Shown: piece after piece, positions 1 through 64,000 of the stretch
Numbering within the stretch: the first letter of the stretch is position 1
Layout: the number at the start of each line of letters is the position of its first letter
Source: Nitrospirales bacterium
Lineage (GTDB): Bacteria; Nitrospirota; Nitrospiria; Nitrospirales; UBA8639
NCBI GenBank assembly: GCA_965223295.1
Contig: CBDCWC010000003.1
Coordinates: forward strand, 1,504,001-1,568,000
DNA: 64,000 nt
Direction: 5' to 3'
Made by a program: the position numbers and the translations under genes
Notes under the pieces: model-generated
Seen by the model: only the letters and a program-made list of their open reading frames with translations
The model's database searches: none
Told to the model about the DNA's origin: nothing

Positions 1-317
1 TCGTAGGTAGCTGGGATCGATATCCTTTCCAGGTGATGGTGGCTATTCTTGGGATCGTCCTCACGATGGCCTATATGTTTAAAATGATGCGTGGTCTCTT
101 CTATGGAAAAATGGATCCAGAGTATGCCCATACGGCAGATGCCCGGAATTGGGTGGATCGAATGCCACTTCTCTTGCTCATCGCCTGCAGCATCATTTTA
201 GGTCTGTTCCCGGGGCATTTTTATGATGTCGTGCAATCGACAGTGGAACCCATGGTTGATCGAATCACACAAGGCGCTCCGTTAGTCACACACAATACAC
301 AAGGTTCGTTGCCTTAA
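1..317 (+). CDS. nuoM: NADH-quinone oxidoreductase subunit M, C-terminal part (5' truncated by the window edge)
   Basis: Frame is open from position 3; C-terminal pattern GIVLTMAY...LG.FP; lies directly upstream of nuoN. Confidence 0.8.
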   Translation, partial: VGSWDRYPFQVMVAILGIVLTMAYMFKMMRGLFYGKMDPEYAHTADARNWVDRMPLLLLIACSIILGLFPGHFYDVVQSTVEPMVDRITQGAPLVTHNTQGSLP

Positions 318-390
318 TGAGTTACTCCTCTCCTTTGTAAGGGGAGGACCAAGGTGGGGTAGAAACTCTAACACTGATTAAACAAGTTCC

Positions 391-1878
391 ATGACTTTTA
401 ACCTCACATTATCCGGCGCTGATCTTCTTTTACTGCTTCCGGAGATTTTTCTCACACTCTGGCTTTGCGTTGTTCTTGCGCTAGATTTCTCTCTGAAACG
501 TATCACGCATCAACAACTTGCCCATTTGAGTATAGGTGGCTTAGTCGTCACCGGACTCATGCTCTTTGTCTTTGACCAAAACGGCACGACAGGCGCGCTC
601 TTTAAGAATATGTATGTGCTGGACCATATGGCACTCTTTTTCAAAATCATGATCGTTGGCGCCTCCGCTCTGGTTTTATTCATCTCCATTGATTACGTAC
701 GCGCCTTTAGGTTTTTCCGCGGGGAATATTATTTCATGGTCCTCATGTCGGCGATTGGCATGATGTTCATGGCTTCCTCAAATGATTTGTTATCCGTCTT
801 TGTCACCTTAGAGTTTTCAACATTTGGCTTTTACGTCTTGGTTGCCTATCTCCGAGATGATCAACGGTCCTCGGAAGCTGGCTTGAAATTTTTCATCCTT
901 GGGGTATTTGCCGCAGGCCTCTTAGCTTACGGGATTAGTTTGGTCTATGGAGAAACAGGAACCCTGGTATTTTCAGAAATGGCTGGCACCCCAGGGAGCT
1001 ATGGCCTCGCGATTGGATTTATTTTGATTTTTGCAGCGCTTGGATTCAAAATCGGGGCTGTTCCATTCCATGCCTGGATTCCCGATACCTATCAAGGGGC
1101 TCCCACTCCTGTCACGGCCTTTTTGTCTATTGCGCCCAAAGCCGCGGCCTTGGCTATTTTGCTTCGCATGTTTTTAGTGGCCTTAGCCTCATTTAAGCCT
1201 ATGTGGGTTCTCCTCTTTGTCGTGGCCTCTATTGTTTCGATGACCTACGGCAACATTGTGGCCATTGCTCAAAAGAATATTAAGCGTTTGTTGGCCTATT
1301 CGGGGATTGCACAAATTGGAAACATTATGATCGGGCTAGCGGCAGGAACGAAGCAAGGCAGTGACGCGATTATGTTTTACCTGTTGACCTATCTGTTCGC
1401 CAACCTCGGGGCTTTTGCCGTCGTCATCGCTGTGAGCCAAGTCATCAAGAGTGATGAAATTGAAGATTACAACGGCCTGAACCGACGCTCTCCATTCTTA
1501 GCAGCCTCGATGCTTCTCTTTCTGTTGTCACTAGCTGGAGTGCCACCGCTGGCAGGCTTTATTGGCAAGATTTATTTATTCATCGCCGCCATGAACCAGG
1601 AACTCTATACTCTGCTAATTGTTGGACTCATTAATATCGTCATTTCCATGTATTACTATCTGATTGTAGTGAAGAAGATGTATATTAATGAACCCACCGA
1701 CTCATCACCCATCCCCACATCACTTCCCATCAAGGTCGCTGTCTATGTTGGTGTGGCCGGCACCCTGTTGTTAGGCATCTACCCTGGTCCCTTCATCGAT
1801 TGGGCGGTTGATGCCACCCTCATGTTCTCCAACATTGCCAGTCCCACAGCTTCTCTTCCCGTCTTACCTGACGGCTAA
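391..1878 (+). CDS. nuoN: NADH-quinone oxidoreductase subunit N
   Basis: 495 aa membrane protein with motifs SEAGLKFF, FKIGAVPFHAWIPDTYQGAP, KRLLAYS and SLAGVPPLAGFIGK. Confidence 0.95.
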   Translation: MTFNLTLSGADLLLLLPEIFLTLWLCVVLALDFSLKRITHQQLAHLSIGGLVVTGLMLFVFDQNGTTGALFKNMYVLDHMALFFKIMIVGASALVLFISIDYVRAFRFFRGEYYFMVLMSAIGMMFMASSNDLLSVFVTLEFSTFGFYVLVAYLRDDQRSSEAGLKFFILGVFAAGLLAYGISLVYGETGTLVFSEMAGTPGSYGLAIGFILIFAALGFKIGAVPFHAWIPDTYQGAPTPVTAFLSIAPKAAALAILLRMFLVALASFKPMWVLLFVVASIVSMTYGNIVAIAQKNIKRLLAYSGIAQIGNIMIGLAAGTKQGSDAIMFYLLTYLFANLGAFAVVIAVSQVIKSDEIEDYNGLNRRSPFLAASMLLFLLSLAGVPPLAGFIGKIYLFIAAMNQELYTLLIVGLINIVISMYYYLIVVKKMYINEPTDSSPIPTSLPIKVAVYVGVAGTLLLGIYPGPFIDWAVDATLMFSNIASPTASLPVLPDG

Positions 1879-1912
1879 TTTCTTTTTTCGTATCCACGGC
1901 ATTTTTGTCCAT

Positions 1913-3469
1913 TCACGCCTTAATCCCACTGGCTGTCTTTTCGTGAAACTTGAGCCCTAGGCCAAACTTTTGTTCCCAAACAACTCGACTGTCATAGGTC
2001 CCCTGGTACTCACCTTCCTGAAGTTTAAGGATGACGTTCTGTCCTTTCAATTGAAGCGGTTGGTCACAATGAAGCCTCACTCCACCTCCAACTGAAAAAT
2101 CCATGACATCACAGTCAACCCGATTTTCATTCAGTTCAAGGATCCCGCGCACATGCAATGGCAGACGAACGGAACGACGTTTCTGATAGTAGTCTTCGCG
2201 GAATACAGGAAGCCGATGTATCAGTTCTTGAGATAAGTTTTTCGGTGTATACCGGGTATACTGTTGGTTTTCTCCTTCATGCAGGAATTTTTGAAATCCA
2301 CTTTCATGGATCATTTCATTCCTCGTCCTTCCAGCTTTTTTTGAAGTGTCTGCTTTGAGAACTTCAGCATCGGAAGATTGTTGCTTCATCCTCTGCTTCC
2401 AGATTTGAGACGTTCTGGGAATTTTCAACGCCATTTTGTTAAACGCTGGACCTTCACCTCCTATCACCCGGGTGTGAGGCAATACACCTAAAGCCATCAA
2501 CCCCTTGTATATCCATCGAAACGAATTTTCAGGGTGGCTTTTCTGTCGATCCACATTGGCCTGAATTTTTTGAATCTCTGAATCTTTGAAATCCAGCCCG
2601 ACATTCTGTGCACGATGGACCATCCACAAGAGAGCTTCGTCGGACAGTTTCGTATCCAATGCTCCTCCACCAATATCTGAATGACTGCCAGGAAACCACA
2701 CCTGGCAAATGTCCTTTGTATGAGAAGTTTTCGTCTTCGATTCGGCTGATTTGGTCCAAAGATCAGGCTTAAACGGTCCACGCCGTTCATCAATGGCTAC
2801 GGCATGGTAGGCGTATTCCACATGGCCTCCCAATTCGGTATCAAAGAATCCCACCCACTTTCTCGTCAACGGCTTGATATATGGAATAGGTACTCCCAAC
2901 GCCCCAACGGTATCCCACACGCCTATCATCTTAATTAATGCACGTCGGGTTTTACTGTGATCTTCGGTGATTTTTCGAAACGGATGTGCCCCGCGTTTCA
3001 GGGGATGTGTATTGTAATAATGAAAAGCGGCAGGGAGTAAATGAAGGTGTTCTGGAAGTAAGAGTCCTACACATCCAAGCATTCCCCCAAGGGCGCGCAC
3101 AGTGTAGGCTCCGCGACTAAAACCAAAAAAATAGAGTTCATCTCCATCGACATAATTGTGACATAAGAAGCGATAGGCCTTTTTTAAATGTGCAGAAAGC
3201 CCCAGTCCGGTCAGGCCTCCCACATATCGATCAAATAAACTGCGGTCAGTTCCCACCCCTGGATCATAGTAAATGACTTGATGCCGCCCTTCTCCATCAC
3301 AGGGCTGAAGCAAACGGGAGATTTTGACAACATTGGTTGCACGGTATCGTTTGTCATCCCCATTTTTTTCGTCCTGATTCCACTCTTTTTCGGGACGATT
3401 CCATGTTCCATCACAACAGACTATAAGCTTTTTGTGTAGATGCAGAGGAGGCATCTGATGCGTCTCCAA
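1913..3469 (-). CDS. DUF2235/Tle1-like alpha/beta hydrolase fused to a C-terminal PilZ domain (start may be ATG 3454)
   Basis: CCDGTWN, GFSRGAY (nucleophile elbow), WDTVG and GSHSDIGG; C-terminal RRSVR...DFSVGG...VVW PilZ motifs. Confidence 0.85.
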   Translation of the reverse strand: METHQMPPLHLHKKLIVCCDGTWNRPEKEWNQDEKNGDDKRYRATNVVKISRLLQPCDGEGRHQVIYYDPGVGTDRSLFDRYVGGLTGLGLSAHLKKAYRFLCHNYVDGDELYFFGFSRGAYTVRALGGMLGCVGLLLPEHLHLLPAAFHYYNTHPLKRGAHPFRKITEDHSKTRRALIKMIGVWDTVGALGVPIPYIKPLTRKWVGFFDTELGGHVEYAYHAVAIDERRGPFKPDLWTKSAESKTKTSHTKDICQVWFPGSHSDIGGGALDTKLSDEALLWMVHRAQNVGLDFKDSEIQKIQANVDRQKSHPENSFRWIYKGLMALGVLPHTRVIGGEGPAFNKMALKIPRTSQIWKQRMKQQSSDAEVLKADTSKKAGRTRNEMIHESGFQKFLHEGENQQYTRYTPKNLSQELIHRLPVFREDYYQKRRSVRLPLHVRGILELNENRVDCDVMDFSVGGGVRLHCDQPLQLKGQNVILKLQEGEYQGTYDSRVVWEQKFGLGLKFHEKTASGIKA

Positions 3470-3692
3470 AAAATTGATCGACTAAGAATTGAAAATCTGC
3501 CAAAATTTTTTAATAGAATCAACATTAAAAAACGAACAAGTCCTGACCGAAGAAGGGAACATCTGCAGCAAGATACCTGTTATCCACCGGGGCCTATCGA
3601 GTTAGGAGGACGAAACCTGCAAAAGGAATCCGAATTGTTCTTCTAGAAGTTGGATTCGAAAATGAATGGAACGTTGAAAGGGTGTGGAACTG

Positions 3693-4358
3693 TTAATAGC
3701 GTGGAAAAGTCTCAGAAATAGGTATACCTAAATCACTTAATATGTCCAGAGGGGAAATCCCTTCAAAATGCCAAAGAGCTCCTAGACTCCCAGCGACGGC
3801 CACTACAATGAGCAGCAAAATAAGGAGAATGACTGATGTTTTTTTCTTGCCAGGAAACTGAGGTGGAGAGAAATCAACTTCTTTCTCCATTGATGAATCC
3901 TGCCACAGTGGAGAACGGCTGCGAAGGGGAAGAAGGCTTTCTTGCTCGGGTGGATGAAAGTCAAGTTCATTCAATATTTGTGAATGGGACGATTCCGTAT
4001 TGGTTTTGATTGAAGGTGGAACTTCTTGAGAAACTAATTTGGTCTCTCCGTCTTTAATTTTTACTTTTCGAGTGTAGGGTGTTCCGCAATGTGGACATAA
4101 CCAGTTTTCTTCTTTTAAGCTCTCATGGGGGGTGACCTGAGGTTGTTGCTCCTCTATCTTGTTCACTCCACAATTCGGACATGAGCGTGCTTGTTTGGAG
4201 ATAAGAAAGCCACAATCTGGGCAAGGATACAATTTGTCAGACTGCACTGAATTTTCAGAAACCCCTTGTTTTCCTGGGAAAGGTAAGGCGCATTGAGGGC
4301 AGGCCAGTGCCTGGGTCGAAACTTCTTTTTGGCATTCAGGACATGGGACAAGAGCCAT
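3693..4358 (-). CDS. Multi zinc-ribbon protein with a C-terminal membrane anchor
   Basis: Five CxxC motifs (CPEC, CPQC, CPDC, CPNC, CPHC) and a hydrophobic C-terminal helix. Confidence 0.75.
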   Translation of the reverse strand: MALVPCPECQKEVSTQALACPQCALPFPGKQGVSENSVQSDKLYPCPDCGFLISKQARSCPNCGVNKIEEQQPQVTPHESLKEENWLCPHCGTPYTRKVKIKDGETKLVSQEVPPSIKTNTESSHSQILNELDFHPPEQESLLPLRSRSPLWQDSSMEKEVDFSPPQFPGKKKTSVILLILLLIVVAVAGSLGALWHFEGISPLDILSDLGIPISETFPRY

Positions 4359-4674
4359 TTTAATGGATTCCGATCATTTACTATTCAGTAAAAAGGATGA
4401 AAGAATTGACAGATTGATTCTCTTCCATTTGATTTTCTCTAACTATTTTCTCTGATCTGTTTGACAAATCTCAAGCCTATTTTCTCTCTCTATCACCGGC
4501 AATTGCGAGTCTGAAAACTCAGTATCTCTTGCTGCTCAATTTTTTAATGTAACATTTCTACATCTTCAAAGACCTCCTGTATAGAGATGAGTTGACCTCT
4601 TTTGCGAAATGTGTTTATAAATTAAAGGCTTAGGAAGAAAGACTGGTATTATCCTAGAATGAAATGAGGGTGCA

Positions 4675-5880
4675 ATGGCCAATAACGTCGTAGGGGATCG
4701 CAACAGTTCTATCACTCAATCTGTTAGTCAACGCTATGCCAAAGCTGTCACGAATGGCGAAGAAATGTGCTGCCCAACCGGCTACAATCATGAAGATCTG
4801 GGAAAATTTATTCCTGAGGCTGTGTTAAAGGTCTCGTATGGCTGTGGAACACCAGTTGGCTTGTCCACTGTGCAGCCCGGAGAAGTTGTTCTGGATATCG
4901 GTTCCGGTGGAGGCATCGACTGTTTTGAGGCATCGCGTAAGGTTGGAGCAACCGGAAAAGTGATTGGAATCGACATGACGGATGAAATGTTGACTCTGGC
5001 ACGAACCCACGCTCCAACAGTCGCCCACAATCTCGGATATTCCTCATCAAATGTGGATTTTCGCAAAGGATATGCCGACGCCATGCCGGTAGAAGATAAT
5101 CAGATTGATCTCATTATTTCTAATTGCGTCATTAATCTTGCTCCAGATAAGAAAAAAGTATTCCAAGAAATGTATCGCGTGCTTCAACCGGGTGGGAGGT
5201 TTACGATCTCCGATATCGTGGCCGATCAACCTATTCCTCAATATATGATTCACGATAGTGCGAAATGGGGAGACTGTTTATCTGGAGCGCTAACCATCAA
5301 AGATTATTGGGGAGGGCTTCGAGACGCCGGCTTTCGTGGGTTACACCAAATAACAGTCATTCCCTGGAGGGTCATCGATGGTATTCATTTCGTTTCTGTC
5401 ACACTGACAGGTTATAAAGTCCCAGTTGCGGCGGCCACCACATCCGCCTTCGCAACATTGAGGGGCCCATTTTCCCAAGTCAGAACTGAATCAGGGGTCA
5501 CCTTTCACCGTGGGGCTCCTCAACAAATTGATGACCAGGCTGCCTGCTTGTTAGCTTTGCCATCTTATAAAGATCATTTTATTCTGACTGATCGTCCGAT
5601 TGCTCTGACTGATCAAGATCCCCAACTGTATGCTGTGCGTCCCGAGGACACTCCATGTATCTGGGAAGGCCAGTTTGCCGTTCTCACAGGCCCTTTTTTA
5701 GAGGTGAGTGATGATGATGGGCATACTTATCATTGCGGAGAACCATTAGAAATCTGTTCAAAAACATTCAGGGTCCTTCAACATCCTCAATATCAATCAT
5801 CCTTTGGAATCATTGATCGAGCACGAGAAGCAGGCACAGCCGAACCAGTCATTTGTGGCACGTCCACCGAATGTTGTTAG
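4675..5880 (+). CDS. arsM: Arsenite S-adenosylmethyltransferase-like protein
   Basis: MCC, SYGCGTP, VLDIGSGGGID, IISNCVINL and WGDCLSGA motifs; adjacent to arsS. Confidence 0.8.
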   Translation: MANNVVGDRNSSITQSVSQRYAKAVTNGEEMCCPTGYNHEDLGKFIPEAVLKVSYGCGTPVGLSTVQPGEVVLDIGSGGGIDCFEASRKVGATGKVIGIDMTDEMLTLARTHAPTVAHNLGYSSSNVDFRKGYADAMPVEDNQIDLIISNCVINLAPDKKKVFQEMYRVLQPGGRFTISDIVADQPIPQYMIHDSAKWGDCLSGALTIKDYWGGLRDAGFRGLHQITVIPWRVIDGIHFVSVTLTGYKVPVAAATTSAFATLRGPFSQVRTESGVTFHRGAPQQIDDQAACLLALPSYKDHFILTDRPIALTDQDPQLYAVRPEDTPCIWEGQFAVLTGPFLEVSDDDGHTYHCGEPLEICSKTFRVLQHPQYQSSFGIIDRAREAGTAEPVICGTSTECC

Positions 5881-5958
5881 GGCATCATCAATCCACCACA
5901 TGAGCGTATTCCTAATCAAAGTCCTCTCGTTGCGAATTTTCCCGCCTGAGTTCTGACT

Positions 5959-6969
5959 ATGCTTCATTCACCACTCCCCTTGGCATCATCCCTTCTTTCG
6001 CCTTTCACGGCACCTTCATTTGAAGAAATTTTGGTCTCACATGGACAACGTCCGCTACACTCCAAATCCGTCTCGACTCTGCAGGTCAATGTCGGAAAAG
6101 TTTGTAATCAAACTTGTCATCATTGCCATGTCGATGCCGGACCTCAGCGAACCGAAAGTATGACCAAGGCGACCATTGATCAAATCATTCAAGTTCTGGA
6201 TCAAACACCGCAGATCTCGACAATAGATATTACTGGCGGAGCGCCGGAAATGAACCCGCATTTTGAGTATTTGGTTCAACAATGTAGGGTTCGCAATCGA
6301 ACTGTCATTGATCGATGCAATCTTACCGTATTTTATGTGAAGGGGAAGTCGCACCTCCCGGAGTTTTTGGCGAAACATCACGTCGAAATTATTGCCTCAC
6401 TCCCTTGTTATGAAGAAGCGAATGTTGATCAACAGCGCGGGAAAGGCGTCTTTGATCGAAGTATCAGCGCCTTGCACACGTTAAATGCTCTTGGTTATGG
6501 GAAGGAGGGAACAAATCTTCGCCTACATCTTGTTTACAACCCGCTTGGCCCGTCTCTTCCTCCATCTCAAATTGAACTGGAACAAGATTATAAACACGAG
6601 CTCATGAGCCGATATGGGATACAGTTCAATAGATTGCTGACCATTACCAATATGCCCATCAGCAGATTTTTAGAAGACCTCGGAAGTCAAGAACATGTGG
6701 AAGCCTACTACGAGCTGTTGGAATCCAACTTTAATACCACAACTGTGAACGAAGTCATGTGCCGTTCGCTCATCAGTGTAGGATGGGACGGGCGTTTATT
6801 CGACTGTGATTTCAATCAAATGCTTGATCTGCCGTTACAGGAGGGGAAACCTCAAAGGATTGCCGATTTTAATCTTGCCAGCTTAGAAAGTCGGCGCATC
6901 ATGGTAGGTTCGCATTGTCTGGGCTGTACAGCGGGCGCAGGGTCATCCTGCGGTGGCTCTCTGTCCTAA
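5959..6969 (+). CDS. arsS: Radical SAM protein, arsenosugar biosynthesis ArsS/DUF3641 family
   Basis: CNQTCHHC (CxxxCxxC), DITGGAPE, FDCDFNQ and C-terminal HCLGCTAGAGSSCGG. Confidence 0.85.
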   Translation: MLHSPLPLASSLLSPFTAPSFEEILVSHGQRPLHSKSVSTLQVNVGKVCNQTCHHCHVDAGPQRTESMTKATIDQIIQVLDQTPQISTIDITGGAPEMNPHFEYLVQQCRVRNRTVIDRCNLTVFYVKGKSHLPEFLAKHHVEIIASLPCYEEANVDQQRGKGVFDRSISALHTLNALGYGKEGTNLRLHLVYNPLGPSLPPSQIELEQDYKHELMSRYGIQFNRLLTITNMPISRFLEDLGSQEHVEAYYELLESNFNTTTVNEVMCRSLISVGWDGRLFDCDFNQMLDLPLQEGKPQRIADFNLASLESRRIMVGSHCLGCTAGAGSSCGGSLS

Positions 6970-7059
6970 GTAATCTTCTCAGGTTCCCTCTCAAGCGCCG
7001 TACTTCTTGCACTCTTATTTTCTTGTATTTGAATGACCGGCAACTCTTGCTTCTTGGGA

Positions 7060-7270
7060 GTGTTGAATAATGAAGATATCAAAAGTCATATTTCGCCAGG
7101 AAGCTCTTGGCGATCAATAGCGTCGGGTCGGAAAGTCCGTTCGCCTGCGCGAAGCTGCTCCGGCGAAGCCAGGTCCAGCAAGGCTCCAGCCATTTTTACG
7201 CGCGGAGCGTACTGGTCCTACGTGAGCACGGAACAATGGCGAGAACGCTGCTGGCGGATTTTTTCAACAG
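7060..7270 (-). mobile_element. MITE-like dispersed repeat, family A, copy 1
   Basis: Ends gtgttgaataa ... tttttcaacag; shares the core ccagcagcgttctcgccattgttccgtgctcacgta with other copies. Confidence 0.85.
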
Positions 7271-7296
7271 TCCCTTCTTGTCCAATCAAGGTGCCG

Positions 7297-9375
7297 TCAG
7301 GGTTCTTGAAAGGAAATCGCTAATGTCGGGCCATTCTCTTTGTCTTGTGTTTCATTAAAACTGGCACTCGCCATAAATTGATGACATTTATCCAGAACGT
7401 TTTCTTCGGATAATTTAAAACGGCAGCCGATGACAAATTCTCTTTCCACACGTTCACCGTCTACTGAAAGAAGTACTTCTGCTTTCCCTGCTATGACGTT
7501 TTGGATTTCTTGGTAACTATTGTTGGTCACAATTTTGGCGGAAAAGTCTCCAGACCGGCTTGTGAGGTCGTCCCACTGAGCTTTGTATTCATCGGAACTA
7601 AATGTGCTTGGTGAGAAAAACTTTTGAATGCGATAATGCGCATTCACGCCTTTCTGTGGAAAGAATTCAAACAATAAAAGTTCTTCCTCAAGTAGCTGTT
7701 TATTGGAATACCCGAAATGAAAATGAAGACTGGACTTTCTACTGATATCATTGCTCTGCAGGTCAAGACGAAAATCATTCATTTCAAGCTCTAGAGACTT
7801 ATCACGAAAATGTAGTCTGCCTTCAGCAAAAGCTACAGGAAGATATTTTTTACCCAGGGAAAAATATTCTAACCAATCCGTGATCTCTCCTTCATACCCG
7901 ACGACCACTTCGTTTAAATCCTCTTTCATCAGGTGCAAATAGCCTGTTGTGAGATGCCAGGCTTCTTTGATATCAACATTGCATATAACCCCTTTGGGGT
8001 AGGCCAGACAATGGCTGTATGCAAAACGATCCTTATGCGGCGAGTACCATAACGAAGAAATCCATTTCCTTCCCAGCTTATCTTCCCAAATTTCTGTCGT
8101 TTCTGGCTCCCCCAGACTGACGAGCCGAATCTTTTCAACTCCAACAGTGCGTGTCAGGTGTATCCCTTTCAACAAATTATCCATCACTAGCTTTGGACTT
8201 AAGAGAAAATCCGTCATTGCAACATTTGTGGGTTTTTCAATTATCGCATGGAGAGTGGAAAGATCACTTTTGCTAACCGTGACCTTTTGGTTTTCAGATA
8301 TAGCAACGGATTGATTGGCATAGCTGTTCAACGTCCATAAATTAAAATTCGCGTCAGACTTTAAAACTCCAAATTGCCTAATACTTCTTTGGTTTCTCAG
8401 GTATGCCCGAAACCTTTTTCCTTTCGGAAAGTAGTCAGCCTCGTATTTCTCGTCGACTCCTTCCGCAATTTTTTCGTAAAACGCATGTAAGGATTTTTGT
8501 GCCTTGGTTGATAATATTTGGATATTTTCCGGCAAGGCCATTTTAGCGGACCAATCTTCGGAATAGAGATTTTGTGGAGCATTTAAACTCATTGAGACAT
8601 TTCTGATAGAGAATTCTGCCTGATCTTGTAGATTTTCCTTTTCTGTTATTGGGACGGCGACATTATAGTTTTCACTCGAATTTTTCTGGATAATTAAGCC
8701 CACCACGTTACCTGTCACATTGAGAAGCGGGCCTCCGCTATTACCCGGTGAGGCCGGAGAAGTAAATCGTATATCTTTCCACATTCCATACTCTGGTTCA
8801 GGTGTAAAAGAAGCCACTTGACCAGCTCGAAACGAGATACCTTCCCCCTGAGCGTTCCCAACCGAAAAAACCGTGTCTCCTATTTCGACGTCTCCTGAAA
8901 CCTTCAGCGGTAAGATCTGTTCTGGATAGGTCTCAAGTTCAAAAATAACCATATCGCGAGGTGAAGAGAGTTTGTTGATTTGCCCAATTTTATGGGTATG
9001 GCCATTAGAATCTCGGATATGAAAATCTTTTAAAAGAGAAAAGTATTCAAGGTTGAGCACATGAGCGGCGGTCATTAATTCCTTGTCATTGAGAAAAAAA
9101 GCTGTTCCAATACTAAAATATTGTTCATTTCGTTCTTTATAGCGTAGTTTATGGAACGGCAGTTCCTTCGCGTATTGTATTTTTGTACTTTCCACCTTAG
9201 GCACGACAACTTCCACAACGCTAAATCGCAAACTTTTAATAATTTTCTTGTCTAGAAATGTCATATTATTGTTAGCGTCAACAATTGACGGATCCCATAA
9301 AACAATCCATGCCCACATGATTGATACGATCAGTCGAATAACAAAAGAATGGTGAGGTTGTAGATCAATACGCAT
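7297..9375 (-). CDS. Exported trypsin-like (S1) serine protease with a long C-terminal region
   Basis: N-terminal hydrophobic segment; catalytic triad motifs TAAH, RDM and GNSGG. Confidence 0.85.
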   Translation of the reverse strand: MRIDLQPHHSFVIRLIVSIMWAWIVLWDPSIVDANNNMTFLDKKIIKSLRFSVVEVVVPKVESTKIQYAKELPFHKLRYKERNEQYFSIGTAFFLNDKELMTAAHVLNLEYFSLLKDFHIRDSNGHTHKIGQINKLSSPRDMVIFELETYPEQILPLKVSGDVEIGDTVFSVGNAQGEGISFRAGQVASFTPEPEYGMWKDIRFTSPASPGNSGGPLLNVTGNVVGLIIQKNSSENYNVAVPITEKENLQDQAEFSIRNVSMSLNAPQNLYSEDWSAKMALPENIQILSTKAQKSLHAFYEKIAEGVDEKYEADYFPKGKRFRAYLRNQRSIRQFGVLKSDANFNLWTLNSYANQSVAISENQKVTVSKSDLSTLHAIIEKPTNVAMTDFLLSPKLVMDNLLKGIHLTRTVGVEKIRLVSLGEPETTEIWEDKLGRKWISSLWYSPHKDRFAYSHCLAYPKGVICNVDIKEAWHLTTGYLHLMKEDLNEVVVGYEGEITDWLEYFSLGKKYLPVAFAEGRLHFRDKSLELEMNDFRLDLQSNDISRKSSLHFHFGYSNKQLLEEELLLFEFFPQKGVNAHYRIQKFFSPSTFSSDEYKAQWDDLTSRSGDFSAKIVTNNSYQEIQNVIAGKAEVLLSVDGERVEREFVIGCRFKLSEENVLDKCHQFMASASFNETQDKENGPTLAISFQEP

Positions 9376-9475
9376 ATGAGGAATTGACAGACGAATGTCC
9401 CGATACTTTCTTCCTAGTTATTCATCGGTAATATCGAGCCTGACCTAAGCGGGGAAGCTAAGAGCTAGACAGGGG

Positions 9476-9681
9476 CTATTGAAAAAATCCGCCAGCAGCG
9501 TTCTCGCCATTGTTCCGTGCTCACGTAGGACCAGTACGCTCCGTGCGCGAAAATGGCTGTGGTCTTCCCTTCGAGAAGCCTCAGGACAAGACAGGATGCA
9601 CTTTTTGAACCGCCCCGAAGCTGTTTATATCCGATGTGATCATGAGCAAATTTGCCTCTGGTGTTTTGTACTATTCAACAC
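9476..9681 (+). mobile_element. MITE-like repeat, family A, copy 2
   Basis: ctattgaaaaaatccgccagcagcg ... ctattcaacac. Confidence 0.85.
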
Positions 9682-9944
9682 TTCCAGACATCCAAATGTG
9701 GCCATTCTTGAAACGGATGTTGGAAGAATTGTGAGTTCTTGGATGAAAATGAGGAATGTGGGAACAAAGGAAGGTGGATATTTTTGCTTGCGGTAATTTC
9801 TAGTCCCTCGCAGATAAAATATGGCGGTAACACAAGTAACGAAGGGACAAAAGAGCGCTTTTCACGCAAAAATGTATAGTCTTTTCAATGGGTTGATGGT
9901 GATTTCCCATAATTTTCAAATTCTGTAAAGTTGTCTTTCTCGCC

Positions 9945-10193
9945 CTAGACCTTCTTTTCACGCAGGAAATGCTTCGCGCAGTCCTGGCTACAGAAATAGT
10001 GCCGCTGGCCGCTCACTTCTTCGACAATAGCGGTTCCGGCAGCCACATAGGTCTTGCACACTGGATCTTGAATCATCACATCCTTCCCTGGTGTTGCATC
10101 CTCCGGCTTGGTTTCTATCCAGGCACGGGCTGCACGCCGAACCATATAAAACAAAATAATCAGAAGAATTAATATGATCATAATTTTATACAT
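9945..10193 (-). CDS. YHS-domain membrane-anchored protein
   Basis: N-terminal TM helix; QDPVC...HYFCSQDC; start placed at MYKIM (track ORF begins at 10265). Confidence 0.8.
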   Translation of the reverse strand: MYKIMIILILLIILFYMVRRAARAWIETKPEDATPGKDVMIQDPVCKTYVAAGTAIVEEVSGQRHYFCSQDCAKHFLREKKV

Positions 10194-10447
10194 GCAGCTG
10201 CCCCACAATAGATTCGTATTCGAACGGCCAATAATTTTGTACCACTTTTCATTAGCGGATTCCAATGAAAGTCGCCGTGTGCCTCGTCTTTCCTCAAGGA
10301 TGTGCTTGTTCCCAAAGGCAATTCGGTTGCTGGCCGTTTTCCCCTCCTGCTAGGATTCTCCTACTACTGATCTCCATGTGTTGACAGAGGAATTTGCACC
10401 TCTTTTCAGCATGTCACACAGACTTTTAGCCCTGCGAGGCAGAAAAC

Positions 10448-10723
10448 ATGGTCACAATAACGTTAATGGGGGATTTGCAAACCAGCGATGGTGAACGCGC
10501 ATTAGGATGCGAAGTTCAAGATTCGATCACTGTGAAACAACTGATCCGCAAGCAAGGCAAACCTTTACGAGAGATTTTTCAGTTGTTCAAGGAAAAAAAG
10601 GTTATGGTCACTGTCAACAAACGCATTGCCAGTGAAACCACAAATATTTACGACGGCGATGAAGTCAGCCTTGTCGCCCACAATGGCATGGGTCGAAGCG
10701 GACTCACTCCGAGAATATACTGA
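10448..10723 (+). CDS. MoaD/ThiS-like ubiquitin-fold protein lacking the terminal GG
   Basis: Pattern VMVTVN...IYDGDEVSLV; 91 aa. Confidence 0.7.
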   Translation: MVTITLMGDLQTSDGERALGCEVQDSITVKQLIRKQGKPLREIFQLFKEKKVMVTVNKRIASETTNIYDGDEVSLVAHNGMGRSGLTPRIY

Positions 10724-10729
10724 AAGGGA

Positions 10730-10911
10730 CTGTTGAAAAAAGCTGCCAGCGGCGAGCTCGCCAGTTTCCCGTGCTCAGGTACGGTGCGTGCGTTTCGTGC
10801 GCGAAAAGGGCTGCGGCCTTGCTGGTCGGACTTGTTTGAACAGTCCCGTCGGATTGAAGGCGCAACCCACCTTAGAGCAGGTTCGGGACCTGATATTGAA
10901 TTATTCAACAG
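10730..10911 (+). mobile_element. MITE-like repeat, family A, copy 3 (diverged)
   Basis: ctgttgaaaaaagctgccagc ... gtttgaacag ... ttattcaacag. Confidence 0.8.
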
Positions 10912-11050
10912 TGCCTGAAGGACTAGGGGAAGGGAGTTTTCACAAAAGCAGGACCAGATAAGCTGGCCCTGCTTGTTCACTGTCTTGTACTGAGGATCTG
11001 AATGGGAATGATACCGCTTACGGCACAGACCACAAACGACGATCGCCCTG

Positions 11051-11341
11051 TTATTTTTTGACGCCCAAAATCGCGTCTTTTGCGGCCTTTGCAACCCTAA
11101 ACTTAACGACCTTTTTCGCTGGAATTTTAATGGCTGCACCCGTTTGTGGGTTGCGACCCATACGAGCTTTCCGGTGTGCCAGGACGAGCTTCCCAATTCC
11201 TGGAACCACAAAAGCGTTCTTGGCTTCTTTGTAGGCCAAGGCCGAAAAATCATCAAGAATTTGCGTGGCGGTTTTCTTGGTGACATCCGCCTTTTTGGCC
11301 AGGTGATCGGCAATCTGCGACTTCGTCATGGCTTTTCCCAT
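11051..11341 (-). CDS. hup: HU family nucleoid protein
   Basis: MTKSQ...RKARMGRNPQTGAAIKIPAKKVVKF; AGGAGG RBS upstream. Confidence 0.95.
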   Translation of the reverse strand: MGKAMTKSQIADHLAKKADVTKKTATQILDDFSALAYKEAKNAFVVPGIGKLVLAHRKARMGRNPQTGAAIKIPAKKVVKFRVAKAAKDAILGVKK

Positions 11342-11673
11342 ACGGACCTCCTCCTCACATTAGAAATGATTAGTAACACAGCCCATTTGGTTTGTCAGAT
11401 TTTCAAGGAAGGGACGCCTTGTTTTGACCTTCTGCTAAGGTACCACAGGAACAAGTGTTCCTCTTTCAACAACGGCGCCAGAGTCTACCGAATGAGGCAA
11501 ATACTGTCAACAAAAAAACAAGCCCAGCGCGAGGAAAATCAATTTAATGATGCAGATCACAGAAATTCTACCTTGCTGCCCTAGCTTTTCCCCAGGTAAA
11601 GTGATGAGAAAAATTTTTTTAATACGATCATTATTTCCTTTCTAATTTTACCTGAGCGAGTGAGGCACGAACT

Positions 11674-12270
11674 ATGGGAAAAGAATTGCCAGTTTTTCCA
11701 TCACCCCAGCAATCTGAGACCGAAGAAAGAGAAGAACTTCTTTATTCTCGCGTTTTTTGTGTTCGAGAAGACTGCCCACCCTTACGCCTACTGTTAGATT
11801 TTCTGAAGTCTAAAAACCAAATCCCTCTGATTCCGAAGATGGAACAGGAAGCCTTAGAAGATTGGGACTGGGTTCACATATCCTTGGGATATCACAGAGA
11901 GCGAAAACCTATTCGTCTTTTTTGTATCAGGGACCGTGGCACATATAAAGATGTTTTTGAGACTGAACAGACAGGATTTACGAATCGACTCTCTGCCTTT
12001 GACGATGTTGAAGCGCAAATTGCTCGAGAGTGCCTTGCCAAATCTCGTTTTATTGCTACGACCCAAATGGTGAAAGACGATATTTCTGACGATGGATATG
12101 ATTTTAATGGCTGGATCTTGGAATTTTTCCAGGATAATTGCAATGGAATTGTGCAAATTGATGGACAGGGGTTTTATTCTCCCAAAGGGGAACTGGTCGT
12201 TGATATGGAAGAAGGGGTTGAATCGGGTGAGGATATTGGTCCAACGCCCAAAACCGAGGTAGAGTCGTAG
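11674..12270 (+). CDS. Hypothetical acidic protein
   Basis: 198 aa ORF with GAGG RBS and protein-like composition; no family recognised. Confidence 0.7.
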   Translation: MGKELPVFPSPQQSETEEREELLYSRVFCVREDCPPLRLLLDFLKSKNQIPLIPKMEQEALEDWDWVHISLGYHRERKPIRLFCIRDRGTYKDVFETEQTGFTNRLSAFDDVEAQIARECLAKSRFIATTQMVKDDISDDGYDFNGWILEFFQDNCNGIVQIDGQGFYSPKGELVVDMEEGVESGEDIGPTPKTEVES

Positions 12271-12322
12271 AATGTGTTTTTTTAGGTTCTCTCGCAACGT
12301 GGTACCAGTTCTTCACTGTTGT

Positions 12323-13627
12323 TCAGAGGCTCAGAGCATCAATCATGGCTTGGCCATAGGTTTGTTGTGGCACGGTCGGAAGTCCATTTCGGTACCCACA
12401 TCCATCTTTTAACACTTCGACGAGGGCTCCCTTATCTAAATGAGATGGCTCATCAATGACATCTACATCTTTCTGACACACCAAAAGATCTGCCCGACGT
12501 CCTTCCACAAGCATTCCCGTATCCATAAGCCCCAACTGCTCCGCGGCCAACCCTGTTGCCCCGAACCAAGCGGCTAAAGGAGGCATGCCTTCCTGAATTA
12601 AGGCCACTAATTCCATATAATTTCGCCCGTGCATATCCGGCAGAACCGGATCAGTTCCGGCCAATAATTTCAGGCCACTAGTATGCGCCGTTTTGACGGC
12701 TCGGGCATGACTTTCCGCCACGGTTTGAATCTTCGAGGTAATAAATTCGTTAAACTCGCCTGATTGCAACAGTCGCTGTCCAACCCAGGCTGTTGGCGTG
12801 ACTCTGCAGTCTTTGGCATAGGCTAATTCGGCTAATTCCTCATCCATAAACGAAATGTGTTGAATGTCCTTGACGCCGGATTCAATGGCTAATCGAATGC
12901 CGGCACGACTATGCGCATGTGCGGCCACGTACATGCCCCGCCCCGCCGCTTCGTCGCAAATGGCGTTCATCTCTTCCAACGTAAAATCACGATGTTCTAA
13001 ATGGTCGGTGGGAGATACCACACCCGGGCTGGCACAAATTTTCACGAGATCTCCACCACAGGCTGCAATTTCTCTGACGCGCTTTCGGCATTCCCATGGT
13101 CCATCCACAATACTGGATGGGCGTCCTGGACCCGCGGGCCAGAGACGAGACAGCTCTCCACAACAACGGTCAGGGCCTCGAAAGTCAGCATGTCCTCCTG
13201 TAGTGGACAGCATGCAAATGGCCAGCTTCAATCGAGGCCCAAGGAGCATGCCTTGGTTTACCAATCGCTTAAGAACTTGCGTGGCCCCTCCGACATCCCT
13301 GAGCGTTGTCACTCCACCATGGGCCAACGTTTTGTAAAGAATGCGTTCTGCCCAAAATGGCGCCTCGGGAGAATTCATGCGATCCAGGTTTTCATGACCA
13401 ACGCCCCATAAGGTCACGTGGCCATGGCAATCAATCAAGCCCGGGGTGACTGTGTAGGCAGAACAATCAACCTGTTGAACCTCAGAGCCTTGAGGGTGGG
13501 TGGATTTGTGAGGATGGATTGCCGTAACAATCCCTTGATCAATCCAAATATCCATACGTTCGTGTATGGCTTCAGTCGTGTCCGATGTTCCGTCATACAA
13601 CTTGTGAATATTCGATAAAATAATCAT
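12323..13627 (-). CDS. Metal-dependent amidohydrolase (Xaa-Pro dipeptidase-like)
   Basis: PGLIDCHGH, GVTTLRDVGG, AAHAH and AGTD motifs. Confidence 0.85.
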   Translation of the reverse strand: MIILSNIHKLYDGTSDTTEAIHERMDIWIDQGIVTAIHPHKSTHPQGSEVQQVDCSAYTVTPGLIDCHGHVTLWGVGHENLDRMNSPEAPFWAERILYKTLAHGGVTTLRDVGGATQVLKRLVNQGMLLGPRLKLAICMLSTTGGHADFRGPDRCCGELSRLWPAGPGRPSSIVDGPWECRKRVREIAACGGDLVKICASPGVVSPTDHLEHRDFTLEEMNAICDEAAGRGMYVAAHAHSRAGIRLAIESGVKDIQHISFMDEELAELAYAKDCRVTPTAWVGQRLLQSGEFNEFITSKIQTVAESHARAVKTAHTSGLKLLAGTDPVLPDMHGRNYMELVALIQEGMPPLAAWFGATGLAAEQLGLMDTGMLVEGRRADLLVCQKDVDVIDEPSHLDKGALVEVLKDGCGYRNGLPTVPQQTYGQAMIDALSL

Positions 13628-14001
13628 GATAGTCCTTATCAGGCCTCAATGATCGTGTTGAGTATGGTAAGAGAAACTTATCAGGACTGGAGATGAAAAT
13701 CATCAAAATGTCTAGTTTTAATCAAGAGTTTGAATATCTTCAAAAGGCTTGTTCTACGGGCCTAAGAGATTTTGCAGAACTCCTAGAATCATGCTAGTGT
13801 GAAGAGGGTGAATTCCACGATTCGTAGGTGATTGTTGAACAGCCTAAATTGGTTTCGATTTTACCCCTCAGATTCTACAACAAACTACAGTGTGGCCAGT
13901 AGCATTTAGGGTGCCCGACATCTTTTTCCACACATTTACATCGATCTTTTTTTTGCAGGAATCTCATTGCCCTCTGTTTTCAGGTGAGAAGATAGTCAAA
14001 C

Positions 14002-16854
14002 ATGACCACGTTTGCTGATCGTCATATTGGTCCATCCGATGGTCCAATTCAAGAAATGCTAGGTACGTTAGGGCTGCCTTCGTTAGATGCCCTTGTCCAG
14101 GCCAGTGTGCCTGAGGGGATCCGCATCACTCATCCCTTGAATCTTCCGTCCGCTCAATCTGAGGAAGAGATGTTGACGCAGTTGCGTCGCATGAGTGCGA
14201 AGAACCAGCTCTTCCGATCTTTCATCGGGATGGGATATTACGATTGTCTCACTCCGCCTGTCATTGCCAGGAATATTCTGGAAAACCCTGCCTGGTATAC
14301 GCAATACACGCCTTACCAAGCAGAAATTGCTCAAGGTCGGTTGGAAGCCTTACTTAACTTCCAAACCATGGTGGCTGATCTAACGGGTCTTCCTTTAGCC
14401 AATGCCTCTTTGTTAGACGAGGCCACTGCGGCAGCAGAAGCCATGAGCATGTGCCGGGCTATCAGCAAAGTTCAGGGACAAACATTTTTTGTAGCTGAAG
14501 ACTGTCACCCGCAGACGCTGGCGGTGTTGCTGACGAGAGCGCAACCACTAAATATCGACATTCAAGTCGGCGATCCAGATATTCTGGACTTCAGACCAGA
14601 CGTCATTTTCGGACTATTCCTTTCCTATCCATCAACCAATGGCTCCCTACGATCCTACAAGGGAATTATAGAAAAAGCTCACGAAGCCGGAGCCCGAGTT
14701 GTTGTCAGTACCGATCTCTTGGCTCTCACCTTGGTGGTGCCTCCGGGGGAATGGGGTGCTGATATTGCGATCGGGTCATCACAGCGGTTTGGCGTCCCCA
14801 TGGGCTATGGTGGGCCTCATGCCGCGTTCATGTCTGTACAAGAACAATTTAAACGCCAGATTCCTGGGAGAGTAGTCGGAGTTTCAAAAGATACAGAAGG
14901 ACGGAAAGCCTATCGACTGGCCTTGCAGACACGCGAACAACATATTCGCCGAGACCGAGCCACGAGCAACATTTGTACGGCTCAGGTCCTACTTGCCAAT
15001 ATGGCCGGGATGTATGCCGTCTATCATGGTCCTGAAGGATTAAAAGCGATGGCTACACGTATTCACCATCTTACCAATGCAGCGGCTGAAGGCCTGCGTC
15101 GTCTGAGATGCGAAGTGTCACCACAAGCTTTCTTCGATACCATTCGTGTGAAAAGTTCCTTGCTTCCTGCTGACACAATCGAACACAACACCCAACAGGC
15201 TCACATCAATCTTCGACGATATGAGGATGATTCGTTTGGGATTTCTTTGGATGAAACCGCAACCATTCAAGATGTGCGCGATATTCTCACCGTGTTCTCA
15301 AGCGCTGAATTATTACCCTGTTCGGCGGATCAATTACATGAGAAGCACAGTAGTGCGATTCCAACCGAACTGCAGCGGCAATCCCCCTATCTGACTCATT
15401 CAGTATTTCATGAGTATCATTCTGAACATGAGCTTCTTCGCTATATGCATCGGTTGCAATCCAAAGATCTTTCGCTGGTTCATTCGATGATTCCTTTAGG
15501 GTCTTGTACGATGAAACTGAATGCGACAGCCGAAATGATTCCGGTGACTTGGCCCGAGTTCAGTCGGCTACATCCGTTTGTCCCTGCTGAACAAGCCAAA
15601 GGGTACCATCAGTTGATCCAGCAACTGGAAACCTGGTTAGCGGAAATTTCTGGGTTTGCTGCTGTGTCCTTGCAACCCAATGCTGGTTCACAAGGCGAAT
15701 ATGCGGGCTTAATGGTCATTCGAGCCTATCACGAACAACGGGGCCACATGCAAAGAAATGTGTGCCTCATCCCAGTTTCGGCCCATGGCACCAATCCAGC
15801 CAGCGCCGTCATTGCAGGAATGCAGGTGGTGCCTGTGGATTGTGATCTCCAAGGCAACATCGATTTGCAGGATTTACAGGGCAAGTGTGAGAAATATCAG
15901 GAGAGTCTTGGCGCCTTAATGGTGACCTATCCATCCACTCATGGCGTGTTCGAGGAAACCATTCGTGACGTTTGCAAAATTGTGCATGCTCACGGCGGTC
16001 AGGTGTATATGGATGGCGCGAATATGAATGCGATGGTCGGGCTGGTTCAACCAGGCCAAGTTGGTGCTGATGTGTGCCATCTTAATCTTCATAAAACCTT
16101 TTGTATCCCCCACGGTGGGGGGGGGCCAGGAATGGGACCCATTGGCGTGGCTGAACATCTCAAGCCGTTTTTGCCTAATCATCCTTTAGTTTCAACTGGG
16201 GGCCCCCAAAGCTTTGGCGCTATTGCCGCCGCACCTTTCGGAAGCCCGAATATCCTGCCAATTTCGTGGGCATTTATCAGTCTGATGGGTGGCGATGGTC
16301 TTATCAAAGCCACACAAGTTGCCATTTTGAATGCGAACTATATGGCCAAACGGCTCCATAAATATTTCTCCGTGCTGTTTACGGGAAAGAATGGTATGGC
16401 GGCACACGAGTTTATCCTTGATCTTCGTCCCTTTAAAAAATCCGCTGGCGTTGAAGTCGAAGATGTGGCCAAACGCCTCATGGATTATGGCTTCCACGCT
16501 CCTACGATTTCGTGGCCGGTCCCTGGCACGATGATGGTCGAGCCCACTGAAAGCGAATCGAAAGCCGAATTAGATCGCTATTGCGACGCGCTTATTCACA
16601 TTCGTCAAGAAATTGCTGATATTGAAGAAGGCCGCTTGTCGCGAGAAGATAACCCTCTGAAACATGCCCCACATACCATCGAAGCGATTGCGCAATCGGA
16701 ATGGAATCATCCGTATTCACGAGAACAAGCCGCTTTCCCTGTACCGTGGTTAAGGGAACACAAATTTTGGCCGGCTGTCTCACGTATTGATAGTGCTTAT
16801 GGGGATCGAAACCTAGTTTGTACATGCCCTCCGATGGACGCCTATTCTTCTTAG
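14002..16854 (+). CDS. gcvP: Glycine dehydrogenase (decarboxylating), single-chain P protein
   Basis: [26 protein letters not shown] lysine motif HLNLHKTF, C-terminal [10 protein letters not shown]. Confidence 0.97.
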
Positions 16855-16911
16855 GGTGTTCAGAGCCTCGTGAAAAATTTGAATAGTCTGTACTCATTTC
16901 TCTCATAGAGA

Positions 16912-17094
16912 GTATTGAACAATAAAGTTATCAAAGGCCATATTTTGCCATGAAGCCCTTGGCGATCAACAGCATCGGGTCGGTTCAAAAAAGTCCGTCC
17001 AACAAGGCCGCAGGCATTTTTGCGCGCGGAGCGTACTGGCACGACGTGAGCACAGAACAATGGCGAGAACGCTGTTGGCGGCTTTTTTCAAGAG
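16912..17094 (-). mobile_element. MITE-like repeat, family A, copy 4
   Basis: gtattgaacaataaag ... ggcttttttcaagag; reverse complement of the family core. Confidence 0.85.
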
Positions 17095-17119
17095 ACCCAT
17101 GTAGAATGAGAATGATTCT

Positions 17120-18379
17120 ATGAAAGCTTCTAGCCCTCATCACTTACTCATTGGCATGCTCTTAGGCATTGTCTTGGGTATCCTCCTGGGCGGGTTTGTG
17201 CCTTCTATCGGGTTGAGCATCGCCTTTATTGGCGATTTGTTTTTGCAAGCTCTTTTTGCCCTGGTTGTCCCTTTGGTGATGAGTTCGATGATTGTGGGGA
17301 TTGCTAGCCTGGGAGATGTGCGGCAACTAGGATCGATTGGATTACGCACGATACTTTTCTTTATGACCACGACCGGCTTGGCTGTATTAATTGGTCTCAT
17401 CTTGGTCGTGACCATTCACCCAGGAACGCCGACAGATCAATCCACAGTGAAGACCTCTGACTCCCACATTTCAGAAATTTCTGAACGCATGGAAGATAGA
17501 CCGACCACGCTCAGTGATTTGTTTAAATCCATTCTCACGAGTTTAGTCCCCGAGAACTTGTTTGCGGCAATGGCCGAAACACAAATCTTGCCATTGATTG
17601 TGTTTGCCTTGGTGTTCGGCGGCGTCCTCACGACCATCGGTGAAAAAGGCGCGTTAGTGATCAAGGTTTTTGAAGGCATCAATGAAGCCATGATGGCCAT
17701 CGTGCATCTGCTCATGTGGATTGCCCCAGTGGGTATTGGGGCGTTGCTAGCCGGACGGTTAGGGGAAGCCGGCGGGTTTTCAGGTTTTTGGCCGCAACTA
17801 GCCAGTCTCGGAAGTTATGTGGGCACCGTGCTCTTAGCTCTTGTCATTCATGGGTTCGTGATCCTGCCAATAGCCTTACAATTTTTAGGCAAACAATCTG
17901 TTCCTGCCTATTTGAAAGCGATGACTACGCCACTCATGACCGCGTTCTCGACTAGCTCCAGTTCAGCGACGTTGCCACTCACGATGGAAAGTCTGATTGA
18001 AGAGGCCAAAATTTCACGGCGGGTCACCAGTTTTGTGATCCCGTTAGGAGCGACAATCAACATGAATGGCACAGCCCTCTATGAGGCGGTGGCTGCCATG
18101 TTCATTGCTCAAACCTATGGTATTGAAATGGGGTTGGGGGAAACCATAATTGTGCTGCTTACCGCGACGCTCTCAGCGGTTGGTGCTGCCGGTATTCCGG
18201 AGGCCGGACTCGTCACGATGGTCATCGTGCTCAAAGCCGTCGATCTTCCAATTGAGGGTATTTCGTTAATCTTAGTGGTGGATTGGTTTTTAGACCGCTG
18301 CCGCACCACGATCAATGTCTGGAGTGATGCCATCGGCGCTGCTGTGATTGACCGATGGGAATCTGGAGCTCAGACCTAA
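17120..18379 (+). CDS. Dicarboxylate/amino acid:cation symporter (GltP/DAACS family)
   Basis: FSTSSSSATLP, GATINMNGT, AAGIP and DRCRT motifs. Confidence 0.93.
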   Translation: MKASSPHHLLIGMLLGIVLGILLGGFVPSIGLSIAFIGDLFLQALFALVVPLVMSSMIVGIASLGDVRQLGSIGLRTILFFMTTTGLAVLIGLILVVTIHPGTPTDQSTVKTSDSHISEISERMEDRPTTLSDLFKSILTSLVPENLFAAMAETQILPLIVFALVFGGVLTTIGEKGALVIKVFEGINEAMMAIVHLLMWIAPVGIGALLAGRLGEAGGFSGFWPQLASLGSYVGTVLLALVIHGFVILPIALQFLGKQSVPAYLKAMTTPLMTAFSTSSSSATLPLTMESLIEEAKISRRVTSFVIPLGATINMNGTALYEAVAAMFIAQTYGIEMGLGETIIVLLTATLSAVGAAGIPEAGLVTMVIVLKAVDLPIEGISLILVVDWFLDRCRTTINVWSDAIGAAVIDRWESGAQT

Positions 18380-18458
18380 ATTAAAGTAGATCTTCGCTGG
18401 TCCTCCACAACGGTGGGGTAGATTATGCTCGGATACTCCATCAGCGTTGTCATTTATG

Positions 18459-19364
18459 CTAGATGGCCTTGTGGCGACGCCAGGCGTTGAAAAAGGCGTG
18501 CCCCCACATTGTGCTAATGAAAATAATCCCTAAAACCGTGCTGGCATTTCGAAGCCCCCAGGGATGTTGATGGATTCGAATAAAGGTCACTTCGTTTGGA
18601 GCGGAAATTGTGCCGCGTCCCGAAATAGTTGTGGAGTGCTCAAAAAGGGGAACGGCAACTTTGAATTCTTTCTCATCAAATGGTCGTACAACGTCTCCTG
18701 AGGAATGATGAATATATGAAATTCTGTCAAATTCAATTGGTTGTCCAACTCGTGAGTGTCTTTCCTTGAGCGTTTTCACGAAATGATTGTCGGCATTGTA
18801 TGGGCCATCAATCAAGACGATGGGAAGTGCAAAATATAATAGGAACAATGTCAGGGATAAACCGATATTGAAGATGGACCATTGCGGAAAAGAAAAAGGC
18901 CGATATACTGCACTTTCCCAATGCCATATGAGATAAAGGACACCGCATCCTGTCAGAATATATGTGGGGAGACTTTCTGGCCAAAACCATCCCACATTCC
19001 ATAAATTCCATGAAATGGGTGCCAAGAAATGGACTCCGTTGGCTAATTTTGTTTGCAAGGCATCCAGGAGCAAATGTAAGGATGAGTTCACGCTCAGAAT
19101 GAGAAAGACTGCTCTTGGTGCTTGTGAAAGAAATGCCAGGGCTCCGCATAAACATAACGTGACCAATAAAGAGGCTTGCGCAATACAGTACAGACGGATG
19201 GAATAGGGGTCGCTACTCAAGCCAGTTGCGGTGATCACACGTTGAAAGATCCAGGGCATGTCTGGCAGTAGGCAACCCAAGGCAACAAGTTTCGGATCGA
19301 TTCCAGGTTTGACCAGATGGTTCAATACCCCCTGGGCGCCTAAGTGCGCTAACGTGTTTGGCAT
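18459..19364 (-). CDS. Membrane protein, putative metal-dependent hydrolase (YdjM-like)
   Basis: N-terminal H, LLPD and HLLLD motifs; multiple TM helices. Confidence 0.6.
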   Translation of the reverse strand: MPNTLAHLGAQGVLNHLVKPGIDPKLVALGCLLPDMPWIFQRVITATGLSSDPYSIRLYCIAQASLLVTLCLCGALAFLSQAPRAVFLILSVNSSLHLLLDALQTKLANGVHFLAPISWNLWNVGWFWPESLPTYILTGCGVLYLIWHWESAVYRPFSFPQWSIFNIGLSLTLFLLYFALPIVLIDGPYNADNHFVKTLKERHSRVGQPIEFDRISYIHHSSGDVVRPFDEKEFKVAVPLFEHSTTISGRGTISAPNEVTFIRIHQHPWGLRNASTVLGIIFISTMWGHAFFNAWRRHKAI

Positions 19365-19587
19365 ATTATTCTCGTGGGCTCATATTTGGCACATTTTTGG
19401 GGTAGGTATGGAAAGGGTTTAGTGACCACTTTTTTCATACGTAGAGACTAACAGATCGCTCTTCGTATACTGAGTGGGAACTCAATTTTTTACATTGGAC
19501 AAGGTAAGCATCTCTAGGTATGAATCCCATCATCTTAAATGCCCAACTTTGTTCCATTATAGGTCGCAAGAAAGGAGAATTCATCAG

Positions 19588-20859
19588 ATGCTTCTCTCTT
19601 TGAAAAATGTACTTACCTGGTTACGTCCCTGTTCTCGGATCCTTGTTTTAGTGGGGAGTAGCCTGTGTGTAGGCTGTAACATGGTAGGAGGGGCGTTTGA
19701 GCATGAACCCAAGGATTTGCAAAAGAATGTGAGCATTGAGGCTCGGGAACTCATGAGGCAGGCTTTTGATGGGATTGAATCATCAGCCCGTCGGGATTAT
19801 CACACTCACATCTTGGGGATGAATACTGAACTGAATGGTACGTTTGTGAATGAAGGCTGGCAATCGCCCTGGAGTGGGTTGATTCATTACATTCAATTCG
19901 AGGTGTATAAGAGTTCGGCAGCAATCACTGATGTCGAGCAGGCTGACGCGCAATACCTGGCGCGTCTGAAAGACCTCATCCAACACATGCCTAATCATGG
20001 CAAGTTTGGGATTATGGCCTTTGATTATTTTCATGACGAACAAGGGAAACGCGATCCTTTATTGACGACATTTCATGTGCCGAATGACTATGTCATGAAA
20101 ATTGTCGCAGAGAATCCCGACCTCTTTTTCCCAATCATTTCTATCCATCCCTATCGAAAAGATGCGGTCAGGGTTCTGCGGGACTATGCGGAACAAGGCG
20201 TGCGGTTTGTGAAGTGGCTGCCCAATGCAATGGGGATTCATCCCGATTCAGAAACTATGAGAGAAAAGCTAGAAGCCTATTATGAAATTATGCATGAATA
20301 TGACATGGTGTTGATCTCCCATACTGGTGATGAAAAGGCCACCGAAGCCGAAGAATTTCAAAATTTGGGAAATCCGCTATTCTTGCGGAAACCCTTGGAC
20401 ATGGGAGTGAAAGTGGTGATGGCTCACGTCGCTAGTCTAGGTGACTGTAAAGAAGAAGATGCCAAAATCTGTACACCAGGGACTCCGTATATTGATCTGG
20501 CCATTGAGATGTTGAAAGAGCCGCGGTACCAGCAAGTGTTATTTGCCGACATCTCGGCTTTGACACAAGATAATCGAAAACACAACCTCGATAAAGTGCT
20601 GGCGGCTCCTGCGATCCATTCACAACTCATCAATGGAAGCGATTATCCATTACCGGCTGTCAATATTGTGATTCAAACCCGGAGCCTAGAGTCTTCCGGA
20701 TACATTACGGCCCAAGAACGCGACGCACTCAACGAAATCTATGATTACAATCCCTTACTGTTTGATTTCGTTTTGAAACGTACGCTACGTCACACCCAAA
20801 CCGGTGTACAATTTCCCGCCTCAGTCTTCATTGAACATCCGCTGGTGCCTACGGATTGA
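19588..20859 (+). CDS. Amidohydrolase-2 family protein, probable lipoprotein
   Basis: AAGGAG RBS before ATG 19588; LCVGC lipobox-like motif; DYHTH, SHTG, MAH and NGSDYP. Confidence 0.8.
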   Translation: MLLSLKNVLTWLRPCSRILVLVGSSLCVGCNMVGGAFEHEPKDLQKNVSIEARELMRQAFDGIESSARRDYHTHILGMNTELNGTFVNEGWQSPWSGLIHYIQFEVYKSSAAITDVEQADAQYLARLKDLIQHMPNHGKFGIMAFDYFHDEQGKRDPLLTTFHVPNDYVMKIVAENPDLFFPIISIHPYRKDAVRVLRDYAEQGVRFVKWLPNAMGIHPDSETMREKLEAYYEIMHEYDMVLISHTGDEKATEAEEFQNLGNPLFLRKPLDMGVKVVMAHVASLGDCKEEDAKICTPGTPYIDLAIEMLKEPRYQQVLFADISALTQDNRKHNLDKVLAAPAIHSQLINGSDYPLPAVNIVIQTRSLESSGYITAQERDALNEIYDYNPLLFDFVLKRTLRHTQTGVQFPASVFIEHPLVPTD

Positions 20860-20968
20860 AATCAGTTCTCTTCCCAAAAATTACTTTTGCTAAGCCTCAT
20901 GTGTCTCATTCTCCCATTGTAGGTGTATGAACAAAGTTCATCTGTCTTGTCGTGAGGGTTGGGCTCTA

Positions 20969-21042
20969 GTCATTCCCGTGAAAACGGGAATCCAGGATCC
21001 AGGCAGGGCTTCTGGATGCCCGCCTACAACTGCGGGCATGAC
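20969..21042. repeat. REP-like palindromic element with two hairpins
   Basis: GTCATTCCCGtgaaaaCGGGAATCCAG ... CTGGATGCCCGCctacaactGCGGGCATGAC; the two halves are inverted copies; lies between convergent genes. Confidence 0.8.
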
Positions 21043-21108
21043 GCACCGAGGCCTCACCCCCGAACACAGGTCTCAATGAGAGATAGCTTTTTTTAACGGC
21101 CTCAAAAA

Positions 21109-21963
21109 TCAGGAATGATGCCAGAGGGACAGGACGGCAGGTTGGGATCGGGGACGGAGCGGTTTGTCGTGTATGTCGTGACCCCGGCAAACGAGGCCGG
21201 TGGATTCCGCGATGCTATGCGCAATCTTGGCTTCAGCAGGGCTGTGATTGATCATGACAAACGTGCCACCTATGACGAGGTTCTTGGCTATTTGTGCAAA
21301 CAGGGCCGATGGATCGAATAAACTAAGCGGAAGACGCCAGGCCAGGAGGGGCTTTGGTGTGACGAATGGGTACCAGGCTGTGATGATGTCTGCCGCCTTG
21401 TCATAGTGGCGGTAATCCTCAACCACATACCTCGTTTGCGGAACATCTTGAATGTGCCCCTGGGCATAGTCAAAGCGGCTGCGTCCATTACAATACACAC
21501 GATAGCCATCGACTTCCGTTCCGACTAATCCTGATGGCTGAAAAAAAGCGTGTAAGGCGGCAGCATACGCAAAATTGGAACTTCCCACATCGCAGACCTG
21601 CTGGTGTTGATAGATCGTCCAATTCAATGTGTTCCGCGCATGATGCAAGACATCAAGATATCCATAATTGAGCAGGCTGGTCTCCGGAGAATATCGCGAT
21701 TCAAAGCGCGTGTCGTACACCCGGTTTAATTCCTCGATGCGATCACATTGCCATGAAGAAAGATCACGATGCATCCCATTGGGTATTTCCCGATAGGTGC
21801 CTCGGGACCATCGTAAGGCCTGTGTAGCCTCGTACCATATGCGATGGTACCCTGACCGCAAACGGTCAGTCATAGTGATGGGAAGAGGTGTCATTGCCTG
21901 AGAATAGGCCAGATAAGATTCGTTTGTTTCCTGTATGTCGCCCTGATTGAATTGCGTGTCCAT
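21109..21963 (-). CDS. Putative class I SAM-dependent methyltransferase (start uncertain)
   Basis: VCDVGSS motif I, GTEVD and LVIGGTF; the ORF is open to 22083. Confidence 0.6.
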   Translation of the reverse strand: MDTQFNQGDIQETNESYLAYSQAMTPLPITMTDRLRSGYHRIWYEATQALRWSRGTYREIPNGMHRDLSSWQCDRIEELNRVYDTRFESRYSPETSLLNYGYLDVLHHARNTLNWTIYQHQQVCDVGSSNFAYAAALHAFFQPSGLVGTEVDGYRVYCNGRSRFDYAQGHIQDVPQTRYVVEDYRHYDKAADIITAWYPFVTPKPLLAWRLPLSLFDPSALFAQIAKNLVIGGTFVMINHSPAEAKIAHSIAESTGLVCRGHDIHDKPLRPRSQPAVLSLWHHS

Positions 21964-22150
21964 TGCTGGTTTTTCCCCCTGTTTTATATCGGTTTCCCTC
22001 GATCTACTCTTAATGGTCTCGTTGACCTGTTGAGAAAAGCTGAGTAATCGATTGTCAGTGGGTAGGTGTTGATTTGGCGCCAAAGTATCGTCTTTTGGCG
22101 TGGGATTTTATGACAGAGCCAGAAAGGGTGGGTTGAAGGGAAAAGAAGGG

Positions 22151-22726
22151 CTATTCGAGGGGGATTAAGATTTCCAGTCCACCCATGATGTCATTGAGCT
22201 TAAAGTCACGTTTAGGGCTTTGTTCATGGGCATTATGACAGTTGACACAGGCACGGCTCACTGCTCGATCAGGGAAAATAGCCTGAAAATACTTCCGCTT
22301 GTCTAACTCAATTTCTTGTTCTGAGACTTCTCCGTAAGTCATCACTCTCTCCAGCACTTCACGTTCCTTTTCCGATTCCGGGGCATTTTCCTGGTTGATT
22401 GGCCATAAACTGACTAGCCGGTATCGAAACGGTTTACCGCTCACCTGCAACCCCCGAGAGGATTCTTTGAAAAACTGTGCTGGGAGTGGCAACGTGCGAT
22501 CTTCACGCCAATTTTCTGTGGCATTGACGATTAACATGGCTTCCATACGCTCTACCACGTGTTGGGTGTAAAAGGTGCGATCGGCTTGGAGAACGGCATG
22601 GAGATAATCCGCGACGACACGAATGGGAAAGCCTTGGCCTGGTGAGAGTTTCACGCCGATCCCAATCCCAAGGATGATGGACAGGATAATGGAAACAATA
22701 AGGATGAGAATATGTTGGCGAGCCAT
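22151..22726 (-). CDS. DUF3365 / Tll0287-like c-type heme protein
   Basis: N-terminal TM helix, LPLPAQF, SLWPIN, CVNCH heme-binding motif, F.LNDIMGG. Confidence 0.85.
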   Translation of the reverse strand: MARQHILILIVSIILSIILGIGIGVKLSPGQGFPIRVVADYLHAVLQADRTFYTQHVVERMEAMLIVNATENWREDRTLPLPAQFFKESSRGLQVSGKPFRYRLVSLWPINQENAPESEKEREVLERVMTYGEVSEQEIELDKRKYFQAIFPDRAVSRACVNCHNAHEQSPKRDFKLNDIMGGLEILIPLE

Positions 22727-23032
22727 CGATTGACAGGTTCCCTTCCTGGGTCACTGCGTGGACCTTGTCGATCCAAAACCTTTCCTTCATGACCAGTGAG
22801 ATCAATATAGCAAGAGACGCTTTGGGAGGCCTACTCTTTTTTGATGGAAAAGCGAATGAGACCTTTGGCAACGAACTCTAAAGAAAACGGGTATGTTGTT
22901 ATATTTTTTAGAAAGTGAAGTGGGAAGGGGTGAAAAAGAATTGGCGGAAACAGCCTCTTTCTGGCAGTCCGCTAAAACATCTTGGAAGGCAATGGAGTCA
23001 TGATGAAGATGATGAAATAGATGTTGTCGAAG

Positions 23033-23089
23033 TTAAAATCTCGAAAGAACGGCCCATGTCACGAGTAAAATAAGTGTAAATGCTTCCAT
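23033..23089 (-). CDS. Putative 18-aa hydrophobic micropeptide MEAFTLILLVTWAVLSRF
   Basis: AGGAGG RBS upstream of the ATG; first ORF downstream of a consensus sigma54 promoter; not in the ORF track. Confidence 0.6.
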   Translation of the reverse strand: MEAFTLILLVTWAVLSRF

Positions 23090-23144
23090 TGCAACAATCC
23101 TCCTAATTGTGAGGTCATTTGAGATTTACTAATCCTCGACATAA

Positions 23145-23160
23145 TGCAATGAAAGTGCCA
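23145..23160 (-). promoter_or_regulatory. Sigma54 -24/-12 promoter
   Basis: TGGCAC-TTTCA-TTGCA on the minus strand, a perfect consensus match. Confidence 0.85.
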
Positions 23161-23252
23161 AAGTCATTAGTTTTTAAATTAGATATTTTTTCAATGTTAT
23201 CGATTATTTATATGTGTAGTATCCTTTTCCCCAAGGTCTTATTCCCATGAGT

Positions 23253-23290
23253 GTGCGAGTAGCAAAATAACATGTGGTGCGAATCCGCTC
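23253..23290. promoter_or_regulatory. Tandem enhancer (UAS) pair A
   Basis: GTGCGAGTAGCAAA (23253) and GTGCGAATCCGCTC (23277), 24 bp apart. Confidence 0.7.
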
Positions 23291-23296
23291 AGGAGA

Positions 23297-23485
23297 ATGT
23301 TGAATAATGAAGATATCAAAAGCCATATTTCGCCATGAAGCTCTGGGCCATCAACAACCCCGGGTCTGTTCAAAAAAGTCCGCTCGCCTGCGCGAAGCCG
23401 CTACGGCGAAGGCAGGGAACGCTGCTCCGGCCTTCGTAGCCTACTGAGTTATTTCGGCGGAGTAAGCGGTGGCTATTTTCAACTG
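23297..23485 (-). mobile_element. MITE-like repeat, family A, copy 5 (with nested hairpin modules)
   Basis: atgttgaataatgaagatatcaaaagcc ... ctattttcaactg. Confidence 0.8.
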
Positions 23486-23627
23486 ACTCCTCAGGGAAAT
23501 GAGCCAATCAGAAAGAGCAATACAGATGAAAGAAAGAGCTGGATGAGGGACAGAACGAAGGAGAAAAGGGCAGACAATGAATTGGTTATATTATTTTGAA
23601 GGCTTCTCTGAATACCTCTGGTATGTG

Positions 23628-24419
23628 CTAAAAAACTAAGGATTTCTTCACGCCGTCACTCACGACATAAGAGGTCTCAACCCAAATCCAGTCTTTGTTG
23701 GCTGGGCCGTGAATTTGTACACCAGTCAAGACTGCATAGTCTGTTGTTTTGATATCCACGGTGAGTTGAATCATCCGCTCCAGATCTTCTTTGATAATGT
23801 GTTGAGTGACTTTGGTCAGTGTGACTAAGTCTGGAGTTTCTGCAAATCCACTTTTCTCAAACAACCGTTGTTGGAGAAGGCTTTGCTCAAGATCATCCTG
23901 ATCTAGCTCCAGGTTCACGTTTCCTTCTGAAATGTTTTCCTGAATCTTCAGTAAAGCGCCACAGGCGTGGGACATGGCGTGACGTCCTAAGCGGTGGCAA
24001 TTCCCTGGGTTGCCATGTTCATCGATGGCGATGTGGGGGAAGGCAAAATACACATACCGTTCCTTGCCATCAATATTGGGAGCGTGATGATGGGCGGCTT
24101 GAAACCCTGTGACGCCCAAATACAACATTCCAGCCAGACTGGAAAAGTCAAACGCCCCATTCCAGGCATTATGGAGTCTGTTCATGAATGCCGTGGTGAT
24201 TTCATCACGGCAGACGCTCACACAGGCAATGGAATTCTTCTGTTCTATCCCGAAGGGATGTAACCGGAATTGCGAGTAGTCCACGAATGCATCACAGGGA
24301 TAGGTACCAGGAAAGTGCCAATCTAAGGCTGTTCTGAAATCCGAAGGGCCAGGAGAAATTTCAGAAGTTGTTTCATATGAAGAAGAACTGGGTGAGAGCA
24401 GAGTCGGCATGAGCGTCAT
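23628..24419 (-). CDS. LCIB/LCIC-family (beta-type) carbonic anhydrase
   Basis: HFPG, SVCRDE, GVTGFQAAHHHAP, FPHIAI, HACGAL and TGVQIHG; the Cys/His/Cys zinc ligands are present. Confidence 0.85.
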   Translation of the reverse strand: MTLMPTLLSPSSSSYETTSEISPGPSDFRTALDWHFPGTYPCDAFVDYSQFRLHPFGIEQKNSIACVSVCRDEITTAFMNRLHNAWNGAFDFSSLAGMLYLGVTGFQAAHHHAPNIDGKERYVYFAFPHIAIDEHGNPGNCHRLGRHAMSHACGALLKIQENISEGNVNLELDQDDLEQSLLQQRLFEKSGFAETPDLVTLTKVTQHIIKEDLERMIQLTVDIKTTDYAVLTGVQIHGPANKDWIWVETSYVVSDGVKKSLVF

Positions 24420-24474
24420 TTCCTTAGTCAGAGCGTTTCAAAAGTGAATCATTGCCTCATAGACTTCTGATTAA

Positions 24475-24490
24475 AGCAAGGACAGTGCCA
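24475..24490 (-). promoter_or_regulatory. Sigma54 promoter of the LCIB-like gene
   Basis: TGGCAC-TGTCC-TTGCT on the minus strand. Confidence 0.85.
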
Positions 24491-24584
24491 GCGATCTTTT
24501 GCGCAGGCATTCAGAAGAATATCCGGGATTCCTTGTGGTTTTTGGTATTTCCTGTTCCGAGAACTGCTGTATGGAAAGTAGAAG

Positions 24585-24622
24585 GTGCGGGTTCGCACTA
24601 GGTGGACTGTGCGTAAAAAGTT
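24585..24622. promoter_or_regulatory. Tandem enhancer pair E
   Basis: GTGCGGGTTCGCAC (24585) and the half-site GTGCGT (24609), 24 bp apart. Confidence 0.65.
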
Positions 24623-24634
24623 TACCTTCGGGGT

Positions 24635-24851
24635 CTGTTGAAAAAAGCCGCCAGCAGCGTTCTCGCCATTGTTCCGTGCTCACGTACTGCCAGTACGCTC
24701 CGCGCGCAACAATGGCTGCGGCCTTGCTGGACCTGGCTTCGCCGAAGCGGCTTCGCACAGGCGAGCGGACTTTTTTGAACAGCCCCAATGCTGCTGATCG
24801 CGAATAGCTTCCTGACGAAATATGGCTCTTGATCTCTTCATTATTCAACAC
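24635..24851 (+). mobile_element. MITE-like repeat, family A, copy 6
   Basis: ctgttgaaaaaagccgcc ... ggacttttttgaacag ... ttattcaacac. Confidence 0.88.
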
Positions 24852-24924
24852 TCACCTTCGTGATATGGGTTGTGTAGGCGTCGTCAAGAATGATTTGCAG
24901 CTGCGGAACAGATTTTCACAACCG

Positions 24925-26268
24925 TCAGATCTGTTCGGTGAGGGCTTCCGGGGAAATATGGAGATGCCGAGCGGCTAGCTCTTTGTCCTGATTAGATAAT
25001 CGTAAAACTTCTTGAACAACCATGCGCTGGATTTCAGCTAGGGAGTGTTCTCCAAGTTCAAAGTGAATGCGTACGGTATTGGGTGAGAGTTGTTCGCTAT
25101 GGGATGCTGCCGGTTGAGAGGAAAAATCTAGAGCTGTGAGAACGGTGCCTTGAGAACAGAGGACAGCCCTTTTGGTCAATGCCTCCAATTCTCGAATATT
25201 CCCTGGAAATTGAAAATTCAGCAGAAGCGGAGGAACGGAAGGATCAATATCGAGTTTTTCCCGTCCAATTTCTTCGCCATAGGTTTGAAGAATTTTGAGG
25301 GTCAGAGGAATAATATCTTCCTGGCGTTCTCGAAGCGAAGGAATCGCAATGTGATTGTCTCGAAGGCGAGGAATCAATTTCGAATGAAAGACCTGGTCTT
25401 GCTCCGCTGATTGTGTACTGGCAGTCACAATACGCGCTTGAAGCGAGAGACGGTCATGTCCTCCCATTCGACAATAGGACCCGGATTCAATAGCCATGGC
25501 TAAGGATTCTTGGACGTCCAGAGGAATATGATCAAGCCCATCAATAAATAAGGTGCCGGCATGGGCGCGTTCCAAGGCGCCAGGCATAGCTTGATTGGCA
25601 CCGCTAAAGGCACCTCGTTCATAGCCAAAGAGTTGGGCTTCAAGGAGAAGCGCGTTTTGTTCTGTGCTATTAACAAAAATAAACGGGCCGATGTGCTTGG
25701 GACTGTTGTAATGAAGCACTCGTGCTAAAAATTCTTTTCCTGTTCCCACTTCACCTTGAAGAAACATCAGGGCCGTGTCTCCGTCTGCCAGCTTCTTCAG
25801 TTCTTCAACAACCTTCGCCATCGAGGCACTAGTGGCAATGACATGCTCCCACGCGTAGTGCCGTTGGTTTTCTAACGCGCTGTATTCGACCCGGCGTCGT
25901 AGTTCTAAGAAATTAAGAGCTCGGTCTAATGCAGGATCCACCGTTGAAAAATCAACGGATTTGATCACAAAGTCGTAGGCGCCTAGGCGTATCGCTTCGA
26001 CGGCATCTTCAACGCTGCCATATGCCGTTAACATCACGACCAATGGCTTGGAAGACGACTGCCGTACTTTTCCCAAAGTTTCCATCCCATCCATTTCAGG
26101 CATCTTGAGGTCGAGGAACATCAGGTCAGGAATTTCGTAGGTCAAGGCTTCCAGGAGTGCGTTTCCCGAGTTGAAGCTTCTGACGAGATGTCCCTTCCTG
26201 GCCAATCGTCGACTTAATGCGGAACAGACGTTCTGCTCATCATCGGTCACATAAATTGTTGCGCGCAT
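24925..26268 (-). CDS. NtrC-family response regulator with a degenerate AAA+ domain
   Basis: REC domain (TDDE, LDLKMP), Walker A GEVGTGKE, GAFSGA, Walker B altered to FIDG, FPGNIREL, C-terminal HTH. Confidence 0.88.
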   Translation of the reverse strand: MRATIYVTDDEQNVCSALSRRLARKGHLVRSFNSGNALLEALTYEIPDLMFLDLKMPEMDGMETLGKVRQSSSKPLVVMLTAYGSVEDAVEAIRLGAYDFVIKSVDFSTVDPALDRALNFLELRRRVEYSALENQRHYAWEHVIATSASMAKVVEELKKLADGDTALMFLQGEVGTGKEFLARVLHYNSPKHIGPFIFVNSTEQNALLLEAQLFGYERGAFSGANQAMPGALERAHAGTLFIDGLDHIPLDVQESLAMAIESGSYCRMGGHDRLSLQARIVTASTQSAEQDQVFHSKLIPRLRDNHIAIPSLRERQEDIIPLTLKILQTYGEEIGREKLDIDPSVPPLLLNFQFPGNIRELEALTKRAVLCSQGTVLTALDFSSQPAASHSEQLSPNTVRIHFELGEHSLAEIQRMVVQEVLRLSNQDKELAARHLHISPEALTEQI

Positions 26269-26583
26269 AGGGTTCCTTATTTTGAGAGAGCATTACAAAA
26301 CAATCGAGCCTAAAATTTTTCAGTCCAAAAAATAAAGAGGTCCCCAAAAACCGCCCCGTTTTGAGAGGGCATGAGACGAGTCATAGGACGGTTTGAGGAA
26401 ACCACCCCCGTTTTTGTCGGGGAAACAGGAAAAGTCTGTCTAGACAAGACTGCAAAGTCCATACTCAAACGGTTTTGTAGGTTTTAAGAGAGAATATAAA
26501 GAACGTATTCCGTATTTCAGCAATAAACTAGAAATGTTTCCTGTGTTGTCCTGTTCCCCAATTATCATATAACGCAAACGAGT

Positions 26584-26621
26584 GTGCGATGTTGCACGGG
26601 GCTGCCTGTGTGAAATGGCAC
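26584..26621. promoter_or_regulatory. Tandem enhancer pair B
   Basis: GTGCGATGTTGCAC (26584) and GTGTGAAATGGCAC (26608), 24 bp apart. Confidence 0.75.
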
Positions 26622-26687
26622 CTTTGAGGAAGGGTTAAACACTCCCATTCACGAAAATCTCATATCCATTTCGTAGTGAGGGAAGCT

Positions 26688-26703
26688 TGGTATTGGTTTT
26701 GCG
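26688..26703 (+). promoter_or_regulatory. Sigma54 promoter of the porin gene
   Basis: TGGTAT-TGGTT-TTGCG with correct GG-N10-GC spacing. Confidence 0.7.
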
Positions 26704-26756
26704 TTAAGAAAAGCTGAGACGGTTAACTCTGTGAGAAAACCAACTATTCATCTTAT

Positions 26757-26898
26757 GGGCACCTCTACAAACTGATGATTTTTTCTGAGGGCGGCGTTAG
26801 CGGCGCGCGGAAAACCGCAGTGTATGGGCCAATACATGAGGATTTGAGCGCGCTGCTAACGCCGCCATCGGGAAAAAGGACAGTTTTTAGAGGTGCCC
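26757..26898. mobile_element. Long-hairpin MITE, family B
   Basis: TIRs GGGCACCTCTAcAAAC / GTTTtTAGAGGTGCCC, inner stem GGCGGCGTTAGC/GCTAACGCCGCC, flanked by TTAT on both sides. Confidence 0.88.
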
Positions 26899-26920
26899 TT
26901 ATGTACTGAAAGAATGTCTG

Positions 26921-28300
26921 ATGACCTATTATATGATTTTCAGGATGCTTCTTGTTTTGAGTGTTTTTTCGGGAGGAGAAATCGTATTCGGAGCAGGAAA
27001 TCATAGCAAAGAATTCCCCAGTGACTTTGATCGATTGAAGACAATTTTACAGCAACCTAATTCCCTTTCCGCTGCGACCCCTAAATGGTTGGATGTGGGA
27101 GTGGAACATCGCACTCGTTATGGAACGTTTAATCATAGCTTTACCAGAGGGACGGCTGGAAGTAATCAACAAATTCATCAGCGCACAAGAATTCTCATGG
27201 GTATTAAGGATATCTGGGATCCTATGCGGTTTACACTGGAAGCCGCTGATTTTCGCACCCCTGTGGCAGATCGAGGACAAGATCGTAACCCAATTTTTGT
27301 TAATCATCTAGATATTTTTCAGCTCCATATAGATTTGGTGTCTCAGAATTTTTTGGGGTTGGGGCATTCGGGAAAACTTGAGATTGGTCGTATCATCATG
27401 GATTTTGGGAAGGGGCGTTTGGTCGCAGGCCACCGGTTTGGGACGTTTACCCCAACGTTCGATGGTGTGCAATTGACCTTTGGGTCTGATCCCAGCTCTT
27501 TGTGGAATGTTCGGGCCTTTGTCGCGAGACCGGTTCACCGACATTCGGTTAGTCCAGATTGGACCACGCCGATTAGCTACTTTTCAGGTGCGGCGATTTC
27601 AAGCCGGCATGTTCCATGGGCCAATGGAGAGCTGTATCTCTTTCAACTCAATGAAGGAAATAATCTTCAACGGCGCGATCTTTCCACAATGGGATTTCGG
27701 GTCTTTGCTCAGCCAAAGACACAGCAGTGGGATTATGAAATAGAGTCGATCTATCAAGTTGGGAAGGTAGACAAGACAGATCATTTCGCACATCGTCATC
27801 ATGGGGAGGTAGGGTATAGTTTTGGAACGGCGTGGCCGCTTCAGTTTGTGTATCTTTTCGACTATGCATCTGGAGATCCTAATCCAAAAAAGAACTTTGA
27901 TTTTTTGTTTGCCAAACGCCGCGCAGAATATGGGCCAACGGGAATCCTAGGTATTATTTTTCCTTCCAATATTCTTTCCCCTGTGGGTTTCCGTTCAACC
28001 ATCAAGCCCATCCCCACAGTCCAATGGATGATCTCTCATCGCACCTTCTGGCTGGCAGATAGCCGTGGTCCTTTTGTGGGTAGTGGGTTACAGGATTCTA
28101 CAGGTCGAGCAGGCACATTCCTGGGAAATTTGTTCGATACCTCGGTCAATTGGGCTCCGCAAGCAGGCTATTTGCGCCATGCGTCATTCGAAGTGGGATT
28201 TTCTCGTTTTTTCAAAGGCTCCTACTTTAATCGAGTCCCTCAAAGTCCAGGTACTGCGGATGTCAACTATGTGTATACGATGGCGACTCTTTCCTTCTAG
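26921..28300 (+). CDS. Alginate-export (AlgE-like) family outer-membrane porin
   Basis: Signal peptide, EHRTRY, GR..MDFG.GRLV, FDG and YASGD motifs, amphipathic strands, terminal Phe. Confidence 0.85.
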   Translation: MTYYMIFRMLLVLSVFSGGEIVFGAGNHSKEFPSDFDRLKTILQQPNSLSAATPKWLDVGVEHRTRYGTFNHSFTRGTAGSNQQIHQRTRILMGIKDIWDPMRFTLEAADFRTPVADRGQDRNPIFVNHLDIFQLHIDLVSQNFLGLGHSGKLEIGRIIMDFGKGRLVAGHRFGTFTPTFDGVQLTFGSDPSSLWNVRAFVARPVHRHSVSPDWTTPISYFSGAAISSRHVPWANGELYLFQLNEGNNLQRRDLSTMGFRVFAQPKTQQWDYEIESIYQVGKVDKTDHFAHRHHGEVGYSFGTAWPLQFVYLFDYASGDPNPKKNFDFLFAKRRAEYGPTGILGIIFPSNILSPVGFRSTIKPIPTVQWMISHRTFWLADSRGPFVGSGLQDSTGRAGTFLGNLFDTSVNWAPQAGYLRHASFEVGFSRFFKGSYFNRVPQSPGTADVNYVYTMATLSF

Positions 28301-28393
28301 CTCCATAACCTGACCTTTCTTTTTTTCAAAGACATTCATGTATCGTGGAGTCAGTGATTCATCATTTAGCACAATTTTTTACTTTTCCTTACC

Positions 28394-28431
28394 GGCTATT
28401 TTCGCACAGTGCATACCGTACGAATTCGCAC
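28394..28431. promoter_or_regulatory. Tandem enhancer pair C
   Basis: GGCTATTTTCGCAC (28394) and GTACGAATTCGCAC (28418), 24 bp apart. Confidence 0.72.
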
Positions 28432-28557
28432 AGGACACGAGTTTCGTTGAAAAAGGAGAAGGCTTTTCTTCGTTGCTTCGTGTGATGGTTCCGGATTTTA
28501 GTGAGAAATAAGGGGAAAAGACTCTGAATTGCCAATGACCATTTTCCTCATGTTTCA

Positions 28558-28573
28558 TGGCATGTGATTTGCC
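28558..28573 (+). promoter_or_regulatory. Sigma54 promoter of the BicA-like SulP gene
   Basis: TGGCAT-GTGAT-TTGCC. Confidence 0.78.
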
Positions 28574-28646
28574 CATTATCAAGAAGATTCAGCATTTTTC
28601 ATTCAATTCAAGACAGGCAATAGACTTCATAAAGGACGAATCGGCG

Positions 28647-30446
28647 ATGGATCAGATGATGAAAAGTTTTCGTGAGTATCTCAATACGTTTAACTTCAAA
28701 GAAAATTTTGAGGGATTGACCAGCAATGTGCGTGGGGACATGTTGGCGGGGATCACGGTGGCGATGGTAATCCTCCCGATGGCCTTGGCGTTTGGAGTCG
28801 CTTCAGGTCTTGGAGCTGTCGCGGGGATGTGGTCTGCCGTGGCAGCCGGTCTTGTTGCTGGCCCGTTAAGTGGATCGGCATGGTCGGTTGGCGGACCGAC
28901 GGGGCCAATGACGATTCAAATCCTGACCATTGCGCAGACACATCAAATATCTGATGGTTCTCCTGATTTAGTTTTTATTGCGACGATGATTGCTTTGGCG
29001 GGTTTGATCTTAATTACTCTTGGATTCTTGAAGCTTGGGCAATTTATTAAGTTCACTCCTTATTCTGTTATTTCTGGATTTATGACTGGGCTGGGTTTCC
29101 TGTATATGCTGCTTCAGCTCAATCCGTTTATCGGGTTACCTGGTGCGAAGAGCATTACGGCCGCCATCACAGAATTGCCCTCAACGATTGCACAGGCCTC
29201 CTTGCCGGCATTAGCAATTGGTCTTCTGACCTTAGTGATTGTGGTGATTTGGCCGAAAATTTCACCGGTGACGTGGCTGCCAGGACCGCTAATCGGTTTG
29301 TTTGTTGGGACGGTGGTGGCGACGACGTTGGGGTTAGACATTCCAAAAATTGGAGAGGTGCCAACCGGTTTACCTAAACTCTATTTACCCGATTTTACCG
29401 TTTTTCATGAAGCCTTTGTTCCGGCTGCCGCTCTCGCCGGTCTGTGTATCTTTGATAGTCTGCTCACCTGCCTCATCGTGGATAATATGACCGGAACTCA
29501 TCACAACAGTGACCGGGAACTCGTGGCTCAAGGATCGGCCAACTTATTTTCAGGAATGGTCGGCGGCTTAGGTGGGGCCACTAATACGATGCCTTGTGTG
29601 GTCGGGATTCAGAGTGGAGCAAAGACGCGATTGTGCTCGATCACCATGGGACTGGTTCTCCTTTCATTTATTCTTGGTTTAGGATCTCTGGCGGCTGCAA
29701 TTCCACTTTCTGCTTTGGCGGGGATTCTTCTGAAAGCCGGATATGACATTCTGGATATGCGTGTGCTTCCGGTGGTGCGAAGATTGCCAACCTCTGATCT
29801 CATGGTGTTTGCCCTCGTGGTGCTGATGACGGTTTTTTGGAATTTATTGTCGGCGATGGCGATGGGATTGGCTGTGGCGTTTTTCCGTTTTGTGAAGGAC
29901 CAATCAGATCGTTATAAGGCTGATCTCAATGTACGCAATGAAGACGTGAAGCAGGAAGAGGAAGATCTTATTTTCGCGTTTGGCCGAGATTATGCCCAAC
30001 GGATCAGTCTAAATGGGGCGAATATGGGAGAAATTAGCGGCCGCTTTGAACATCTGGTTCGAGATCGCATTATTATCGTTCGCCCCCATGGTCCCTTATT
30101 TTTCGGGGCCATTGATTGGTTAAATGAAACCGTAGAGGATCTCGAAAACAAAGACGTCCTCATCATTCGTTGTAAGTGGTTGGACGAGCTGGATTTGTCG
30201 GGTGCTTACGCGTTAGGTGACCTCATCGAGGCCGCGAATAGTCGCAATGTTGCAGTATTGACAGCTGGTATGTCGCCTAGGACGAAACAGGTTCTTGAAG
30301 ATTTGCACGAATTGGACAGGCTGGATCCAGATAATATCTGCACACATTTTAATGAGACCCTTGATAAAGCCATGCAAATCGTGGAGAAGAAAGCCCTTCA
30401 GGCCAAATCGAAATCTCAAGCAGAACCAACTCTGTCTTCGGGGTAA
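28647..30446 (+). CDS. SulP/SLC26 anion transporter, BicA-like, with STAS domain
   Basis: GDMLAG...LPMALAFGVASG, GPTGPMT, FDSLLT, RELVAQG and STAS motif GPLFFG...DLSG; start moved to ATG 28647 (AAGGA RBS, downstream of the sigma54 site). Confidence 0.9.
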   Translation: MDQMMKSFREYLNTFNFKENFEGLTSNVRGDMLAGITVAMVILPMALAFGVASGLGAVAGMWSAVAAGLVAGPLSGSAWSVGGPTGPMTIQILTIAQTHQISDGSPDLVFIATMIALAGLILITLGFLKLGQFIKFTPYSVISGFMTGLGFLYMLLQLNPFIGLPGAKSITAAITELPSTIAQASLPALAIGLLTLVIVVIWPKISPVTWLPGPLIGLFVGTVVATTLGLDIPKIGEVPTGLPKLYLPDFTVFHEAFVPAAALAGLCIFDSLLTCLIVDNMTGTHHNSDRELVAQGSANLFSGMVGGLGGATNTMPCVVGIQSGAKTRLCSITMGLVLLSFILGLGSLAAAIPLSALAGILLKAGYDILDMRVLPVVRRLPTSDLMVFALVVLMTVFWNLLSAMAMGLAVAFFRFVKDQSDRYKADLNVRNEDVKQEEEDLIFAFGRDYAQRISLNGANMGEISGRFEHLVRDRIIIVRPHGPLFFGAIDWLNETVEDLENKDVLIIRCKWLDELDLSGAYALGDLIEAANSRNVAVLTAGMSPRTKQVLEDLHELDRLDPDNICTHFNETLDKAMQIVEKKALQAKSKSQAEPTLSSG

Positions 30447-30519
30447 GAGTTACCCCGCTTTTTTGGAGAAATATTTTTCACATTGCTTTTTCAATCCCCT
30501 GACTATCAATTTCTGTCTC

Positions 30520-30720
30520 CAAGGAAAGGGCTCTCGTGCCGAAACGTCATAGCATCGCGCATGAACTGGCGCAGAACTTTCTCAATCACATCCCTGTCTG
30601 GCACAAGCTGACCATCCTGGGCTTTCTGTTCGTCGATCCCATCTTGCTGCTTTTGGCTGGCCTATTTGTGACCGGTGGGTGCTTATCTTGGAGTTTATCT
30701 TCACCCCCGCCATGGTCTAC
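30520..30720 (+). pseudogene. nhaB: Truncated, frameshifted copy of the nhaB 5' end
   Basis: Matches the RBS and first codons of the intact nhaB at 59893; has a 1-nt frameshift and an 81-bp internal deletion. Confidence 0.9.
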
Positions 30721-30941
30721 TATTCGGAGTATGGAAATGAGTGGGTTGATCTGAAACTCGGGAAAAAACTAGCCATTATATGAAAACTGAGACACTTGGA
30801 AAATAACTCAATTGAAGTCATGGACAAGAACGAAGTCAATATCTTACCTTCACAGTGCTGCAGTTGCTCAAATGATCGGACCTGTATCTTCATGATGTCC
30901 TATCCATTTCTTCAGTGGCATGTGAGGAACTTTTACAGGGT

Positions 30942-32861
30942 ATGAGTAAATTTTTCTTCAATCTTCCTATTGCCAAAAAACTTCTTTTTGTCTCGGCCGT
31001 TCCTATTCTGGCAGTGTTGATATTAAGTCTGGTGACCTATAAAAGTGTGGAGACGTTTTCTCTTGATGAAGATCATCTCAATGAGGTCTATCATATTCAA
31101 AGTGCCTCAGCAGAATATATGCGATTGGTTGTAGATCTTGAAACTGGATTTCGAGGGTATGTGCTTACCGAGCAAGTTCAGTTTTTGCAGCCATATCAAG
31201 CGGCCAAACAACGGGTGTTAGCTTTGGGAAATTCTCTCCGACAAATGGTCGCGTCTGATCCTGTGCAACATAAATTGATTAAATCTGTTCAAAATAATAT
31301 TCATCTGTTGATGACGGACAAGGATCGTCTTATTGAACGGGTAAAAGTGGGACATCCTGAGGAAGCTCGAGAATATATTGAAGCAGAAAAAGGGCGGTTG
31401 CTCATGTTGGCCATTCGTGAAGAGATGGCCAGATTTGATCGTAATGAGATTGAGCAGTTACAACATGCATTAGACAATAGTGCTCAGGATCGTTCAGTGC
31501 TCATGAGCGTTGTGGTAGGTGGGGGTGCGTTGGCCTTGATTTTGATGCTTCTCCCTTTACAACTCATAGCACGATCAATTACGGGACCCTTAACGACCTT
31601 GGTGAAGACGGTAGAAAATTTTTCCGGTGGCCGGATGCCGTCAGTTCCTATTCTGAACAGAAGCGATGAAATTGGAGAGTTGACTCGCGTGATGAATACG
31701 ATGGGCACTCAGATTGATCAGCATATCCAACAAATCCAGAAGTCAGAACAGGAGCTGCGTATCCTGAATCAGGACATTACCTCGTCCGAGGCAAAGTATC
31801 GCGGTATTGTTGATCATGCACCAATTGGGATATTTACCGTCGAGCAGGGTCGTGTGATTTTTAGTAATCGCCAGAATTGGATACTGGCTGGACGAGACCC
31901 CGACCATGTTTTAGACCCGGAACACATATGGGATGCCGTACATCCTGATGATCGGGGAGATGTTCAACGTGTCTTTCATGATGCGCGAAAAGAAGGAGAG
32001 CCATTCGAGCGGGTATTCAGGTTTTTACATCCTGATGGAGCAGTGCGGCGGGTCTTAAGCCGGGCGGTACCTATTAATGATGAATCGGGACGGACGATGG
32101 TGTATCAGGGATTTAATGTGGATATCACGGCTTTAGAGCAAATGCGGGCGCAGTTAAGCCGATCAGAACGGTTGGCCACATTAGGACAAGTCGCGGCGGG
32201 TATCGCCCATGAAATTCGGAATCCCCTTGTAGGAATTGGTTCTACCGCTTCTTTGTTAATCGAAGAGTTTGAAGAAGGGGATTCTCGGTGGGAGGATTTG
32301 ACGATTATCTTAAAGGAAACACGGCGTCTGGATCGTATCGTGAATCAAATTGTCGACTATGCACGTCCGAGAGAGTTTATTCCCGTGACTTTTCAACTCG
32401 AGGACTTATTGAACGAATCTCTTCAAGTCCTATCGAAGCCGATTGAAGAAAAGGCTATTCAAGTTTCTCATGTGTTTCCAGATGATCTCTGTGCACTTCA
32501 AGCCGATAGGGACCAATTGAAACAGGTAATCTTGAATATCTTGCAGAATGCCATTGAAGCAATGCCAGAAGCAGGAACCTTACAGGTCTCTATCCATGAA
32601 GAGCCATATGAGCATGAGCCAGGTCTTCGATTGAAGGTTGAAGACTCGGGGAAAGGGATTGACCCGAATGTTCTTTCACGAATTTTTGAGCCATTTTTTA
32701 CGACCGGAAAATATCGAGGAACCGGCTTAGGGTTAGCCATCTGTCGCAATATCATTGAAGCGCATGGAGGGGAGATTTATGCCGAGAGTCAACTGCAGGT
32801 TGGGACGACGGTTTCGATATGGCTTCCCTGCGTCTGCCAGCCACAACTATCTATGGTGTAA
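30942..32861 (+). CDS. Sensor histidine kinase, CHASE3-HAMP-PAS-HisKA-HATPase
   Basis: DLETGFRGY (CHASE3), DEIGEL (HAMP), VHPDD (PAS), AHEIRNPL, and N/G/F boxes including GTGLGL. Confidence 0.93.
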   Translation: MSKFFFNLPIAKKLLFVSAVPILAVLILSLVTYKSVETFSLDEDHLNEVYHIQSASAEYMRLVVDLETGFRGYVLTEQVQFLQPYQAAKQRVLALGNSLRQMVASDPVQHKLIKSVQNNIHLLMTDKDRLIERVKVGHPEEAREYIEAEKGRLLMLAIREEMARFDRNEIEQLQHALDNSAQDRSVLMSVVVGGGALALILMLLPLQLIARSITGPLTTLVKTVENFSGGRMPSVPILNRSDEIGELTRVMNTMGTQIDQHIQQIQKSEQELRILNQDITSSEAKYRGIVDHAPIGIFTVEQGRVIFSNRQNWILAGRDPDHVLDPEHIWDAVHPDDRGDVQRVFHDARKEGEPFERVFRFLHPDGAVRRVLSRAVPINDESGRTMVYQGFNVDITALEQMRAQLSRSERLATLGQVAAGIAHEIRNPLVGIGSTASLLIEEFEEGDSRWEDLTIILKETRRLDRIVNQIVDYARPREFIPVTFQLEDLLNESLQVLSKPIEEKAIQVSHVFPDDLCALQADRDQLKQVILNILQNAIEAMPEAGTLQVSIHEEPYEHEPGLRLKVEDSGKGIDPNVLSRIFEPFFTTGKYRGTGLGLAICRNIIEAHGGEIYAESQLQVGTTVSIWLPCVCQPQLSMV

Positions 32862-32863
32862 CG

Positions 32864-34252
32864 ATGCGGGCAACAATTTTTGTGACAGATGATGATGAAG
32901 TCGTGCGTCAGGCTATTACCCGACGCTTGGCTAAACGTCAACATGACATACGCGGTTTTGATTCTGGCGAAGCTTTATTGGAAGCTCTTGATCACGATAT
33001 GCCTGACATCATTTTTCTAGATTTGAAAATGATTGGGTTGAGCGGGCTAGAAACACTAAAGCAGGTGCGCTCAAAAACACAGCAAGCCTTGGTCATTTTA
33101 CTCACGGCCTATGGCACGGTTGAAAATGCCGTGGAGGCTATGCGCCTGGGTGCCTATGATTTTCTCATTAAAAGCGTGGATTTGTCAGGAGTGGATCCGG
33201 TAATCGATCGAGCGTTGGAATACCTGACATTGCGTCGTCGTGTCGACTTTGAAACACAAGACCGGCCGGGGCGGTATTCTTTAGAAAGTGTCGTATCCAA
33301 TAGTCCCAGCATGAAGGAATTAGTCGGGCAAGTTCAGGAAATGGCGCAAAACCTTAAAACCACGGTGTTGTTATTTGGAGAAACAGGAACGGGTAAGGAA
33401 TTCGTTGCACGTGTGCTGCACCATAATGGCCCCAGGGCGCAGGGGCCTTTTGTTGGAGTAAATTGTACGGCCATTCCGCAAGAGTTATTTGAAAGCGAGT
33501 TGTTTGGCTATGAGCGGGGCGCATTTACGGGAGCGCATCAACGGAAACCGGGGTTGTGTGAACAAGCTGAAGGTGGCACCCTGTTTCTTGATGAAATTGG
33601 CGATTTAAACCCTGCGATGCAAGCAAAATTGCTTCGGGTTTTACAAGAACGGTCATTTAAACGTTTGGGGGGGCGTCAAGACATTGATGTTGATTTCCGT
33701 CTCGTTGCGGCCACGAATCGCGATCTTCGAAAAGAAGTGGCACAAGGGAATTTTCGAGAAGATCTGTTTTTTCGATTGAATGTTGTCTCGCTAGATCTTC
33801 CCCCGTTGCGTCAACGCGTCGAAGATATCATTCCTCTCGGCTTGCAGACATTGGTTCGGCATAGCCAAGACTTGGGAAAAGATGTCACGGCGATCGATCC
33901 CGACGCACAGCAATTTTTAGAGCGGTATCAGTATCCAGGTAATATACGGGAATTGCAAAATATCATTGAACGGGCTGTCATCTTTTGCCGGGGAAAAAGT
34001 TTGACGAGTGGAGACTTGCCCCGGGAAGTTCATGAAGCCGCGCAGTCTTCCGTCAATGTTGTGACACAGGGCGACCAACCTGTTGTGCGCATCGAAATGA
34101 AACTGGGCGAACAATCGCTGGGGGATATTGAAAATACGTTGATCGAGGAAGTCATGCGCGTCTCGGATTTTAATAAAAGTTTAGCGGCGAAACATTTAGG
34201 TATTACACGATTTGCTCTCGACCGCCGTCTCAAAAAACAGGCGGATGCATGA
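32864..34252 (+). CDS. Sigma54-dependent NtrC-family response regulator (intact)
   Basis: REC domain; GETGTGKE, ESELFG, GAFTGA, FLDEIG, FREDLFFRL, YPGNIREL; Fis-type HTH. Confidence 0.95.
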   Translation: MRATIFVTDDDEVVRQAITRRLAKRQHDIRGFDSGEALLEALDHDMPDIIFLDLKMIGLSGLETLKQVRSKTQQALVILLTAYGTVENAVEAMRLGAYDFLIKSVDLSGVDPVIDRALEYLTLRRRVDFETQDRPGRYSLESVVSNSPSMKELVGQVQEMAQNLKTTVLLFGETGTGKEFVARVLHHNGPRAQGPFVGVNCTAIPQELFESELFGYERGAFTGAHQRKPGLCEQAEGGTLFLDEIGDLNPAMQAKLLRVLQERSFKRLGGRQDIDVDFRLVAATNRDLRKEVAQGNFREDLFFRLNVVSLDLPPLRQRVEDIIPLGLQTLVRHSQDLGKDVTAIDPDAQQFLERYQYPGNIRELQNIIERAVIFCRGKSLTSGDLPREVHEAAQSSVNVVTQGDQPVVRIEMKLGEQSLGDIENTLIEEVMRVSDFNKSLAAKHLGITRFALDRRLKKQADA

Positions 34253-34275
34253 AGTCATGCAGCAGGCCACGACTT

Positions 34276-34371
34276 TTAGTCGTCTTTTTTCTTTCGGCTT
34301 TTCACCAAAACAATGATGCCAGCAATCCCGATGGCCAAAGAAAGAAATCCAAGTAAGGCTAACCCTTCCAT
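34276..34371 (-). CDS. Putative 31-aa single-TM small protein MEGLALLGFLSLAIGIAGIIVLVKSRKKKDD
   Basis: GAGGGA RBS; TM helix followed by a basic stop-transfer tail; not in the ORF track. Confidence 0.65.
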   Translation of the reverse strand: MEGLALLGFLSLAIGIAGIIVLVKSRKKKDD

Positions 34372-34453
34372 TTCAATCCCTCTATCTTGGTATCCATGAC
34401 GTGCAGACCTTGTAGTATGTTACGAAAGTACAAGGCTATTTGCTCTCTCCTCT

Positions 34454-34891
34454 TCAGGCATCATACCGAAAACGATCTCGATATTCTTCTGGCGGGACGT
34501 AGCACGCATCCAGCGTTCCCCGCAACTGATAGCGATGCCGGGCAATGAAGTCATACACCCCATCTCGTAAATTTTTTGGTAGTAAAAGAAAGACCGAGAA
34601 GATCGGCCAGAGGCCTTCAAGCTGGCGGGCAATGTTCAGGGCTGCCGTTGACTTGGTCAAGTGGCCGTCGGGAGTAATTACGACAAACGTCGAAAATTCT
34701 TGTTGTGGCAATTCATACTTGGACAGGAATTGTTGTCCAAGAGGGGATTGGAGTGGGGTAAATTGAAATCGTTTCCCGGTATCACGGGTGATGAGAAATC
34801 GAACCCATCCAGTGCACCATTCGCAGACTCCATCAAAAAGAATCAACCATGGGGTTTGGGGGAGATGTTGAGAAAATGGGATGTGCTTCAT
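34454..34891 (-). CDS. DCC1-like thiol-disulfide oxidoreductase (DUF393); start uncertain
   Basis: FDGVCEWC (DxxCxxC), FTPLQS and YDFIARHRY motifs. Confidence 0.88.
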   Translation of the reverse strand: MKHIPFSQHLPQTPWLILFDGVCEWCTGWVRFLITRDTGKRFQFTPLQSPLGQQFLSKYELPQQEFSTFVVITPDGHLTKSTAALNIARQLEGLWPIFSVFLLLPKNLRDGVYDFIARHRYQLRGTLDACYVPPEEYRDRFRYDA

Positions 34892-35061
34892 CAAAATGGT
34901 TTGTTCCAAATTCTTATCTAGTCCATACAGCTTGGCAGTTAGCTTGGCAGTTGAATCAATCATCTGTCTAGTACGACTAATATCTCTTGAGACAAGCGCA
35001 AGATTGTCGGATGATGGCTCGCTTGGTACAATGGCGTTTTTCATGAACATGCCATCGCCTC

Positions 35062-37389
35062 ATGCTTGCTGATGTTGTTCTGCCAAGTCGGCGGTTTCAA
35101 GTCTTTACCTACCAGGTTCCTGCACAATTGGTGGCTTCTATCCATATTGGAAGCCCGGTTACCGTGCCATTAGGGCCGACGGTCATTTCAGGACTCGTCG
35201 CGAGTATCTATGATCATGAATCGTTGGTACCTGAAAACAAGCCACTTCGCTACACGTCCTTGCGGGCCATCCTTACCGTGGAAACGGAAACCTCTCAGGT
35301 TCCCCTGGGACGAAATCTGTTCCGGCTTGCCGAGAAAATTTCGGCCTATTATCTCGTTCCGCTTTCCACCTGTTTGCGGCTTATTGTCCCTCCCTATTCC
35401 GTAAAGATGAGCAAACGTCTTCTGCTCACGGAAGAGGGACGTGCAGCATTAGGGAAATCATCACTCTCAAAAACGAGCAGGGCCGTACTTCGTAAATTGG
35501 AGCATGCGCCCAATGGGTTGCTCCGTTCCTCTATGACCCGATCGATGAACGATGCGGATGTGGCAGCCACGTTGGACTTTGTGAAAATGAAGGGATGGGT
35601 CGTTGAGAAAACAGCGAGTCATTCCCATTCCAGAGGAAGAAAACGTCCACGCGCTTCACGGGCAAAGTTTGAGACCCCAAATTTATTCGATTCTCTGAAT
35701 CAAGGTGACAAGTCTTTTGAGGAAGCGTGGATTGAAACAGGTTCTTTTGTAGACGTGTCATTTCCGTTTTGGTCAACCATGGCCAAGGCAATACGTGCCG
35801 GTGGGTTTCAGGAAGTCTCTGTAGTGGGTGTGGAGTCAGTTCGACGAAAGCTTCTGCTAGAAACTATCAAAACCATTAACAAACAAGGAAAGCAGGCGTT
35901 AATCCTGATGCCTGAGGTACACCAGGCAGAAACCTTGGCTGACGATCTGCAGACTATTTGGAAAGACCAAGTCGAAGTCTATCATGGACAGCTTTCTTCA
36001 TTTGTGCGTGTTGAAGGATGGGAACGAATTCATCAAGGAGAGGCTTCTATCATTGTGGGAACGCGTTCCGCGCTGTTCCTGCCTTTTGCCGATCTTGGCC
36101 TTGTGTGGGTTGAAGAAGAACAAGATGCGTCTTACAAAGACGAACATCTTCCCTATTATCATGCGCGGGAAGTGGCCCGGATGCGAGGAGAAATTGATAG
36201 GGCTCTGGTGGTATATGGCGCCACTTGCCCATCGTTGGAATCCTATAGCCGGTTTCCTCTTCCAAACTCTAATCACGCGGAGCCGTTTAATACCCAGGTT
36301 TTGCATAAGGATAAGCCAAAGGTGGAGATGATTGACCTCGGTTCTTTGCCATTTGGCACAACGCTGGCTCCCCAGTTAATGATGAGTGTGAGGCGTACGT
36401 TGGAGGCCGGACAACAAATTATTCTATTGTTGAATCGGAAAGGGTTTTCTCGTGCGTTGATTTGCCAGGACTGCGGGCAGGCACCAAAATGTTTGAACTG
36501 TGGGCTCACTCTTATGCTTTTTCATCGTCCTGCTCGTTTGGTCTGTTCCTATTGCGACAACAAACAGGAAACTCCGGAGATTTGTCCAAGTTGCCAGGGA
36601 TCGATTTTTCGCCATTCAGGAATGGGGACTCAACGACTAGAAGAGGAGCTTGCCGAGCTAGTGCCACCATATTCAATAGCACGTTTGGATCGTGAAAATG
36701 TGAAGACGATGGAAGAAGCCAACAGAATTTTGCAGCAATTTAGGCAGCAGAAGATTCAAATTCTGATCGGAACGGAATTCTTGCTTCACCAAGCCATTCC
36801 ACCAACGGCTCCGTTGGTTGTCTTACCTCAAGCTGACCTTGGGCTGCATATCCCAGATTTTCGATCATCTGAGCGCACATTTCAGATGCTGTCCAAAGCT
36901 GTTGCCTTAGCGCAGAATGAGCATCAGCTAGGACAGGTTATTCTTCAAACTCGAATGCCAGATCATCATGTCCACCAAGCTATTTACCACGGTGATCCCT
37001 GTATATTTTATGATCAAGAATTAGAGCTGCGGGAGGCGTTAGGGTATCCGCCAGCCACGCATGTCATTTTGTTAGTCATCACAGGTGCCCAAGAGCATCG
37101 AGTAAAGAGGGTGGTTGATCGTTTAAGTACGCAGTTGGCTGATTGTGGTATGAAGGGGAGAGTGGGTGAAGAAGAGAAAGGACTGCTCTCATTGCCAATT
37201 GCTTTAGGACCGATGGCGTCAAGAAAATCTGGAAGTGCAAAAAAGAACCGAACCTTGTTTCTTATTAAAACCGAAAATTTGGCAGACACGAAACGTCATC
37301 TTCGGCAAATTCAAGACATCTTGAAAGAACAATTCTCTAAAGATGGGGTTGTCTGTGAAATGAACGTGGATCCAATTACTATTCAGTAG
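35062..37389 (+). CDS. priA: Primosomal protein N' (PriA)-like, Walker A degenerate
   Basis: N-terminal FTY.VP, GTRSALFLP, YHAREVA, LNRKGF, four CxxC, PDFRSSE, terminal VDP. Confidence 0.85.
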   Translation: MLADVVLPSRRFQVFTYQVPAQLVASIHIGSPVTVPLGPTVISGLVASIYDHESLVPENKPLRYTSLRAILTVETETSQVPLGRNLFRLAEKISAYYLVPLSTCLRLIVPPYSVKMSKRLLLTEEGRAALGKSSLSKTSRAVLRKLEHAPNGLLRSSMTRSMNDADVAATLDFVKMKGWVVEKTASHSHSRGRKRPRASRAKFETPNLFDSLNQGDKSFEEAWIETGSFVDVSFPFWSTMAKAIRAGGFQEVSVVGVESVRRKLLLETIKTINKQGKQALILMPEVHQAETLADDLQTIWKDQVEVYHGQLSSFVRVEGWERIHQGEASIIVGTRSALFLPFADLGLVWVEEEQDASYKDEHLPYYHAREVARMRGEIDRALVVYGATCPSLESYSRFPLPNSNHAEPFNTQVLHKDKPKVEMIDLGSLPFGTTLAPQLMMSVRRTLEAGQQIILLLNRKGFSRALICQDCGQAPKCLNCGLTLMLFHRPARLVCSYCDNKQETPEICPSCQGSIFRHSGMGTQRLEEELAELVPPYSIARLDRENVKTMEEANRILQQFRQQKIQILIGTEFLLHQAIPPTAPLVVLPQADLGLHIPDFRSSERTFQMLSKAVALAQNEHQLGQVILQTRMPDHHVHQAIYHGDPCIFYDQELELREALGYPPATHVILLVITGAQEHRVKRVVDRLSTQLADCGMKGRVGEEEKGLLSLPIALGPMASRKSGSAKKNRTLFLIKTENLADTKRHLRQIQDILKEQFSKDGVVCEMNVDPITIQ

Positions 37390-37413
37390 GATACCATTGC
37401 CAGTGCCAAAAAA

Positions 37414-37851
37414 TTACCGTGATTTCTTTTTGGATTTCTTCCTTGGGGGTGTGCCTGAAGAAGGTTCAGGGAAGGGGTGGTGACTGATGGAGCCCTGGGT
37501 GCGTTTAAAGATTCCATAGGCAAAGGTCATCCAAAACACTCCGGAAAAGAGACCAAATATAACAGCGTTAAAAATACGTTCTAATTCTTCCATCGGTGGT
37601 TCAGGCCCTAATTGTTGTAGGTCAGCCATTTGCATCAAAGGCCAAGCAATACTTTCTACTCCTAATAGTAAGGTACATGCAGCCCAGATGTAGCCGATAG
37701 ACGAGCATTTCCAGGCCAGGATCATTGCCAAACCGATACCAATAGCAATTCCAAGTGGTATGGGTACTGCCCCGAGCAAGAGCCACAACCCTATTGTAAC
37801 CGTGAGGCTCCCCAGCACGGCATTAAGTTGATGCCATAGATTACTGTTCAT
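37414..37851 (-). CDS. Hypothetical membrane protein (about 4 TM)
   Basis: Hydrophobic segments and a basic C-terminal tail. Confidence 0.7.
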   Translation of the reverse strand: MNSNLWHQLNAVLGSLTVTIGLWLLLGAVPIPLGIAIGIGLAMILAWKCSSIGYIWAACTLLLGVESIAWPLMQMADLQQLGPEPPMEELERIFNAVIFGLFSGVFWMTFAYGIFKRTQGSISHHPFPEPSSGTPPRKKSKKKSR

Positions 37852-37949
37852 AAGACATATTCTTTATTCTTCGGGTGTAAAATGCTCACACCATATCACA
37901 GCTCTTTTCCCTAGAGCAGCTGAGGAATGAAAATGTGGATATTTAGCGA

Positions 37950-38822
37950 TTATCGACCAATATCGGCTAGGGGTTCGGAAGAGAGAATATATTCTCCTCG
38001 AGGATTATTTGTGAAGGTATTGGCCTGGGGTAGCTTCTCAGGTTCCGGGGTGGGGTGGGAATCTGGTGTCATGACTATTCCCCACTGAGCGTTCTGTTCA
38101 AAGGTATTGTCCAAAATTAGGGCTTGTGCCTGCGAAAAGAGCAAGAGGCCACTTAGCATATTATCGCGGCAAATGTTTTTAACCACATCTGGGCGAGTAT
38201 TCTCATCTCGAGCCGCGATACCAAAGTGGTGATTTCCGAAACAGTCATTCTGCCGCAAGTAGGGTTGAGCTCCGGCAAACGAAAAAATACCGGATTCTCG
38301 GTTATGACAAATCTCATTCTCTTGCAATGTTGGACGACAGTCGGGACCATATATGACCACTCCTGAGAGGAGCCCCTCTGTGGCCCGGCATTGAGAAATC
38401 GTACATGCTGAATCCAAGATGTTGATGGCTGAATGTTGGTCACTGCCCACATACCGAAAGGTCATGCCGCTAATTTGCCCACTTGAAACTCGTTGTAAGT
38501 AGCAGGGGCCACTTCGTCGATAATAAATGGTGACAGAGTCACGTCCTGCACCAATTAAATGAATTGGCCGTTCGGTAATGGTGACACGATCTTCGTAAAT
38601 CCCGGGTCTGACGAAAATTTGATCATTCGATTCAGCTTGTTTCAATGCTTCGCTAGGAAGGGCAAAACAATCTGGTTGATTGGGATCGACGATTAAGGTT
38701 CGTCCTCCAAGCGGATTGGAAGGAGGCTCAGTTAAAGAATGTGGTTGACTGCTCAGAAGTTTTACTCCCCTGGCAAGGGTGACTTGGCAATGAGTGGAAT
38801 GGGTAAATCGGTGTTGTACCAC
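37950..38822 (-). CDS. Right-handed parallel beta-helix (NosD/CASH-like) protein; start uncertain
   Basis: IFVRPGIY.D start motif and repeated N...N..SG/GI units. Confidence 0.8.
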   Translation of the reverse strand: MVQHRFTHSTHCQVTLARGVKLLSSQPHSLTEPPSNPLGGRTLIVDPNQPDCFALPSEALKQAESNDQIFVRPGIYEDRVTITERPIHLIGAGRDSVTIYYRRSGPCYLQRVSSGQISGMTFRYVGSDQHSAINILDSACTISQCRATEGLLSGVVIYGPDCRPTLQENEICHNRESGIFSFAGAQPYLRQNDCFGNHHFGIAARDENTRPDVVKNICRDNMLSGLLLFSQAQALILDNTFEQNAQWGIVMTPDSHPTPEPEKLPQANTFTNNPRGEYILSSEPLADIGR

Positions 38823-38942
38823 ATCTATCGTGACTTCTCATCCACGAAATGCTGGGGACATGCCACAGAAGAACCTTGTTAATGATGACAGGGGTCAAGA
38901 GGTTGTTGATCGTACGGGCGGGAAAAATTGTTACCTAGAAGT

Positions 38943-40436
38943 CTATAAACTCGGGAGCCATGTGATGAGTCGCTTCAGAATCTTCAGGGTAGGGTGTTCG
39001 CGCCAACACCCTTGTTTCCAGATCATCCGTTGAGAAGTTTTTTTAGCCCAATCGATATTATCAGAATCGCAATTTCCGGTGATCATACATTGCCTGTTGT
39101 ATCGTCGAAGAGCTTCAACGGCTTTACAGTCTGCTAGTTGGTTAAGCGCCCATCCGTAGTTCAGCCAGTACCAAGGTTTTTCTGGTTTCAGCTGGACTGC
39201 TTTTTTGAGATAGGGTAGCGCTTGTTTAGGGCTATGTAGATCAGCCAGATACAATCTTCCCAGTTTGCCTACGACTCTGTGGTCGTAAGAACCATACGTC
39301 AAGGCTTGAGTCAACACAATTTCCGCTTCTTGCAACTTGCGGTGGCGCGTGAGTCTCCAAGCGTAGCGGCGGAGATTTCCTGGATCCAGTTCATCAAGCG
39401 CAATAGCTTTAGCTTGCTCCTCCAATGCTTCTTCAGGACGGTCAAGAGCTTGGAGAGCCCGTGCTCGATAATCATAGACATCCGCTACTTGTGGGCGGGC
39501 TTGGAGGGCCGCAGTGAATACGTCCAGGGCTTCTTCGTCCCGATCAAGGTAAAACAGGGACTGTCTATAGCTGAAGGAATAATAGTAATAACGTCCGTGT
39601 TTAAGCGCGGCTTTATAATGTGGAATAGCATTTTCTTCGTCATCATTCCGGTCGAACATTTCTCCTTGGATGTAATCCGGAAACCCTAAAAGAGGCCTGA
39701 GATTTGAATTTCGGTCTAGCACAGGTAAGACTTCTTTTTTGAGGAATGCGTCTGTATTTGCAAGACTGTCCTTAAGAGGCATGCTACTCCACTAAGGTGT
39801 TTGGCTGTATAGATATTTCCATCGTATTGCGAATGAATTAGGGTCGGCCTGGAGGCCTTTGAGGGTATATTGGAGAGTCCCATCTCTATCTCCCAAGACC
39901 ATAGCAATATTGATCAGGAACGCGTACGGGATCCCAGAGTGTTTTTTTAAACTGGAGGCAAGCTTAAGATCCTTCCAGGCTACTGCAAAATTTTCTTTCA
40001 TGCCTAAAACCCGTTCATTTGGAGTATCTGAGAAAAACGCGAATCCTCGGCATTTCCACCCTCTATTCCAGTAGTACATGCCACGGGCAAGGTGGGCTGT
40101 CCCTTTCGACTTTTTTCGAGCCACCCATTCATTTAGTTTTTCTTCAAGATCGGCCGCAGAATTAGCAAATGCGTGGTAGGCGGCTTCCACGTGTTCTTCT
40201 GGAATGTTCTTGGTCTGGTACAGACGTTCCTGTCGAGTGAGAATCTGTTCTAACTTTTGGTAATGACCTTGGCGTAGATGGTTGAGAAGTTCAAGCCGAT
40301 CCAAAAACTCGGCATGGACTATTTCTGGAGAAAAGAAAAAGACTAGTAGGCCGAACCATAAGCCTAGTGCTCGGATTGCTGGCAGAGTTTGAGGAATCGC
40401 AGGGACGAGAAAAGAGTGATGAGCGTGACGTACCAT
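38943..40436 (-). pseudogene. DUF4034-like plus TPR exported protein interrupted by one in-frame TAG (39792-39794)
   Basis: ORFs 39792..40436 and 38943..39782 are in the same frame and read ...YSQTP*WSSMPLK... Confidence 0.75.
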
Positions 40437-40695
40437 GATGAAATCCCGGGAATAGGTGAACTGTCTTTATTCCCTTTCGGTTGGGATTGTTGTTTAGTGT
40501 AGGAGGAATCTCTGGAGTTGTTAATTATTGGACCTTTTCCCAGTGACGGAAATATAAAAAGGTAGCCTCACAATGAGGAATCAAGAAATCCTGCGTGATT
40601 CCTGAGAGGCAGAGAGTAGTTTATTAGGAGGGAATAATTGTCATTCATCCCTCGCAAACGGAACTCTAAGTTACAAGGAAGACGAGGATAGTGAG

Positions 40696-41373
40696 TTAGT
40701 TATTCTCGAAGGCTTGGCGAGTGGCAAAGACTTCCCCTGGATGGATCAACAACAAGCAGTCTCCATCAACGGGATCTTTGTGAAACAGCGCGAAGGCAAG
40801 GCAAAGCTGCGGCGTCGGTTCCGGGGGAAACTCTAAAAGTACGGGAACATCAATTAGGGGTGTGGGCTCCTTCAGACTGGCCAGGCGAAGTCGCACGGCA
40901 ACTAAGGTCTGGCGGATGCGGGTGTGAATGTGTTGTTCGGTAAGATCTGGAGAGGAAGTAATGTATTGCTCCCAGAGCGGATTCGTCATGCCTACACAAA
41001 AGTCTAAGCCGATACTTTGCGCCGATGGAGTCACATCTTTAAGAATCCCGGATTCGATGGCCTCTCGTCGTATGCGAATGGTGAACTGTTTCAGGTCTGG
41101 TGGGATTTCTTGAGCGTTCACCGAATCGGGAGTTGTCAATTCCAATACGCTATCGGAAGAAGAGTCTTCTCTATGGTCAATCAAAGCGGGCAATTCAGGT
41201 AGGGAAGGATCCTCTGAGACAGGAAGTTCAGAGGGGTCATTGCCAAGGGCTTGTATGATGCCTTCATAAACGGATTTGGCAGAAGCGGTCCAATTTTCAT
41301 CTTGAGGCAATCCACGAAAAGCGGCTTCTGAGGCCTTCTTTTCGTCATGCGTTAAAGGGCGTGGTGATATCAT
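40696..41373 (-). CDS. Hypothetical protein
   Basis: 225 aa ORF; two folded-looking segments joined by an acidic linker. Confidence 0.7.
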   Translation of the reverse strand: MISPRPLTHDEKKASEAAFRGLPQDENWTASAKSVYEGIIQALGNDPSELPVSEDPSLPELPALIDHREDSSSDSVLELTTPDSVNAQEIPPDLKQFTIRIRREAIESGILKDVTPSAQSIGLDFCVGMTNPLWEQYITSSPDLTEQHIHTRIRQTLVAVRLRLASLKEPTPLIDVPVLLEFPPEPTPQLCLAFALFHKDPVDGDCLLLIHPGEVFATRQAFENN

Positions 41374-41458
41374 ACTTACAAGGTAAGTTAATTTGACAGA
41401 AAGTCAAGTATTACCAATGAATTATTAATAAAAGTAAGTAAGTAGCCTTCTTCCTTGT

Positions 41459-41496
41459 GAGCGAAATCGCACTTTCATCACAGAGCGAAAACGCTC
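41459..41496. promoter_or_regulatory. Tandem enhancer pair D
   Basis: GAGCGAAATCGCAC (41459) and GAGCGAAAACGCTC (41483), 24 bp apart, followed by an AT-rich spacer. Confidence 0.78.
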
Positions 41497-41604
41497 TTTT
41501 TTATAATATCCACCATAAATATATAGAAAATAGTTGCATGAAAATTGTTAAATTATATAAATATTTCAATTGTTTATGTGTTTATTTACGACACAATTAA
41601 ATAT

Positions 41605-41620
41605 TGGAATATAATTTGCA
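41605..41620 (+). promoter_or_regulatory. Sigma54 promoter upstream of the micropeptide and the sulP-dabA-mrp cluster
   Basis: TGGAAT-ATAAT-TTGCA. Confidence 0.75.
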
Positions 41621-41663
41621 GAATAATCATTGTATTACGTTAATTTATTGTAAGGAGCAAACA

Positions 41664-41735
41664 ATGGATCCACTTTTTGATTTAGCCATGATCGCCGTAG
41701 TTGCCATTATGGTTGGTTTTAATATTTACGGGTAA
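41664..41735 (+). CDS. Putative 23-aa TM micropeptide MDPLFDLAMIAVVAIMVGFNIYG
   Basis: TAAGGAG RBS; directly behind the sigma54 promoter; followed by the hairpin ATTTCTCTT/AAGAGAAAT. Confidence 0.65.
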   Translation: MDPLFDLAMIAVVAIMVGFNIYG

Positions 41736-42143
41736 TTAACCTTCTTTCATTTCTCTTGTAGTAAAAAGAGAAATTGAGGCGGTGTTGATCCGGGATCCCT
41801 CCCCAGTTTCTTCCATTCTTCAGGTCCTCTCTTCAAATCAAAGTGTTTCTACGTAATTAAAACTTCATAAGATCAAGGTTTTTAAGGAATTTTTTCTAAA
41901 ATTTCTTGAGGTCGCCCACTCCCTCCTGGTATATCTCTTTGACATCTCAAGGAGTTACGTAAAGCCGATAGCTTAAAGTTAGAGGTTTTTCAAAAATTCC
42001 ATTTCCCTTAAACAGTATGGGTTCTATCCAAATTATCGAGTGACTGACTCTCAGGAAGAAAAAAGGGGTCGGTGTCAATGCAAGCCGGTTTGTGTTGCTG
42101 GAAAGTGCTCCGGTAACTGGGACCGGCTTTGTTGTATAAGGTT

Positions 42144-42390
42144 CTGTTGAAAAAAGCTGCCGCCTACTCCGCCGGAGTCACTGGATGGGCTACGAAGGCC
42201 GGGAGCGGCGTTCCTGCCTTCGCCGGGCCTCCTTCGCCGTAGTGGCTATGAAGGCTGAAAGCGGCTTCGCGTTTACGCGCAGGAGCGCTTCACCGCGCAG
42301 GCGAGCGGACTTTTTTAAAAGACCCGAGGCCTCTGACATGTGAAACCGCAGAGGCTAAATGTGGCCATTGATATCATCATTATTCAACAG
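42144..42390 (+). mobile_element. MITE-like repeat, family A, copy 7 (several nested modules)
   Basis: ctgttgaaaaaagctgccgcc ... tattcaacag; longest copy. Confidence 0.8.
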
Positions 42391-42519
42391 CCCCATTAAG
42401 AGTTGTCCACAAACAACAAAATGCTGTTGAAATTTGCGCGAAAGAGACTTCCGGCATCAGTTGGCTGATATCAAAATAATATAGGGCGATCCTTCTTCAT
42501 CAGTTTCTCAAATCCCATC

Positions 42520-44157
42520 ATGACCTCAAGCGAAAAGGACATTCCTAGAGGGCAGATTTCAGAATTCCCGAAACACTGGCAGGCGGATATGGTTTCGGGG
42601 TTTTTGGTTTTTTTGATCGCGCTTCCGCTGTGCTTGGGGATTTCTTTAGCCTGTGGCTACCCTGCGATTTCCGGGATTTTTACGGCGATAATTGGTGGGG
42701 TGCTGGCCACTTTTTTCAGTAACTCTGAGCTCACGATTAAAGGGCCGGCCGCGGGGCTCATTGTTATCGCTCTGGGATGTGTGACGGAATTTGGGTTTAC
42801 AGGTGGGGAAGACCCTGCTGCTGATCTTCAGGCCTATCGCTTGGCTCTTGGTGTTGGTGTCGCAGCTGGACTGATCCAAATTCTATTTGGAATAGGTCGG
42901 GCGGGAATTCTGGGGGAGTTTTTCCCGACTTCGGCGGTGCATGGCCTGCTCACTGCTATTGGCGTCATCATTATGGCCAAACAATTTCCGGTGGCCATGG
43001 GCCTGAGTCCTGCAGGAACGCCTTTGGAACTGCTGGCCAACATTCCACATTTTATTCTGAACATGAATCCCCTGGTCGGTGTGATTGGCGTGGTGAGTCT
43101 GGTCATCATGTTTGGGTATCCGTTTCTGAAGAACTCTCGGTTGACCGCCATCCCAGCGCCAATGCTGGTGTTATGTATCACAGTGCCTTTAGCTATGTAT
43201 TTCAATATTGGAGGCGAGCAGACGTATTCCTTCCAAGGACAGGACTATCCATTAGGAAAGAATTTTCTCGTGGCGGTTCCGGAGAATATGTTTCATGCTC
43301 TCACCTTCCCTGACTTTTCTGGTCTCGGCACAACGATAGGAATAAAATATGTGATCATGTTTGCTTTAATAGGGAGTATCGAATCTCTTCTCAGCGCCAA
43401 GGCGATTGATGAAATTGATCCGTGGAAAAGAAAAACGGATCATGATCGAGATATGCTCGCGGTGGGAGTTGGGAATACCCTTGCCTCGTTTGTGGGTGGT
43501 CTTCCCATGATTTCGGAAATCGTTCGCAGCAAGGCCAATATTGATAATGGGGCACGGACTCGATTTGCGAATATGTTTCACGGCCTGTTTCTCCTGGGGT
43601 TTGTGGCACTCATCCCGGGCCTCATCAATCAGATTCCCCTTGCGGCCCTTGGAGCCATGCTTGTCTTTACGGGGTTCCGACTAGCGTCTCCTCAAGAATT
43701 TGTCCACATGTGGCAAGTTGGACGTGAGCAATTTATTATTTTTGTCTCAACGGTCATTGGCGTCTTGTCGACTGATTTGCTGATGGGAATCGCGATTGGC
43801 ATTGGTGTAAATTTTTTGGTGCATCTGAAGAATGGAGCGCCTCCTAAGTCACTTCTGAAGACACAAGTTACGGTGGGACGGCAGGAAAAGGAAGGCGTTG
43901 TTGTTCGAGTCAAAGATTCGGCTATTTTTAGTACATGGATCGGTCTGAAAAAAACATTAGAACCCTTAGTGACAGAATCTCGCGTGATCCTGGATTTATC
44001 CGATACGGCTCTCGTTGACCACACGGTTATGTCTAAACTTCAAGATATGGAAAAGACCTTTCAGGAACATGGATCGACCCTAGTCCTTGTGGGATTAGAG
44101 CAGCATCAGCGACTGTCTGATCATCCTGCCGCAGCGAGAAAAAAGGTGCGAACATAG
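42520..44157 (+). CDS. SulP/SLC26 anion transporter (second subfamily)
   Basis: GFLVFLIALPLCLGIS, IKGPAAGL, IESLLSA and GGLPMISEIVRS; short STAS-like tail. Confidence 0.92.
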   Translation: MTSSEKDIPRGQISEFPKHWQADMVSGFLVFLIALPLCLGISLACGYPAISGIFTAIIGGVLATFFSNSELTIKGPAAGLIVIALGCVTEFGFTGGEDPAADLQAYRLALGVGVAAGLIQILFGIGRAGILGEFFPTSAVHGLLTAIGVIIMAKQFPVAMGLSPAGTPLELLANIPHFILNMNPLVGVIGVVSLVIMFGYPFLKNSRLTAIPAPMLVLCITVPLAMYFNIGGEQTYSFQGQDYPLGKNFLVAVPENMFHALTFPDFSGLGTTIGIKYVIMFALIGSIESLLSAKAIDEIDPWKRKTDHDRDMLAVGVGNTLASFVGGLPMISEIVRSKANIDNGARTRFANMFHGLFLLGFVALIPGLINQIPLAALGAMLVFTGFRLASPQEFVHMWQVGREQFIIFVSTVIGVLSTDLLMGIAIGIGVNFLVHLKNGAPPKSLLKTQVTVGRQEKEGVVVRVKDSAIFSTWIGLKKTLEPLVTESRVILDLSDTALVDHTVMSKLQDMEKTFQEHGSTLVLVGLEQHQRLSDHPAAARKKVRT

Positions 44158-44160
44158 GTC

Positions 44161-47100
44161 ATGAAAGATTCGATGACGGTTGAATCAGTGAGACAAGAGG
44201 TTTCTCCTTTGACCCAAGAAGAACGGAAAATGCTTGGTGCTGTCATTGAATCGGCCAGTGAGCCCATCGCCCCGTTTTGGCCCATGCGGACTATGGTGGC
44301 TCAAAACCCCATTCATGGCTTGGAATATCTTTCATTTGATGAGGCGGTTCGACAGGGCAAAGATCTTCTTGGAGGCAATGGTTATCTGCCGAATGAAGAA
44401 TATCGGCAATTCTATTTGGAAGGGCGAATCACTCTCGAAAGTATTCAACGGGCATTAATCCCCGTAGGACCTCGGCCCCAATCACAAGAACCGATCACGA
44501 TCGGAACGCGTCAATTTTCTCCTCAAGATATTTGGAAATGGCATCTGGTTCGCGGCTTCGAGGAGTTGGAACCTGTCCTCTTGCAATGGGAGCTCAGTGG
44601 ACGAGGAGCCATTGAGGAATTTCGTTCAGACTTTCCCAGTGAAGCCAAACATCGGATTATCCAACGAACGATTAAGGAATGTGAGCATTGTCGAGACTTT
44701 CCCGAAAAGGCCTATTTAACAAATCTATGGAATGCCACCTTATTTACATTAGGTCTTCATGATTCTATCTCGGAAGAAAAGACTGATCATGCCTCTGCTC
44801 AAAAAGAATTTTCTGCCCGTGCCATAGAAGAATCACCACTCGTCATTGATTTACCCGTTCGGCGAACGATGAGTGATTGGATCGAATGCTTGAGTAGTGT
44901 TCCTTTGGTCGAACAGATCAATCACCAAATGATTAAGTGGATTGCCGCTTTTGTTGACGAGGGGCAAGCAGGTTGGCAAATGCCATTCAGGGAGAAGGGC
45001 TTTTTCCTCGCGTGGCAGGACTTGGCTCAATTGGACTACTCTGGGCACTTCTTGGGGATTACTGACTTTCATCAGAAAGTTCAAGCGTTGCCTCCTGACC
45101 CTGAAGAGGTCATTGCTTTGTGTCTGCGCCGTCTTGGCGTTCCTTACGCACAATGGCAATCGTATCTTGCCCGTGAGCTCTCTCAACTGCCAGGATGGAC
45201 TCGATACATTCGGTGGTTGGGAGAACATCCTCTGTATCATGCTCAACGACAACATCCGATTGACACGAGACAGTATTTGGCGGTTCGACTGTTTTATGAA
45301 GTGGAATTGACTAACATTTGCTGTCGACAAGAATGGGGAATTGATGGAACTGTTTCAGCCATGACGGCATATTGGAAGGACCGATCTGAAGAATATCGCA
45401 ATCGAATAGGAGAAGGAGGGCATTCTATTGATCAAACAGAACGGATGATATGCCGAGACGCCTGGCGATTATTTCATCTCGCACAATTCCTTGAGTTATC
45501 TCCAATTGAAGTCCATGACCTATCACTTGCTGATGCTCAGAAGATGTTGCAATGGCTAGATGAATTTCCTGCTGATCAGCATAGTTCCGTGTGGCTTGAA
45601 GCCTATGAAGAATCGTTTCGGGCAGACATCCTAAGCAAGATCTCCGCGCATCGGGAGACCGTTCCAGCCTTAACGTCTCGTCCTCATGCGCAATTGGTCT
45701 TTTGTATCGATGTACGCTCTGAATCATTTCGCCGTCATATTGAAGCCCAAGGTCCTTACGAAACGTTCGGGTTCGCGGGGTTTTTTGGCATACCTCTGAG
45801 CCATCAAGTCTTTGATAGTGATCAGCGTTCCTTCTTGTGCCCTGTACTACTTACTCCTAACCATGCCGTCATGGAAATACCCCGATCTGGAGAGGAAACG
45901 GCGTTAGAAAAGTATTCTTCTGGTACTCGCTGGCATCAGCTGGGGCATCATTTCTTTCATGATCTGAAACATCATCCTATTGGGTCTATGATGGCAATTG
46001 ATGTGCTAGGACTCTTTTTTAGTCTGGGGTTGGTGGGAAAAACCCTATTCCAAAAAACATTTCAGGGGATTACCTCGAGCATCGAGCGTTGGTTCACCTA
46101 TAGAGTGCCGACTCAAATCGCGGTTTGCGCTCCCGTCGATCAGAAGAACCCAAAAGTCGGAGAAGTGCATGCAGAAGGGGTTCCCGTGGGTCTCGCTCAG
46201 GGGTTTTCTTTGGCAGAACGAGCCACCTTTATCGAAAACGGCTTACGCGCCATGGGACTTTCACAGAATTATGCGCGGCTCGTGTGCCTCTGTGGCCATG
46301 GCAGTGAGACAGACAACAATCCCTATTATGGCGCATTGGATTGTGGGGCCTGTGGAGGAGCACCCGGAGATGCGAATGCGCGGGTCTTTGCTGCAATGGC
46401 GAATGATCCTCAGGTTCGGCGTATCTTGAAACAAAATGGGTTGCCCATTCCAGACGATACGTGGTTCCTTCCTGGGAAACATAACACGACAACTGATCGA
46501 GTCGAGTTTTACGATCTAGAAGAATTACCTGGTACACATATTGAAGATTTGCGTGCGTTGAACAAAGATCTAGAAGCAGCTGGTGCGAATCAAGCCCTTG
46601 AACGTTGCCATCGCATTCCACGTGCCCCGGAAGAGATTTCTCCAGAGCAGGCCTTTGCTCATGTCATGGAGCGCAGTTGCGATTGGGCCAACCCTCGACC
46701 GGAATGGGGGTTAGCTGGGAATGGCGCCTTTCTTATCGGGAGACGGAAGCTGACGAAAGGTTTGGATTTAGGCGGTCGTGTGTTTTTGCATTCGTATGAT
46801 CCTCTTGCTGATCCCGAGGGAGCCATCCTTGAAAAAATCATGACCGCACCCTTAATTGTCGGCGAATGGATTAGCACCGGCTATTACTTTTCCGCTGTGG
46901 ATCCATGGACCTATGGCAGTGGTAGTAAAGTCTTGCACAATGTGGTTGGTGGTGTTGGAATGATGTTGGGAAGCCAAAGTGATTTGCAAATGGGCTTTCC
47001 TTTACAAACGGTGAATAACGGAGACGTTCACTATCACGAACCCATGCGGCTACTCGCCATCATTGAACATAAGCCGAGTGTGATCTCGTCTATCATTCAA

Positions 47101-47226
47101 AAACATGCGATCCTTCAGCGGCTATTTCATAACCAGTGGTTAAATCTTGTTGCGATCGATCCCCACACCTTTGCGTTTCATCGCTATTTTCCTGATGGCC
47201 AGTGGGAAGCTGTCACTCACAACTGA
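44161..47226 (+). CDS. dabA: DabA (DUF2309/UPF0753) inorganic-carbon pump, beta-CA-like subunit
   Basis: IAPFWP, FCIDVRSE, FAGFFG, GHGS, LDCGACGG, RPEWGL, LHSYD and HEPMRL motifs. Confidence 0.95.
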   Translation: MKDSMTVESVRQEVSPLTQEERKMLGAVIESASEPIAPFWPMRTMVAQNPIHGLEYLSFDEAVRQGKDLLGGNGYLPNEEYRQFYLEGRITLESIQRALIPVGPRPQSQEPITIGTRQFSPQDIWKWHLVRGFEELEPVLLQWELSGRGAIEEFRSDFPSEAKHRIIQRTIKECEHCRDFPEKAYLTNLWNATLFTLGLHDSISEEKTDHASAQKEFSARAIEESPLVIDLPVRRTMSDWIECLSSVPLVEQINHQMIKWIAAFVDEGQAGWQMPFREKGFFLAWQDLAQLDYSGHFLGITDFHQKVQALPPDPEEVIALCLRRLGVPYAQWQSYLARELSQLPGWTRYIRWLGEHPLYHAQRQHPIDTRQYLAVRLFYEVELTNICCRQEWGIDGTVSAMTAYWKDRSEEYRNRIGEGGHSIDQTERMICRDAWRLFHLAQFLELSPIEVHDLSLADAQKMLQWLDEFPADQHSSVWLEAYEESFRADILSKISAHRETVPALTSRPHAQLVFCIDVRSESFRRHIEAQGPYETFGFAGFFGIPLSHQVFDSDQRSFLCPVLLTPNHAVMEIPRSGEETALEKYSSGTRWHQLGHHFFHDLKHHPIGSMMAIDVLGLFFSLGLVGKTLFQKTFQGITSSIERWFTYRVPTQIAVCAPVDQKNPKVGEVHAEGVPVGLAQGFSLAERATFIENGLRAMGLSQNYARLVCLCGHGSETDNNPYYGALDCGACGGAPGDANARVFAAMANDPQVRRILKQNGLPIPDDTWFLPGKHNTTTDRVEFYDLEELPGTHIEDLRALNKDLEAAGANQALERCHRIPRAPEEISPEQAFAHVMERSCDWANPRPEWGLAGNGAFLIGRRKLTKGLDLGGRVFLHSYDPLADPEGAILEKIMTAPLIVGEWISTGYYFSAVDPWTYGSGSKVLHNVVGGVGMMLGSQSDLQMGFPLQTVNNGDVHYHEPMRLLAIIEHKPSVISSIIQKHAILQRLFHNQWLNLVAIDPHTFAFHRYFPDGQWEAVTHN

Positions 47227-47430
47227 GCAGACTAAGGCGATATGTGGTGAGGAAGAAATGTCGCACCGATAAAAGAACGAAAATTCTTTTAGGAATGCCG
47301 GATTAAATTTTATCCGCGCTAATAAACTGGTAGCTGTACAATCTCACTAGAACCGTCTAGATGATTTTTCGCTGAATTCCTTTCAGCTTCCATAAGATTT
47401 CGGGATAAGGGAATGAATGGTGCTACATAA

Positions 47431-47958
47431 ATGACAAGCAAGGGTTTTTCTCCAGGGGCCCGCCCTAGACCGATTTCCTCACAATTCTTGATACTAAAGA
47501 CCACGGCACTCTTTGTGTTGTGGATCATGTTATCTGCAAGTTTCGACTGGATCCATCTTGGATTGGGTTTGGTTCTCTCGTTTGCGGTAGCGTGGGTGAA
47601 CTCTGGCCACTCTCCCTTTGTTCCCAAATTTCGATTGTGGGGTAACATCATTCTCTATCTCCCTTGGCTTTTTGTGAAAATCGTCCAAAGCAGTCTTCAT
47701 CTATCAAAGCTCATTCTTCACCCCGCGCTTCCCATTAATCCTAGGTTGATCCACGTGGAGACGCAATTGGGACATCATGCAGCAGTTGTGCTTCTTGGTA
47801 ATTCCATTACGTTGACTCCTGGAACGATCACCGCGGAAGTTGAACGTAATACGCTCATTGTTCACGCCATGGATGAAGTTTCAGCGCAGGATGTCACAAG
47901 TAAGCGGATCGAATCCAAAATTGCTGCAATTTTTAAAGATGAAAAGCCGGATCTATGA
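47431..47958 (+). CDS. mrpE: Mrp Na+/H+ antiporter subunit E (start may be later)
   Basis: NSITLTPGT...VHA motif. Confidence 0.9.
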   Translation: MTSKGFSPGARPRPISSQFLILKTTALFVLWIMLSASFDWIHLGLGLVLSFAVAWVNSGHSPFVPKFRLWGNIILYLPWLFVKIVQSSLHLSKLILHPALPINPRLIHVETQLGHHAAVVLLGNSITLTPGTITAEVERNTLIVHAMDEVSAQDVTSKRIESKIAAIFKDEKPDL

Positions 47959-48221
47959 AAGTATTTCTGCTCTGTGTTTTGATCTTATTGGCTTTACTCA
48001 TTGGTTCGTATTTGTATCGTGTGCTTCAGGGGCCCACGATTTTTGATCGTGTATTGGGTCTCAATGGCATTTCTACCAAGGCGATTATTCTCTTGATTGT
48101 GATGGGTATGTACTTTGAGCGAATCGACATGTTTATCGATATCTCGACTGGGTATGCCCTATTGAATCTGGTGGGAGCTCTTGCCGTCGCAAAATTTCTG
48201 GAACAAAGAGGACTACCCTAG
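47955..48221 (+). CDS. mrpF: Mrp subunit F
   Basis: RVLQGPTIFDRV motif; 3 TM helices. Confidence 0.9.
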   Translation: MKVFLLCVLILLALLIGSYLYRVLQGPTIFDRVLGLNGISTKAIILLIVMGMYFERIDMFIDISTGYALLNLVGALAVAKFLEQRGLP

Positions 48222-48222
48222 C

Positions 48223-48522
48223 ATGGAAGTGACTGCTATCTCCTGTATTCTGGCTGGATTATTTTTCTTGATTGTTGCGGCGATTGGGGTGATTCGTCTG
48301 CCCGATGTGTTTAGTCGTTCTCACGCCGTTTCGCTTACAGACTCGTTAGGTGCCTTTCTGATGTTAGTGGGCATTGCGCTTCATGAGGGCCTGAGTACGA
48401 GTACCCTGAAAATTATTGCAGTCTTGGCATTACTCTATATTCAAAATCCGGTTATTGCCCATGCGACGGTTCGCGCCGCGATGCGAGCTGGCCTCAAACC
48501 GTGGAAACGAGAGACCTCATGA
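48223..48522 (+). CDS. mrpG: Mrp subunit G
   Basis: GVIRLPDVFSRSHA...DSLG...NPVIAHA; start at ATG 48223. Confidence 0.9.
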   Translation: MEVTAISCILAGLFFLIVAAIGVIRLPDVFSRSHAVSLTDSLGAFLMLVGIALHEGLSTSTLKIIAVLALLYIQNPVIAHATVRAAMRAGLKPWKRETS

Positions 48523-49049
48523 CCTTTTCGTATGAAATCCCCTTGCTCGTTCTTCTCCTTGCCACCGCAGCCGGTGCCATATTAGTCAAAGATCTCATCA
48601 GTGCGATCTTGCTCTTGGGGTCTTATAGTTTTTTTCTGGCCTTGGTATGGGCTTGGTTAGGAGCGGTGGATGTGGCGTTTGTCGAAGCAGTTGTTGGAGC
48701 TGGGTTAGCCACCGTGCTTTTTTTGCTCACCCTGTTTGGAACCGCACCAAAAGACAATCGTCTTAGGCGGCCACCACCGCCCATGGCAGCATTAATTGCT
48801 CTTCCACTGTTAGGCCTTCTCTTGCTCTATGCAGCAAACGATCTTCCTGAGTTTGGAGATCCATATTCTCCTGCAAGTGTTCATATTTCGCCGACCTATC
48901 TCGAACAGAGTTATGCGGATACTCATACACCAAATGTTGTGACCTCGGTGCTGATGGATTACCGCTCGCTCGATACGATGGTGGAAACCGTGGTGATTTT
49001 TACGGCAGGTATTGCCTGTGCCCTTTTGTTGAGGAGACAAACCTCATGA
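48519..49049 (+). CDS. DUF4040 plus MbhE-like subunit (stand-alone MrpA C-terminal part)
   Basis: A.DVAFVEAVVGAG and PNVVTSVLMDYRSLDTMVE motifs. Confidence 0.88.
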   Translation: MTFSYEIPLLVLLLATAAGAILVKDLISAILLLGSYSFFLALVWAWLGAVDVAFVEAVVGAGLATVLFLLTLFGTAPKDNRLRRPPPPMAALIALPLLGLLLLYAANDLPEFGDPYSPASVHISPTYLEQSYADTHTPNVVTSVLMDYRSLDTMVETVVIFTAGIACALLLRRQTS

Positions 49050-49498
49050 TTCAACCTCACGATAGTATCATTGTTCAGACCTTGGGACGTTTTCTCATTC
49101 CGGTAATCCAAATTTTTGGGCTGTACGTGTTGTTTTTCGGCCAATACGGTCCTGGTGGAGGATTTGTTGGAGGAGTGATCTTAGGGACGGGTATGATTTT
49201 ATCAGTGTTGATTTTTGGCCATGATGCATCTCGGAGTCAGGTGGCGAAAAAAGTATTGCACGGTGATGGAGTCGGCATGTTGATTTATGCTGGGGTGGGA
49301 GGCTTATGTATGATTGGGGGTGGAGAGTTTCTCAATTATGCCAATCTGGAGATTCCAGGGCTTGAGACAGCATCCCGCCGGTCATTGGGAATCATCTTGA
49401 CGCAAATTGGTGTGGCTGTGGATGTGGCTGTTACGGCGGTCTCCATTGTGTTCAGTCTTTCTGCTGAAGAAATTATGGAGGATTCGATGAATGGGTGA
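49046..49498 (+). CDS. mrpB: Mrp subunit B (MnhB)
   Basis: GPGGGFVGG motif. Confidence 0.88.
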   Translation: MIQPHDSIIVQTLGRFLIPVIQIFGLYVLFFGQYGPGGGFVGGVILGTGMILSVLIFGHDASRSQVAKKVLHGDGVGMLIYAGVGGLCMIGGGEFLNYANLEIPGLETASRRSLGIILTQIGVAVDVAVTAVSIVFSLSAEEIMEDSMNG

Positions 49499-49868
49499 TC
49501 TCTTTTCCGCCGTCTTTCAGCGTCCTAACTTTTTGACGTTTGTCATTATTTTCCTGTGGGGCTTTTATATCATGGTGACACGATATAACCTCGTCAAGAA
49601 ACTGGTCGGTTTGTATCTGGTGCAAACCAGCGTAATTTTTTTTCTGGTATCTATTAGTGCGAAGAAACACTCAACCGCTCCCGTTCTTCTGTCTACCACT
49701 GAAACCGTGCAAGCTATGAACTATGCGAATCCGTTGCCACATGTGCTGACGTTGACGGCTATTGTGGTTGGTGTCGCTACCTTGGGTGTGGCCTTGGCCT
49801 TGTGTGCTGCGATCTATCGACGATACGGCAGTCTTGATGAAGAAGAAATTCTAAAAAAATTAGAATGA
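49491..49868 (+). CDS. mrpC: Mrp subunit C
   Basis: NLVKKLVG and NPLPHVLTLTAIVVG motifs. Confidence 0.92.
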   Translation: MGDLFSAVFQRPNFLTFVIIFLWGFYIMVTRYNLVKKLVGLYLVQTSVIFFLVSISAKKHSTAPVLLSTTETVQAMNYANPLPHVLTLTAIVVGVATLGVALALCAAIYRRYGSLDEEEILKKLE

Positions 49869-51334
49869 CTCATCACTTTCCAGCCATTCTGTTTCTGCTC
49901 CCTTTGTTTGCGGCGATTTCCATGCCAGTGGTTTGTTTGAAACACCGAGAATGGAGTCGGCCTATCTCTCTGGCTGTACTCGGGGCTATGGTTGTGGTCT
50001 CCATTCTGAATCTCATCAGTGTCATCAATCACGGAGAAGTGCGATATGCCTTTAGTGGCTGGACTGCACCATTAGGCATTGAGTGGGTCGCAGATGGTTT
50101 AGCGAGCGTAATCCTTATGACATTGAGTCTCTTGGGTTTGCTGGCGTTGGTCTTTACCGGGCCTACTTCACCAAAAGATCTTGGTGGACGAATTGTTCAT
50201 TATTACATCTTGATCTTGCTGCTAATTTCCGCGCTCACTGGAATTGTGTTTGCAGGAGATTTATTTAATCTATTCGTATTTTTAGAAGTCGCAGCCATAT
50301 CCAGTTATGCACTCATTGGCGTGGCTGGAGGCAGAGCTCTATTCGCCGCTTTTCGTTATCTCGTGTTGGGAACGCTTGGGGCTTCCCTCTATTTATTAGG
50401 GGTGAGTTATTTCTACGCGGCCAGTGGGACGCTCAATATGGCAGATATGGCTCAGAAACTCCCCCAATTATTGACCTCGAAAGCTGTGGTCGGCGGGCTT
50501 CTTTTTATGTTCATAGGATTAGGCATCAAAATGGCTTTGGTGCCGTTCCATGCATGGCTGCCGGACGCCTACACGTATGCTCCGGAATCAATATCTCCTA
50601 TTTTGGCGGCATTGGTCACCAAGGTGGCATTATTAGGATGGGTCCGCATAATTTACTGGGTTCTGGGTGCCAAGGCCATCGTCTACGACATTCCTGTGCT
50701 CTTACTCGTGGGGATACTGGGCACTCTGGCGGCGGTCATTGGTGCGGTTCTCGCCCTGTCTCAGCGAAACATTAAAATGATGTTTGCCTATGGGGGGATT
50801 TCTCACATTGGCATCATTCTTATTGGCGTGAGTCAGGGTAACCATACAGGATTTGTGGGGGGTGTCTTCTATTTACTGAACGATGCAGTTATGCAAGCAG
50901 CATTGTTTTTTTTAGCAGGGGTAGCCATTTGCCAGTATGGCGTTCGGACCGTAGAAGATATTGGGCAAATTGGGAGACAAGCGCCTTGGTTTACGGGGGC
51001 TTTGGTGGTCGTGGCGCTAGGTATGATAGGCCTTCCTCCGACTGGGGGATTTTTTGGAAAATGGTATATCATTCTTGGAGCACTTGAAGCGAACAATTAC
51101 ATCGCAGTCGCCGCAGTTTTACTCTCGACTCTCCTGACGCTTGCCTATTTCGTGAAACTATTTGAGGCGATCTTTCGTCAACCAGCAACTCAATCGGAGA
51201 TGCTTCCAGGGGAGATTCCTTTCCCTTATAAACTGAGTGTGGGGATGACAGCCGCGGCCGTGATGATCTTAGGTCTGTTGAGTGACCCCATTGTTCAGTT
51301 TTTATTGAACCAGGCATTGCCACCCGGTATTTGA
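49865..51334 (+). CDS. mrpD: Mrp subunit D (antiporter-like)
   Basis: GDLFNLFVFLEV, KMALVPFHAWLPDAY and GLPPTGGFFGKW motifs. Confidence 0.92.
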   Translation: MTHHFPAILFLLPLFAAISMPVVCLKHREWSRPISLAVLGAMVVVSILNLISVINHGEVRYAFSGWTAPLGIEWVADGLASVILMTLSLLGLLALVFTGPTSPKDLGGRIVHYYILILLLISALTGIVFAGDLFNLFVFLEVAAISSYALIGVAGGRALFAAFRYLVLGTLGASLYLLGVSYFYAASGTLNMADMAQKLPQLLTSKAVVGGLLFMFIGLGIKMALVPFHAWLPDAYTYAPESISPILAALVTKVALLGWVRIIYWVLGAKAIVYDIPVLLLVGILGTLAAVIGAVLALSQRNIKMMFAYGGISHIGIILIGVSQGNHTGFVGGVFYLLNDAVMQAALFFLAGVAICQYGVRTVEDIGQIGRQAPWFTGALVVVALGMIGLPPTGGFFGKWYIILGALEANNYIAVAAVLLSTLLTLAYFVKLFEAIFRQPATQSEMLPGEIPFPYKLSVGMTAAAVMILGLLSDPIVQFLLNQALPPGI

Positions 51335-51342
51335 AGGAAGCT

Positions 51343-53439
51343 ATGGCTATCTTTGTTTTGATTCCTTTGCTCCCTCTCCTTGCCTCGGTTCTCCTTCTTC
51401 TTGGAGGACGGCGATGGGGTGAGCAAAGTCACCGGATCGGAATTCCTGCTATAGGCCTGTCGTTTGGTTTGTCAGTGCTCGCTTTTCTTGAGGTCTTGCG
51501 TAACGGGCCTTTCTCTCTCTCTCTTTATCGTTTCTTTCAGTCTGGATCGTTATCCATTGACTTAGGTTTGTTTGTTGATCAACTCACCGTCCTGCTTTTG
51601 CTCTTGGTCACAGGGGTGAGTGGTGTGGTGCATGTGTATTCTTCCCGGTACATGATTGGAGACCCACGATACAACCGATTCTTTGCGGTCATCGCGTTGT
51701 TTACCTTTTCTATGGTGTTGCTTGTCATGAGTAACAACCTGTTGATGTTGTTGGTCAGTTGGGAAATTATGGGGATCTGTTCGTATCTCTTGATTTCCCA
51801 TGCCGCACAGCGACCCTCGGCAGGTCGGGCAGCGACCAAGGCGTTTTTGGTCAATGCGGTGGCGGATGTCGGGCTCAGTTTCGGAATTATTTTGACGTTT
51901 TTCACATTCGGCACGCTTGACATCCAAACTATCCTCACTGAGGCCGAAAGCATGCAGCATCAGAGGATCAATATTCTGGGATGGATGGGAGGAAATCTCC
52001 TCGTCAATCCAGTAACGCTTATTCCTTTCTTTTTATTCATCGGGGCTATGGGTAAGTCAGCTCAAATGCCGTTTCATATATGGTTGCCGTTTGCCATGGA
52101 AGCCCCCACTCCGGTGTCGGCATTGATTCACGCGGCGACCATGGTAAACGCCGGTCCGTTCCTGCTTGTGCGATTGAGCCCCTTGCTCGTCCTTTCTCCG
52201 TTCACTATGACCTTCATTGCGGTCATTGGAGCCACTACTGCGCTGTTCGCTGGTATTGTTTCCCTGACGCAGTCTGACATTAAAAAGATTTTGGCATATT
52301 CCACGATTAGCCAAATTGGTTTCATGATTATGACCTGCGGTTTAGGTGCATTCGTCGTGACGATTTTTCACCTGCTTGCTCATGGTTGTTATAAAGCGTT
52401 CTTCTTTCTTTCAACGGGGAATGCGCTTCGATCCGTCGCTCAAGGTCATGCCCATAGAGAGCAGGAGTATCATGCACCTCAAGGTATGGGCGTGTTGTAT
52501 GGTGGTGCGCTGTTATTGGCGTTGATTCCTCCGATTATTCTGTTTTCAGGTGCGTATGAAAACTTGTGGGGAGTGATGGGATTTGCTTCTGCCACAATTG
52601 GATTCCGCGTCATTGGTCTGATCACAGTGTTTGTGGCTTCTATGTATCTCTTCCGAAGCGTCACGTCGTTATTTGTTCATGGTCCAAAGACATATTGGCC
52701 GGTATCAGGCCAATCGGCGTTGCAGACACAATCCATTCGACCACAGTTTGTGAATGGTTCGATAATGGTTGGTCTTCTCATTGTCACGGTGATCGTAGGA
52801 GTAGCATTGACGCTGTTTTGGAGTTGGTTTGTCAGCTTCCTTGCTCCCGCATTAGCCCTTGCTGGTGTTGCGACGAATGAAGGAACGGTTGGGATCGGTT
52901 TCTCGATTTGGCTTCTGGGGGCTATTGGGATGGCCATTTCGGGATGGGTTTGTGCGTATTCGTGCGCTCAACCTGGCTCGCAAGTTGTCTGGTCAACTAG
53001 TAAAAACACAAGGTTATACATGCTCTTCTGGAATAAATGTTATTTTGATGAATTTTATGATGCCTATTTAGTGAACCCGACCATTCGATTTTCCCATTGG
53101 CTCTGGCACATGATTGATGTTGGGGTCATCGATAGATTCATACATTCCATCGCAACCTATTCCATTCTCTTTGCACGTTGGCTCTGGCGGATTGTGGATA
53201 TCAAAGGTATTGATCGAATGGTGATGGGTATTGGACGACAGAGCGTTGGTATGAGTGGATGGCTTTGGAAAGTGGTGGATATTCGATGGTTGGAAAAGAC
53301 AGTCAGTCAAGTGGGTAGCCAAGCAGATACGGCAGGGCAATTATTGCAAGAGGTCGAACCTCGTACCATTCAACATCAATTACTCGTCATGATACTTTGG
53401 CTGGTCTTGGCAACCGGACTATTATATATCTTGGTTTAA
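51343..53439 (+). CDS. NuoL/DabB-like proton-translocating subunit with an extended lateral helix
   Basis: WEIMG, GKSAQMPFHIWLPFAMEAPTPVSALIHAA and HLLAHGCYKAFFFL; NuoL-type tail NK.YFDE.Y with three WLW..D...ID units. Confidence 0.88.
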   Translation: MAIFVLIPLLPLLASVLLLLGGRRWGEQSHRIGIPAIGLSFGLSVLAFLEVLRNGPFSLSLYRFFQSGSLSIDLGLFVDQLTVLLLLLVTGVSGVVHVYSSRYMIGDPRYNRFFAVIALFTFSMVLLVMSNNLLMLLVSWEIMGICSYLLISHAAQRPSAGRAATKAFLVNAVADVGLSFGIILTFFTFGTLDIQTILTEAESMQHQRINILGWMGGNLLVNPVTLIPFFLFIGAMGKSAQMPFHIWLPFAMEAPTPVSALIHAATMVNAGPFLLVRLSPLLVLSPFTMTFIAVIGATTALFAGIVSLTQSDIKKILAYSTISQIGFMIMTCGLGAFVVTIFHLLAHGCYKAFFFLSTGNALRSVAQGHAHREQEYHAPQGMGVLYGGALLLALIPPIILFSGAYENLWGVMGFASATIGFRVIGLITVFVASMYLFRSVTSLFVHGPKTYWPVSGQSALQTQSIRPQFVNGSIMVGLLIVTVIVGVALTLFWSWFVSFLAPALALAGVATNEGTVGIGFSIWLLGAIGMAISGWVCAYSCAQPGSQVVWSTSKNTRLYMLFWNKCYFDEFYDAYLVNPTIRFSHWLWHMIDVGVIDRFIHSIATYSILFARWLWRIVDIKGIDRMVMGIGRQSVGMSGWLWKVVDIRWLEKTVSQVGSQADTAGQLLQEVEPRTIQHQLLVMILWLVLATGLLYILV
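53089..53331 (+). repeat. Three tandem 81-bp / 27-aa intragenic repeats
   Basis: FSHWLWHMIDVGVIDR... / FARWLWRIVDIKGIDR... / MSGWLWKVVDIRWLEK... starting at 53089, 53170 and 53251. Confidence 0.85.
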
Positions 53440-53472
53440 CCATCTGTTTCTTAAAGAATAAAGATTAAACAT

Positions 53473-54978
53473 ATGGGCATATTGATGGATCACATCATTA
53501 GTTGGATGGTTGCTGTTCCTTTTTTAGGAATCGGGATTCTTGCGTTTGTCCGTGATGAAGAATGGATTAGACGAGTCGCCTTTGGTGCCACCATGGTGGA
53601 GTTTTTCCTCTCGATGGTCCTTTGGAGCAGTTTTGATTTTACCCAACAAGGTATGCAATTCGTTGAACGTGTGGAGTGGATGCCCACCTTCAATATTCAA
53701 TATGCCGTTGGCGTGGATGGGATCAGTATCCTGTTAGTCATCCTTACTGCTCTTCTGTGCCCACTTTGTGTTCTGTGTTCGTGGAACGCTATCACTACGC
53801 GAGTGCGAGCGTATCTGTCGCTGATCTTGCTTGTTGAAGGTGCGATGATTGTTGTCTTTACAGCTTTAGATCTTTTCCTCTTCTTCATGTTGTGGGAACT
53901 CACCATGATTCCCATGTATTTTATGATTATTTTGTGGGGAGGTCCGAATCGTATCACAGCAGGAATTAAATTTGTCTTGTACAGTCTGACGGGCAGCTTG
54001 TTATTGCTCGTGGGAATTCTTGGCCTCTACTTAGAAGGTGGGCATACCTACGATCTGTTGGTTCTCAGCGAACAAACGTATTCCTCTAGAACGCAATTCT
54101 GGCTATTTCTTGCGCTCTTCTTAGCGTTTGCCATCAAAATGCCCATGGTGCCATTTCACACCTGGTTGCCTGACGCACATTCCGAGGCCCCAACAGTCGG
54201 TAGCGTCATTTTAGCTGGAGTGCTGTTGAAAATGGGGGGCTATGGATTCTTGCGCTTTTGTTTGCCAATGTTTCCCGAAGCTTCGGTGAAATTTGCGCCG
54301 TATATATTATGGCTCTCTGTCATTGCCATTATCTATGGAGGCTACATGGCTTTGGCACAGTCTGATCTCAAAAAACTCGTCGCGTATTCCTCGGTCTCAC
54401 ATATGGGATTTGTCACTCTTGGGATCTTTGTTTTTAACAGTCAGGGAATCCAGGGCGCCATTTTACAAATGTTTAATCACGGGATTACCACTGCGGCTTT
54501 ATTTATTTCAGTGGGGCAACTCTATGATCGCACCCACAGCCGAGCCATCGGTGATTACGGGGGGTTGCATAAGCCCATGCCTAGGTTCGTAGCATTATTC
54601 TTTTTGTTCTCAGTTGCGTCATTTGGACTGCCGGGTACCTGTAATTTTATTGGTGAATTTTTGGTGCTTGTTGGGACGTCCTATGTCAATTTCGCGATGG
54701 TCTTGATTTCTATGGGAGGGATTGTCTTAGCCGCGGCCTATATGCTGTGGATGCTACAACGTTTGGCTTTAGGCGAACCGAACAAAGAAGTTGTGAGAGT
54801 GCTGCCAGACTTAACAAGTCGAGAATTAGCCACCGTAATTCCTCTAGCGGTACTTGTCCTCTGGATCGGACTATATCCGGGCCCATTGATGGAGATGATG
54901 GATGCGAGTGTGACTCATCTCGTTCAGCAGGTCGCTGCGTATGAATCCGCTCTTCCTGAGCACACGGTCTTACGTTAA
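53473..54978 (+). CDS. nuoM: NuoM-like antiporter subunit
   Basis: GVDGIS, WE...PMY, KMPMVPFHTWLPDAH.EAP, LKMGGYG, DLKKLVAYSSVSHMG and F.GEF motifs. Confidence 0.9.
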   Translation: MGILMDHIISWMVAVPFLGIGILAFVRDEEWIRRVAFGATMVEFFLSMVLWSSFDFTQQGMQFVERVEWMPTFNIQYAVGVDGISILLVILTALLCPLCVLCSWNAITTRVRAYLSLILLVEGAMIVVFTALDLFLFFMLWELTMIPMYFMIILWGGPNRITAGIKFVLYSLTGSLLLLVGILGLYLEGGHTYDLLVLSEQTYSSRTQFWLFLALFLAFAIKMPMVPFHTWLPDAHSEAPTVGSVILAGVLLKMGGYGFLRFCLPMFPEASVKFAPYILWLSVIAIIYGGYMALAQSDLKKLVAYSSVSHMGFVTLGIFVFNSQGIQGAILQMFNHGITTAALFISVGQLYDRTHSRAIGDYGGLHKPMPRFVALFFLFSVASFGLPGTCNFIGEFLVLVGTSYVNFAMVLISMGGIVLAAAYMLWMLQRLALGEPNKEVVRVLPDLTSRELATVIPLAVLVLWIGLYPGPLMEMMDASVTHLVQQVAAYESALPEHTVLR

Positions 54979-55036
54979 ATCATCGTTGTACAGATCATTT
55001 CAATGGAGCAGCATTTCCATTATGATGAGATGCTAT

Positions 55037-56461
55037 CTAAGATTGTCTTTCCTGGTGGCGCAAAAGCATTTCATAATTCTGTTGGTAGAGTTGGGCGGTG
55101 GGATGATCAATGCCGAACGCTTCAGTAATGATTGGAATAGCGCGTTCATACAACGTGAGGGCCTCTTGAGTGTGCCCTTGAAGTTTCAAGACAGAGGCAA
55201 GGTTGTTCAACGTTGAAGCTACTTTAGGATGGTGAAGGCCTAGGGATTTTTCTCTGATTTCTAGGGCCTCTTCATAAAGGCGTCGAGCTTGGATGAGTTG
55301 ACCCTGCCTCTGCCGCAAGCCTGCATAGTTGGTCAAAAGAGTCGCCACTTGTAAATGGTCTGATCCAAGGTTTTCACGAGCACGGGACAGGGCCTCGAGG
55401 TAAAGAGATTCGGCTTTCGAGAACTGGTCCCGGCTTTGATGAAGTTCAGCCACATTATTTAATATCGTCACATGTTGATGGGGATGGGGGTTTGGGGATC
55501 GGTATAAAAGGATCAGGGCTTCTTTGTAGTGGTCATGTGCGAGGGTGTATTGCTGCTGTTCTTGGTACAAGCTCCCCAAGTTTTGTTGCAGTGTAATCTT
55601 AGAAGAAAAGTCAGAATATGGGAGGCGTTCAACGATGTCTAATGCTTGCTTGTAAAGCGACTCGGCGGGTGTATATTCCTGTTGTATGTGATGGAGCCGT
55701 GCCGCATTGTTCAAGACTCTGACTAATTGCGGGTCTACCCCTGAAGCCTTCTTGAGGTATCCAATAGCTTGCCGATATTCCTGTTGGGCCTCAATGTATC
55801 GGCCTTGCGCTTGAAGCACTTCTCCTAATGTATTGATCGTAATTCCTAACGTGCTGTAGGGAGGGTGTTTCCGTTGTTCCAACAAAGCAAGAGCTCGACG
55901 GATAGAGATTTCAGATTTAGAAAATTGTTCTTGTTTCCAATAGAGCTCGCCAAGATTGGTGATTGTTGAGGCCATCAGAAGGGTATCAGGAGGTTTTTGT
56001 TGTTCCAAAATTTCTAATGCCCGTTCTAGTAACCTTTCAGCTTCATCGAGTTTTCCTTGTGTTCGATAAATAATAGCTAGATTGTTCAGGCTCGTCGCCA
56101 GCTCAGGGTGGGATGCCCCAAGTGTTTTTTCTAATAATTCAATGGTCTGGTGGTAATCGGTCTCAGCTTGCCCCAAGAGCCCTAGGGCATATTGTGTTCG
56201 GGCCATATGGTAATGACTATTGGCTAAGCGGAGGTTGTCCGTCTTGAGTGCATGCGCTGATTCTTTGGCGGCATTGAAATGTTCTAGGGCTTCTGTGAAT
56301 TGTCTTCGATCGTAGGCTTTTGTCCCTTCGTCAATGGCCAATTCCCATGAATCGATATTGTGGGAACAGCCCGCGAAGATTCCCGAAAAGACTACAAATC
56401 CTAAGCTAAGGATATTCAGAAACCACCGTCTCAAAATTGAATGTAGGAAAGGCATCATCAT
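55037..56461 (-). CDS. Tetratricopeptide-repeat lipoprotein (kinesin light chain-type TPR)
   Basis: FAGC lipobox; repeated HP..A..LNNLA units. Confidence 0.88.
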   Translation of the reverse strand: MMMPFLHSILRRWFLNILSLGFVVFSGIFAGCSHNIDSWELAIDEGTKAYDRRQFTEALEHFNAAKESAHALKTDNLRLANSHYHMARTQYALGLLGQAETDYHQTIELLEKTLGASHPELATSLNNLAIIYRTQGKLDEAERLLERALEILEQQKPPDTLLMASTITNLGELYWKQEQFSKSEISIRRALALLEQRKHPPYSTLGITINTLGEVLQAQGRYIEAQQEYRQAIGYLKKASGVDPQLVRVLNNAARLHHIQQEYTPAESLYKQALDIVERLPYSDFSSKITLQQNLGSLYQEQQQYTLAHDHYKEALILLYRSPNPHPHQHVTILNNVAELHQSRDQFSKAESLYLEALSRARENLGSDHLQVATLLTNYAGLRQRQGQLIQARRLYEEALEIREKSLGLHHPKVASTLNNLASVLKLQGHTQEALTLYERAIPIITEAFGIDHPTAQLYQQNYEMLLRHQERQS

Positions 56462-56769
56462 GTCCGTAATGGTGAAGTGAAGAGGCTTTGGGAGTCAACC
56501 CTCATTGAGGAGGGAGCCTGGAAAGAAAAATACTGTTCACCATGGCTTGGGAGCTAGCATTGATGGACAGTGTTCTTGCTTATGTTAAAATGCGTTTTTT
56601 TATGGGAAAACGGTGCTTTTTTCTTGTTATTGTCTCAAGAATGTTCTTCGGGATGCCGAAAGGATTGGAACAGGTCCAATCAATTGCCGACTCAATGGAA
56701 TGTAGAGGCTCCTTGTTCCATAGAATGTGCATCTCTGAGTAACAGAGGTAAATTCATGAAGGCAATCGG

Positions 56770-57033
56770 ATGAAGAAAAGTAGGTGCCTGAGGATGTATG
56801 GTTGGGTTTTTGTTGTTTGGGGTATTGTCGGCCTTGGATGTACCCAATTTGTGACAGTCTATTGGTCAAAACCCGGAGCAGGCAATGCCGAATTGCAACG
56901 GGATAAAGATGAGTGTCAGTCTCTACAACGGGCAGTCGGATTAGATGAAAGTCGAATAGAAAAATGTCTTGTAGCAAAGGGATGGGAGCAAGTCAGCCAA
57001 GAAAAAGGATCGCCTGCTTCAAATTCCGAATGA
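56770..57033 (+). CDS. Small lipoprotein
   Basis: GLGC lipobox; W.KPG...D..EC...C...KGW pattern. Confidence 0.7.
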   Translation: MKKSRCLRMYGWVFVVWGIVGLGCTQFVTVYWSKPGAGNAELQRDKDECQSLQRAVGLDESRIEKCLVAKGWEQVSQEKGSPASNSE

Positions 57034-57097
57034 ATAAAAAATTAAATATTTCCTATGGGCTGCAGGTTTGTGATGAGATCTATGTGGATGGAGGAGT

Positions 57098-58249
57098 ATG
57101 TTTATGAATAGGACAAAAATCATCGTTGCCATTCTCGTATGCTGGATGCTTGCGGGTTGTGCGAGCCAACAGGCTCATGAACGGGCTATGGAAGAGTTAG
57201 AAATGGCTAGCCAAAACTCTGCCCAAGAAGTTGAGCGGCTGCAACGCATTGTTGAGGAGCAGCAGGCTCAAGTTCTCCAACTGGAGGAAAATAAGCAAGA
57301 ACTTGAAAAGGCAATTGAAACCAAAGAAACGGCTGTCGTCCGACTTCAGGAGAAAAATGTTGACTTAGTAGACGAGGTAAAGCTTAAAGAACAAGAAAAG
57401 GAAGAGCAACTGCAAACGGTGAAATCTGAACTGCAAACACTGTATTCCGAGATTGCTGGGTTACAAGAGTTGACCGGGGTTGGGTCATTTTCGAAAGGAA
57501 GCTTGGAAGGGGACGACCTGAGTGATTTAAGCAATATGGCCAAAGCCTTTCAACATGTTCGGGATACTCTGCAGTCGCAAATTGATCATTTTTCTCAATT
57601 GCAACAGAACAACAAAGCATTAGAGCAAAATCTCGTTCAACTAGAGGACCGCCTGAAAAATGTTGAGCGGTTGAAAAGAGAGTTGGAAGAAGTGCGAGCA
57701 GCTCGTGAGGCGCAAGAGTCTCAACTAGCCAAAGTGAAACAGGAAGTCAATACCGTGAGCCGAGAAATTGACCGCATTACGCAAGCTCTGGAAGAAAAAT
57801 TTGGGAAGAGCTTAGTGGTGACTCAGCATCAGGACCGATTGGTCTTAACGATGCTCGGGCAAATTTTATTTGCCTCGGGAGAAGCACAACTTACGCCCTT
57901 GGGCCTTGATATTATGAAGCAAGTTGGGGAAGTGTTAGCAACATTGCCCAACAAGAATATCCAAGTGGAAGGCCATACCGACAATAATCCTATTTATGGC
58001 CGGCTTCAAAAAAGATTTCCGACGAATTGGGAATTATCAACGGCCCGGGCCACGACTGTGCTTCGGTATTTGATTGAGCAAACCGGTATGGATCCGAAAG
58101 ATTTCGCCGCTACCGGCTATGCTGATACACGGCCAGCTGTGGCAAACGACACTGATGAAGGGCGGGCTCAAAATCGTCGTGTGGAAATTGTGCTGTATCC
58201 AGAACGAGTTATTGATGATACCAAGAAAATGGCCACCCTTGCTCAATAA
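57098..58249 (+). CDS. OmpA/MotB-family peptidoglycan-binding lipoprotein with a coiled coil
   Basis: LAGC lipobox; EGHTD, NWELSTARA and NRRVEI motifs. Confidence 0.92.
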   Translation: MFMNRTKIIVAILVCWMLAGCASQQAHERAMEELEMASQNSAQEVERLQRIVEEQQAQVLQLEENKQELEKAIETKETAVVRLQEKNVDLVDEVKLKEQEKEEQLQTVKSELQTLYSEIAGLQELTGVGSFSKGSLEGDDLSDLSNMAKAFQHVRDTLQSQIDHFSQLQQNNKALEQNLVQLEDRLKNVERLKRELEEVRAAREAQESQLAKVKQEVNTVSREIDRITQALEEKFGKSLVVTQHQDRLVLTMLGQILFASGEAQLTPLGLDIMKQVGEVLATLPNKNIQVEGHTDNNPIYGRLQKRFPTNWELSTARATTVLRYLIEQTGMDPKDFAATGYADTRPAVANDTDEGRAQNRRVEIVLYPERVIDDTKKMATLAQ

Positions 58250-58297
58250 GTAGAGAGCCTTCTTTTAGAATTCTGCTTCAGCTTCGTCAGATACATC

Positions 58298-59893
58298 TTA
58301 ATGGTGTGTTGACACTCCAGTATCGCTGCTTGGGATTGGATGATGCTGAATGAGGTTCAGATCATACAAAGCCAAGGTGGCGGGCGCGAGGAAGACATAC
58401 GCCGCCAATAAGCCCACTAGCGTCATCGTGATTGTATAGGGCAGCGCCATCCACACCATTTTCCCATATGACAAGCGAATGATGGGGGCTAAAGACGAGG
58501 TCAACAAGAACAAAAAGGCTGCCTGCCCATTCGGCGTCGCCACACTGGGAATATTGGTGCCCGTATTAATGGCCACCGCCAACAAGTCGAACTGATCCCG
58601 CGTAATCGTGCCCGCCTGCAGTGCTCGAAAAACTTCATTGATATAGACCGTCGCCACAAACACATTGTCGCTAATGGATGAAAGAATGCCATTGGCTAAA
58701 TAAAACATCCCAATTTGATGCGTTCCATCCAGACTCAATCCATAGCCAATAATGCCCGTGAATAAGTTTTGCTCCTGGATCACCGCCACAATCGCAAAAA
58801 ACACCACTAAAAGAGCCGTAAAAGGGAGGGCCTCTTTAAAGGCTTCCCCTAATTGATGCTCCTCAATAATTCCGTTGAAAGCGGTAATGAGGATAATAAC
58901 CGTCAGGCCAATGATGCCTACCTCCGCCAGATGAAAGGCCAAGGCGATAATCAACCAAATGCCGGCCACGGCTTGGACAATGAGCTTGGCCTTATCATCG
59001 TTATCGCGGCGGTTTGTTTGTTCCGTTTCATACTCCACTAAAATATGCCGCACCGGCTCGGGGAGTTGATAGCCATAGTCAAACCACCGCAGCTTCTCAA
59101 CTAGTAGACATGTGGCTAAACCCATGAGAAGGACTGGCAGGGTAATCGGGGCCATGCGAAAGACAAACTCCATAAATTGCCAGCTGGCCCGATCGGCAAT
59201 TAACAGATTTTGAGGCTCGCCCACTAAGGTACAGACCCCGCCTAAGGCGGTGCCGACGGCCCCATGCATCATCAGATTCCGGAGAAAGCCGCGAAAGTTC
59301 TCCAAGTTCTCTCGATTTAATTCCTGCACGTCGTGATCACTGGTATGGTCATGGGAGCTGGTATAAGACTTGCCAGAGGCTACGCGGTGATAGATGCTAT
59401 AAAAGCCCGTCGCGACGGCAATGATGACGGCGGTGACCGTGAGGGCATCCAGAAAAGCGGAGAGAAAGCCGCCCATGAGCGAAAACAGCAGGGCGAGCCA
59501 TTGTTTGGACTGGACGCCCAGGAGGATCTTGGTAAAGAGAAACAACAAGAGATCTTTCATGAAGTAAATACCTGCCACCATAAACATCAACAGCAGGATG
59601 ACCTGGAAATTATTCACGGTTTCGTGGTAGACCATGGCGGGGGTGGTCAGGCCCAGCAGGACGGCTTCCATGGCCAACAGGCCCCCTGGTTGGAGGGGGT
59701 AGCTTTTAAGGGCCATGGCGAGGGTGAAGATAAACTCCAGGATGAGCACCCACCCCGTCACGAAGGGGCCAGCCAAGAGCAGCAGGATAGGATTGAATAG
59801 CAGAAACCCCAGGATGGTGAGCTTGTACCAGGCGGGGGTGTGATTGAGAAAGTTCTGCGCCAGTTCCTGCGCAATACTACGTGTTATTGGCAT
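58298..59893 (-). CDS. nhaB: Na+/H+ antiporter NhaB
   Basis: [39 protein letters not shown] and [16 protein letters not shown]; start at ATG 59893. Confidence 0.95.
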
Positions 59894-60111
59894 GCGAGCC
59901 CTTTCCTTTGAAGCGACCACTGAGCGTTAGTAAGTGAGAACTCTGCTGAGGATATTCCTAAGGCACGTCATAGAGGAATTGAGACGAAAAGCCTTCTATC
60001 GAGGTACGCTTATTATAGGAAGCTATTTCCTTCTAATCAAAGCATAAAGGTATAAAAATGAGAAAAATTCTGTTTCCTTTTAGAGATGGACGCAATGAGG
60101 GATAGGTTCTC

Positions 60112-60465
60112 GTGATCAATGTTTACCATATTGCCGGGGTTGACGATCGAGAACGGGGCTTTAATCGGCAAGCTCAGGTGATTCTGCAAGGAGCGGTCTA
60201 TCAGGCTCGTTTGAGATATGAAGCCTTGCAACTTGAGGGGGAGTCGAATGAATCGGAAGGAGGGGCACTTCAAAGACTTATTCAACGCTTACATGCGCAT
60301 GGGTATACTCAATTGCGCACCCAACAAATTTTCCAAGGTGATCACTATCTAGGAAATCAGGAATTATGGGTGGACTACCCAGATCCCCAACTGCCTAAAA
60401 CAGAGTCCATTTCTTGGTTGATGCGGCTGCGACGTTTCTTGGGAGTGGGGAAAAGTAAGGAGTGA
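60112..60465 (+). CDS. Hypothetical protein
   Basis: 117 aa ORF with a GTG start and a purine-rich RBS. Confidence 0.6.
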   Translation: MINVYHIAGVDDRERGFNRQAQVILQGAVYQARLRYEALQLEGESNESEGGALQRLIQRLHAHGYTQLRTQQIFQGDHYLGNQELWVDYPDPQLPKTESISWLMRLRRFLGVGKSKE

Positions 60466-60523
60466 AGAAGGTCATGGCAGCAATTTTTTTTGCCTGAGCG
60501 TTTCCTATTCACTTCTTGTTGAG

Positions 60524-61864
60524 CTATGAGGTGCTGCATGATTCAAGGACAGGTGTTTGTGAAGGAAAATAGCTAATCATGCGCCGGGGGTTGAGACATT
60601 CTCGGATGTGGGGGGCTAGGTCACCTGGACGAATCGCATCTACAATCGTTAACGATTGGTCTTCTTCTGCTAAGTTGAGAACAATGGGTTCGTCTGTTGA
60701 GGAATGCTCATCATAGACGAGTACAATAGGACGGAGCCGATTGTCGAGATTCACGCTTGTGACAATCCCGATTTTTTGATTGCTCAAGTTCACCAAGGAA
60801 CCGGGTGGATACACCCCTAATTGTTTGATCAAAGAGACGATGGCTTCTTGCCAGAGACTTTGGCGACACTTTACGTATAAATATGAGAGGGCTTCCGAAG
60901 GAATGAGGGAACGCGTGGGGTCTGGGTGATGGCAGAGTTCGTCATAGAGATCGACAACCATCACAATTTTGGCAAAGGGGCTAATTTGTGACTCTTTTTT
61001 CCCTGAAGGCTGGCCTGTTCCATTTAAGCGTTCATGGTGTTGTTGAATGATATCAATAGCTTCATAGGGAAAATTCGGGGTTTTCTCTAAAATTTCTATG
61101 CCATATTTCACATGTGTGGCTAAAAACTTTATGTGTTCACCTGGCCCCATGGTTCCTTTTCGCAATAGAGTTTCAATTGGGTATTTGAGCTCTCCCACGT
61201 CATGAAAAAATGCGCCTAGGGCCAACTTCTGGTTTTCATCCCGACTGAAGCCAAGATCCAGGCCCACCATAAGAGACAGCGATGAAACATTCGAAGCATG
61301 AAGAAAAAATTCATCATTGGGTTCATTGGAGCCCATCAGATTGAGCAACGCTCTTGAATTTTCCGGTCCGTCTAATAAATCGAAAAGATTGTCGACGATC
61401 TGTTTGGCGGTTCGGAGCCCACGAGGGCGTCCTGCCACGACGTCTTGAACGGCCTGATTTGAATTTTGTAAAACCTCTTGGAACTGGTTTTCAACTTTCT
61501 GTAGGTGGTCTTGATAGACTTGAAACGCTTCATGTTGGGCCACTTTCCGCTGTAATGGGTCGTCAGTCAGCTCCTCTGCTTTTGGAGGAGATGAAGTGTC
61601 GACTTCCGCCTCAAGAGCGAAGTTTTCATTCGTGATGGTCTCAGATGATTCGAGAGTCGGTGAGTCTGGGGAATCTGGCTCTGGGTCTGAGCGTGGGATA
61701 TCAACAAACAATTTGACCTTTTTTAATCCCTTGAGTGTTTCAAGGTCTTTTTCCGTCTTGATCTTGAAAGAGTTTGTCGAAAAGGGATGACTGAACCAGG
61801 ATCCTTCAATCTTGATAAATAATCCTAGGCGTAGGGCAGAGGGGTTTAATGGAATAAATGCCAT
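60524..61864 (-). CDS. DUF3391 plus HD-GYP domain protein, paralog 1
   Basis: LRLGLFI..EGSWFSHPF, FHDVG, HHERLNGTGQP and LGVYPPGS. Confidence 0.9.
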   Translation of the reverse strand: MAFIPLNPSALRLGLFIKIEGSWFSHPFSTNSFKIKTEKDLETLKGLKKVKLFVDIPRSDPEPDSPDSPTLESSETITNENFALEAEVDTSSPPKAEELTDDPLQRKVAQHEAFQVYQDHLQKVENQFQEVLQNSNQAVQDVVAGRPRGLRTAKQIVDNLFDLLDGPENSRALLNLMGSNEPNDEFFLHASNVSSLSLMVGLDLGFSRDENQKLALGAFFHDVGELKYPIETLLRKGTMGPGEHIKFLATHVKYGIEILEKTPNFPYEAIDIIQQHHERLNGTGQPSGKKESQISPFAKIVMVVDLYDELCHHPDPTRSLIPSEALSYLYVKCRQSLWQEAIVSLIKQLGVYPPGSLVNLSNQKIGIVTSVNLDNRLRPIVLVYDEHSSTDEPIVLNLAEEDQSLTIVDAIRPGDLAPHIRECLNPRRMISYFPSQTPVLESCSTS

Positions 61865-62115
61865 CGTGATTAACTCAAACAATCTAAAAAACAATCAATA
61901 GGGATCAACTGCAAGGGAGCAGGTGCTCATAGACCTATACCCTGTAGTCTTTTCGGAGAACAACATGAGAAAATTAAGAGAAACAAAAAATTTTCTCTCA
62001 ACTAGAGAGAAATTGGTTAGGACACGCTCATACTATTTGGTGGGTGTCCTTATTCCTCAGTGAGCCGGCATGTTGACTTGCTGCGATGCAGCAGCGACAT
62101 AGTCATTACTAGGGC

Positions 62116-62298
62116 CTATTGTAAAAAGCCACCAGCGGCGTTCTCGCCATTGTTCCGTGCTCACGTAGGACCAGTGCGCTCCGCGCGCAAAAATGGCTGT
62201 GGCCTTGCTGGACGGGCTTTTTTGAACAGACCCGAGGCTGCTGACATGGTCCGTTGCAGAGACGAAATTTGGCCGTTGATATCATCATTATTCAACCG
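62116..62298 (+). mobile_element. MITE-like repeat, family A, copy 8
   Basis: ctattgtaaaaagccaccagcggcgttctcgcc ... ttattcaaccg. Confidence 0.85.
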
Positions 62299-62519
62299 TT
62301 CCTACTAGGAAATATTTTCTTAAGTTGGAAAACTCAAGGCCTGATTGTAAGGAGTCCTGAAAGGGGTGGTCAGCCAAGTTAGGATGTTTCATCCTACAAA
62401 TTTTTGGAGGTGAGCAGAATTCAAGTACCAAAGAAAGATAGGTAGATTACTCGGACCTCATATCACCTGAGGTGCGCCGAACTGCCTGGTTTATGCAACT
62501 GCGATATGATTCTCATGAG

Positions 62520-63869
62520 CTATTGTGCACCGCACGATTCAAGAACAGGTACCTGCGAAGGGAAATAACTAATAATCCGTCGAGGGTTTAAGCATTCTCG
62601 GATATGTGGGGCTAGGTCGCCTGGACGGATTGCATTCACAATTGTTAAAGAGTGGTCTTCGTCTGCGAGGTTGAGAACAATGGGTTCTTCTGTCGAGACG
62701 TGTTCATCATAGACCAGCACAATGGGCCGGAGCCGACTGTCGAAATTCACGCTAGTGACAATCCCGGTCTTTTGATTGCTGAGTTGAACCAGAGAGCCAG
62801 GCGGGTAGACGCCTAACTGTTTAATCAACGAGACGATGGCCTCTTGCCAAAGACTTTGGCGACACTTCACGTATAAATATGAGAGGGCTTCTGAGGGAAT
62901 GAGTGAACGAGCCGGATCTTGGTGGTGGCAAAGTTCGTCATAGAAGTCGGCAACCATCACAATTTTGGAAAAGGTACTAATGTTGGCCCCTTTATTTCCT
63001 AAGGGGAGGCCAGAGCCATTGAGCCGTTCATGGTGTTGATGGATCACTTCAACGGCTTCCCTAGGAAATTTCGGAATTCTCTCGACCATTTCGACGCCGT
63101 ATTGCGGGTGGGTACTCACAAATGTTTTACGCTCACCTTGCCCCATCATATCTTTTCGCATAAGAGTTTCAACCGGATATTTGAGCTCTCCCACGTCATG
63201 AAAAAACGCGCCTAGTGCCAATTTCTCATTGTCTTCCCGACTCAAACCAAGGTCGATCCCGACCATCAGAGACAAAGAACAAACATTTGTAGCGTGCAGG
63301 AAGAATTCCTCGCTGGATTCATTAGAGCCCATCAGGTTGAGCAACGCTCTAGCGTTATTTGCCCCATCTAAGAGGTTAAACAGGTCGTCGATGATTTTCT
63401 TCGCAGTTCGAAGCCCACGAGGACGTCCCGCCACGACGTCTTGCACGGTCTGTTTCGATTCCTGTAAGACTTCTTGAAATTGCTCTTGAACGTGCTGAAG
63501 ATGGTTCTGGTAAGCGTGAAAGGCCTCACGCTGTTCGGCTTTGCGTTGGATAGCTTCGTCAACAGGTTCTGCTGTTTTGGAAGAGGGGGGCGGGTTGACC
63601 TCCTGTTCAGTTGCGGATTTGGTGTCTTCCAAGATTTGTGAGGAGTCTACGGACGAATCGTGCTGGTCTGGTTGAATAATGGGTTCAGGGTCGGATCGTG
63701 TGAAATCAACTGACAGCGGGAGGTTGGCTAACCCTTTGAGTTTGGCCAGGTCTTTCGCCGTTTTGATTTTAAAAGAATTGGTGGAAAAAGGATGACTGAA
63801 CCAGGACCCTTCAATGCGAATATACAATCCCACCCGAAGAGCACTGCGTTCTAAAGGAACGAAGGACAT
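62520..63869 (-). CDS. DUF3391 plus HD-GYP domain protein, paralog 2
   Basis: Collinear and highly similar to paralog 1; FHDVG and HHERLNGSGLP. Confidence 0.9.
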   Translation of the reverse strand: MSFVPLERSALRVGLYIRIEGSWFSHPFSTNSFKIKTAKDLAKLKGLANLPLSVDFTRSDPEPIIQPDQHDSSVDSSQILEDTKSATEQEVNPPPSSKTAEPVDEAIQRKAEQREAFHAYQNHLQHVQEQFQEVLQESKQTVQDVVAGRPRGLRTAKKIIDDLFNLLDGANNARALLNLMGSNESSEEFFLHATNVCSLSLMVGIDLGLSREDNEKLALGAFFHDVGELKYPVETLMRKDMMGQGERKTFVSTHPQYGVEMVERIPKFPREAVEVIHQHHERLNGSGLPLGNKGANISTFSKIVMVADFYDELCHHQDPARSLIPSEALSYLYVKCRQSLWQEAIVSLIKQLGVYPPGSLVQLSNQKTGIVTSVNFDSRLRPIVLVYDEHVSTEEPIVLNLADEDHSLTIVNAIRPGDLAPHIRECLNPRRIISYFPSQVPVLESCGAQ

Positions 63870-64000
63870 GATAGTCGATAAAGCTCAGGGGAAGTGGTGT
63901 TTAGGTTTCCACTGGAACCGAAGCATGAGGTGCTTGAGAGGCCTGAGCCACAGAATCATAGAGCGGAAATAATTTGTCCATATTGGTTAACAGAAGAACA

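Follow-up and report, generated by a model that had tools for sequence, protein, structure and literature searches.

The window, meaning the whole stretch of 64,000 nucleotides from a Nitrospirales bacterium that was analysed, holds five putative sigma-54 promoters (P1-P5), each preceded by a pair of palindromic sites, together with the genes that they face, a sensor kinase gene and the genes of two NtrC-type proteins, here called EBPB and EBPA. The features are, in order of position:

22151-22726, minus strand: Tll0287-like gene (PF11845) by Pfam match, doubtful regulon member
23033-23089, minus strand: micropeptide 1, MEAFTLILLVTWAVLSRF (18 aa), Shine-Dalgarno (SD) site GGAGG; same peptide in L014
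23146-23160, minus strand: P1 sigma-54 -24/-12 box TGGCACTTTCATTGC, 0 mismatches
23253-23290, minus strand: enhancer of P1, half-site and full palindrome; conserved in L014
23628-24419, minus strand: LCIB-type beta-carbonic-anhydrase-like gene (LCIB_C_CA, PF18599, 189 bits)
24476-24490, minus strand: P2 sigma-54 box TGGCACTGTCCTTGC, 0 mismatches
24585-24622, minus strand: enhancer of P2, full palindrome and half-site; motif match, conservation in relatives
24925-26268, minus strand: EBPA, degenerate NtrC-type paralogue; REC intact, GAFSGA, Walker B DG
26584-26621, plus strand: enhancer of P3, two near-full palindromes; motif match, conservation
26688-26702, plus strand: P3 sigma-54 box TGGTATTGGTTTTGC, 2 mismatches
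26921-28300, plus strand: outer-membrane beta-barrel of the Alginate_exp family (porin) by Pfam; N-terminus reads signal-peptide-like
28394-28431, plus strand: enhancer of P4, half-site and full palindrome; motif match, conservation
28558-28572, plus strand: P4 sigma-54 box TGGCATGTGATTTGC, 1 mismatch
28647-30446, plus strand: SulP1 (SulP/STAS), best NCBIfam match BicA, below cut-off
30942-32861, plus strand: sensor kinase, CHASE3-HAMP-PAS-HisKA-HATPase by Pfam; the ORF opens with GTG at 30915, ATG at 30942 likely start
32864-34252, plus strand: EBPB, REC-AAA+(GAFTGA)-HTH_8 activator by Pfam and motifs, proposed palindrome binder
41459-41496, plus strand: enhancer of P5, two full palindromes; motif match, conservation
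41605-41619, plus strand: P5 sigma-54 box TGGAATATAATTTGC, 2 mismatches
41664-41735, plus strand: micropeptide 2, MDPLFDLAMIAVVAIMVGFNIYG (23 aa), SD GGAG; found in its own genome and 7 loci
41900-42141, plus strand: conserved sigma-70-like promoter (-10 at 41930-41935) and two-hairpin leader with an intrinsic terminator at its end
42520-44157, plus strand: sulP2, SulP/STAS by Pfam
44161-47226, plus strand: dabA (DabA, 866 bits)
47431-54978, plus strand: Mrp/Mnh-like antiporter genes downstream of dabA; scanned ORFs match MnhE, MbhD/E, MnhB and three Proton_antipo_M

Profile matches confirmed the gene identities put forward in the original prediction, i.e. LCIB_C_CA, Alginate_exp, two SulP/STAS, DabA, Tll0287-like, kinase and activator. 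When reading the N-terminus of the LCIB-type carbonic anhydrase no obvious signal peptide was seen, and the candidate partners of DabA are the three Proton_antipo_M genes in the Mrp-like cluster, not a single dabB. SulP1, SulP2 and a third protein encoded outside the window, SulP3, are all SulP/STAS by Pfam; BicA is the best NCBIfam match of SulP1 and SulP3, and for SulP2 the general sulP model and DauA are stronger matches than BicA. None of the three scores as a BicA equivalog, the values for SulP1, SulP2 and SulP3 (338, 105 and 409 bits) being under the cut-off of 880 bits (NF050096).

Each enhancer unit consists of two 14-bp sites, GTGCGA-N2-TCGCAC, arranged as 14+10+14 and exactly 24 bp from start to start at all five promoters. 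Five shared tandem motif pairs with this invariant spacing, some members being half-sites, had been claimed before, and all ten 14-mers were found at the starts given then, with the spacing reproduced. Six of the ten sites match GTGCGANNTCGCAC with at most two mismatches and the one starting at 41483 has three mismatches to GTGCGANNTCGCAC and forms a perfect palindrome, while the half-sites (23253, 24609 and 28394) each retain the CGCAC half in promoter orientation. Measured from where the upstream activating sequence ends, the box follows after 67-127 nt at the five window promoters, in agreement with the 65-130 bp suggested earlier, and the site centres lie at about -98 to -183 relative to the predicted transcription start. 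A tandem enhancer is expected to have two or more palindromes some 80-200 bp ahead of the promoter that are conserved and linked to the activator gene, and the sites here agree with this.

The boxes were sought with the pattern TGGCAC-N5-TTGC, to which the mismatches listed above refer, and the canonical GG at -24 and GC at -12 are intact in all five window boxes. By itself this pattern is weakly specific, with 81 window matches at up to two mismatches against 59.3 expected. All five boxes were found; of the positions first reported, those on the plus strand hold and those on the minus strand were off by one base. The L014 counterpart of the P1 box is TTGGCATTACCATTGC, and 11 of the 15 columns of the P2 box are invariant across W, L005 and L014. 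Among seven relatives, a 9-of-10 box follows the P4 enhancer in all (116-129 nt past it), a box similar to that of P3 is present in four (189-214 nt) and TGGAAT-N5-TTTGC is present at P5 in four (108-110 nt); boxes scoring at least 8 out of 10 are absent at P3 in three of the seven, at P5 in three and at SulP3 in two. The genome also encodes rpoN, recognised by PF04552 with 198 bits; its open frame of 508 aa is located at C3:1901322.

The motif is matched 11 times in the window against 1.66 expected, and these 11 matches within 64 kb form part of 66 in the 3.78 Mb genome; four of the seven genome matches with at most one mismatch fall at 24585-41459. A whole-genome PWM pair scan covering spacings of 14-44, a search already envisaged in the original prediction, revealed pairs above background, the six top pairs of the genome all having a spacing of 24 bp and three of them lying outside the window and not having been used in training. 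Outside the 20-45 kb part of the window, neighbouring pairs were exactly 24 bp apart in three of five cases at >=10 bits and in two of two at >=12 bits. A sigma-54 box was found within 20-220 nt for 6 of the 15 pairs with a spacing of 24, compared with 0-3 of 4-19 pairs at every one of the other spacings between 18 and 30.

The untrained pair at C3:1081116 is followed 117 nt on by TGGAATGCCCTTTGC, a micropeptide-2 homologue and then the SulP/STAS gene of SulP3, and another untrained 24-bp pair precedes a NifA-like activator gene (EBP_C) beside nxrAB-like genes, where the own-genome box scores 7 of 10; no recognisable promoter was found beside a further pair, at C3:115794. The predicted regulon has at least six clear promoters, namely those of micropeptide 1, the carbonic anhydrase, the outer-membrane channel, SulP1, micropeptide 2 and the micropeptide-2 homologue with SulP3, and probably a seventh, preceding the NifA-like activator gene by the nxrAB-like genes. 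The proposal of a co-controlled sigma-54 regulon is thereby supported and reaches past the window, to a third SulP and the NifA-like activator. For P1, a micropeptide followed by the DUF3365 gene had been named as target. The micropeptide stands, its ORF differing from that of L014 by nine synonymous and no non-synonymous changes (counted from the two ORFs), whereas the DUF3365 gene is doubtful as a target, since no enhancer was found upstream of the Tll0287/DUF3365 gene in genomes without the island and the Tll0287 gene does not lie behind micropeptide 1 in L014.

In related genomes the sites and boxes are conserved islands within otherwise diverged intergenic DNA, 53-68% of the enhancer columns being invariant against 7-21% in the remaining intergenic DNA (26 of 38 columns over six species for P3, with 69 of 614 elsewhere; 25 of 38 over seven species for P4, with 21 of 293 elsewhere). 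The SulP3 enhancer is retained in 9 of 13 loci and that of EBP_C in 8 of 10, with a GG/GC box in each of these eight; upstream of the EBP_C orthologue no pair was seen in L102 and only a shifted pair in L103. Of the 16 loci fetched around EBPB orthologues, 11 have 24-bp pairs, and the other five contain none of the target genes. In eight Nitrospira loci the same palindromes recur with a spacing of 23 bp, some 190 bp ahead of the gene for the orthologous kinase, and all eight loci have a sigma-54 box. The divergent target in seven Nitrospira loci is a gene for a formate/nitrite-family channel, a channel not found in the present genome, followed by an EmrB-type MFS gene and, in L032, by outer-membrane-factor and HlyD-type genes. 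As a control, the surroundings of 65 non-orthologous activators, 1.06 Mb in total, contained no pair at 24 bp and one at 23 bp, compared with 15 in 259 kb around the orthologues. The claim that these sigma-54 promoters share one tandem enhancer is supported by the computations on boxes, pairs and conservation alike.

EBPB shows the features of an NtrC-type activator, with REC, Sigma54_activat (231 bits) and HTH_8 domains, GAFTGA, GETGTGKE (Walker A) and LFLDEIG (Walker B). Its helix-turn-helix, NK[ST]LAAK.LG[IL]TRF[AS]LDRR[LV]KK, is conserved in this genus, in Nitrospira and in a third family. None of the other activators encoded here has it; the full-length activators of the genome number about 21. 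EBPB is the likely binder of the palindromes, an assignment made because of its synteny with the motif and the conservation of the helix-turn-helix. EBPA is an unlikely binder, the Pfam search giving no HTH_8 match and the basic residues of the recognition helix being lost; its AAA+ core is degenerate, with the loop GAFSGA (GAFDGA in L014), Walker B as DG, DE or DA among orthologues and FRED replaced by an FH(S/P)-type sequence, and it is not among the matches listed for G004, G006, G009, G014 and G016, all five of which keep the enhancers. Of the original assignment, the embedded kinase/activator pair is retained as the best candidate for the regulator, based on synteny across the order, the unique conserved recognition helix and rpoN, with the inorganic-carbon signal kept apart from this, whereas the idea that both response regulators may bind found no support for the second (24925-26268), which shows no HTH_8 match, is degenerate and is not among the matches listed for genomes that keep the enhancers.

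Based on these patterns the paired palindromes are probably upstream activating sequences for one NtrC-type activator, EBPB, and the promoters a regulon driven by the kinase and EBPB. Most likely, one sensor kinase/activator pair would jointly switch on bicarbonate/CO2-uptake genes in this nitrite-oxidising Nitrospirales bacterium. The adjacent membrane kinase, with a CHASE3 periplasmic sensor, HAMP and PAS, would phosphorylate the receiver domain of EBPB, and two EBPB dimers would occupy the two 14-bp sites 24 bp apart, of which often one is strong and the other a half-site. Binding would nucleate an AAA+ ring, which would make contact with the sigma-54 holoenzyme held some 70-130 nt further downstream, at the -24/-12 box, and so bring about promoter opening. 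From the DNA we infer EBPB binding, phosphorylation and activation as well as the transcription starts and co-regulation; among RNA runs, none was found to contain the sequence. The mechanism is a textbook one and the regulon content is new.

It is highly improbable that the motif pairs arose by chance or derive from a dispersed repeat and play no regulatory role, and this reading is largely refuted. The sites were originally picked by eye, a REP-like dispersed repeat is present in several of these intergenic regions and the box pattern on its own is mildly enriched; however, the observed motif count was reached in none of 100 shuffles, the exact spacing is common to sites not used in training, conservation is limited to the 14-mers and boxes while the 10-bp spacers and flanks diverge, and the repeat stands apart from the 38-bp pairs in the sequences read. 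A less remote, though still unlikely, explanation is that the cis-architecture is right and another protein reads it, be it EBPA, EBP_C by autoregulation, one of about 19 other activators or a repressor or activator outside the enhancer-binding proteins. Many candidate readers are encoded, one pair lies directly upstream of the EBP_C gene, the EBPA gene belongs to the island, where P2 and P3 flank it, and in four of the eight loci examined the P3 enhancer has a sigma-54-like box on the side that faces EBPA. Against EBPA stand the losses described above and its absence among the matches listed for enhancer-keeping genomes; the recognition helices of EBP_C and the other activators differ from that of EBPB. 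EBP_C does not neighbour the other targets, and a search of 31 genomes gave matches to it at E<=1e-150 in 12. The palindromes also accompany the kinase/EBPB pair into Nitrospira, and their positions relative to the sigma-54 promoter suit an enhancer, not an operator.

With EBPB as the preferred reader, the signal can be linked tentatively to inorganic-carbon supply, since three SulP transporters are among the targets together with DabA and the carbonic anhydrase. It is also quite conceivable that EBPB and its sites are right and the system, rather than sensing inorganic carbon, responds to nitrite or the energy status, to pH or stress from weak-acid anions, or to some other anion. The genes of SulP, DabA and the carbonic anhydrase would in that case belong to a broader programme, either of anion/pH homeostasis or tied to the growth substrate. 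The Nitrospira orthologues target the formate/nitrite-family channel and an EmrAB-type efflux pump in place of carbon-uptake genes, and as that channel is absent here the sensed signal may not be inorganic carbon. In this genus an enhancer lies ahead of the NifA-like activator beside the nxrAB-like genes, and NifA-like regulators of this sort are thought to govern NXR expression (PMC6606698). The SulP proteins fall under the BicA cut-off, SulP2 being nearer to the general sulP model and DauA, and none of the profile results names a ligand for the CHASE3 sensor domain. In contrast, the LCIB-type carbonic anhydrase and the score of DabA suggest CO2/bicarbonate, as does BicA being the best NCBIfam match of SulP1 and SulP3.

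When comparing with known systems, DctB/DctD at the dctA UAS of Rhizobium meliloti is alike in having a two-component NtrC-type activator, a sigma-54 transporter promoter and two adjoining sites of unequal strength; the affinities of the tandem DctD sites reportedly differ 50- to 100-fold (Ledebur & Nixon, in 1992). DctB has a periplasmic sensor of another type than CHASE3, unlike the present kinase. The DctD site, published as 5'-TGTGCGgaaatCCGCACA-3' (PMC11077940), has the GTGCG and CGCAC half-site cores in common with the motif found here, although the cores are 4 nt apart here (GTGCG-A-NN-T-CGCAC) and 6 nt apart in the DctD site. Also unlike the DctD system, the pair spacing is fixed (24 bp here, 23 bp in Nitrospira) and the targets are SulP, DabA, carbonic anhydrase and porin instead of DctA. 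The NCBIfam matches included no DctD model.

At glnAp2, NtrB/NtrC employ a phosphorylated REC-AAA+-HTH activator on paired palindromes about 100-140 bp upstream, activating sigma-54, and in the Klebsiella cascade from NtrC over nifLA to NifA one activator turns on expression of another, which is of NifA type. The proposed EBPB-to-EBP_C step resembles this cascade; it is deduced from the enhancer and box upstream of EBP_C and, if that promoter is true, would imply a two-tier sigma-54 cascade. EBPB is not an NtrC equivalog, since it scores 411 bits on TIGR01818 with a cut-off of 558.6, and motif and regulon are unlike those of NtrC. The best named families are AtoS/AtoC and ZraS/ZraR (EBPB, AtoC 443 and ZraR 336 bits; kinase, AtoS 245 and ZraS 214 bits), all far under the equivalog cut-offs (714, 760, 646 and 479 for AtoC, ZraR, AtoS and ZraS), so AtoC and ZraR equivalogs are likewise rejected, and both systems have another sensor domain and other targets. 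Bicarbonate transporters and CO2-uptake genes of autotrophs are controlled by the LysR-type CcmR/NdhR, CmpR and CbbR, which are sigma-70-dependent and metabolite-sensing, whereas the control proposed here would employ a membrane kinase, an enhancer-binding protein and sigma-54. Full-text searches found no paper in which the genes for DAB, SulP or carbonic anhydrase of Nitrospira or Nitrospirales are connected with sigma-54 or with any enhancer-binding protein.

Downstream of P5 the gene order originally described, a micropeptide followed by sulP-dabA-mrp, was recovered. The control of sulP2-dabA from P5 is doubtful, since the conserved sigma-70-like promoter and the leader with its terminator are placed between micropeptide 2 and these genes.

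The window lies in a genome of 3.78 Mb (three contigs, 47% G+C) and carries five putative σ54 promoters (P1–P5), each with a -24/-12 element (box) and, upstream of it, a pair of 14-bp sites of the form GTGCGA-N2-TCGCAC (the enhancer). The genes concerned are:

324-aa ORF and Tll0287-like gene, in the window, both on the minus strand
Island: 18-aa micropeptide, LCIB-type carbonic-anhydrase-like gene, EBPA (NtrC-type regulator, 24925-26268, minus strand), outer-membrane barrel of the Alginate_exp family, SulP1 (SulP/STAS)
Regulator pair: CHASE3-HAMP-PAS histidine kinase and EBPB (REC-AAA+-HTH_8 activator, 32864-34252, plus strand)
Housekeeping genes, priA among them, in the same region
23-aa micropeptide, sulP2, dabA and an Mrp-like antiporter cluster

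All five boxes of the original prediction were found and retain their GG and GC; two are exact TGGCAC-N5-TTGC, and every one of the ten 14-mers starts where it had been placed. The spacing, proposed to be an invariant 24 bp, is so in every pair (14 + 10 + 14 bases). Some sites had been described as half-sites, which is true of three of the ten, while six match GTGCGANNTCGCAC with at most two mismatches and one is a perfect palindrome with three. Since all three half-sites retain, in promoter orientation, the promoter-proximal CGCAC half, CGCAC every 24 bp is the most constant feature. The predicted site centres fall between -98 and -183. Only two matches to the IHF consensus WATCAANNNNTTR, each with one mismatch, were seen (in P1 and P5) and these are too weak to claim as IHF sites; genes of the HU/IHF family are present in the genome.

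When the window was searched for the palindrome, 11 matches were found versus 1.66 expected, a number reached in none of 100 shuffles. The whole genome holds 66 matches, so that these 11 lie in 1.7% of the sequence, and four of the seven best matches of the genome fall within 24585-41459. A symmetrised PWM was made from the ten window sites and the genome was scanned for pairs at all spacings from 14 to 44. The six top pairs are all spaced 24 bp and three of them are elsewhere on contig CBDCWC010000003.1 (C3), absent from the training set. Outside the region of the original prediction, neighbouring sites are exactly 24 bp apart in 3/5 pairs at 10 bits or more and in 2/2 at 12 bits or more. At spacing 24 a box (at least 8/10 consensus matches) follows within 20–220 nt for 6 of 15 pairs, versus 0–3 of 4–19 pairs at the twelve other spacings from 18 to 30. 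Genome-wide, the motif pairs thus exceed the background frequency, with a peak at 24 bp. The box pattern by itself is only mildly enriched (81 versus 59 expected), and the weight is therefore put on co-occurrence and conservation. The PWM sites had been picked in the original prediction, a circularity that does not touch the evidence from untrained sites, from the histogram of spacings, from footprints across genomes or from control loci.

Two of the pairs outside the window precede plausible targets. At C3:1081116 a 24-bp pair is followed 117 nt on by the box TGGAATGCCCTTTGC, then by a 61-aa ORF that begins MNPIFDLVVIGMIV... and shows homology there to the P5 micropeptide, and then by a third SulP/STAS gene, SulP3 (best NCBIfam match BicA, 409 bits, under the cut-off of 880). 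The pair at C3:402338 precedes by 230 bp EBP_C, a GAF-AAA+-HTH_8 (NifA-like) activator gene, with a box, CGGTATCAATTTTGC, of 7/10 consensus matches only in this genome. EBP_C is followed by a single-domain response regulator gene and directly follows genes similar to those for the alpha and beta subunits of an enzyme of the type II DMSO-reductase family, as would be expected for nitrite oxidoreductase:

C3:399056-406000 (loci L098 and L101): nxrA-like and nxrB-like genes, terminator, tandem enhancer, NifA-like activator, single-domain response regulator

The nxrB-like gene adjoins the EBP_C orthologue in L101-L106. Among ten EBP_C loci the enhancer, with a spacing of 23 or 24 bp, was found in eight, and a GG/GC box precedes the gene in each; the SulP3 enhancer is kept in 9 of 13 loci. 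A further high-scoring 24-bp pair, at C3:115794-115831, has no σ54 box nearby, and neither a small ORF nor a target gene was convincing there; the neighbouring genes encode an SMR-family protein and glutamate dehydrogenase.

Of 24 genomes, 20 were listed with an EBPB orthologue of the same genus at 79% identity or more, and 20 kb was fetched around 16 orthologues. In 11 of these 16 loci 24-bp pairs were found, the other five being without any target gene in the fetched stretch. The island, which runs from micropeptide 1 to SulP1, is inserted between the Tll0287-like gene and the kinase in some loci only, being present in the window, L005, L006, L010, L011, L014, L017, L019 and L020 and absent from ten other loci of the genus. 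In genomes lacking it the Tll0287-kinase intergenic regions are without enhancer and share another conserved block. Alignment of orthologous intergenic regions revealed enhancers and boxes as conserved islands.

Invariant columns in the enhancer versus the rest of the intergenic region (the relatives are not independent samples)
P4 (7 species): 25/38 versus 21/293
P3 (6 species): 26/38 versus 69/614
P5 (5 species): 20/38 versus 48/262
P2 (3 species): 22/38 versus 93/452

The P4 box is found in 7/7 relatives at 116–129 nt from the enhancer, and boxes of the TGGAAT-N5-TTGC type with at least 8/10 matches in 4/7 for P5 and 5/7 for SulP3. P1 and micropeptide 1 recur in L014. The P3 box is present in 4/7 relatives at 189–214 nt from the enhancer versus 67 nt in the window, a tolerance of distance typical of enhancers. 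On the EBPA side of the P3 enhancer, a σ54-like box of the GGGCATAGCCTTTGC type lies about 130 nt away in four of eight loci (L005, L006, L010 and L011), which suggests that the enhancer may be bidirectional there; none was found in the window, L014, L019 or L020, and by reading of the sequence the window has GA in place of GG at the equivalent position. Taken as sequence evidence, these data argue for a real and conserved σ54/enhancer regulon.

The original prediction gave control to the embedded kinase/activator pair, and there are two regulators in the region to choose between. Nitrospira genomes carry EBPB orthologues at 66–68% identity. In eight Nitrospira loci the same palindromes, GGGCGAGATCGCAC-N9-GTGCGAAATCGCTC, stand 23 bp apart and precede the gene of the orthologous kinase by about 190 bp, with a σ54 box towards the divergent operon in 8/8 and another towards the kinase in 3/8. 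In L013, from another family, a 24-bp pair precedes a SulP gene adjoining the kinase/EBPB pair. The 259 kb around EBPB orthologues hold 15 pairs, and the control of 1.06 Mb around 65 non-orthologous activators gave none at 24 bp and one at 23 bp. The motif moves with the kinase/EBPB pair. The helix-turn-helix of EBPB, whose recognition helix reads TRFALDRRLKK, hardly varies among the compared taxa, Nitrospira included, and was found in none of the other open frames of the genome. EBPA is a clear paralogue with a well kept receiver domain, in which the loop has the sequence GAFSGA or GAFDGA, Walker B varies between species (DE, DG or DA), arginine-finger and sensor motifs have disappeared, acidic or neutral residues replace the basic ones of the recognition helix and a profile search gave no HTH_8 match. 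It is carried only by genomes with the carbonic-anhydrase/porin/SulP1 island, and the enhancers are kept in five genomes that have no listed EBPA (G004, G006, G009, G014 and G016). Because of the motif linkage, the unique conserved helix, the degeneration of EBPA and the enhancers occurring without a listed EBPA, EBPB is the best and a well-supported candidate regulator of the palindromes. The predicted pair thus stands, on synteny and helix, as far as EBPB is concerned, with EBPA more likely a modulator, speculatively a phosphate sink or a mixed-ring subunit.

The textbook σ54/enhancer mechanism fits: the kinase would phosphorylate EBPB, EBPB dimers would fill both enhancer sites and the assembled ring would remodel the σ54 holoenzyme at the box. 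Since all EBPB scores against the AtoC, NtrC and ZraR equivalog models are under the cut-offs, it is not an equivalog of these. Among described cis-architectures, going by excerpts of PMC11077940, the DctD enhancer at the dctA promoter of Rhizobium comes closest; it has two sites (published site TGTGCGgaaatCCGCACA) and shares the GTGCG/CGCAC cores, but with a spacer of 6 nt between the cores versus 4 nt in the window sites.

As to purpose, a carbon-limitation or pH regulon had been proposed. The targets comprise a carbonic-anhydrase-like protein, DabA, three SulP transporters (two with BicA as best match) and an outer-membrane channel, and because of this set a role in acquisition of inorganic carbon is suggested. 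Known carbon-uptake regulators are LysR-type. Carbon supply as the sensed signal is a possibility to which we give somewhat less than even weight, weakened as it is by the differing targets of the Nitrospira orthologues and by the enhancer before the nxr-adjacent activator. In Nitrospira the orthologues would drive a channel of the formate/nitrite family and, after it, an EmrB-type MFS gene, to which L032 adds outer-membrane-factor and HlyD-type genes further on; the present genome has no formate/nitrite-family channel. Nitrospirales are major nitrite oxidisers, and a connection of the regulon with nitrite oxidation is hinted at by the enhancer before the NifA-like activator. Excerpts of PMC6606698 note σ54-dependent and NifA-like regulators beside nxrAB in Nitrospira. 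Joining both, the CHASE3 kinase and EBPB would form an ancient Nitrospirales master switch which, through tandem enhancers like those of DctD, links the supply of carbon with energy metabolism by co-activating the three SulP transporters, the DabA-Mrp module, carbonic anhydrase and porin together with, in a σ54 cascade, the nxrAB-side NifA-like regulator; we consider this whole unlikely. As a further layer, the catalytically degenerate, DNA-blind EBPA of the mobile island may tune the system as phosphate sink or poison subunit, and the conserved membrane peptides of 18–61 aa heading three operons could be new SulP subunits or regulators.

The mechanism is ordinary; the novelty lies in the content of the regulon, in its degenerate paralogue and micropeptides and in a cascade that may extend to an nxr-linked activator. 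To our knowledge regulation of carbon acquisition in Nitrospirales is essentially unstudied, and full-text literature searches turned up no paper on σ54 control of DAB, SulP or carbonic-anhydrase genes in Nitrospira/Nitrospirales; a term search of PMC12316311 gave no match. No RNA run was listed as containing the sequence, and the single metatranscriptome of the same study contained next to none of its sequence words. The predicted regulon is precise, with an enhancer of 38 bp, six or seven promoters and a specified pair of kinase and activator. By this prediction a two-component system acting via σ54 would control the genes for DAB, SulP and LCIB-type carbonic anhydrase, and a regulatory connection with the activator beside nxr is suggested. 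As it stands, the motif is usable for regulon prediction in other Nitrospirales genomes and for design of reporter or DAP-seq experiments with the proteins of an uncultured organism.

Small, conserved hydrophobic peptides head three of the operons (window 41664-41735 and 23033-23089; C3:1080931, minus strand) and may be small membrane subunits or leader peptides. The 23-aa peptide, MDP[LI]FD[LI]AMI..FN[IF]YG, is found in this genome and seven loci, and the 61-aa variant before SulP3 in this genome and three. The 18-aa peptide MEAFTLILLVTWAVLSRF is identical in L014, where our own count from the two ORFs gave 9 synonymous DNA differences and 0 non-synonymous ones, and it is under purifying selection.

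Between micropeptide 2 and sulP2 there is a spacer of about 530 bp, kept in six species, with a σ70-like promoter (CTTGAGG, 17–18 nt, TGGTATATC) and a leader of about 100 nt with two hairpins, the second of which is an intrinsic terminator (window 41900-42141; also L007, L016, L019, L020 and L021). RNAalifold predicted 29 pairs, five with compensatory changes, and the window copy folds at -41.5 kcal/mol (z = -5.1). No Rfam family reached the gathering score in the whole window and 41600-42560 gave only a chance-level match (E = 0.1); because no family matches, the leader is a candidate attenuator or riboswitch. With this promoter and terminator of its own in the spacer, sulP2-dabA is a candidate target of P5 with that caveat.

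The dabA gene encodes 1021 aa and is followed, instead of by a single dabB, by a full Mrp/Mnh-like set (window 44161-54978) of MnhE, MbhD/E, MnhB and three Proton_antipo_M subunits, an unusual arrangement. A REP-like or MITE-like dispersed repeat gave 63 blastn matches genome-wide, mostly of 40–80 nt. Copies at window 23358-23486 and 42125-42330 were both confirmed by blastn, and GC-rich stretches at about 24630-24790 and 26780-26880 resemble the repeat by appearance. The copies occupy intergenic DNA flanking the island and one is situated directly 3' of the sulP2 leader terminator.

Follow-up and report, generated by a model that had tools for sequence, protein, structure and literature searches.

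KdpF, a protein of 29 aa encoded by the first cistron of kdpFABC, stabilises the Kdp complex (PMC12648545). AcrZ (49 aa) is a non-essential, co-regulated single-helix modulator of AcrB, and MgrB (47 aa) is a small membrane protein that a two-component system induces and that inhibits PhoQ by feedback (PMC12648545). The sections of this review considered here name no small subunit for SulP/SLC26 transporters. Five BicA-like SulP genes have been reported in N. marina (PMC8115632); the sections of that paper considered here mention neither a small ORF nor sigma54 control nor a leader RNA at such genes.

The window (the whole stretch of 64,000 nucleotides that was analysed) carries a gene for a 23-aa peptide ahead of a sulP-dabA-mrp cluster. 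The features of this part, in order of position, are as follows.

41457..41472, + strand: upstream activator site 1, palindrome GTGAGCGAAATCGCAC, presumed bEBP site (sequence, conservation)
41482..41497, + strand: upstream activator site 2, palindrome AGAGCGAAAACGCTCT (sequence, conservation)
41563..41576, + strand: IHF-like site ATTTCAATTGTTTA between enhancer and promoter (by the general consensus)
41605..41620, + strand: sigma54 -24/-12 promoter TGGAATATAATTTGCA (GG at 41606-7, GC at 41618-9)
41651..41657, + strand: ribosome binding site TAAGGAG, 6 nt before the ATG
41664..41735, + strand: small ORF (smORF), 23 codons plus TAA, product MDPLFDLAMIAVVAIMVGFNIYG, a predicted single hydrophobic helix
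41749..41774, + strand: hairpin ATTTCTCTT/AAGAGAAAT, 9-bp stem, 14 nt past the smORF stop
41780..41837, + strand: untranslated pyrimidine-rich, G-poor spacer, possibly rut-like (base composition)
41838..41895, + strand: A/T-rich conserved block GTATTTCTACGTAATTAAAACTTCATAAG..., the second most conserved intergenic block
41906..41935, + strand: sigma70-like promoter, TTGAGG-18 nt-TGgTATATC (conservation)
41938..42136, + strand: structured 5' leader RNA of sulP, about 190 nt, with terminator stem 42083-42128 followed by TTTGTTGT
about 42140..42402, no strand assigned: MITE-like repeat between leader terminator and sulP (arms 42144-42159 and 42375-42390)
42520..44157, + strand: sulP, SLC26/SulP permease with STAS domain (Pfam PF00916, PF01740)
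44161..54978, + strand: dabA (1021 aa) and mrp/mnh-type genes (Pfam DabA, MNHE, PhaG_MnhG, MnhB, Proton_antipo_M)

As in the BicA-type systems, the gene neighbouring the peptide encodes a SulP/STAS permease, whose matches to the BicA and DauA NCBIfam models are weak and under the cut-off. The likeness to KdpF lies in a tiny gene for a single-helix peptide placed ahead of transporter genes, KdpF being co-induced with its transporter. However, there is no sequence relation to KdpF (no Pfam match at E up to 10), and the peptide here has a sigma54 promoter of its own, 784 nt from sulP, with a promoter-like element and a leader between. The dispensability of AcrZ fits the occurrence of related SulP genes without the peptide, but AcrZ is encoded apart from acrAB and shares no homology with the peptide, whose binding to SulP is putative. 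The parallel with MgrB is a syntenic kinase/activator pair, the likely inducer of the peptide. In MgrB there are periplasmic cysteines, and its promoter is of the sigma70 type; the peptide, by contrast, is cysteine-free, has almost no extramembrane part, and disappears along with sulP in genomes that retain the kinase. TnaC, the 24-aa leader peptide of the tna operon, is similar in length and shares the long untranslated spacer and the C-rich stretch past the stop; in contrast to it, the peptide described here is under selection along its whole hydrophobic helix, its paralogues are long-tailed, and the hairpin is not conserved across genera.

The ORF at 41664-41735 is a genuine conserved coding gene. 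Start and stop are identical, at 23 codons, in 27/27 distinct syntenic loci, which come from four genera within a single family of Nitrospirales, and the frame is kept in all 14 of the aligned syntenic regions. Variable sites at the three codon positions number 7/6/19 in these 14 loci (third positions vary in 19 of the 23 codons), and pN is 0.077 vs. a pS of 0.673 over 91 pairs, which corresponds to a pN/pS of 0.11. The remaining two frames are closed by 1-4 stops. An earlier note on this DNA had claimed an unannotated 23-aa coding ORF, and these data bear it out: the gene is absent from the annotation, having been overlooked by gene callers, codon-level conservation in the syntenic regions is evident, and the ORF is kept upstream of the orthologous clusters in four genera.

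By hydropathy, the product is a single-helix membrane peptide that would insert into the membrane (best 19-residue window, Kyte-Doolittle mean of 2.09). With its 23 residues it falls within a size class of <=50 residues and one hydrophobic helix, the helix being judged from hydropathy. P3, D6, and N20 are its invariant polar residues. No Pfam or NCBIfam family matches the peptide at E up to 10, and the 43-aa in-frame ORF obtained with an alternative TTG start has no homologue among 5.8 billion predicted protein clusters. Pfam, NCBIfam, and this predicted-protein collection yielded no homologue of the peptide outside its own family.

The sigma54 box and the TAAGGAG site were, like the ORF, found where the earlier note had placed them, and all the features that it listed are present in the sequence. 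The GG and GC of the box, 10 nt apart, are invariant in 14/14 loci, and the GGAG of the ribosome site is likewise kept across all 14. Matches to TGGHAY-N5-TTGCW number 4 in the window vs. 0.52 expected from shuffles, and a count of 4 was reached by 0/100 shuffles. The enhancer pair also exists, but it lies outside the interval 41605..41780 to which it had been assigned: the palindromes (41457-41497) are found 108-148 nt before the sigma54 box. Between them and the box there is a block, TTCAATnnnTTA, that is conserved across the alignment of 14 loci and has a comparable counterpart at the paralogue loci. The GCG-N4-CGC core of activator site 1, at which an activator protein would bind, is kept in 14/14 aligned loci, and sites resembling it precede the paralogue and the third sulP as well. 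A sequence near-identical to activator site 2, GAGCGAAATCGCAC, precedes the long-form paralogues. A loose pair pattern (two GCG-N4-CGC with A/T-rich centres, spaced 18-30 nt) has only 2 matches in the 3.78-Mb genome, one of them at the smORF locus.

The expected stretch of about 780 bp free of long ORFs, with a MITE inside, was confirmed: the 784 bp between smORF and sulP (41736-42519) contain no ORF of more than 52 aa. A search of the own genome with 41400-42520 returned 51 matches, namely the locus itself and 50 copies or pieces of the repeat elsewhere. The repeat is missing at the corresponding place in relatives, the closest one included. The hairpin expected downstream of the ORF is present, too; lacking a U tract, it does not qualify as a canonical intrinsic terminator, and the strict scan of 41200-42700 passed over it. 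Most loci of genus g1 have a hairpin of differing sequence at the equivalent place, and none folds past the smORF stop in 3/3 loci of genus g11. In the spacer that follows, the fraction of C is 0.21-0.32 and that of G 0.07-0.15 in 16/18 rows of genus g1, with windows bounded by the true -10; two rows, measured on a fixed 125-nt window, fall outside those ranges (C of 0.16 and 0.19).

The A/T-rich block at 41838-41895 may be a regulator site or may serve the second promoter as an UP element. This promoter consists of two conserved blocks that flank a variable spacer of fixed length in 14/14 loci, its counterpart in g11 being TGGTATAAC. A strict promoter scan missed this sigma70-like site, the last -10 base of which is C. 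For the leader RNA, RNAalifold gave 42 pairs with compensatory change in 18, values reached by 0/500 shuffles, and the conserved core consists of GTAGGGT...CAGTACAAGCCGG plus the terminator. The leader model R1 has a single match in the genome and is present in 47/115 family genomes, among them members of genera that lack the peptide. In g8 it precedes sulP, and neither the peptide nor a sigma54 box was found upstream of it in 3/3 loci. The window has no second R1 leader between dabA and mnhE. An Rfam search of 40500-43500 gave no match to the leader at E up to 1; the lone match in that interval, Transposase-1 at 41567-41622, lies outside the leader and is sub-threshold and chance-level (19.6 bits vs. 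a gathering score of 42.8).

The peptide had been described as the first product of the cluster promoter. It does have its own sigma54 promoter, but it is not a simple first cistron, for the sigma70-like promoter and the terminator-ended leader intervene. Because these elements separate the two genes, co-transcription of the peptide and sulP is unproven, and the sigma54 transcript may or may not read through into sulP. Since sulP-dabA-mrp has a sigma70-like promoter and a leader of its own, the peptide gene appears as a separately controlled upstream unit.

The earlier linkage of the peptide to the DAB-Mrp cluster stands as synteny: the peptide sits upstream of sulP-dabA-mnhE in genera g1, g11, g12, and g19. 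It does not stand as partnership. Within the genus, the peptide occurs in 22/50 genomes and the SulP orthologue in 23/50, whereas DabA is found in 48/50. The genomes with SulP are those with the peptide and, in addition, G022, a genome in which the contig breaks off 181 nt short of sulP. Eleven members of the genus keep the flanking gene and dabA-mrp, with sulP, peptide, promoter, and leader jointly absent, and a twelfth retains sulP remnants only and also lacks the peptide. By this pattern of inheritance, the peptide is associated with sulP rather than with DabA-Mrp, and it is not a DabA-Mrp subunit. Because kin are not independent, one gain or loss event could account for the co-occurrence within the genus. 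Genera g8, g9, and g10 (40 genomes) have SulP orthologues at 65-71% identity without the peptide, so that the peptide is not an obligatory SulP subunit; it was found in 0/8 in g9 and g10, and g8 gave one weak match (E 0.02) among 38. Two other SulP genes in this genome, the one on contig 2 (61% identity) and the third sulP, have no peptide ORF ahead of them.

A longer paralogue of 60-74 aa, preceded by enhancer and sigma54 elements arranged as at the smORF, stands first before a second sulP and before other carbon-uptake genes. In this genome the paralogue (MNPIFDL..NLY) has an enhancer pair and a sigma54 box like those of the smORF and lies 261 nt upstream of the second SulP, which shares 24-27% identity with the first (tblastn matches to relatives' copies). 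After the conserved part, the paralogues have 37-51 further residues of variable sequence, with basic residues immediately past the helix. Among the assessable long-form loci, 7/13 precede a sulP; the other six are followed by a carbonic anhydrase (of the LCIB type at one locus), a CHASE3/HAMP protein, an oxidoreductase, or no gene on the strand in question. Since these six lack a following sulP, the invariant feature of the family is the enhancer-sigma54 module, not SulP. Of the 115 family genomes, about 30 have the short peptide and about 24 have the long form. Together, the peptide and its paralogue make up a family that is confined to certain genera within a single family of marine, nitrite-oxidising Nitrospirales (lineage IV / UBA8639) and whose members stand ahead of inorganic-carbon-uptake genes. 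A metagenome scan with the long form gave 5 loci, none from another type of lineage, and did not widen this range. In the ESM Atlas the best score for the 61-aa paralogue was 0.79, with no named family, and a look-up of protein clusters for 10 divergent family members returned neither names nor taxa.

A candidate regulator locus lies upstream in the window.

28558..34252, + strand: candidate regulator locus, whole (Pfam, sequence reading)
28558-28573, + strand: sigma54 box of this locus, with UAS-like GTACGAATTCGCAC
28648-30446, + strand: third sulP
30915-32861, + strand: CHASE3-HAMP-PAS histidine kinase (Pfam)
32819-34252, + strand: NtrC-type sigma54 activator (Pfam)

The CHASE3 kinase and sigma54 response-regulator pair, 7-11 kb upstream, is the likely activator of the smORF promoter. 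A second candidate, an NtrC-type activator judged by its translation, is encoded at 24925-26268. An orthologue of the kinase is present in 91/115 family genomes and lies within about 7-13 kb of the peptide or the leader at the places compared by coordinate; in g12 and g19 it adjoins the peptide. Within the genus, the kinase is found in 46/49 genomes, the short form being lost with sulP while the kinase remains.

We consider, with a probability of roughly 45%, that the peptide is a small membrane protein co-induced with SulP and modulating it. An NtrC-type activator bound at the two upstream palindromes would switch on the sigma54 promoter of the peptide, and the product would be inserted into the membrane post-translationally. 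Its helix would pack on the membrane domain of the co-induced, BicA-like SulP via P3, D6, and N20, and the peptide would tune the stability or activity of SulP in the manner of AcrZ or KdpF. We infer the identity of the activator, the membrane insertion, and the partner. A complex prediction for the paralogous SulP (residues 1-410, alignment of 40 rows) and the 61-aa paralogue (alignment of 13 rows) gave a score of 0.00, which is no verdict either way. The earlier note had proposed an accessory protein of the transporter complex in the KdpF or AcrZ style; co-inheritance with sulP and the single helix speak for such a role, which is our leading although unproven reading, and DabA-Mrp as the partner has to be given up. 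A more far-reaching version is possible but rather doubtful: no SLC26/SulP anion transporter would have had a dedicated small-protein partner before this peptide family, which would belong to a sigma54 two-component carbon-limitation regulon of marine nitrite oxidisers, layered over an undescribed riboswitch-like leader that gates sulP.

Alternatively, the peptide may be a small membrane protein of the regulon with a target other than SulP, most plausibly the CHASE3 kinase, as an MgrB-like feedback element or a signal connector. Feedback on the kinase of a two-component system by small membrane proteins that the system induces is a known phenomenon (PMC12648545). The enhancer pair and sigma54 promoter are common to all family members, whose downstream genes differ; the kinase-regulator pair shows synteny with the locus, the kinase adjoining the peptide in two genera; and an additional peptide-like match is found about 460 nt from the kinase gene in genome G090. 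However, the kinase is far more widespread in the family than either form of the peptide, and within the genus it outlasts the short form when sulP is lost. This alternative is unlikely.

It is clearly more improbable that the ORF acts in cis, as a TnaC-like leader in which translation or pausing at its end controls Rho-dependent or structural termination in the 200-nt spacer. The earlier note had also allowed for a leader peptide controlling readthrough, and the size matches the 24 residues of TnaC, the stop codon stands 14 nt ahead of a hairpin, a C-rich, G-poor spacer comes next, and the transporter gene is far downstream. Nevertheless, selection spans the entire helix and is not confined to a few codons or to an arrest motif at the C terminus, and the hairpin is missing in the three g11 loci. 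In the paralogues, the 37-51 extra residues would put the conserved part outside the ribosome tunnel at the stop, and the basic residues right after the helix suit a membrane protein. Moreover, one long-form locus has no downstream gene on its strand. The pattern expected of a leader peptide, namely conservation limited to key codons or to an arrest motif beside the stop, together with a terminator or rut site coupled to the position of the ribosome, was not found, and this proposal is disfavoured.

There is very little probability that the peptide is a small stand-alone hydrophobic protein with no part in carbon uptake, for instance one involved in membrane stress or resembling type I toxins, that shares just its neighbourhood with sulP. 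Its own promoter, the hairpin past its stop, the separate promoter of sulP, and a length and hydrophobicity like those of type I toxins are consistent with this, but its position upstream of sulP is kept in four genera, it is lost jointly with sulP in the genus, and its paralogues precede the second sulP and a carbonic anhydrase; in 41200-42700, a strict promoter scan that covered both strands gave no site on the minus strand. Finally, a chance ORF within a conserved regulatory region has next to no probability, for although the ORF is very short and has no database homologue beyond its family, its codon-position pattern and low pN/pS, the same start and stop at 27/27 loci, and the stops in both other frames speak against it.

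The smORF illustrates the extent of regulated coding capacity beneath annotation thresholds. If the peptide binds SulP as the leading reading has it, it would be the first small subunit of the SLC26 family in bacteria, none having been found in the literature searched, and such a subunit would be useful for efforts at bicarbonate-pump transplantation. Marine bacteria of the lineage IV Nitrospira type draw on seawater bicarbonate for carbon fixation, and the control of its uptake is the question addressed by this locus, which offers a testable circuit of a sensor kinase and a sigma54 activator, a conserved micropeptide, a structured leader RNA, and the SulP-DabA-Mrp genes.

The DNA between sulP and a divergent gene upstream contains a 23-codon frame and an array of putative control elements, read from the sequence unless Pfam or alignment is named.

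Features of the region around the short peptide ORF
upstream of the peptide ORF, divergent: gene for a 225-aa protein of no Pfam family
41457–41472, plus strand: enhancer palindrome GTGAGCGAAATCGCAC
41482–41497, plus strand: enhancer palindrome AGAGCGAAAACGCTCT
41605–41620, plus strand: sigma54 -24/-12 box TGGAATATAATTTGCA
41651–41657, plus strand: ribosome site TAAGGAG, six bases 5' of the ATG at 41664
41664–41735, plus strand: short peptide frame MDPLFDLAMIAVVAIMVGFNIYG, 23 codons, TAA at 41733–41735
41749–41774, plus strand: hairpin with a 9-bp stem
between the hairpin and the next block: C-rich, G-poor stretch (alignment)
41838–41895, plus strand: highly conserved A/T-rich block containing TACGTAATTAAAACTTCATAAG (alignment)
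41906–41935, plus strand: sigma70-like pair TTGAGG-18-TGgTATATC, hexamers conserved, spacer variable (alignment)
41938–42136, plus strand: sulP leader, a 190-nt conserved stretch with a long stem at its end (42083–42128) followed by TTTGTTGT (alignment)
about 42140–42402: MITE-like repeat, GC-rich with inverted ends
from 42520, plus strand, downstream of the peptide ORF: sulP (PF00916 plus STAS; Pfam)
downstream of sulP: DabA (1021 aa) and mrp/mnh genes (Pfam)

The sigma54 box, ribosome site, short ORF and hairpin described in the earlier note are all present. The enhancer pair exists as well, but at 41457–41497 it lies upstream of the interval proposed there. Judged by its motifs, the sigma54 promoter before the peptide ORF is complete and enhancer-dependent. 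The window has four occurrences of the sigma54 pattern where 0.52 are expected, and a loosened palindrome-pair pattern occurs twice in the entire 3.78-Mb genome, once at this locus. The three further exact sigma54 matches are at 23145–23160, 24475–24490 (minus strand) and 50239–50254; two stand just past the 3' end of an NtrC-type activator gene (24925–26268, minus strand) and the third inside an mrp gene. The hairpin has no U tract and is omitted by a strict terminator scan. The expected stretch of about 780 bp before sulP measures 784 bases with no frame longer than 52 aa, and the MITE said to lie in it corresponds to the MITE-like repeat, placed between the leader terminator and sulP at a site where the relatives lack it. 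Among 51 matches listed for this repeat in its own genome one is the peptide locus, which leaves 50 copies or pieces elsewhere; other genus members carry it too. Immediately 5' of the divergent 225-aa gene stand two conserved blocks, AAGGTAAG and GAAAGTCAAG (41377–41410); only a few bases separate them from the start codon of this gene, and they may be its leaderless start or operator.

By its pattern of substitution, the ORF at 41664–41735 is a gene. A DNA search of 40 relatives found window positions 41645–42137 conserved, with 65–82% identity within the genus. In an alignment of the window with 13 syntenic regions, all 14 sequences keep the 23-codon frame with identical start and stop; variable sites at codon positions 1, 2 and 3 number 7, 6 and 19, and mean pN is 0.077 against a mean pS of 0.673 (ratio 0.11, 91 pairs). 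The remaining two frames contain one to four stops in each sequence. The codon-level comparison suggested beforehand was extended to all loci fetched later, where the frame appears in 58 records: 27 are distinct, all 27 have 23 codons, and they encode 24 different peptides. M1, D2, P3, F5, D6, A8, M9, I10, V13, V17, F19 and N20 are invariant within the genus, and P3, D6, V13 and N20 are kept across genera. The best 19-residue window has a mean hydropathy of 2.09. The gene looks translated and strongly constrained, and its predicted product is a hydrophobic peptide of 23 residues. This peptide matches no Pfam or NCBIfam model, and no relative of the 43-aa extended frame turned up in a predicted-protein collection; within the scope of that search, then, public data carry no annotation of the gene.

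A profile search for the peptide covered 401 genomes of the order. In the window's genus, g1, 22 of 50 genomes have it (the window's own counted), and so do genomes of three other genera of the family, g11 (6/7), g12 (1/1) and g19 (1/1); beyond these there are only chance-level matches with E > 0.01 (genus g8, 1/38; family f2, 3/260). A scan of all prokaryotes, with one genome per species, returned 17 loci, all titled Nitrospirales or Nitrospirota MAGs. The host family is probably lineage IV/UBA8639, judging by record titles and passages of PMC12342949. In g11, g12 and g19 the peptide again stands upstream of sulP, dabA and mnhE, with about 3 kb of other DNA between peptide and sulP in g19.

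The association with the DAB-Mrp cluster claimed earlier holds as synteny in four genera, but the partner in inheritance is sulP, since DabA is found in 48 of 50 genus genomes regardless. A SulP orthologue of at least 77% identity occurs in 23 of the 50, namely the 22 peptide genomes and one (G022) whose contig stops 181 nt upstream of sulP. The DabA locus was examined in 12 genus members without the peptide. In eleven, about 1.1 kb of unrelated DNA separates the same divergent 225-aa gene from dabA; sulP and the peptide are missing, and nothing matches window positions 41374–42140. The twelfth has sulP remnants only. The whole block, from the enhancer and sigma54 promoter through the peptide, second promoter and leader to sulP, is therefore present or absent as a unit, and DabA-Mrp persists without it. 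Family-wide, SulP orthologues of at least 76% identity (31 genomes of g1, g11, g12 and g19) are accompanied by the peptide in 30, and those of 65–71% identity (40 genomes of g8, g9 and g10) lack it. These comparisons show co-inheritance of the peptide with sulP, with counts that overstate independence, as genomes of one genus are kin; gain or loss of the block may be a single evolutionary event, and thus one observation, not 27.

The hairpin after the peptide stop varies in sequence and is absent from all three g11 loci aligned. The region 41838–41935 is probably a regulated second promoter; in every relative its sigma70-like -10 has C as the final base. The leader, with conserved core GTAGGGT...CAGTACAAGCCGG and a terminator at its 3' end, looks like a cis-regulatory RNA. 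RNAalifold on 17 sequences gives 42 pairs, 18 with compensatory changes. In the leader 90.9% of cells pair vs. 86.9% in shuffles, none of 500 shuffles attains any of five leader measures, and slid controls reach 35–52%, all with a bias in the leader's favour, the structure being predicted from the very alignment tested. Its covariance model matches once in the genome; across the family 47 of 115 genomes have a match, among them genomes of the peptide-less genera g8 (18/38) and g9 (3/7). Three g8 loci have a leader that stops 30–40 nt before sulP; upstream of it they have a promoter, TTGCTC-17-TACAAT, and neither a small ORF nor a sigma54 box. The alignment reveals no conserved promoter past the leader terminator, and the simplest reading is therefore that sulP is expressed via leader read-through. 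The leader has no match in Rfam and is a candidate for a new cis-regulatory RNA acting on a bicarbonate-type transporter. Weaker matches to the model lie between dabA and mnhE in g9 and g11 (L096:1515–1676, L097:6941–7148); that interval of the window has no leader-like element.

A genome-wide sigma54-box scan yielded a second case (contig 3, 1080999, minus strand). This paralogous module (L074; 1081200–1078763, minus strand, by scan and sequence reading) has a palindrome pair, TGTGCAAGATTGCACA and GAGCAAAATCGCAC, then TGGAATGCCCTTTGCA, a ribosome site and a 61-aa ORF, MNPIFDLVVIGMIVGMVLLNLYFSR..., which precedes a second SulP (574 aa) by 261 nt. Its genes in order are the 61-aa small membrane protein, the second SulP and a GAF-domain membrane protein. 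The two SulPs share 24–27% identity, judged by tblastn of both against relatives' copies, and 10 of the first 23 residues of the two small proteins are identical (counted on the two sequences). About 24 genomes of g1 and g11 have long forms of 60–74 aa that share this upstream layout; the long forms make up 32 clusters at 50% identity, all unnamed, among 1.84 billion representatives. The helix is conserved and followed by basic residues, and the tail is not conserved; pN/pS in four close copies is 0.25 for codons 1–25 vs. 0.53 for the tail. The second SulP comes next in 7 of the 13 long-form loci with enough downstream sequence, which by gene order shows a paralogous pairing of small ORF with SulP. 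In the other six the next feature is an unknown ORF plus a CHASE3/HAMP protein (three), an oxidoreductase fragment (one), nothing on that strand (one) or an LCIB-type beta carbonic anhydrase, not SulP (one; L079:104–1066, minus strand). No conserved element separates small ORF and second sulP at the paralogue loci. Records titled Nitrospinota or Nitrospinae contain relatives of the second SulP at about 72% identity (P0054–P0060), which hints that bicarbonate-type transporters were exchanged between the two marine nitrite-oxidiser phyla.

A candidate regulator is encoded elsewhere in the window.

Features of the candidate regulator locus
28558–28573: sigma54 box ahead of the third sulP, with UAS-like GTACGAATTCGCAC
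28648–30446: third sulP (Pfam and sequence reading)
30915–32861: CHASE3-HAMP-PAS histidine kinase, downstream of the third sulP
32819–34252: NtrC-type sigma54 activator, after the kinase

Of 115 family genomes, 91 have an orthologue of the kinase. Across the family it keeps synteny with the carbon-uptake locus, within about 7–13 kb of peptide or leader where compared by coordinate, and it directly adjoins the peptide in g12 and g19. We infer that the kinase/activator pair likely drives the peptide promoter. The activator would bind the palindromes and fire the sigma54 promoter when the CHASE3 kinase senses its signal, which is plausibly carbon limitation. The peptide would insert post-release, its 23 residues never exiting the ribosome tunnel before termination, and would pack via P3, D6 and N20 against a membrane partner.

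Literature searches turned up no publication describing a small protein that partners SulP/SLC26, sigma54 control of such genes or a riboswitch ahead of dabA or sulP, although this does not prove that none has been published. A term search of a 2025 review of bacterial small membrane proteins finds no mention of SulP, SLC26, bicarbonate or sulfate (PMC12648545). The N. marina genome paper reports five BicA-like SulP genes, and its Data Set 1 could list small ORFs.

The membrane partner may be SulP, at a probability of roughly 45%, because both subfamilies most often precede SulP, because the short form is lost together with sulP, and because DabA-Mrp and the kinase persist without the peptide. 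That the peptide instead feeds back on the kinase or on some other shared target, which would suit the variable downstream genes, seems rather unlikely beside this. That the product is a leader peptide is more doubtful still: the spacing and C-rich spacer suit it, but the selection pattern and the long-tailed paralogues do not. Comparisons with IHF, TnaC and type I toxins belong to general background. An unrelated small hydrophobic protein, set beside the co-inheritance with sulP, is quite improbable, and a chance frame, set beside the codon-level constraint, hardly credible. With SulP as the partner, the peptide must be a modulator and not an obligatory subunit, because 40 genomes run orthologous SulP without it. 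Since the downstream genes are mixed, the constant feature of the family is the enhancer-sigma54 module heading mostly carbon-uptake genes, and the carbonic anhydrase locus ties this module to carbon acquisition more generally.

What the first reader, a model, noticed from the sequence alone, without database searches (positions are those of the whole stretch)
42520..54978. DabA carbon pump encoded with a full Mrp/complex I-like membrane arm (sulP-dabA-mrpEFG-B'-B-C-D-nuoL/dabB-nuoM)
Seen: a co-directional, mostly overlapping gene run with an intact DabA (zinc-ligand motifs FCID, GHG, LDC), six small Mrp subunits and three antiporter-like subunits. There are no redox or hydrogenase subunits. 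Known: characterised DAB/MpsAB pumps are two-subunit DabA plus NuoL-like DabB systems, and Mrp is a separate Na+/H+ antiporter. The NuoL-like subunit here has a DabB-like HLLAHG.YKA motif and lacks the usual distal MGGL...GF.SK segment, but keeps a NuoL-type lateral helix. Inference: a hybrid machine in which CO2 hydration or bicarbonate accumulation is coupled to a multi-subunit Na+/H+ translocating arm.
Basis: partly seen in the sequence, partly recalled or inferred. Interest (0 to 1): 0.9.

Follow-up and report, generated by a model that had tools for sequence, protein, structure and literature searches.

The report
DabA carbon pump on Mrp-like arm
A marine Nitrospirales bacterium encodes the CO2-hydrating protein DabA next to a nine-gene sodium/proton-antiporter-like membrane arm instead of its usual single partner, which probably builds a large, undescribed ion-driven machine for taking up inorganic carbon.

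Summary
Window 42520-54978 (+) encodes SulP, DabA, MrpE, F, G, a split MrpA C-terminal piece, MrpB, C, D, then a NuoL-type (L) and a NuoM-type (M) subunit, with no redox genes.

The link is conserved. Of 66 informative related loci, 63 carry the Mrp genes downstream of dabA, across Nitrospirales, Nitrospinota, Bryobacterales and one gammaproteobacterium. Where the Mrp block is absent, this dabA is truncated, frameshifted or missing.

L is a sequence hybrid. It keeps NuoL's TM5 Glu, TM7 Lys and an extended lateral helix, but has lost NuoL K399/D400, as DabB has. DabA keeps its zinc ligands and a membrane "finger" with a conserved Asp. A DabA-L model scored 0.74 against 0.00 for controls.

Best reading (about 0.6): one DabA-capped, group-3-Mrp-like complex working as an ion-gradient-driven vectorial carbonic anhydrase. 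Assembly and Na+ coupling are inferred, not shown.

Eight literature searches found each half in print but not the link. This scan has reported the same block in other genomes. Verdict: a new variant of a known kind.

The parts
42520..44157 (+). SulP-family anion transporter with a STAS domain (545 aa). It is a candidate bicarbonate transporter; the substrate was not tested.
   Evidence: Pfam gives PF00916 at 3e-56 and PF01740. NCBIfam scores for BicA and DauA are far below their cut-offs. A SulP homologue lies upstream on the same strand in 35 of 70 related loci, not corrected for short flanks.
44161..47226 (+). DabA (1021 aa), a beta-carbonic-anhydrase-like subunit. It has zinc ligands C515/D517/H713/C728 and a membrane 'finger' at about residues 590-630 that carries D614.
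   Evidence: PF10070 matches at 2e-260. The protein aligns to DabA2 of PDB 9rd0. The zinc-ligand columns are invariant and D614 is kept in at least 90% of 45 sequences. The finger alignment places D614 opposite a Glu in the genome's own DAB1 DabA.
47431..47958 (+). MrpE-like subunit (175 aa).
   Evidence: PF01899 matches at 4.5e-32. It is the only copy in the genome.
47955..48221 (+). MrpF-like subunit (88 aa).
   Evidence: PF04066 matches at 2e-13. Its start overlaps the end of mrpE by 4 nt.
48181..48522 (+). MrpG-like subunit (113 aa). The start codon (TTG) is uncertain.
   Evidence: PF03334 matches at 2e-21, and TIGR01300 scores 74 bits against a cut-off of 63.
48501..49049 (+). MbhD+MbhE-type protein (182 aa), the equivalent of the C-terminal domain of MrpA and NuoJ-like.
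   Evidence: PF13244 and PF20501 match, with a weak PF00499 hit. NF009159 scores 168 bits against a cut-off of 141, and the protein aligns to residues of about 600-790 of the MrpA models.
49046..49498 (+). MrpB-like subunit (150 aa).
   Evidence: PF04039 matches at 1e-22.
49491..49868 (+). MrpC / NuoK-like subunit (125 aa).
   Evidence: PF00420 matches at 1e-20. The best NCBIfam hits are MrpC models.
49865..51334 (+). MrpD-like antiporter-like subunit (489 aa), carrying the Glu/Lys/Lys/Lys pattern of NuoN/MrpD.
   Evidence: PF00361 matches and the best NCBIfam hits are MrpD models. It is only about 28% identical to any Nuo paralogue in the genome. The key residues were checked against E. coli NuoM and NuoN.
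51331..53439 (+). L: a NuoL-type antiporter-like subunit (702 aa) and the predicted DabB-equivalent docking site for DabA. It keeps E145, D179, K242, H347, H351 and K355, has lost NuoL K399/D400 (A408/Y409), and has an extended lateral helix plus a C-terminal TM helix.
   Evidence: TIGR01974 scores 458 bits. The best PDB hits are Nad5/NuoL at about 270 bits, against DabB2 at 135 and MrpA at 130. Residues come from the alignments. The helix span is 114 aa against 54-60 in canonical NuoL. In the tree L forms its own clade beside NuoL and DabB, and two MrpA' rows fall outside. The interface with DabA is modelled.
53473..54978 (+). M: a NuoM-type antiporter-like subunit (501 aa), with NuoM's Glu/Lys/Lys and the TM12 Glu.
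   Evidence: PF00361 and PF01059 match. It is 57% identical to the NuoM of the genome's nuo operon. The key residues were checked.

Best explanation
The cluster most likely builds one membrane complex of about ten subunits. It would be a group-3-type Mrp-like arm in which three antiporter-like subunits (L, M and D) line up as NuoL-NuoM-NuoN do in complex I. The arm continues into the Mrp small-subunit module (MrpA C-terminal piece, B, C, E, F, G). The carbonic-anhydrase-like DabA sits on the cytoplasmic face of the distal L subunit.

L plays the part that DabB plays in the two- and three-subunit DAB pumps. DabA pushes a helical hairpin into L, and its conserved Asp614 takes the place of the TM12 Lys/Asp that L has lost. 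It thereby joins L's central His-His-Lys proton path.

Ion flow down the membrane gradient (H+ entering through L, M and D as in Mrp, with Na+ moved by the small-subunit module) would switch the buried zinc site. CO2 is then hydrated in one direction only and trapped as bicarbonate in the cytoplasm.

The SulP transporter encoded upstream would bring in bicarbonate, possibly with Na+ that the arm then exports.

Shown here: gene content, conservation of the link, co-loss, the residue pattern of L, M, D and DabA, and a DabA-L model that passes its controls. Inferred: assembly of all subunits into one particle, the coupling ion, and the direction of flow.
For: 1. Conserved linkage. Of 70 loci holding a relative of this DabA, 43 have all nine downstream genes in order within 600 nt. 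Seven have them after a gap of about 2 kb. Nine have the correct prefix up to a contig end. Four have the genes after a 4-10 kb insert. Four end within 486 nt of dabA and are uninformative. Three lack them. That is 63 of 66 informative loci, from Nitrospirales, Nitrospinota, Bryobacterales and a Rariloculaceae gammaproteobacterium.

2. View from the Mrp side, Nitrospirales. 22 of 81 genomes have MrpE over the family cut-off, always as a single copy. In 20 of the 21 whose dabA position is known, MrpE lies 10 kb or less downstream of dabA on the same strand.

3. View from the Mrp side, Nitrospinota. Among 61 genomes, 29 have both MrpE and this DabA type (28 of them adjacent), 2 have MrpE only, 2 have DabA only, and 28 have neither.

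4. Co-loss. None of the nine genomes of the window's family that lack MrpE has an intact second dabA. Seven have fragments and two have none, while their DAB1 dabA is intact. In Nitrospinota, G397 lacks MrpE and its dabA reading frame stops at 740 aa.

5. This is the only Mrp in the genome. In G120, an intact dabA lies 260 kb from an intact E-to-M block. That genome has no DabB orthologue, so L is the only NuoL-like protein outside its nuo operons.

6. Residue pattern of L. It keeps E145, K242, H347, H351 and K355 but has A408/Y409 where NuoL has K399/D400. The genome's own DabB1 has lost the same pair. According to the DAB2 structure preprint, DabA's finger Glu444 replaces exactly these two residues.

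7. DabA keeps the finger, with an acidic residue: D614, which is a Glu in the genome's own DAB1 DabA.

8. Complex model. L(110-550) with DabA(465-1021) gave ipSAE 0.74, 0.74 and 0.76, against a best control of 0.00. The runs agree in at least 84% of contacts and the partner pLDDT is at least 81. The tool's mark was reached by 58 of 80 solved complexes and 2 of 110 mismatched pairs. DabA 604-621 touches L 346-354 and 428-432 (TM11-14), as described for DAB2.

9. Array features.
- L keeps a lateral helix and a last TM helix, which DabB2 lacks in long form. The span is 110-115 aa in most L proteins, against 54-60 in canonical NuoL and 81 in the genome's own NuoL from a nuo operon with two NuoM genes.
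- M and D carry complete NuoM-type and NuoN-type charged residues.
- By the ORF caller's starts, the genes from mrpE to L overlap each other.
Against: - There is no physical or expression evidence.
- The only modelled interface is DabA-L. It resembles solved DAB complexes, so the pass may reflect that likeness and not show that this copy binds.
- L and M are inherited with the Mrp genes, not with dabA. They stay with them in G120. The L tree groups the 'type II' loci of both phyla together, while the DabA tree follows the host.
- dabA is not translationally coupled to the arm. There is a 204-nt gap here, and an HtrA-like gene, a helicase or the whole DAB1 operon lies between them in 11 of the 70 loci.
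- In three genomes that have the Mrp block, dabA appears split (G148, G385, G431). Either these are assembly errors or the arm can work without DabA.
- The AlphaFold model of L is weak (mean pLDDT 61, below 50 over the lateral helix), so the helix's reach is unknown.
- Ion specificity was not tested.
- An earlier report of this scan on the same kind of block was later marked 'part of it fell', without saying which part.
Confidence: 0.6

Rival explanations
1. There are two machines under one regulon. DabA with L (and perhaps M) forms a DAB-type CO2 pump. MrpD with the six small subunits forms a separate Na+/H+ antiporter that recycles the Na+ brought in by the SulP bicarbonate symporter. The genes sit together only because the functions cooperate.
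For: Characterised DABs work as two or three subunits. DabA clusters with a DabB-like subunit and three NuoM-like subunits, but no Mrp small subunits, exist: L083 here, and clade C of the 2017 COGNAT survey. Cooperation between BicA and Mrp/NhaB has been proposed in print for a matching Nitrospira locus and for a cyanobacterium. dabA is often separated from mrpE by other genes.
Against: When the cluster is split or recombined, L and M stay with the Mrp genes and not with dabA. By the ORF caller's start, L overlaps the end of mrpD. L keeps the TM5 Glu/TM7 Lys pair and a long lateral helix with a terminal TM helix; these serve to clamp and talk to neighbouring subunits, and the genome's own DabB1 lacks the Glu and the helix. 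Without L, the Mrp set would have no MrpA-N/NuoL-type subunit. Distant DabA-less clusters of the same gene order carry three MrpD-like subunits instead.
Confidence: 0.2
2. The nine membrane genes form an ordinary, self-sufficient group-3 Mrp Na+/H+ antiporter for salt and pH homeostasis. DabA is a loosely attached or merely co-regulated accessory, whose hydration of CO2 supplies or consumes cytoplasmic protons without mechanical coupling.
For: This is the only Mrp in a marine organism's genome, so a housekeeping antiporter role is expected. Published genome papers read the locus this way. A cyanobacterial group-3 Mrp works as a Na+/H+ antiporter in E. coli according to a review. The block persists with an apparently split dabA in three genomes.
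Against: L has lost the TM12 Lys/Asp that NuoL uses for its outer half-channel, in all six L proteins aligned. The DabA finger with a conserved Asp is predicted to fill that place. This dabA type is intact only where the block is present, in the genomes sampled.
Confidence: 0.13
3. The machine runs the other way. A reaction at DabA drives ion export and so conserves energy, or it dehydrates imported bicarbonate to feed CO2 to the reductive TCA enzymes.
For: The 2017 COGNAT paper, written before DabA's function was known, proposed that the protein drives ion export. The host has ATP-citrate lyase and no RuBisCO. From general knowledge, its key carboxylases would therefore use CO2.
Against: Characterised DABs accumulate bicarbonate and are stopped by an uncoupler. 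CO2 hydration near equilibrium gives little energy (general knowledge). The cluster also occurs in genomes where neither RuBisCO nor ATP-citrate lyase was found.
Confidence: 0.04

Closest known systems
DAB2 / MpsAB (DabA2-DabB2 of Halothiobacillus neapolitanus, PDB 9rd0; preprint 10.64898/2026.03.13.711513, passages read)
   Same: DabA has the same zinc ligands, the DW...RPEWGL motif and a membrane finger with an acidic residue. Its partner is NuoL-like and lacks NuoL K399/D400. The predicted contacts fall on TM11-14, as in the structure's description.
   Different: The partner here is 702 aa, has a long lateral helix and the TM5 Glu, and falls outside the DabB clade. It is encoded 4.1 kb downstream of dabA, behind seven Mrp genes, and is followed by a NuoM-type gene.
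DAB1 (DabB-DabC-DabA, Thermocrinis albus; preprint 10.64898/2026.05.01.722082, passages read)
   Same: A third membrane subunit sits where NuoM sits next to NuoL; here a full NuoM-type subunit is encoded after L. The same genome also has a DAB1-type operon with P-II. On the DabA tree, the Mrp-linked clade (96) and the DAB1 clade (99) lie together, apart from the two-gene DabB-DabA clade.
   Different: DabC is half-sized and lacks the proton-path residues. M here has all of them. DAB1 has no Mrp small subunits.
Group-3 Mrp antiporters (for example Aphanothece halophytica mrpCD1D2EFGAB; review PMC5703873, passages read)
   Same: The subunit set is the same. The window's order E-F-G-A-B-C-D-L-M is a rotation of the cyanobacterial order, with more than one MrpD-like subunit and a short MrpA.
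   Different: The two extra antiporter-like subunits are of NuoL and NuoM type. M is 57% identical to the host's own NuoM, and L groups with NuoL/DabB and not with MrpA. A dabA is attached.
The locus described in 'Ca. Nitrospira alkalitolerans' (PMC7784846, passages read; its Fig. S8 not seen) and the 'eight subunit Mnh-type antiporter' of Nitrospina gracilis (PMC3578206, passages read)
   Same: The gene set matches: nhaB, mrp genes, two genes like nuoM and nuoL after mrpD, bicA and motB. The window has NhaB and an OmpA/MotB-like gene just downstream.
   Different: The passages I read interpret the locus as an Na+/H+ antiporter helping BicA. They do not mention DabA/DUF2309.
COGNAT 2017 'clade C' of ybcC (dabA) neighbourhoods (PMC5700660, section 10 read; supplementary figure not seen) and multi-NuoM DAB clusters such as L083
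   Same: dabA lies upstream of a nuoL homologue, together with SulP and NuoM genes.
   Different: The main text does not mention Mrp small subunits. L083 has none, and its DabB-like subunit is 521 aa.
Cyanobacterial NDH-1MS with CupA on NdhF3 (recalled, not read here)
   Same: It works alike: a vectorial CO2-hydrating protein sits on the distal NuoL-type subunit of a complex-I-like membrane arm.
   Different: NDH-1MS is driven by electron transfer, and CupA is unrelated to DabA. The window's cluster has no redox module and no match to any other Pfam family in its genes.

Membership tests
DAB inorganic-carbon pump (DabA/DabB) | A DabA subunit of family PF10070 with the four zinc-site residues | tested here: met
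   PF10070 matches at 2e-260. C515, D517, H713 and C728 are invariant in 45 sequences and lie in the motifs aligned to DabA2 of 9rd0. The residue roles are taken from the preprints.
DAB inorganic-carbon pump (DabA/DabB) | A DabA membrane finger with a conserved acidic residue (Glu444 in DabA2) | tested here: met
   There is a hydrophobic hairpin at about residues 590-630. D614 is kept in at least 90% of sequences and is a Glu in the genome's own DAB1 DabA. The equivalence to Glu444 is inferred; DabA2 did not align in this stretch.
DAB inorganic-carbon pump (DabA/DabB) | A partner of the DabB clade: about 520-560 aa, only a short axial helix, encoded next to dabA | tested here: not met
   L is 702 aa with a 114-aa helix span and lies outside the DabB clade (SH-aLRT 99 for DabB). 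It is encoded 4.1 kb downstream of dabA.
DAB inorganic-carbon pump (DabA/DabB) | The partner lacks NuoL's TM12 Lys/Asp, so that the DabA finger completes the channel | tested here: met
   L has A408/Y409 at NuoL K399/D400, and all six L proteins aligned lack both residues. The structural meaning is taken from the DAB2 preprint.
DAB inorganic-carbon pump (DabA/DabB) | Energy-coupled bicarbonate accumulation; rescue of carbonic-anhydrase-free E. coli | not testable with these tools
   This needs an experiment.
Mrp (CPA3) Na+/H+ antiporter | Homologues of all of MrpA-G | tested here: met
   E, F, G, B, C and D are identified by Pfam and NCBIfam. MrpA is represented by the MbhD+E protein (C-terminal domain) plus L (N-terminal-domain equivalent).
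Mrp (CPA3) Na+/H+ antiporter | An MrpA-type large subunit | tested here: not met
   L scores 458 bits on the NuoL model against 234 bits or less on the MrpA models. It falls in the NuoL/DabB clade, which excludes two MrpA' sequences (SH-aLRT 99; quick tree; a third MrpA' row was a wrong reading frame).
Mrp (CPA3) Na+/H+ antiporter | Na+(K+, Li+)/H+ antiport activity | not testable with these tools
   This needs an experiment. The residues of the Na+ site were not examined.
Respiratory complex I (NDH-1) | An L-M-N trio with the conserved Glu/Lys residues and a lateral helix | tested here: met
   M is 57% and L 41% identical to the host's own NuoM and NuoL.
Respiratory complex I (NDH-1) | A quinone/redox module (NuoH, B, C, D, I and others) in the cluster | tested here: not met
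   No such family appears in the eleven genes or in the eight flanking ORFs scanned. The host's nuo operons lie elsewhere.

The most novel reading that the evidence does not exclude
This would be a free-standing, complex-I-like membrane arm (L-M-N-type trio plus the Mrp sodium module) with no redox module. It would use the sodium and/or proton gradient to drive a carbonic anhydrase mounted on its distal tip. In effect it is a ten-subunit 'Mrp-DAB' supercomplex that links Na+/H+ antiport to one-way CO2 hydration. It would be convergent with the cyanobacterial NDH-1MS/CupA system and has spread by gene transfer among marine nitrite oxidisers and other bacteria. In the boldest form, Na+ entry rather than H+ entry powers carbon capture at seawater pH.
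Probability: 0.55. Interest if true: 0.85.

Novelty: new variant of a known kind. Interest (0 to 1): 0.72.

Why it matters
Nitrospina and marine Nitrospirales oxidise most of the ocean's nitrite and fix carbon in the dark ocean, yet how they acquire inorganic carbon is barely described. A DabA wired to a whole Mrp-like arm would be a third architecture of the DAB pump family.

It would also offer a natural experiment on a long-standing question: how conformational or electrostatic signals travel along complex-I/Mrp antiporter arrays. Here the array's output would be a simple, assayable chemical reaction rather than quinone chemistry.

It would change the annotation of what is now called an 'Mnh/Mrp antiporter' plus 'NuoL/NuoM' in these genomes. 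It also gives a compact, redox-independent carbon-capture module that can be tested in E. coli.

Tried and rejected
- **RNA evidence.** The look-up of sequencing runs listed no RNA holder, so no reads were laid and nothing can be said on expression.
- **Rfam.** No match at E of 0.1 or better on the 1.3 kb scanned upstream of sulP (41300-42600).
- **Promoter and terminator scan of 41300-55400.** Counts were not above the shuffled controls and there was no convincing terminator between dabA and mrpE. This is no evidence either way on co-transcription.
- **AlphaFold2 of L.** Mean pLDDT was 61, below 50 over residues 622-702. I used it only for secondary structure, not for geometry, and did not send it to fold search.
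- **L tree.** One MrpA' row (L098) was a wrong reading frame (branch length 10) and is disregarded. The relation among the NuoL, DabB and Mrp-linked L clades stayed unresolved.
Rejected as diagnostic, because the His/His/Lys are shared with NuoL.
- **A heterotroph reading based on absence of RuBisCO.** Rejected. ATP-citrate lyase is present and the relatives are labelled Nitrospirales/Nitrospina. Nitrite oxidoreductase itself was not searched for.
- **Earlier report that partly failed.** I tried to learn which part of the earlier report (e1-2820872) failed its later check. The index does not say.
- **Papers that link DabA with Mrp.** Eight searches and passages of eleven papers found none. Supplementary figures of PMC5700660 (Fig. 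S1) and PMC7784846 (Fig. S8) may show the gene, but they could not be opened. Subscription journals are not in the library.

Full report
**What is in the window**

Eleven co-directional ORFs fill 42520-54978 on the + strand. Pfam and NCBIfam name them SulP/STAS, DabA (PF10070, E 2e-260), MrpE, MrpF, MrpG, an MbhD+MbhE protein that matches the C-terminal part of the MrpA models, MrpB, MrpC/NuoK-like and MrpD-like. Then come a 702-aa NuoL-type protein (L; TIGR01974 458 bits, cut-off 407.5) and a 501-aa NuoM-type protein (M).

By the ORF caller's starts, each gene from mrpE to L overlaps the next. dabA and mrpE are 204 nt apart, and L and M 33 nt apart. The eight flanking ORFs that were scanned encode TPR proteins, a beta-helix protein, an OmpA/MotB-like protein and NhaB. 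One matched no family. None is a redox or hydrogenase subunit.

**The host**

The genome (3.78 Mb, 100% complete) has no RuBisCO large subunit but has ATP-citrate lyase. The closest relatives of the locus are labelled Nitrospirales and Nitrospina. So the host is probably a marine nitrite oxidiser using the reductive TCA cycle; I did not search for nitrite oxidoreductase.

- It has a second dabA in a DAB1-type operon (DabB 564 aa, a 358-aa protein with no Pfam match in the DabC position, DabA 1081 aa, P-II).
- It has two nuo operons.
- It has no second copy of any small Mrp subunit. The window's cluster is its only Mrp.
- L is 41% and 37% identical to the two NuoL proteins and 35% to DabB1. M is 57% identical to one NuoM. 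D is only about 28% identical to any paralogue.

**Is the link conserved?**

A scan of one genome per species found 70 loci with a relative of this DabA (49-88% identity). Most are from Nitrospirales and Nitrospinota, two from Bryobacterales and one from a Rariloculaceae gammaproteobacterium. I laid the eleven window proteins on them, requiring at least 40% identity on the same strand. The result:

| Class | Loci |
|---|---|
| All nine downstream genes in order, within 600 nt of dabA | 43 |
| All nine after a gap of about 2 kb holding an HtrA-like protease gene | 7 |
| Correct prefix up to a contig end | 9 |
| Genes follow a 4-10 kb insert: the DAB1 operon on the other strand in L009, L037 and L059; a helicase gene in L025 | 4 |
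| Locus ends within 486 nt of dabA (uninformative) | 4 |
| No Mrp genes in 10 kb | 3 |

That is 63 of 66 informative loci. SulP lies upstream in 35 of 70 and is mostly absent in Nitrospina.

**The view from the Mrp side**

In 81 Nitrospirales genomes, MrpE passes its cut-off in 22, once each. That includes 18 of 27 genomes of the window's family, not counting the window's own genome. Using the dabA coordinates, 20 of the 21 with known positions lie 10 kb or less downstream of a roughly 1010-1060-aa dabA on the same strand. One MrpE (G018) sits at a contig start.

In 61 Nitrospinota genomes, 29 have both MrpE and a DabA at least 64% identical to the window's. They are adjacent in 28; in G402 the two lie on separate short contigs. 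Two genomes have MrpE only, two have this DabA only, and 28 have neither. The two MrpE-only genomes carry a distant Mrp-like cluster (25-47% identity) with three MrpD-like subunits and no NuoL-type subunit. Related genomes are not independent, so these tallies describe the pattern and do not test it.

**The exceptions are informative**

- In G120 (locus L022), an intact dabA lies 260 kb from an intact E-F-G-A(C)-B-C-D-L-M block. That genome has no DAB1 and no DabB orthologue. Its only NuoL-like genes are two nuo-type ones and L.
- None of the nine genomes of the window's family without MrpE has an intact second dabA.
  - G088 and G096 have only the DAB1 copy.
  - G071, G165, G228 and G328 have a fragment matching profile positions 1-265/277. 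In three of them it contains a TGA.
  - G299 has two fragments.
  - G180 and G237 (the genomes of L070 and L058, matched by identical coordinates) have this dabA type in three and two frameshifted pieces.
  - Their DAB1 dabA is intact in every case.
- In Nitrospinota, G397 has no MrpE and its dabA reading frame ends at 740 aa. G401's copy is cut by a contig end.

So this dabA type decays where the arm is gone. The N-terminal fragments could stem from one deletion in one ancestor, so there are few independent events, at least three.

Conversely, dabA looks split in three genomes that keep the block (G148, G385, G431). Either these are assembly errors or the arm does not need DabA.

**The proteins**

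DabA aligns with DabA2 of PDB 9rd0 over the FCIDVRSE, GHGS, LDCGAC and DW...RPEWGL motifs. C515, D517, H713 and C728 are invariant in 45 sequences. Its only strongly hydrophobic stretch (about residues 605-632) lies in a conserved hairpin. D614 there is kept in at least 90% of sequences and aligns with a Glu in the genome's own DAB1 DabA.

The DAB2 preprint describes such a finger entering DabB2 between TM11-14, with Glu444 replacing NuoL Lys399/Asp400.

Aligned with E. coli NuoL, L compares as follows:

| E. coli NuoL | L (window) | Own DabB1 |
|---|---|---|
| E144 | E145 | Q141 |
| D178 | D179 | D175 |
| K229 | K242 | K235 |
| H334 | H347 | H339 |
| H338 | H351 | H343 |
| K342 | K355 | K347 |
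| K399 | A408 | A402 |
| D400 | Y409 | H403 |

An 11-residue deletion lies just before position 408. All six L proteins aligned lack both K399 and D400. L therefore combines a NuoL-type entry side with a DabB-type exit side.

M has NuoM's Glu/Lys/Lys plus the TM12 Glu, and D has the NuoN/MrpD pattern Glu/Lys/Lys/Lys.

The span from the start of the lateral helix to the last TM helix varies:

| Protein | Span (aa) |
|---|---|
| E. coli NuoL | 54 |
| Host NuoL of the ordinary nuo operon | 60 |
| Host NuoL of the operon with two NuoM genes | 81 |
| Window L | 114 |
| Other L proteins of this type | 109-115 in nine of eleven measured (one each at 84 and 141) |
| 'Type II' L proteins | 55-56 |

Seven 'type II' loci (L021, L029, L038, L062, L063, L069, L073) have small subunits only 45-60% identical to the window's. 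The span was measured in four of them; the L proteins of all seven are 644-647 aa. A helix of this kind is what ties L to its neighbours in complex I. How far it reaches here is inference, because the AlphaFold model of L is weak (pLDDT 61).

**Trees**

On a quick maximum-likelihood tree, the Mrp-linked L proteins form their own group (SH-aLRT 91, with L054 unresolved). They sit beside NuoL (87) and DabB (99) inside a clade (99) that excludes two MrpA' sequences. The order of the three groups is unresolved, and one MrpA' row was a wrong frame.

On the DabA tree, the Mrp-linked DabAs, including the unlinked one of G120, form a clade (96) next to the DAB1 DabAs (99). They lie apart from the two-gene DabB-DabA type (100).

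The two trees disagree in one respect. DabA of L038 and L029 groups with other Nitrospina, while their L groups with Nitrospirales type-II L. So the arm, including L, has been exchanged as a unit independently of dabA.

**Model of the contact**

L(110-550) with DabA(465-1021), each with its own alignment, scored ipSAE 0.74, 0.74 and 0.76, against 0.00 for the best of three controls. The runs agree in at least 84% of contacts and the partner pLDDT is at least 81. The tool's mark was reached by 58 of 80 solved complexes and 2 of 110 mismatched pairs, and the tool says these counts hold only roughly with user-supplied alignments.

DabA 604-621, including D614, touches L 346-354 (the His-His-Lys helix) and 428-432. 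Other contacts include DabA 718-723, 842-843 and 924-940. These correspond to the contact elements named in the two DAB structure preprints. Since DAB structures are solved, the pass may reflect that likeness. It supports binding but does not show it.

**Reading**

The most economical account is a single complex: a group-3-type Mrp arm whose MrpA is split, whose distal subunits are of NuoL/NuoM type, and whose L has been adapted to hold DabA. I put this at about 0.6.

The main rival is two cooperating machines (0.2). It is weakened because L and M follow the Mrp genes, because L keeps its array features, and because the Mrp set would otherwise lack a NuoL/MrpA-N subunit.

A self-sufficient antiporter with a loosely linked DabA gets 0.13, and a reversed machine 0.04.

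The ion used and the direction of flow are not addressed by any result here. The cluster is not confined to autotrophs: neither RuBisCO nor ATP-citrate lyase was found in the Bryobacterales and Rariloculaceae genomes, whose completeness is unknown.

**What is in print**

- The 2017 COGNAT paper noted dabA (ybcC) upstream of nuoL with SulP and NuoM genes (section read).
- Daebeler et al. 2020 described a Nitrospira locus with nhaB, mrp genes, nuoM/nuoL-like genes, bicA and motB, and read it as an antiporter aiding BicA (passages).
- Luecker et al. 2013 mention an eight-subunit Mnh-type antiporter in Nitrospina gracilis (passages).
- The DAB papers treat two- and three-subunit forms.

Eight searches found no text joining DabA to Mrp. 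Supplementary figures that may show the gene could not be opened.

This scan has reported the same block in at least seven other genomes. One of those reports was later marked as partly failed, with no detail given.

My verdict is a new variant of a known kind, of high interest, and still to be shown at the bench.

Noticed in passing
window 41664-41735 (+): A 23-codon ORF for a hydrophobic peptide, with an AAGGAG ribosome-binding site, lies 785 nt upstream of sulP. It is conserved at the amino-acid level (57-96% identity) at the same place in 15 related Nitrospirales loci. About 400 nt after it are also conserved at the DNA level. It could be a small membrane subunit or a leader peptide.
   Followed up: partly
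window 42161-42306: A G+C-rich stretch of about 145 nt in the sulP leader is missing from the closest relative, L028, which otherwise matches at 89-93%. It may be a small inserted repeat.
   Followed up: no
L003 (G000:C3:128000-147000) 8354-14904 (-): The same genome has a DAB1-type operon: DabB, a 358-aa DabC-position protein with no Pfam match, DabA, and P-II. In some relatives (L009, L037, L059; G275, G186, G271) this whole operon sits on the opposite strand between dabA and mrpE. An HtrA-like protease gene lies next to it here.
   Followed up: partly
L083 (G262:C39) 3917-13311 (-): In another family of the same phylum there is a five-gene cluster of overlapping genes: NuoM-like, DabA (1095 aa), DabB-like (521 aa), and two more NuoM-like. 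It has no Mrp small subunits and is a further multi-subunit DAB variant.
   Followed up: partly
L021, L050, L061, L062, L069, L072, L073, between dabA and mrpE: In L021, a 510-aa HtrA-like serine protease gene (trypsin domain plus two PDZ domains) fills the roughly 2-kb gap between dabA and mrpE. The other six loci have a gap of the same size, which was not examined.
   Followed up: partly
L021, L029, L038, L062, L063, L069, L073: This is a 'type II' version of the arm. The small subunits and D are only 45-60% identical to the window's, and L is 644-647 aa with a canonical-length lateral helix. DabA stays 68-72% identical and groups with its host's relatives. The arm has been swapped independently of dabA, between Nitrospirales and Nitrospina.
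   Followed up: partly
L104, L105, L107, L108 (Nitrospinota): These are distant Mrp-like clusters with the same E-F-G-A(C)-B-C order followed by three MrpD-like subunits, without dabA and without a NuoL-type subunit. In G398 and G428 they are second clusters beside the DabA-linked one.
   Followed up: partly
window 55037-59920: A TPR protein (-), an OmpA/MotB-like protein (+) and NhaB (-) follow the cluster. The same neighbours (motB, nhaB) are named in the published description of the 'Ca. Nitrospira alkalitolerans' locus.
   Followed up: no
G000:C3:1499156-1505860 (reaching window 1-1860): A nuo operon with two NuoM-like genes and a NuoL whose lateral helix is about 21-27 residues longer than canonical ends at the start of the window, about 40 kb upstream of the cluster.
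   Followed up: no
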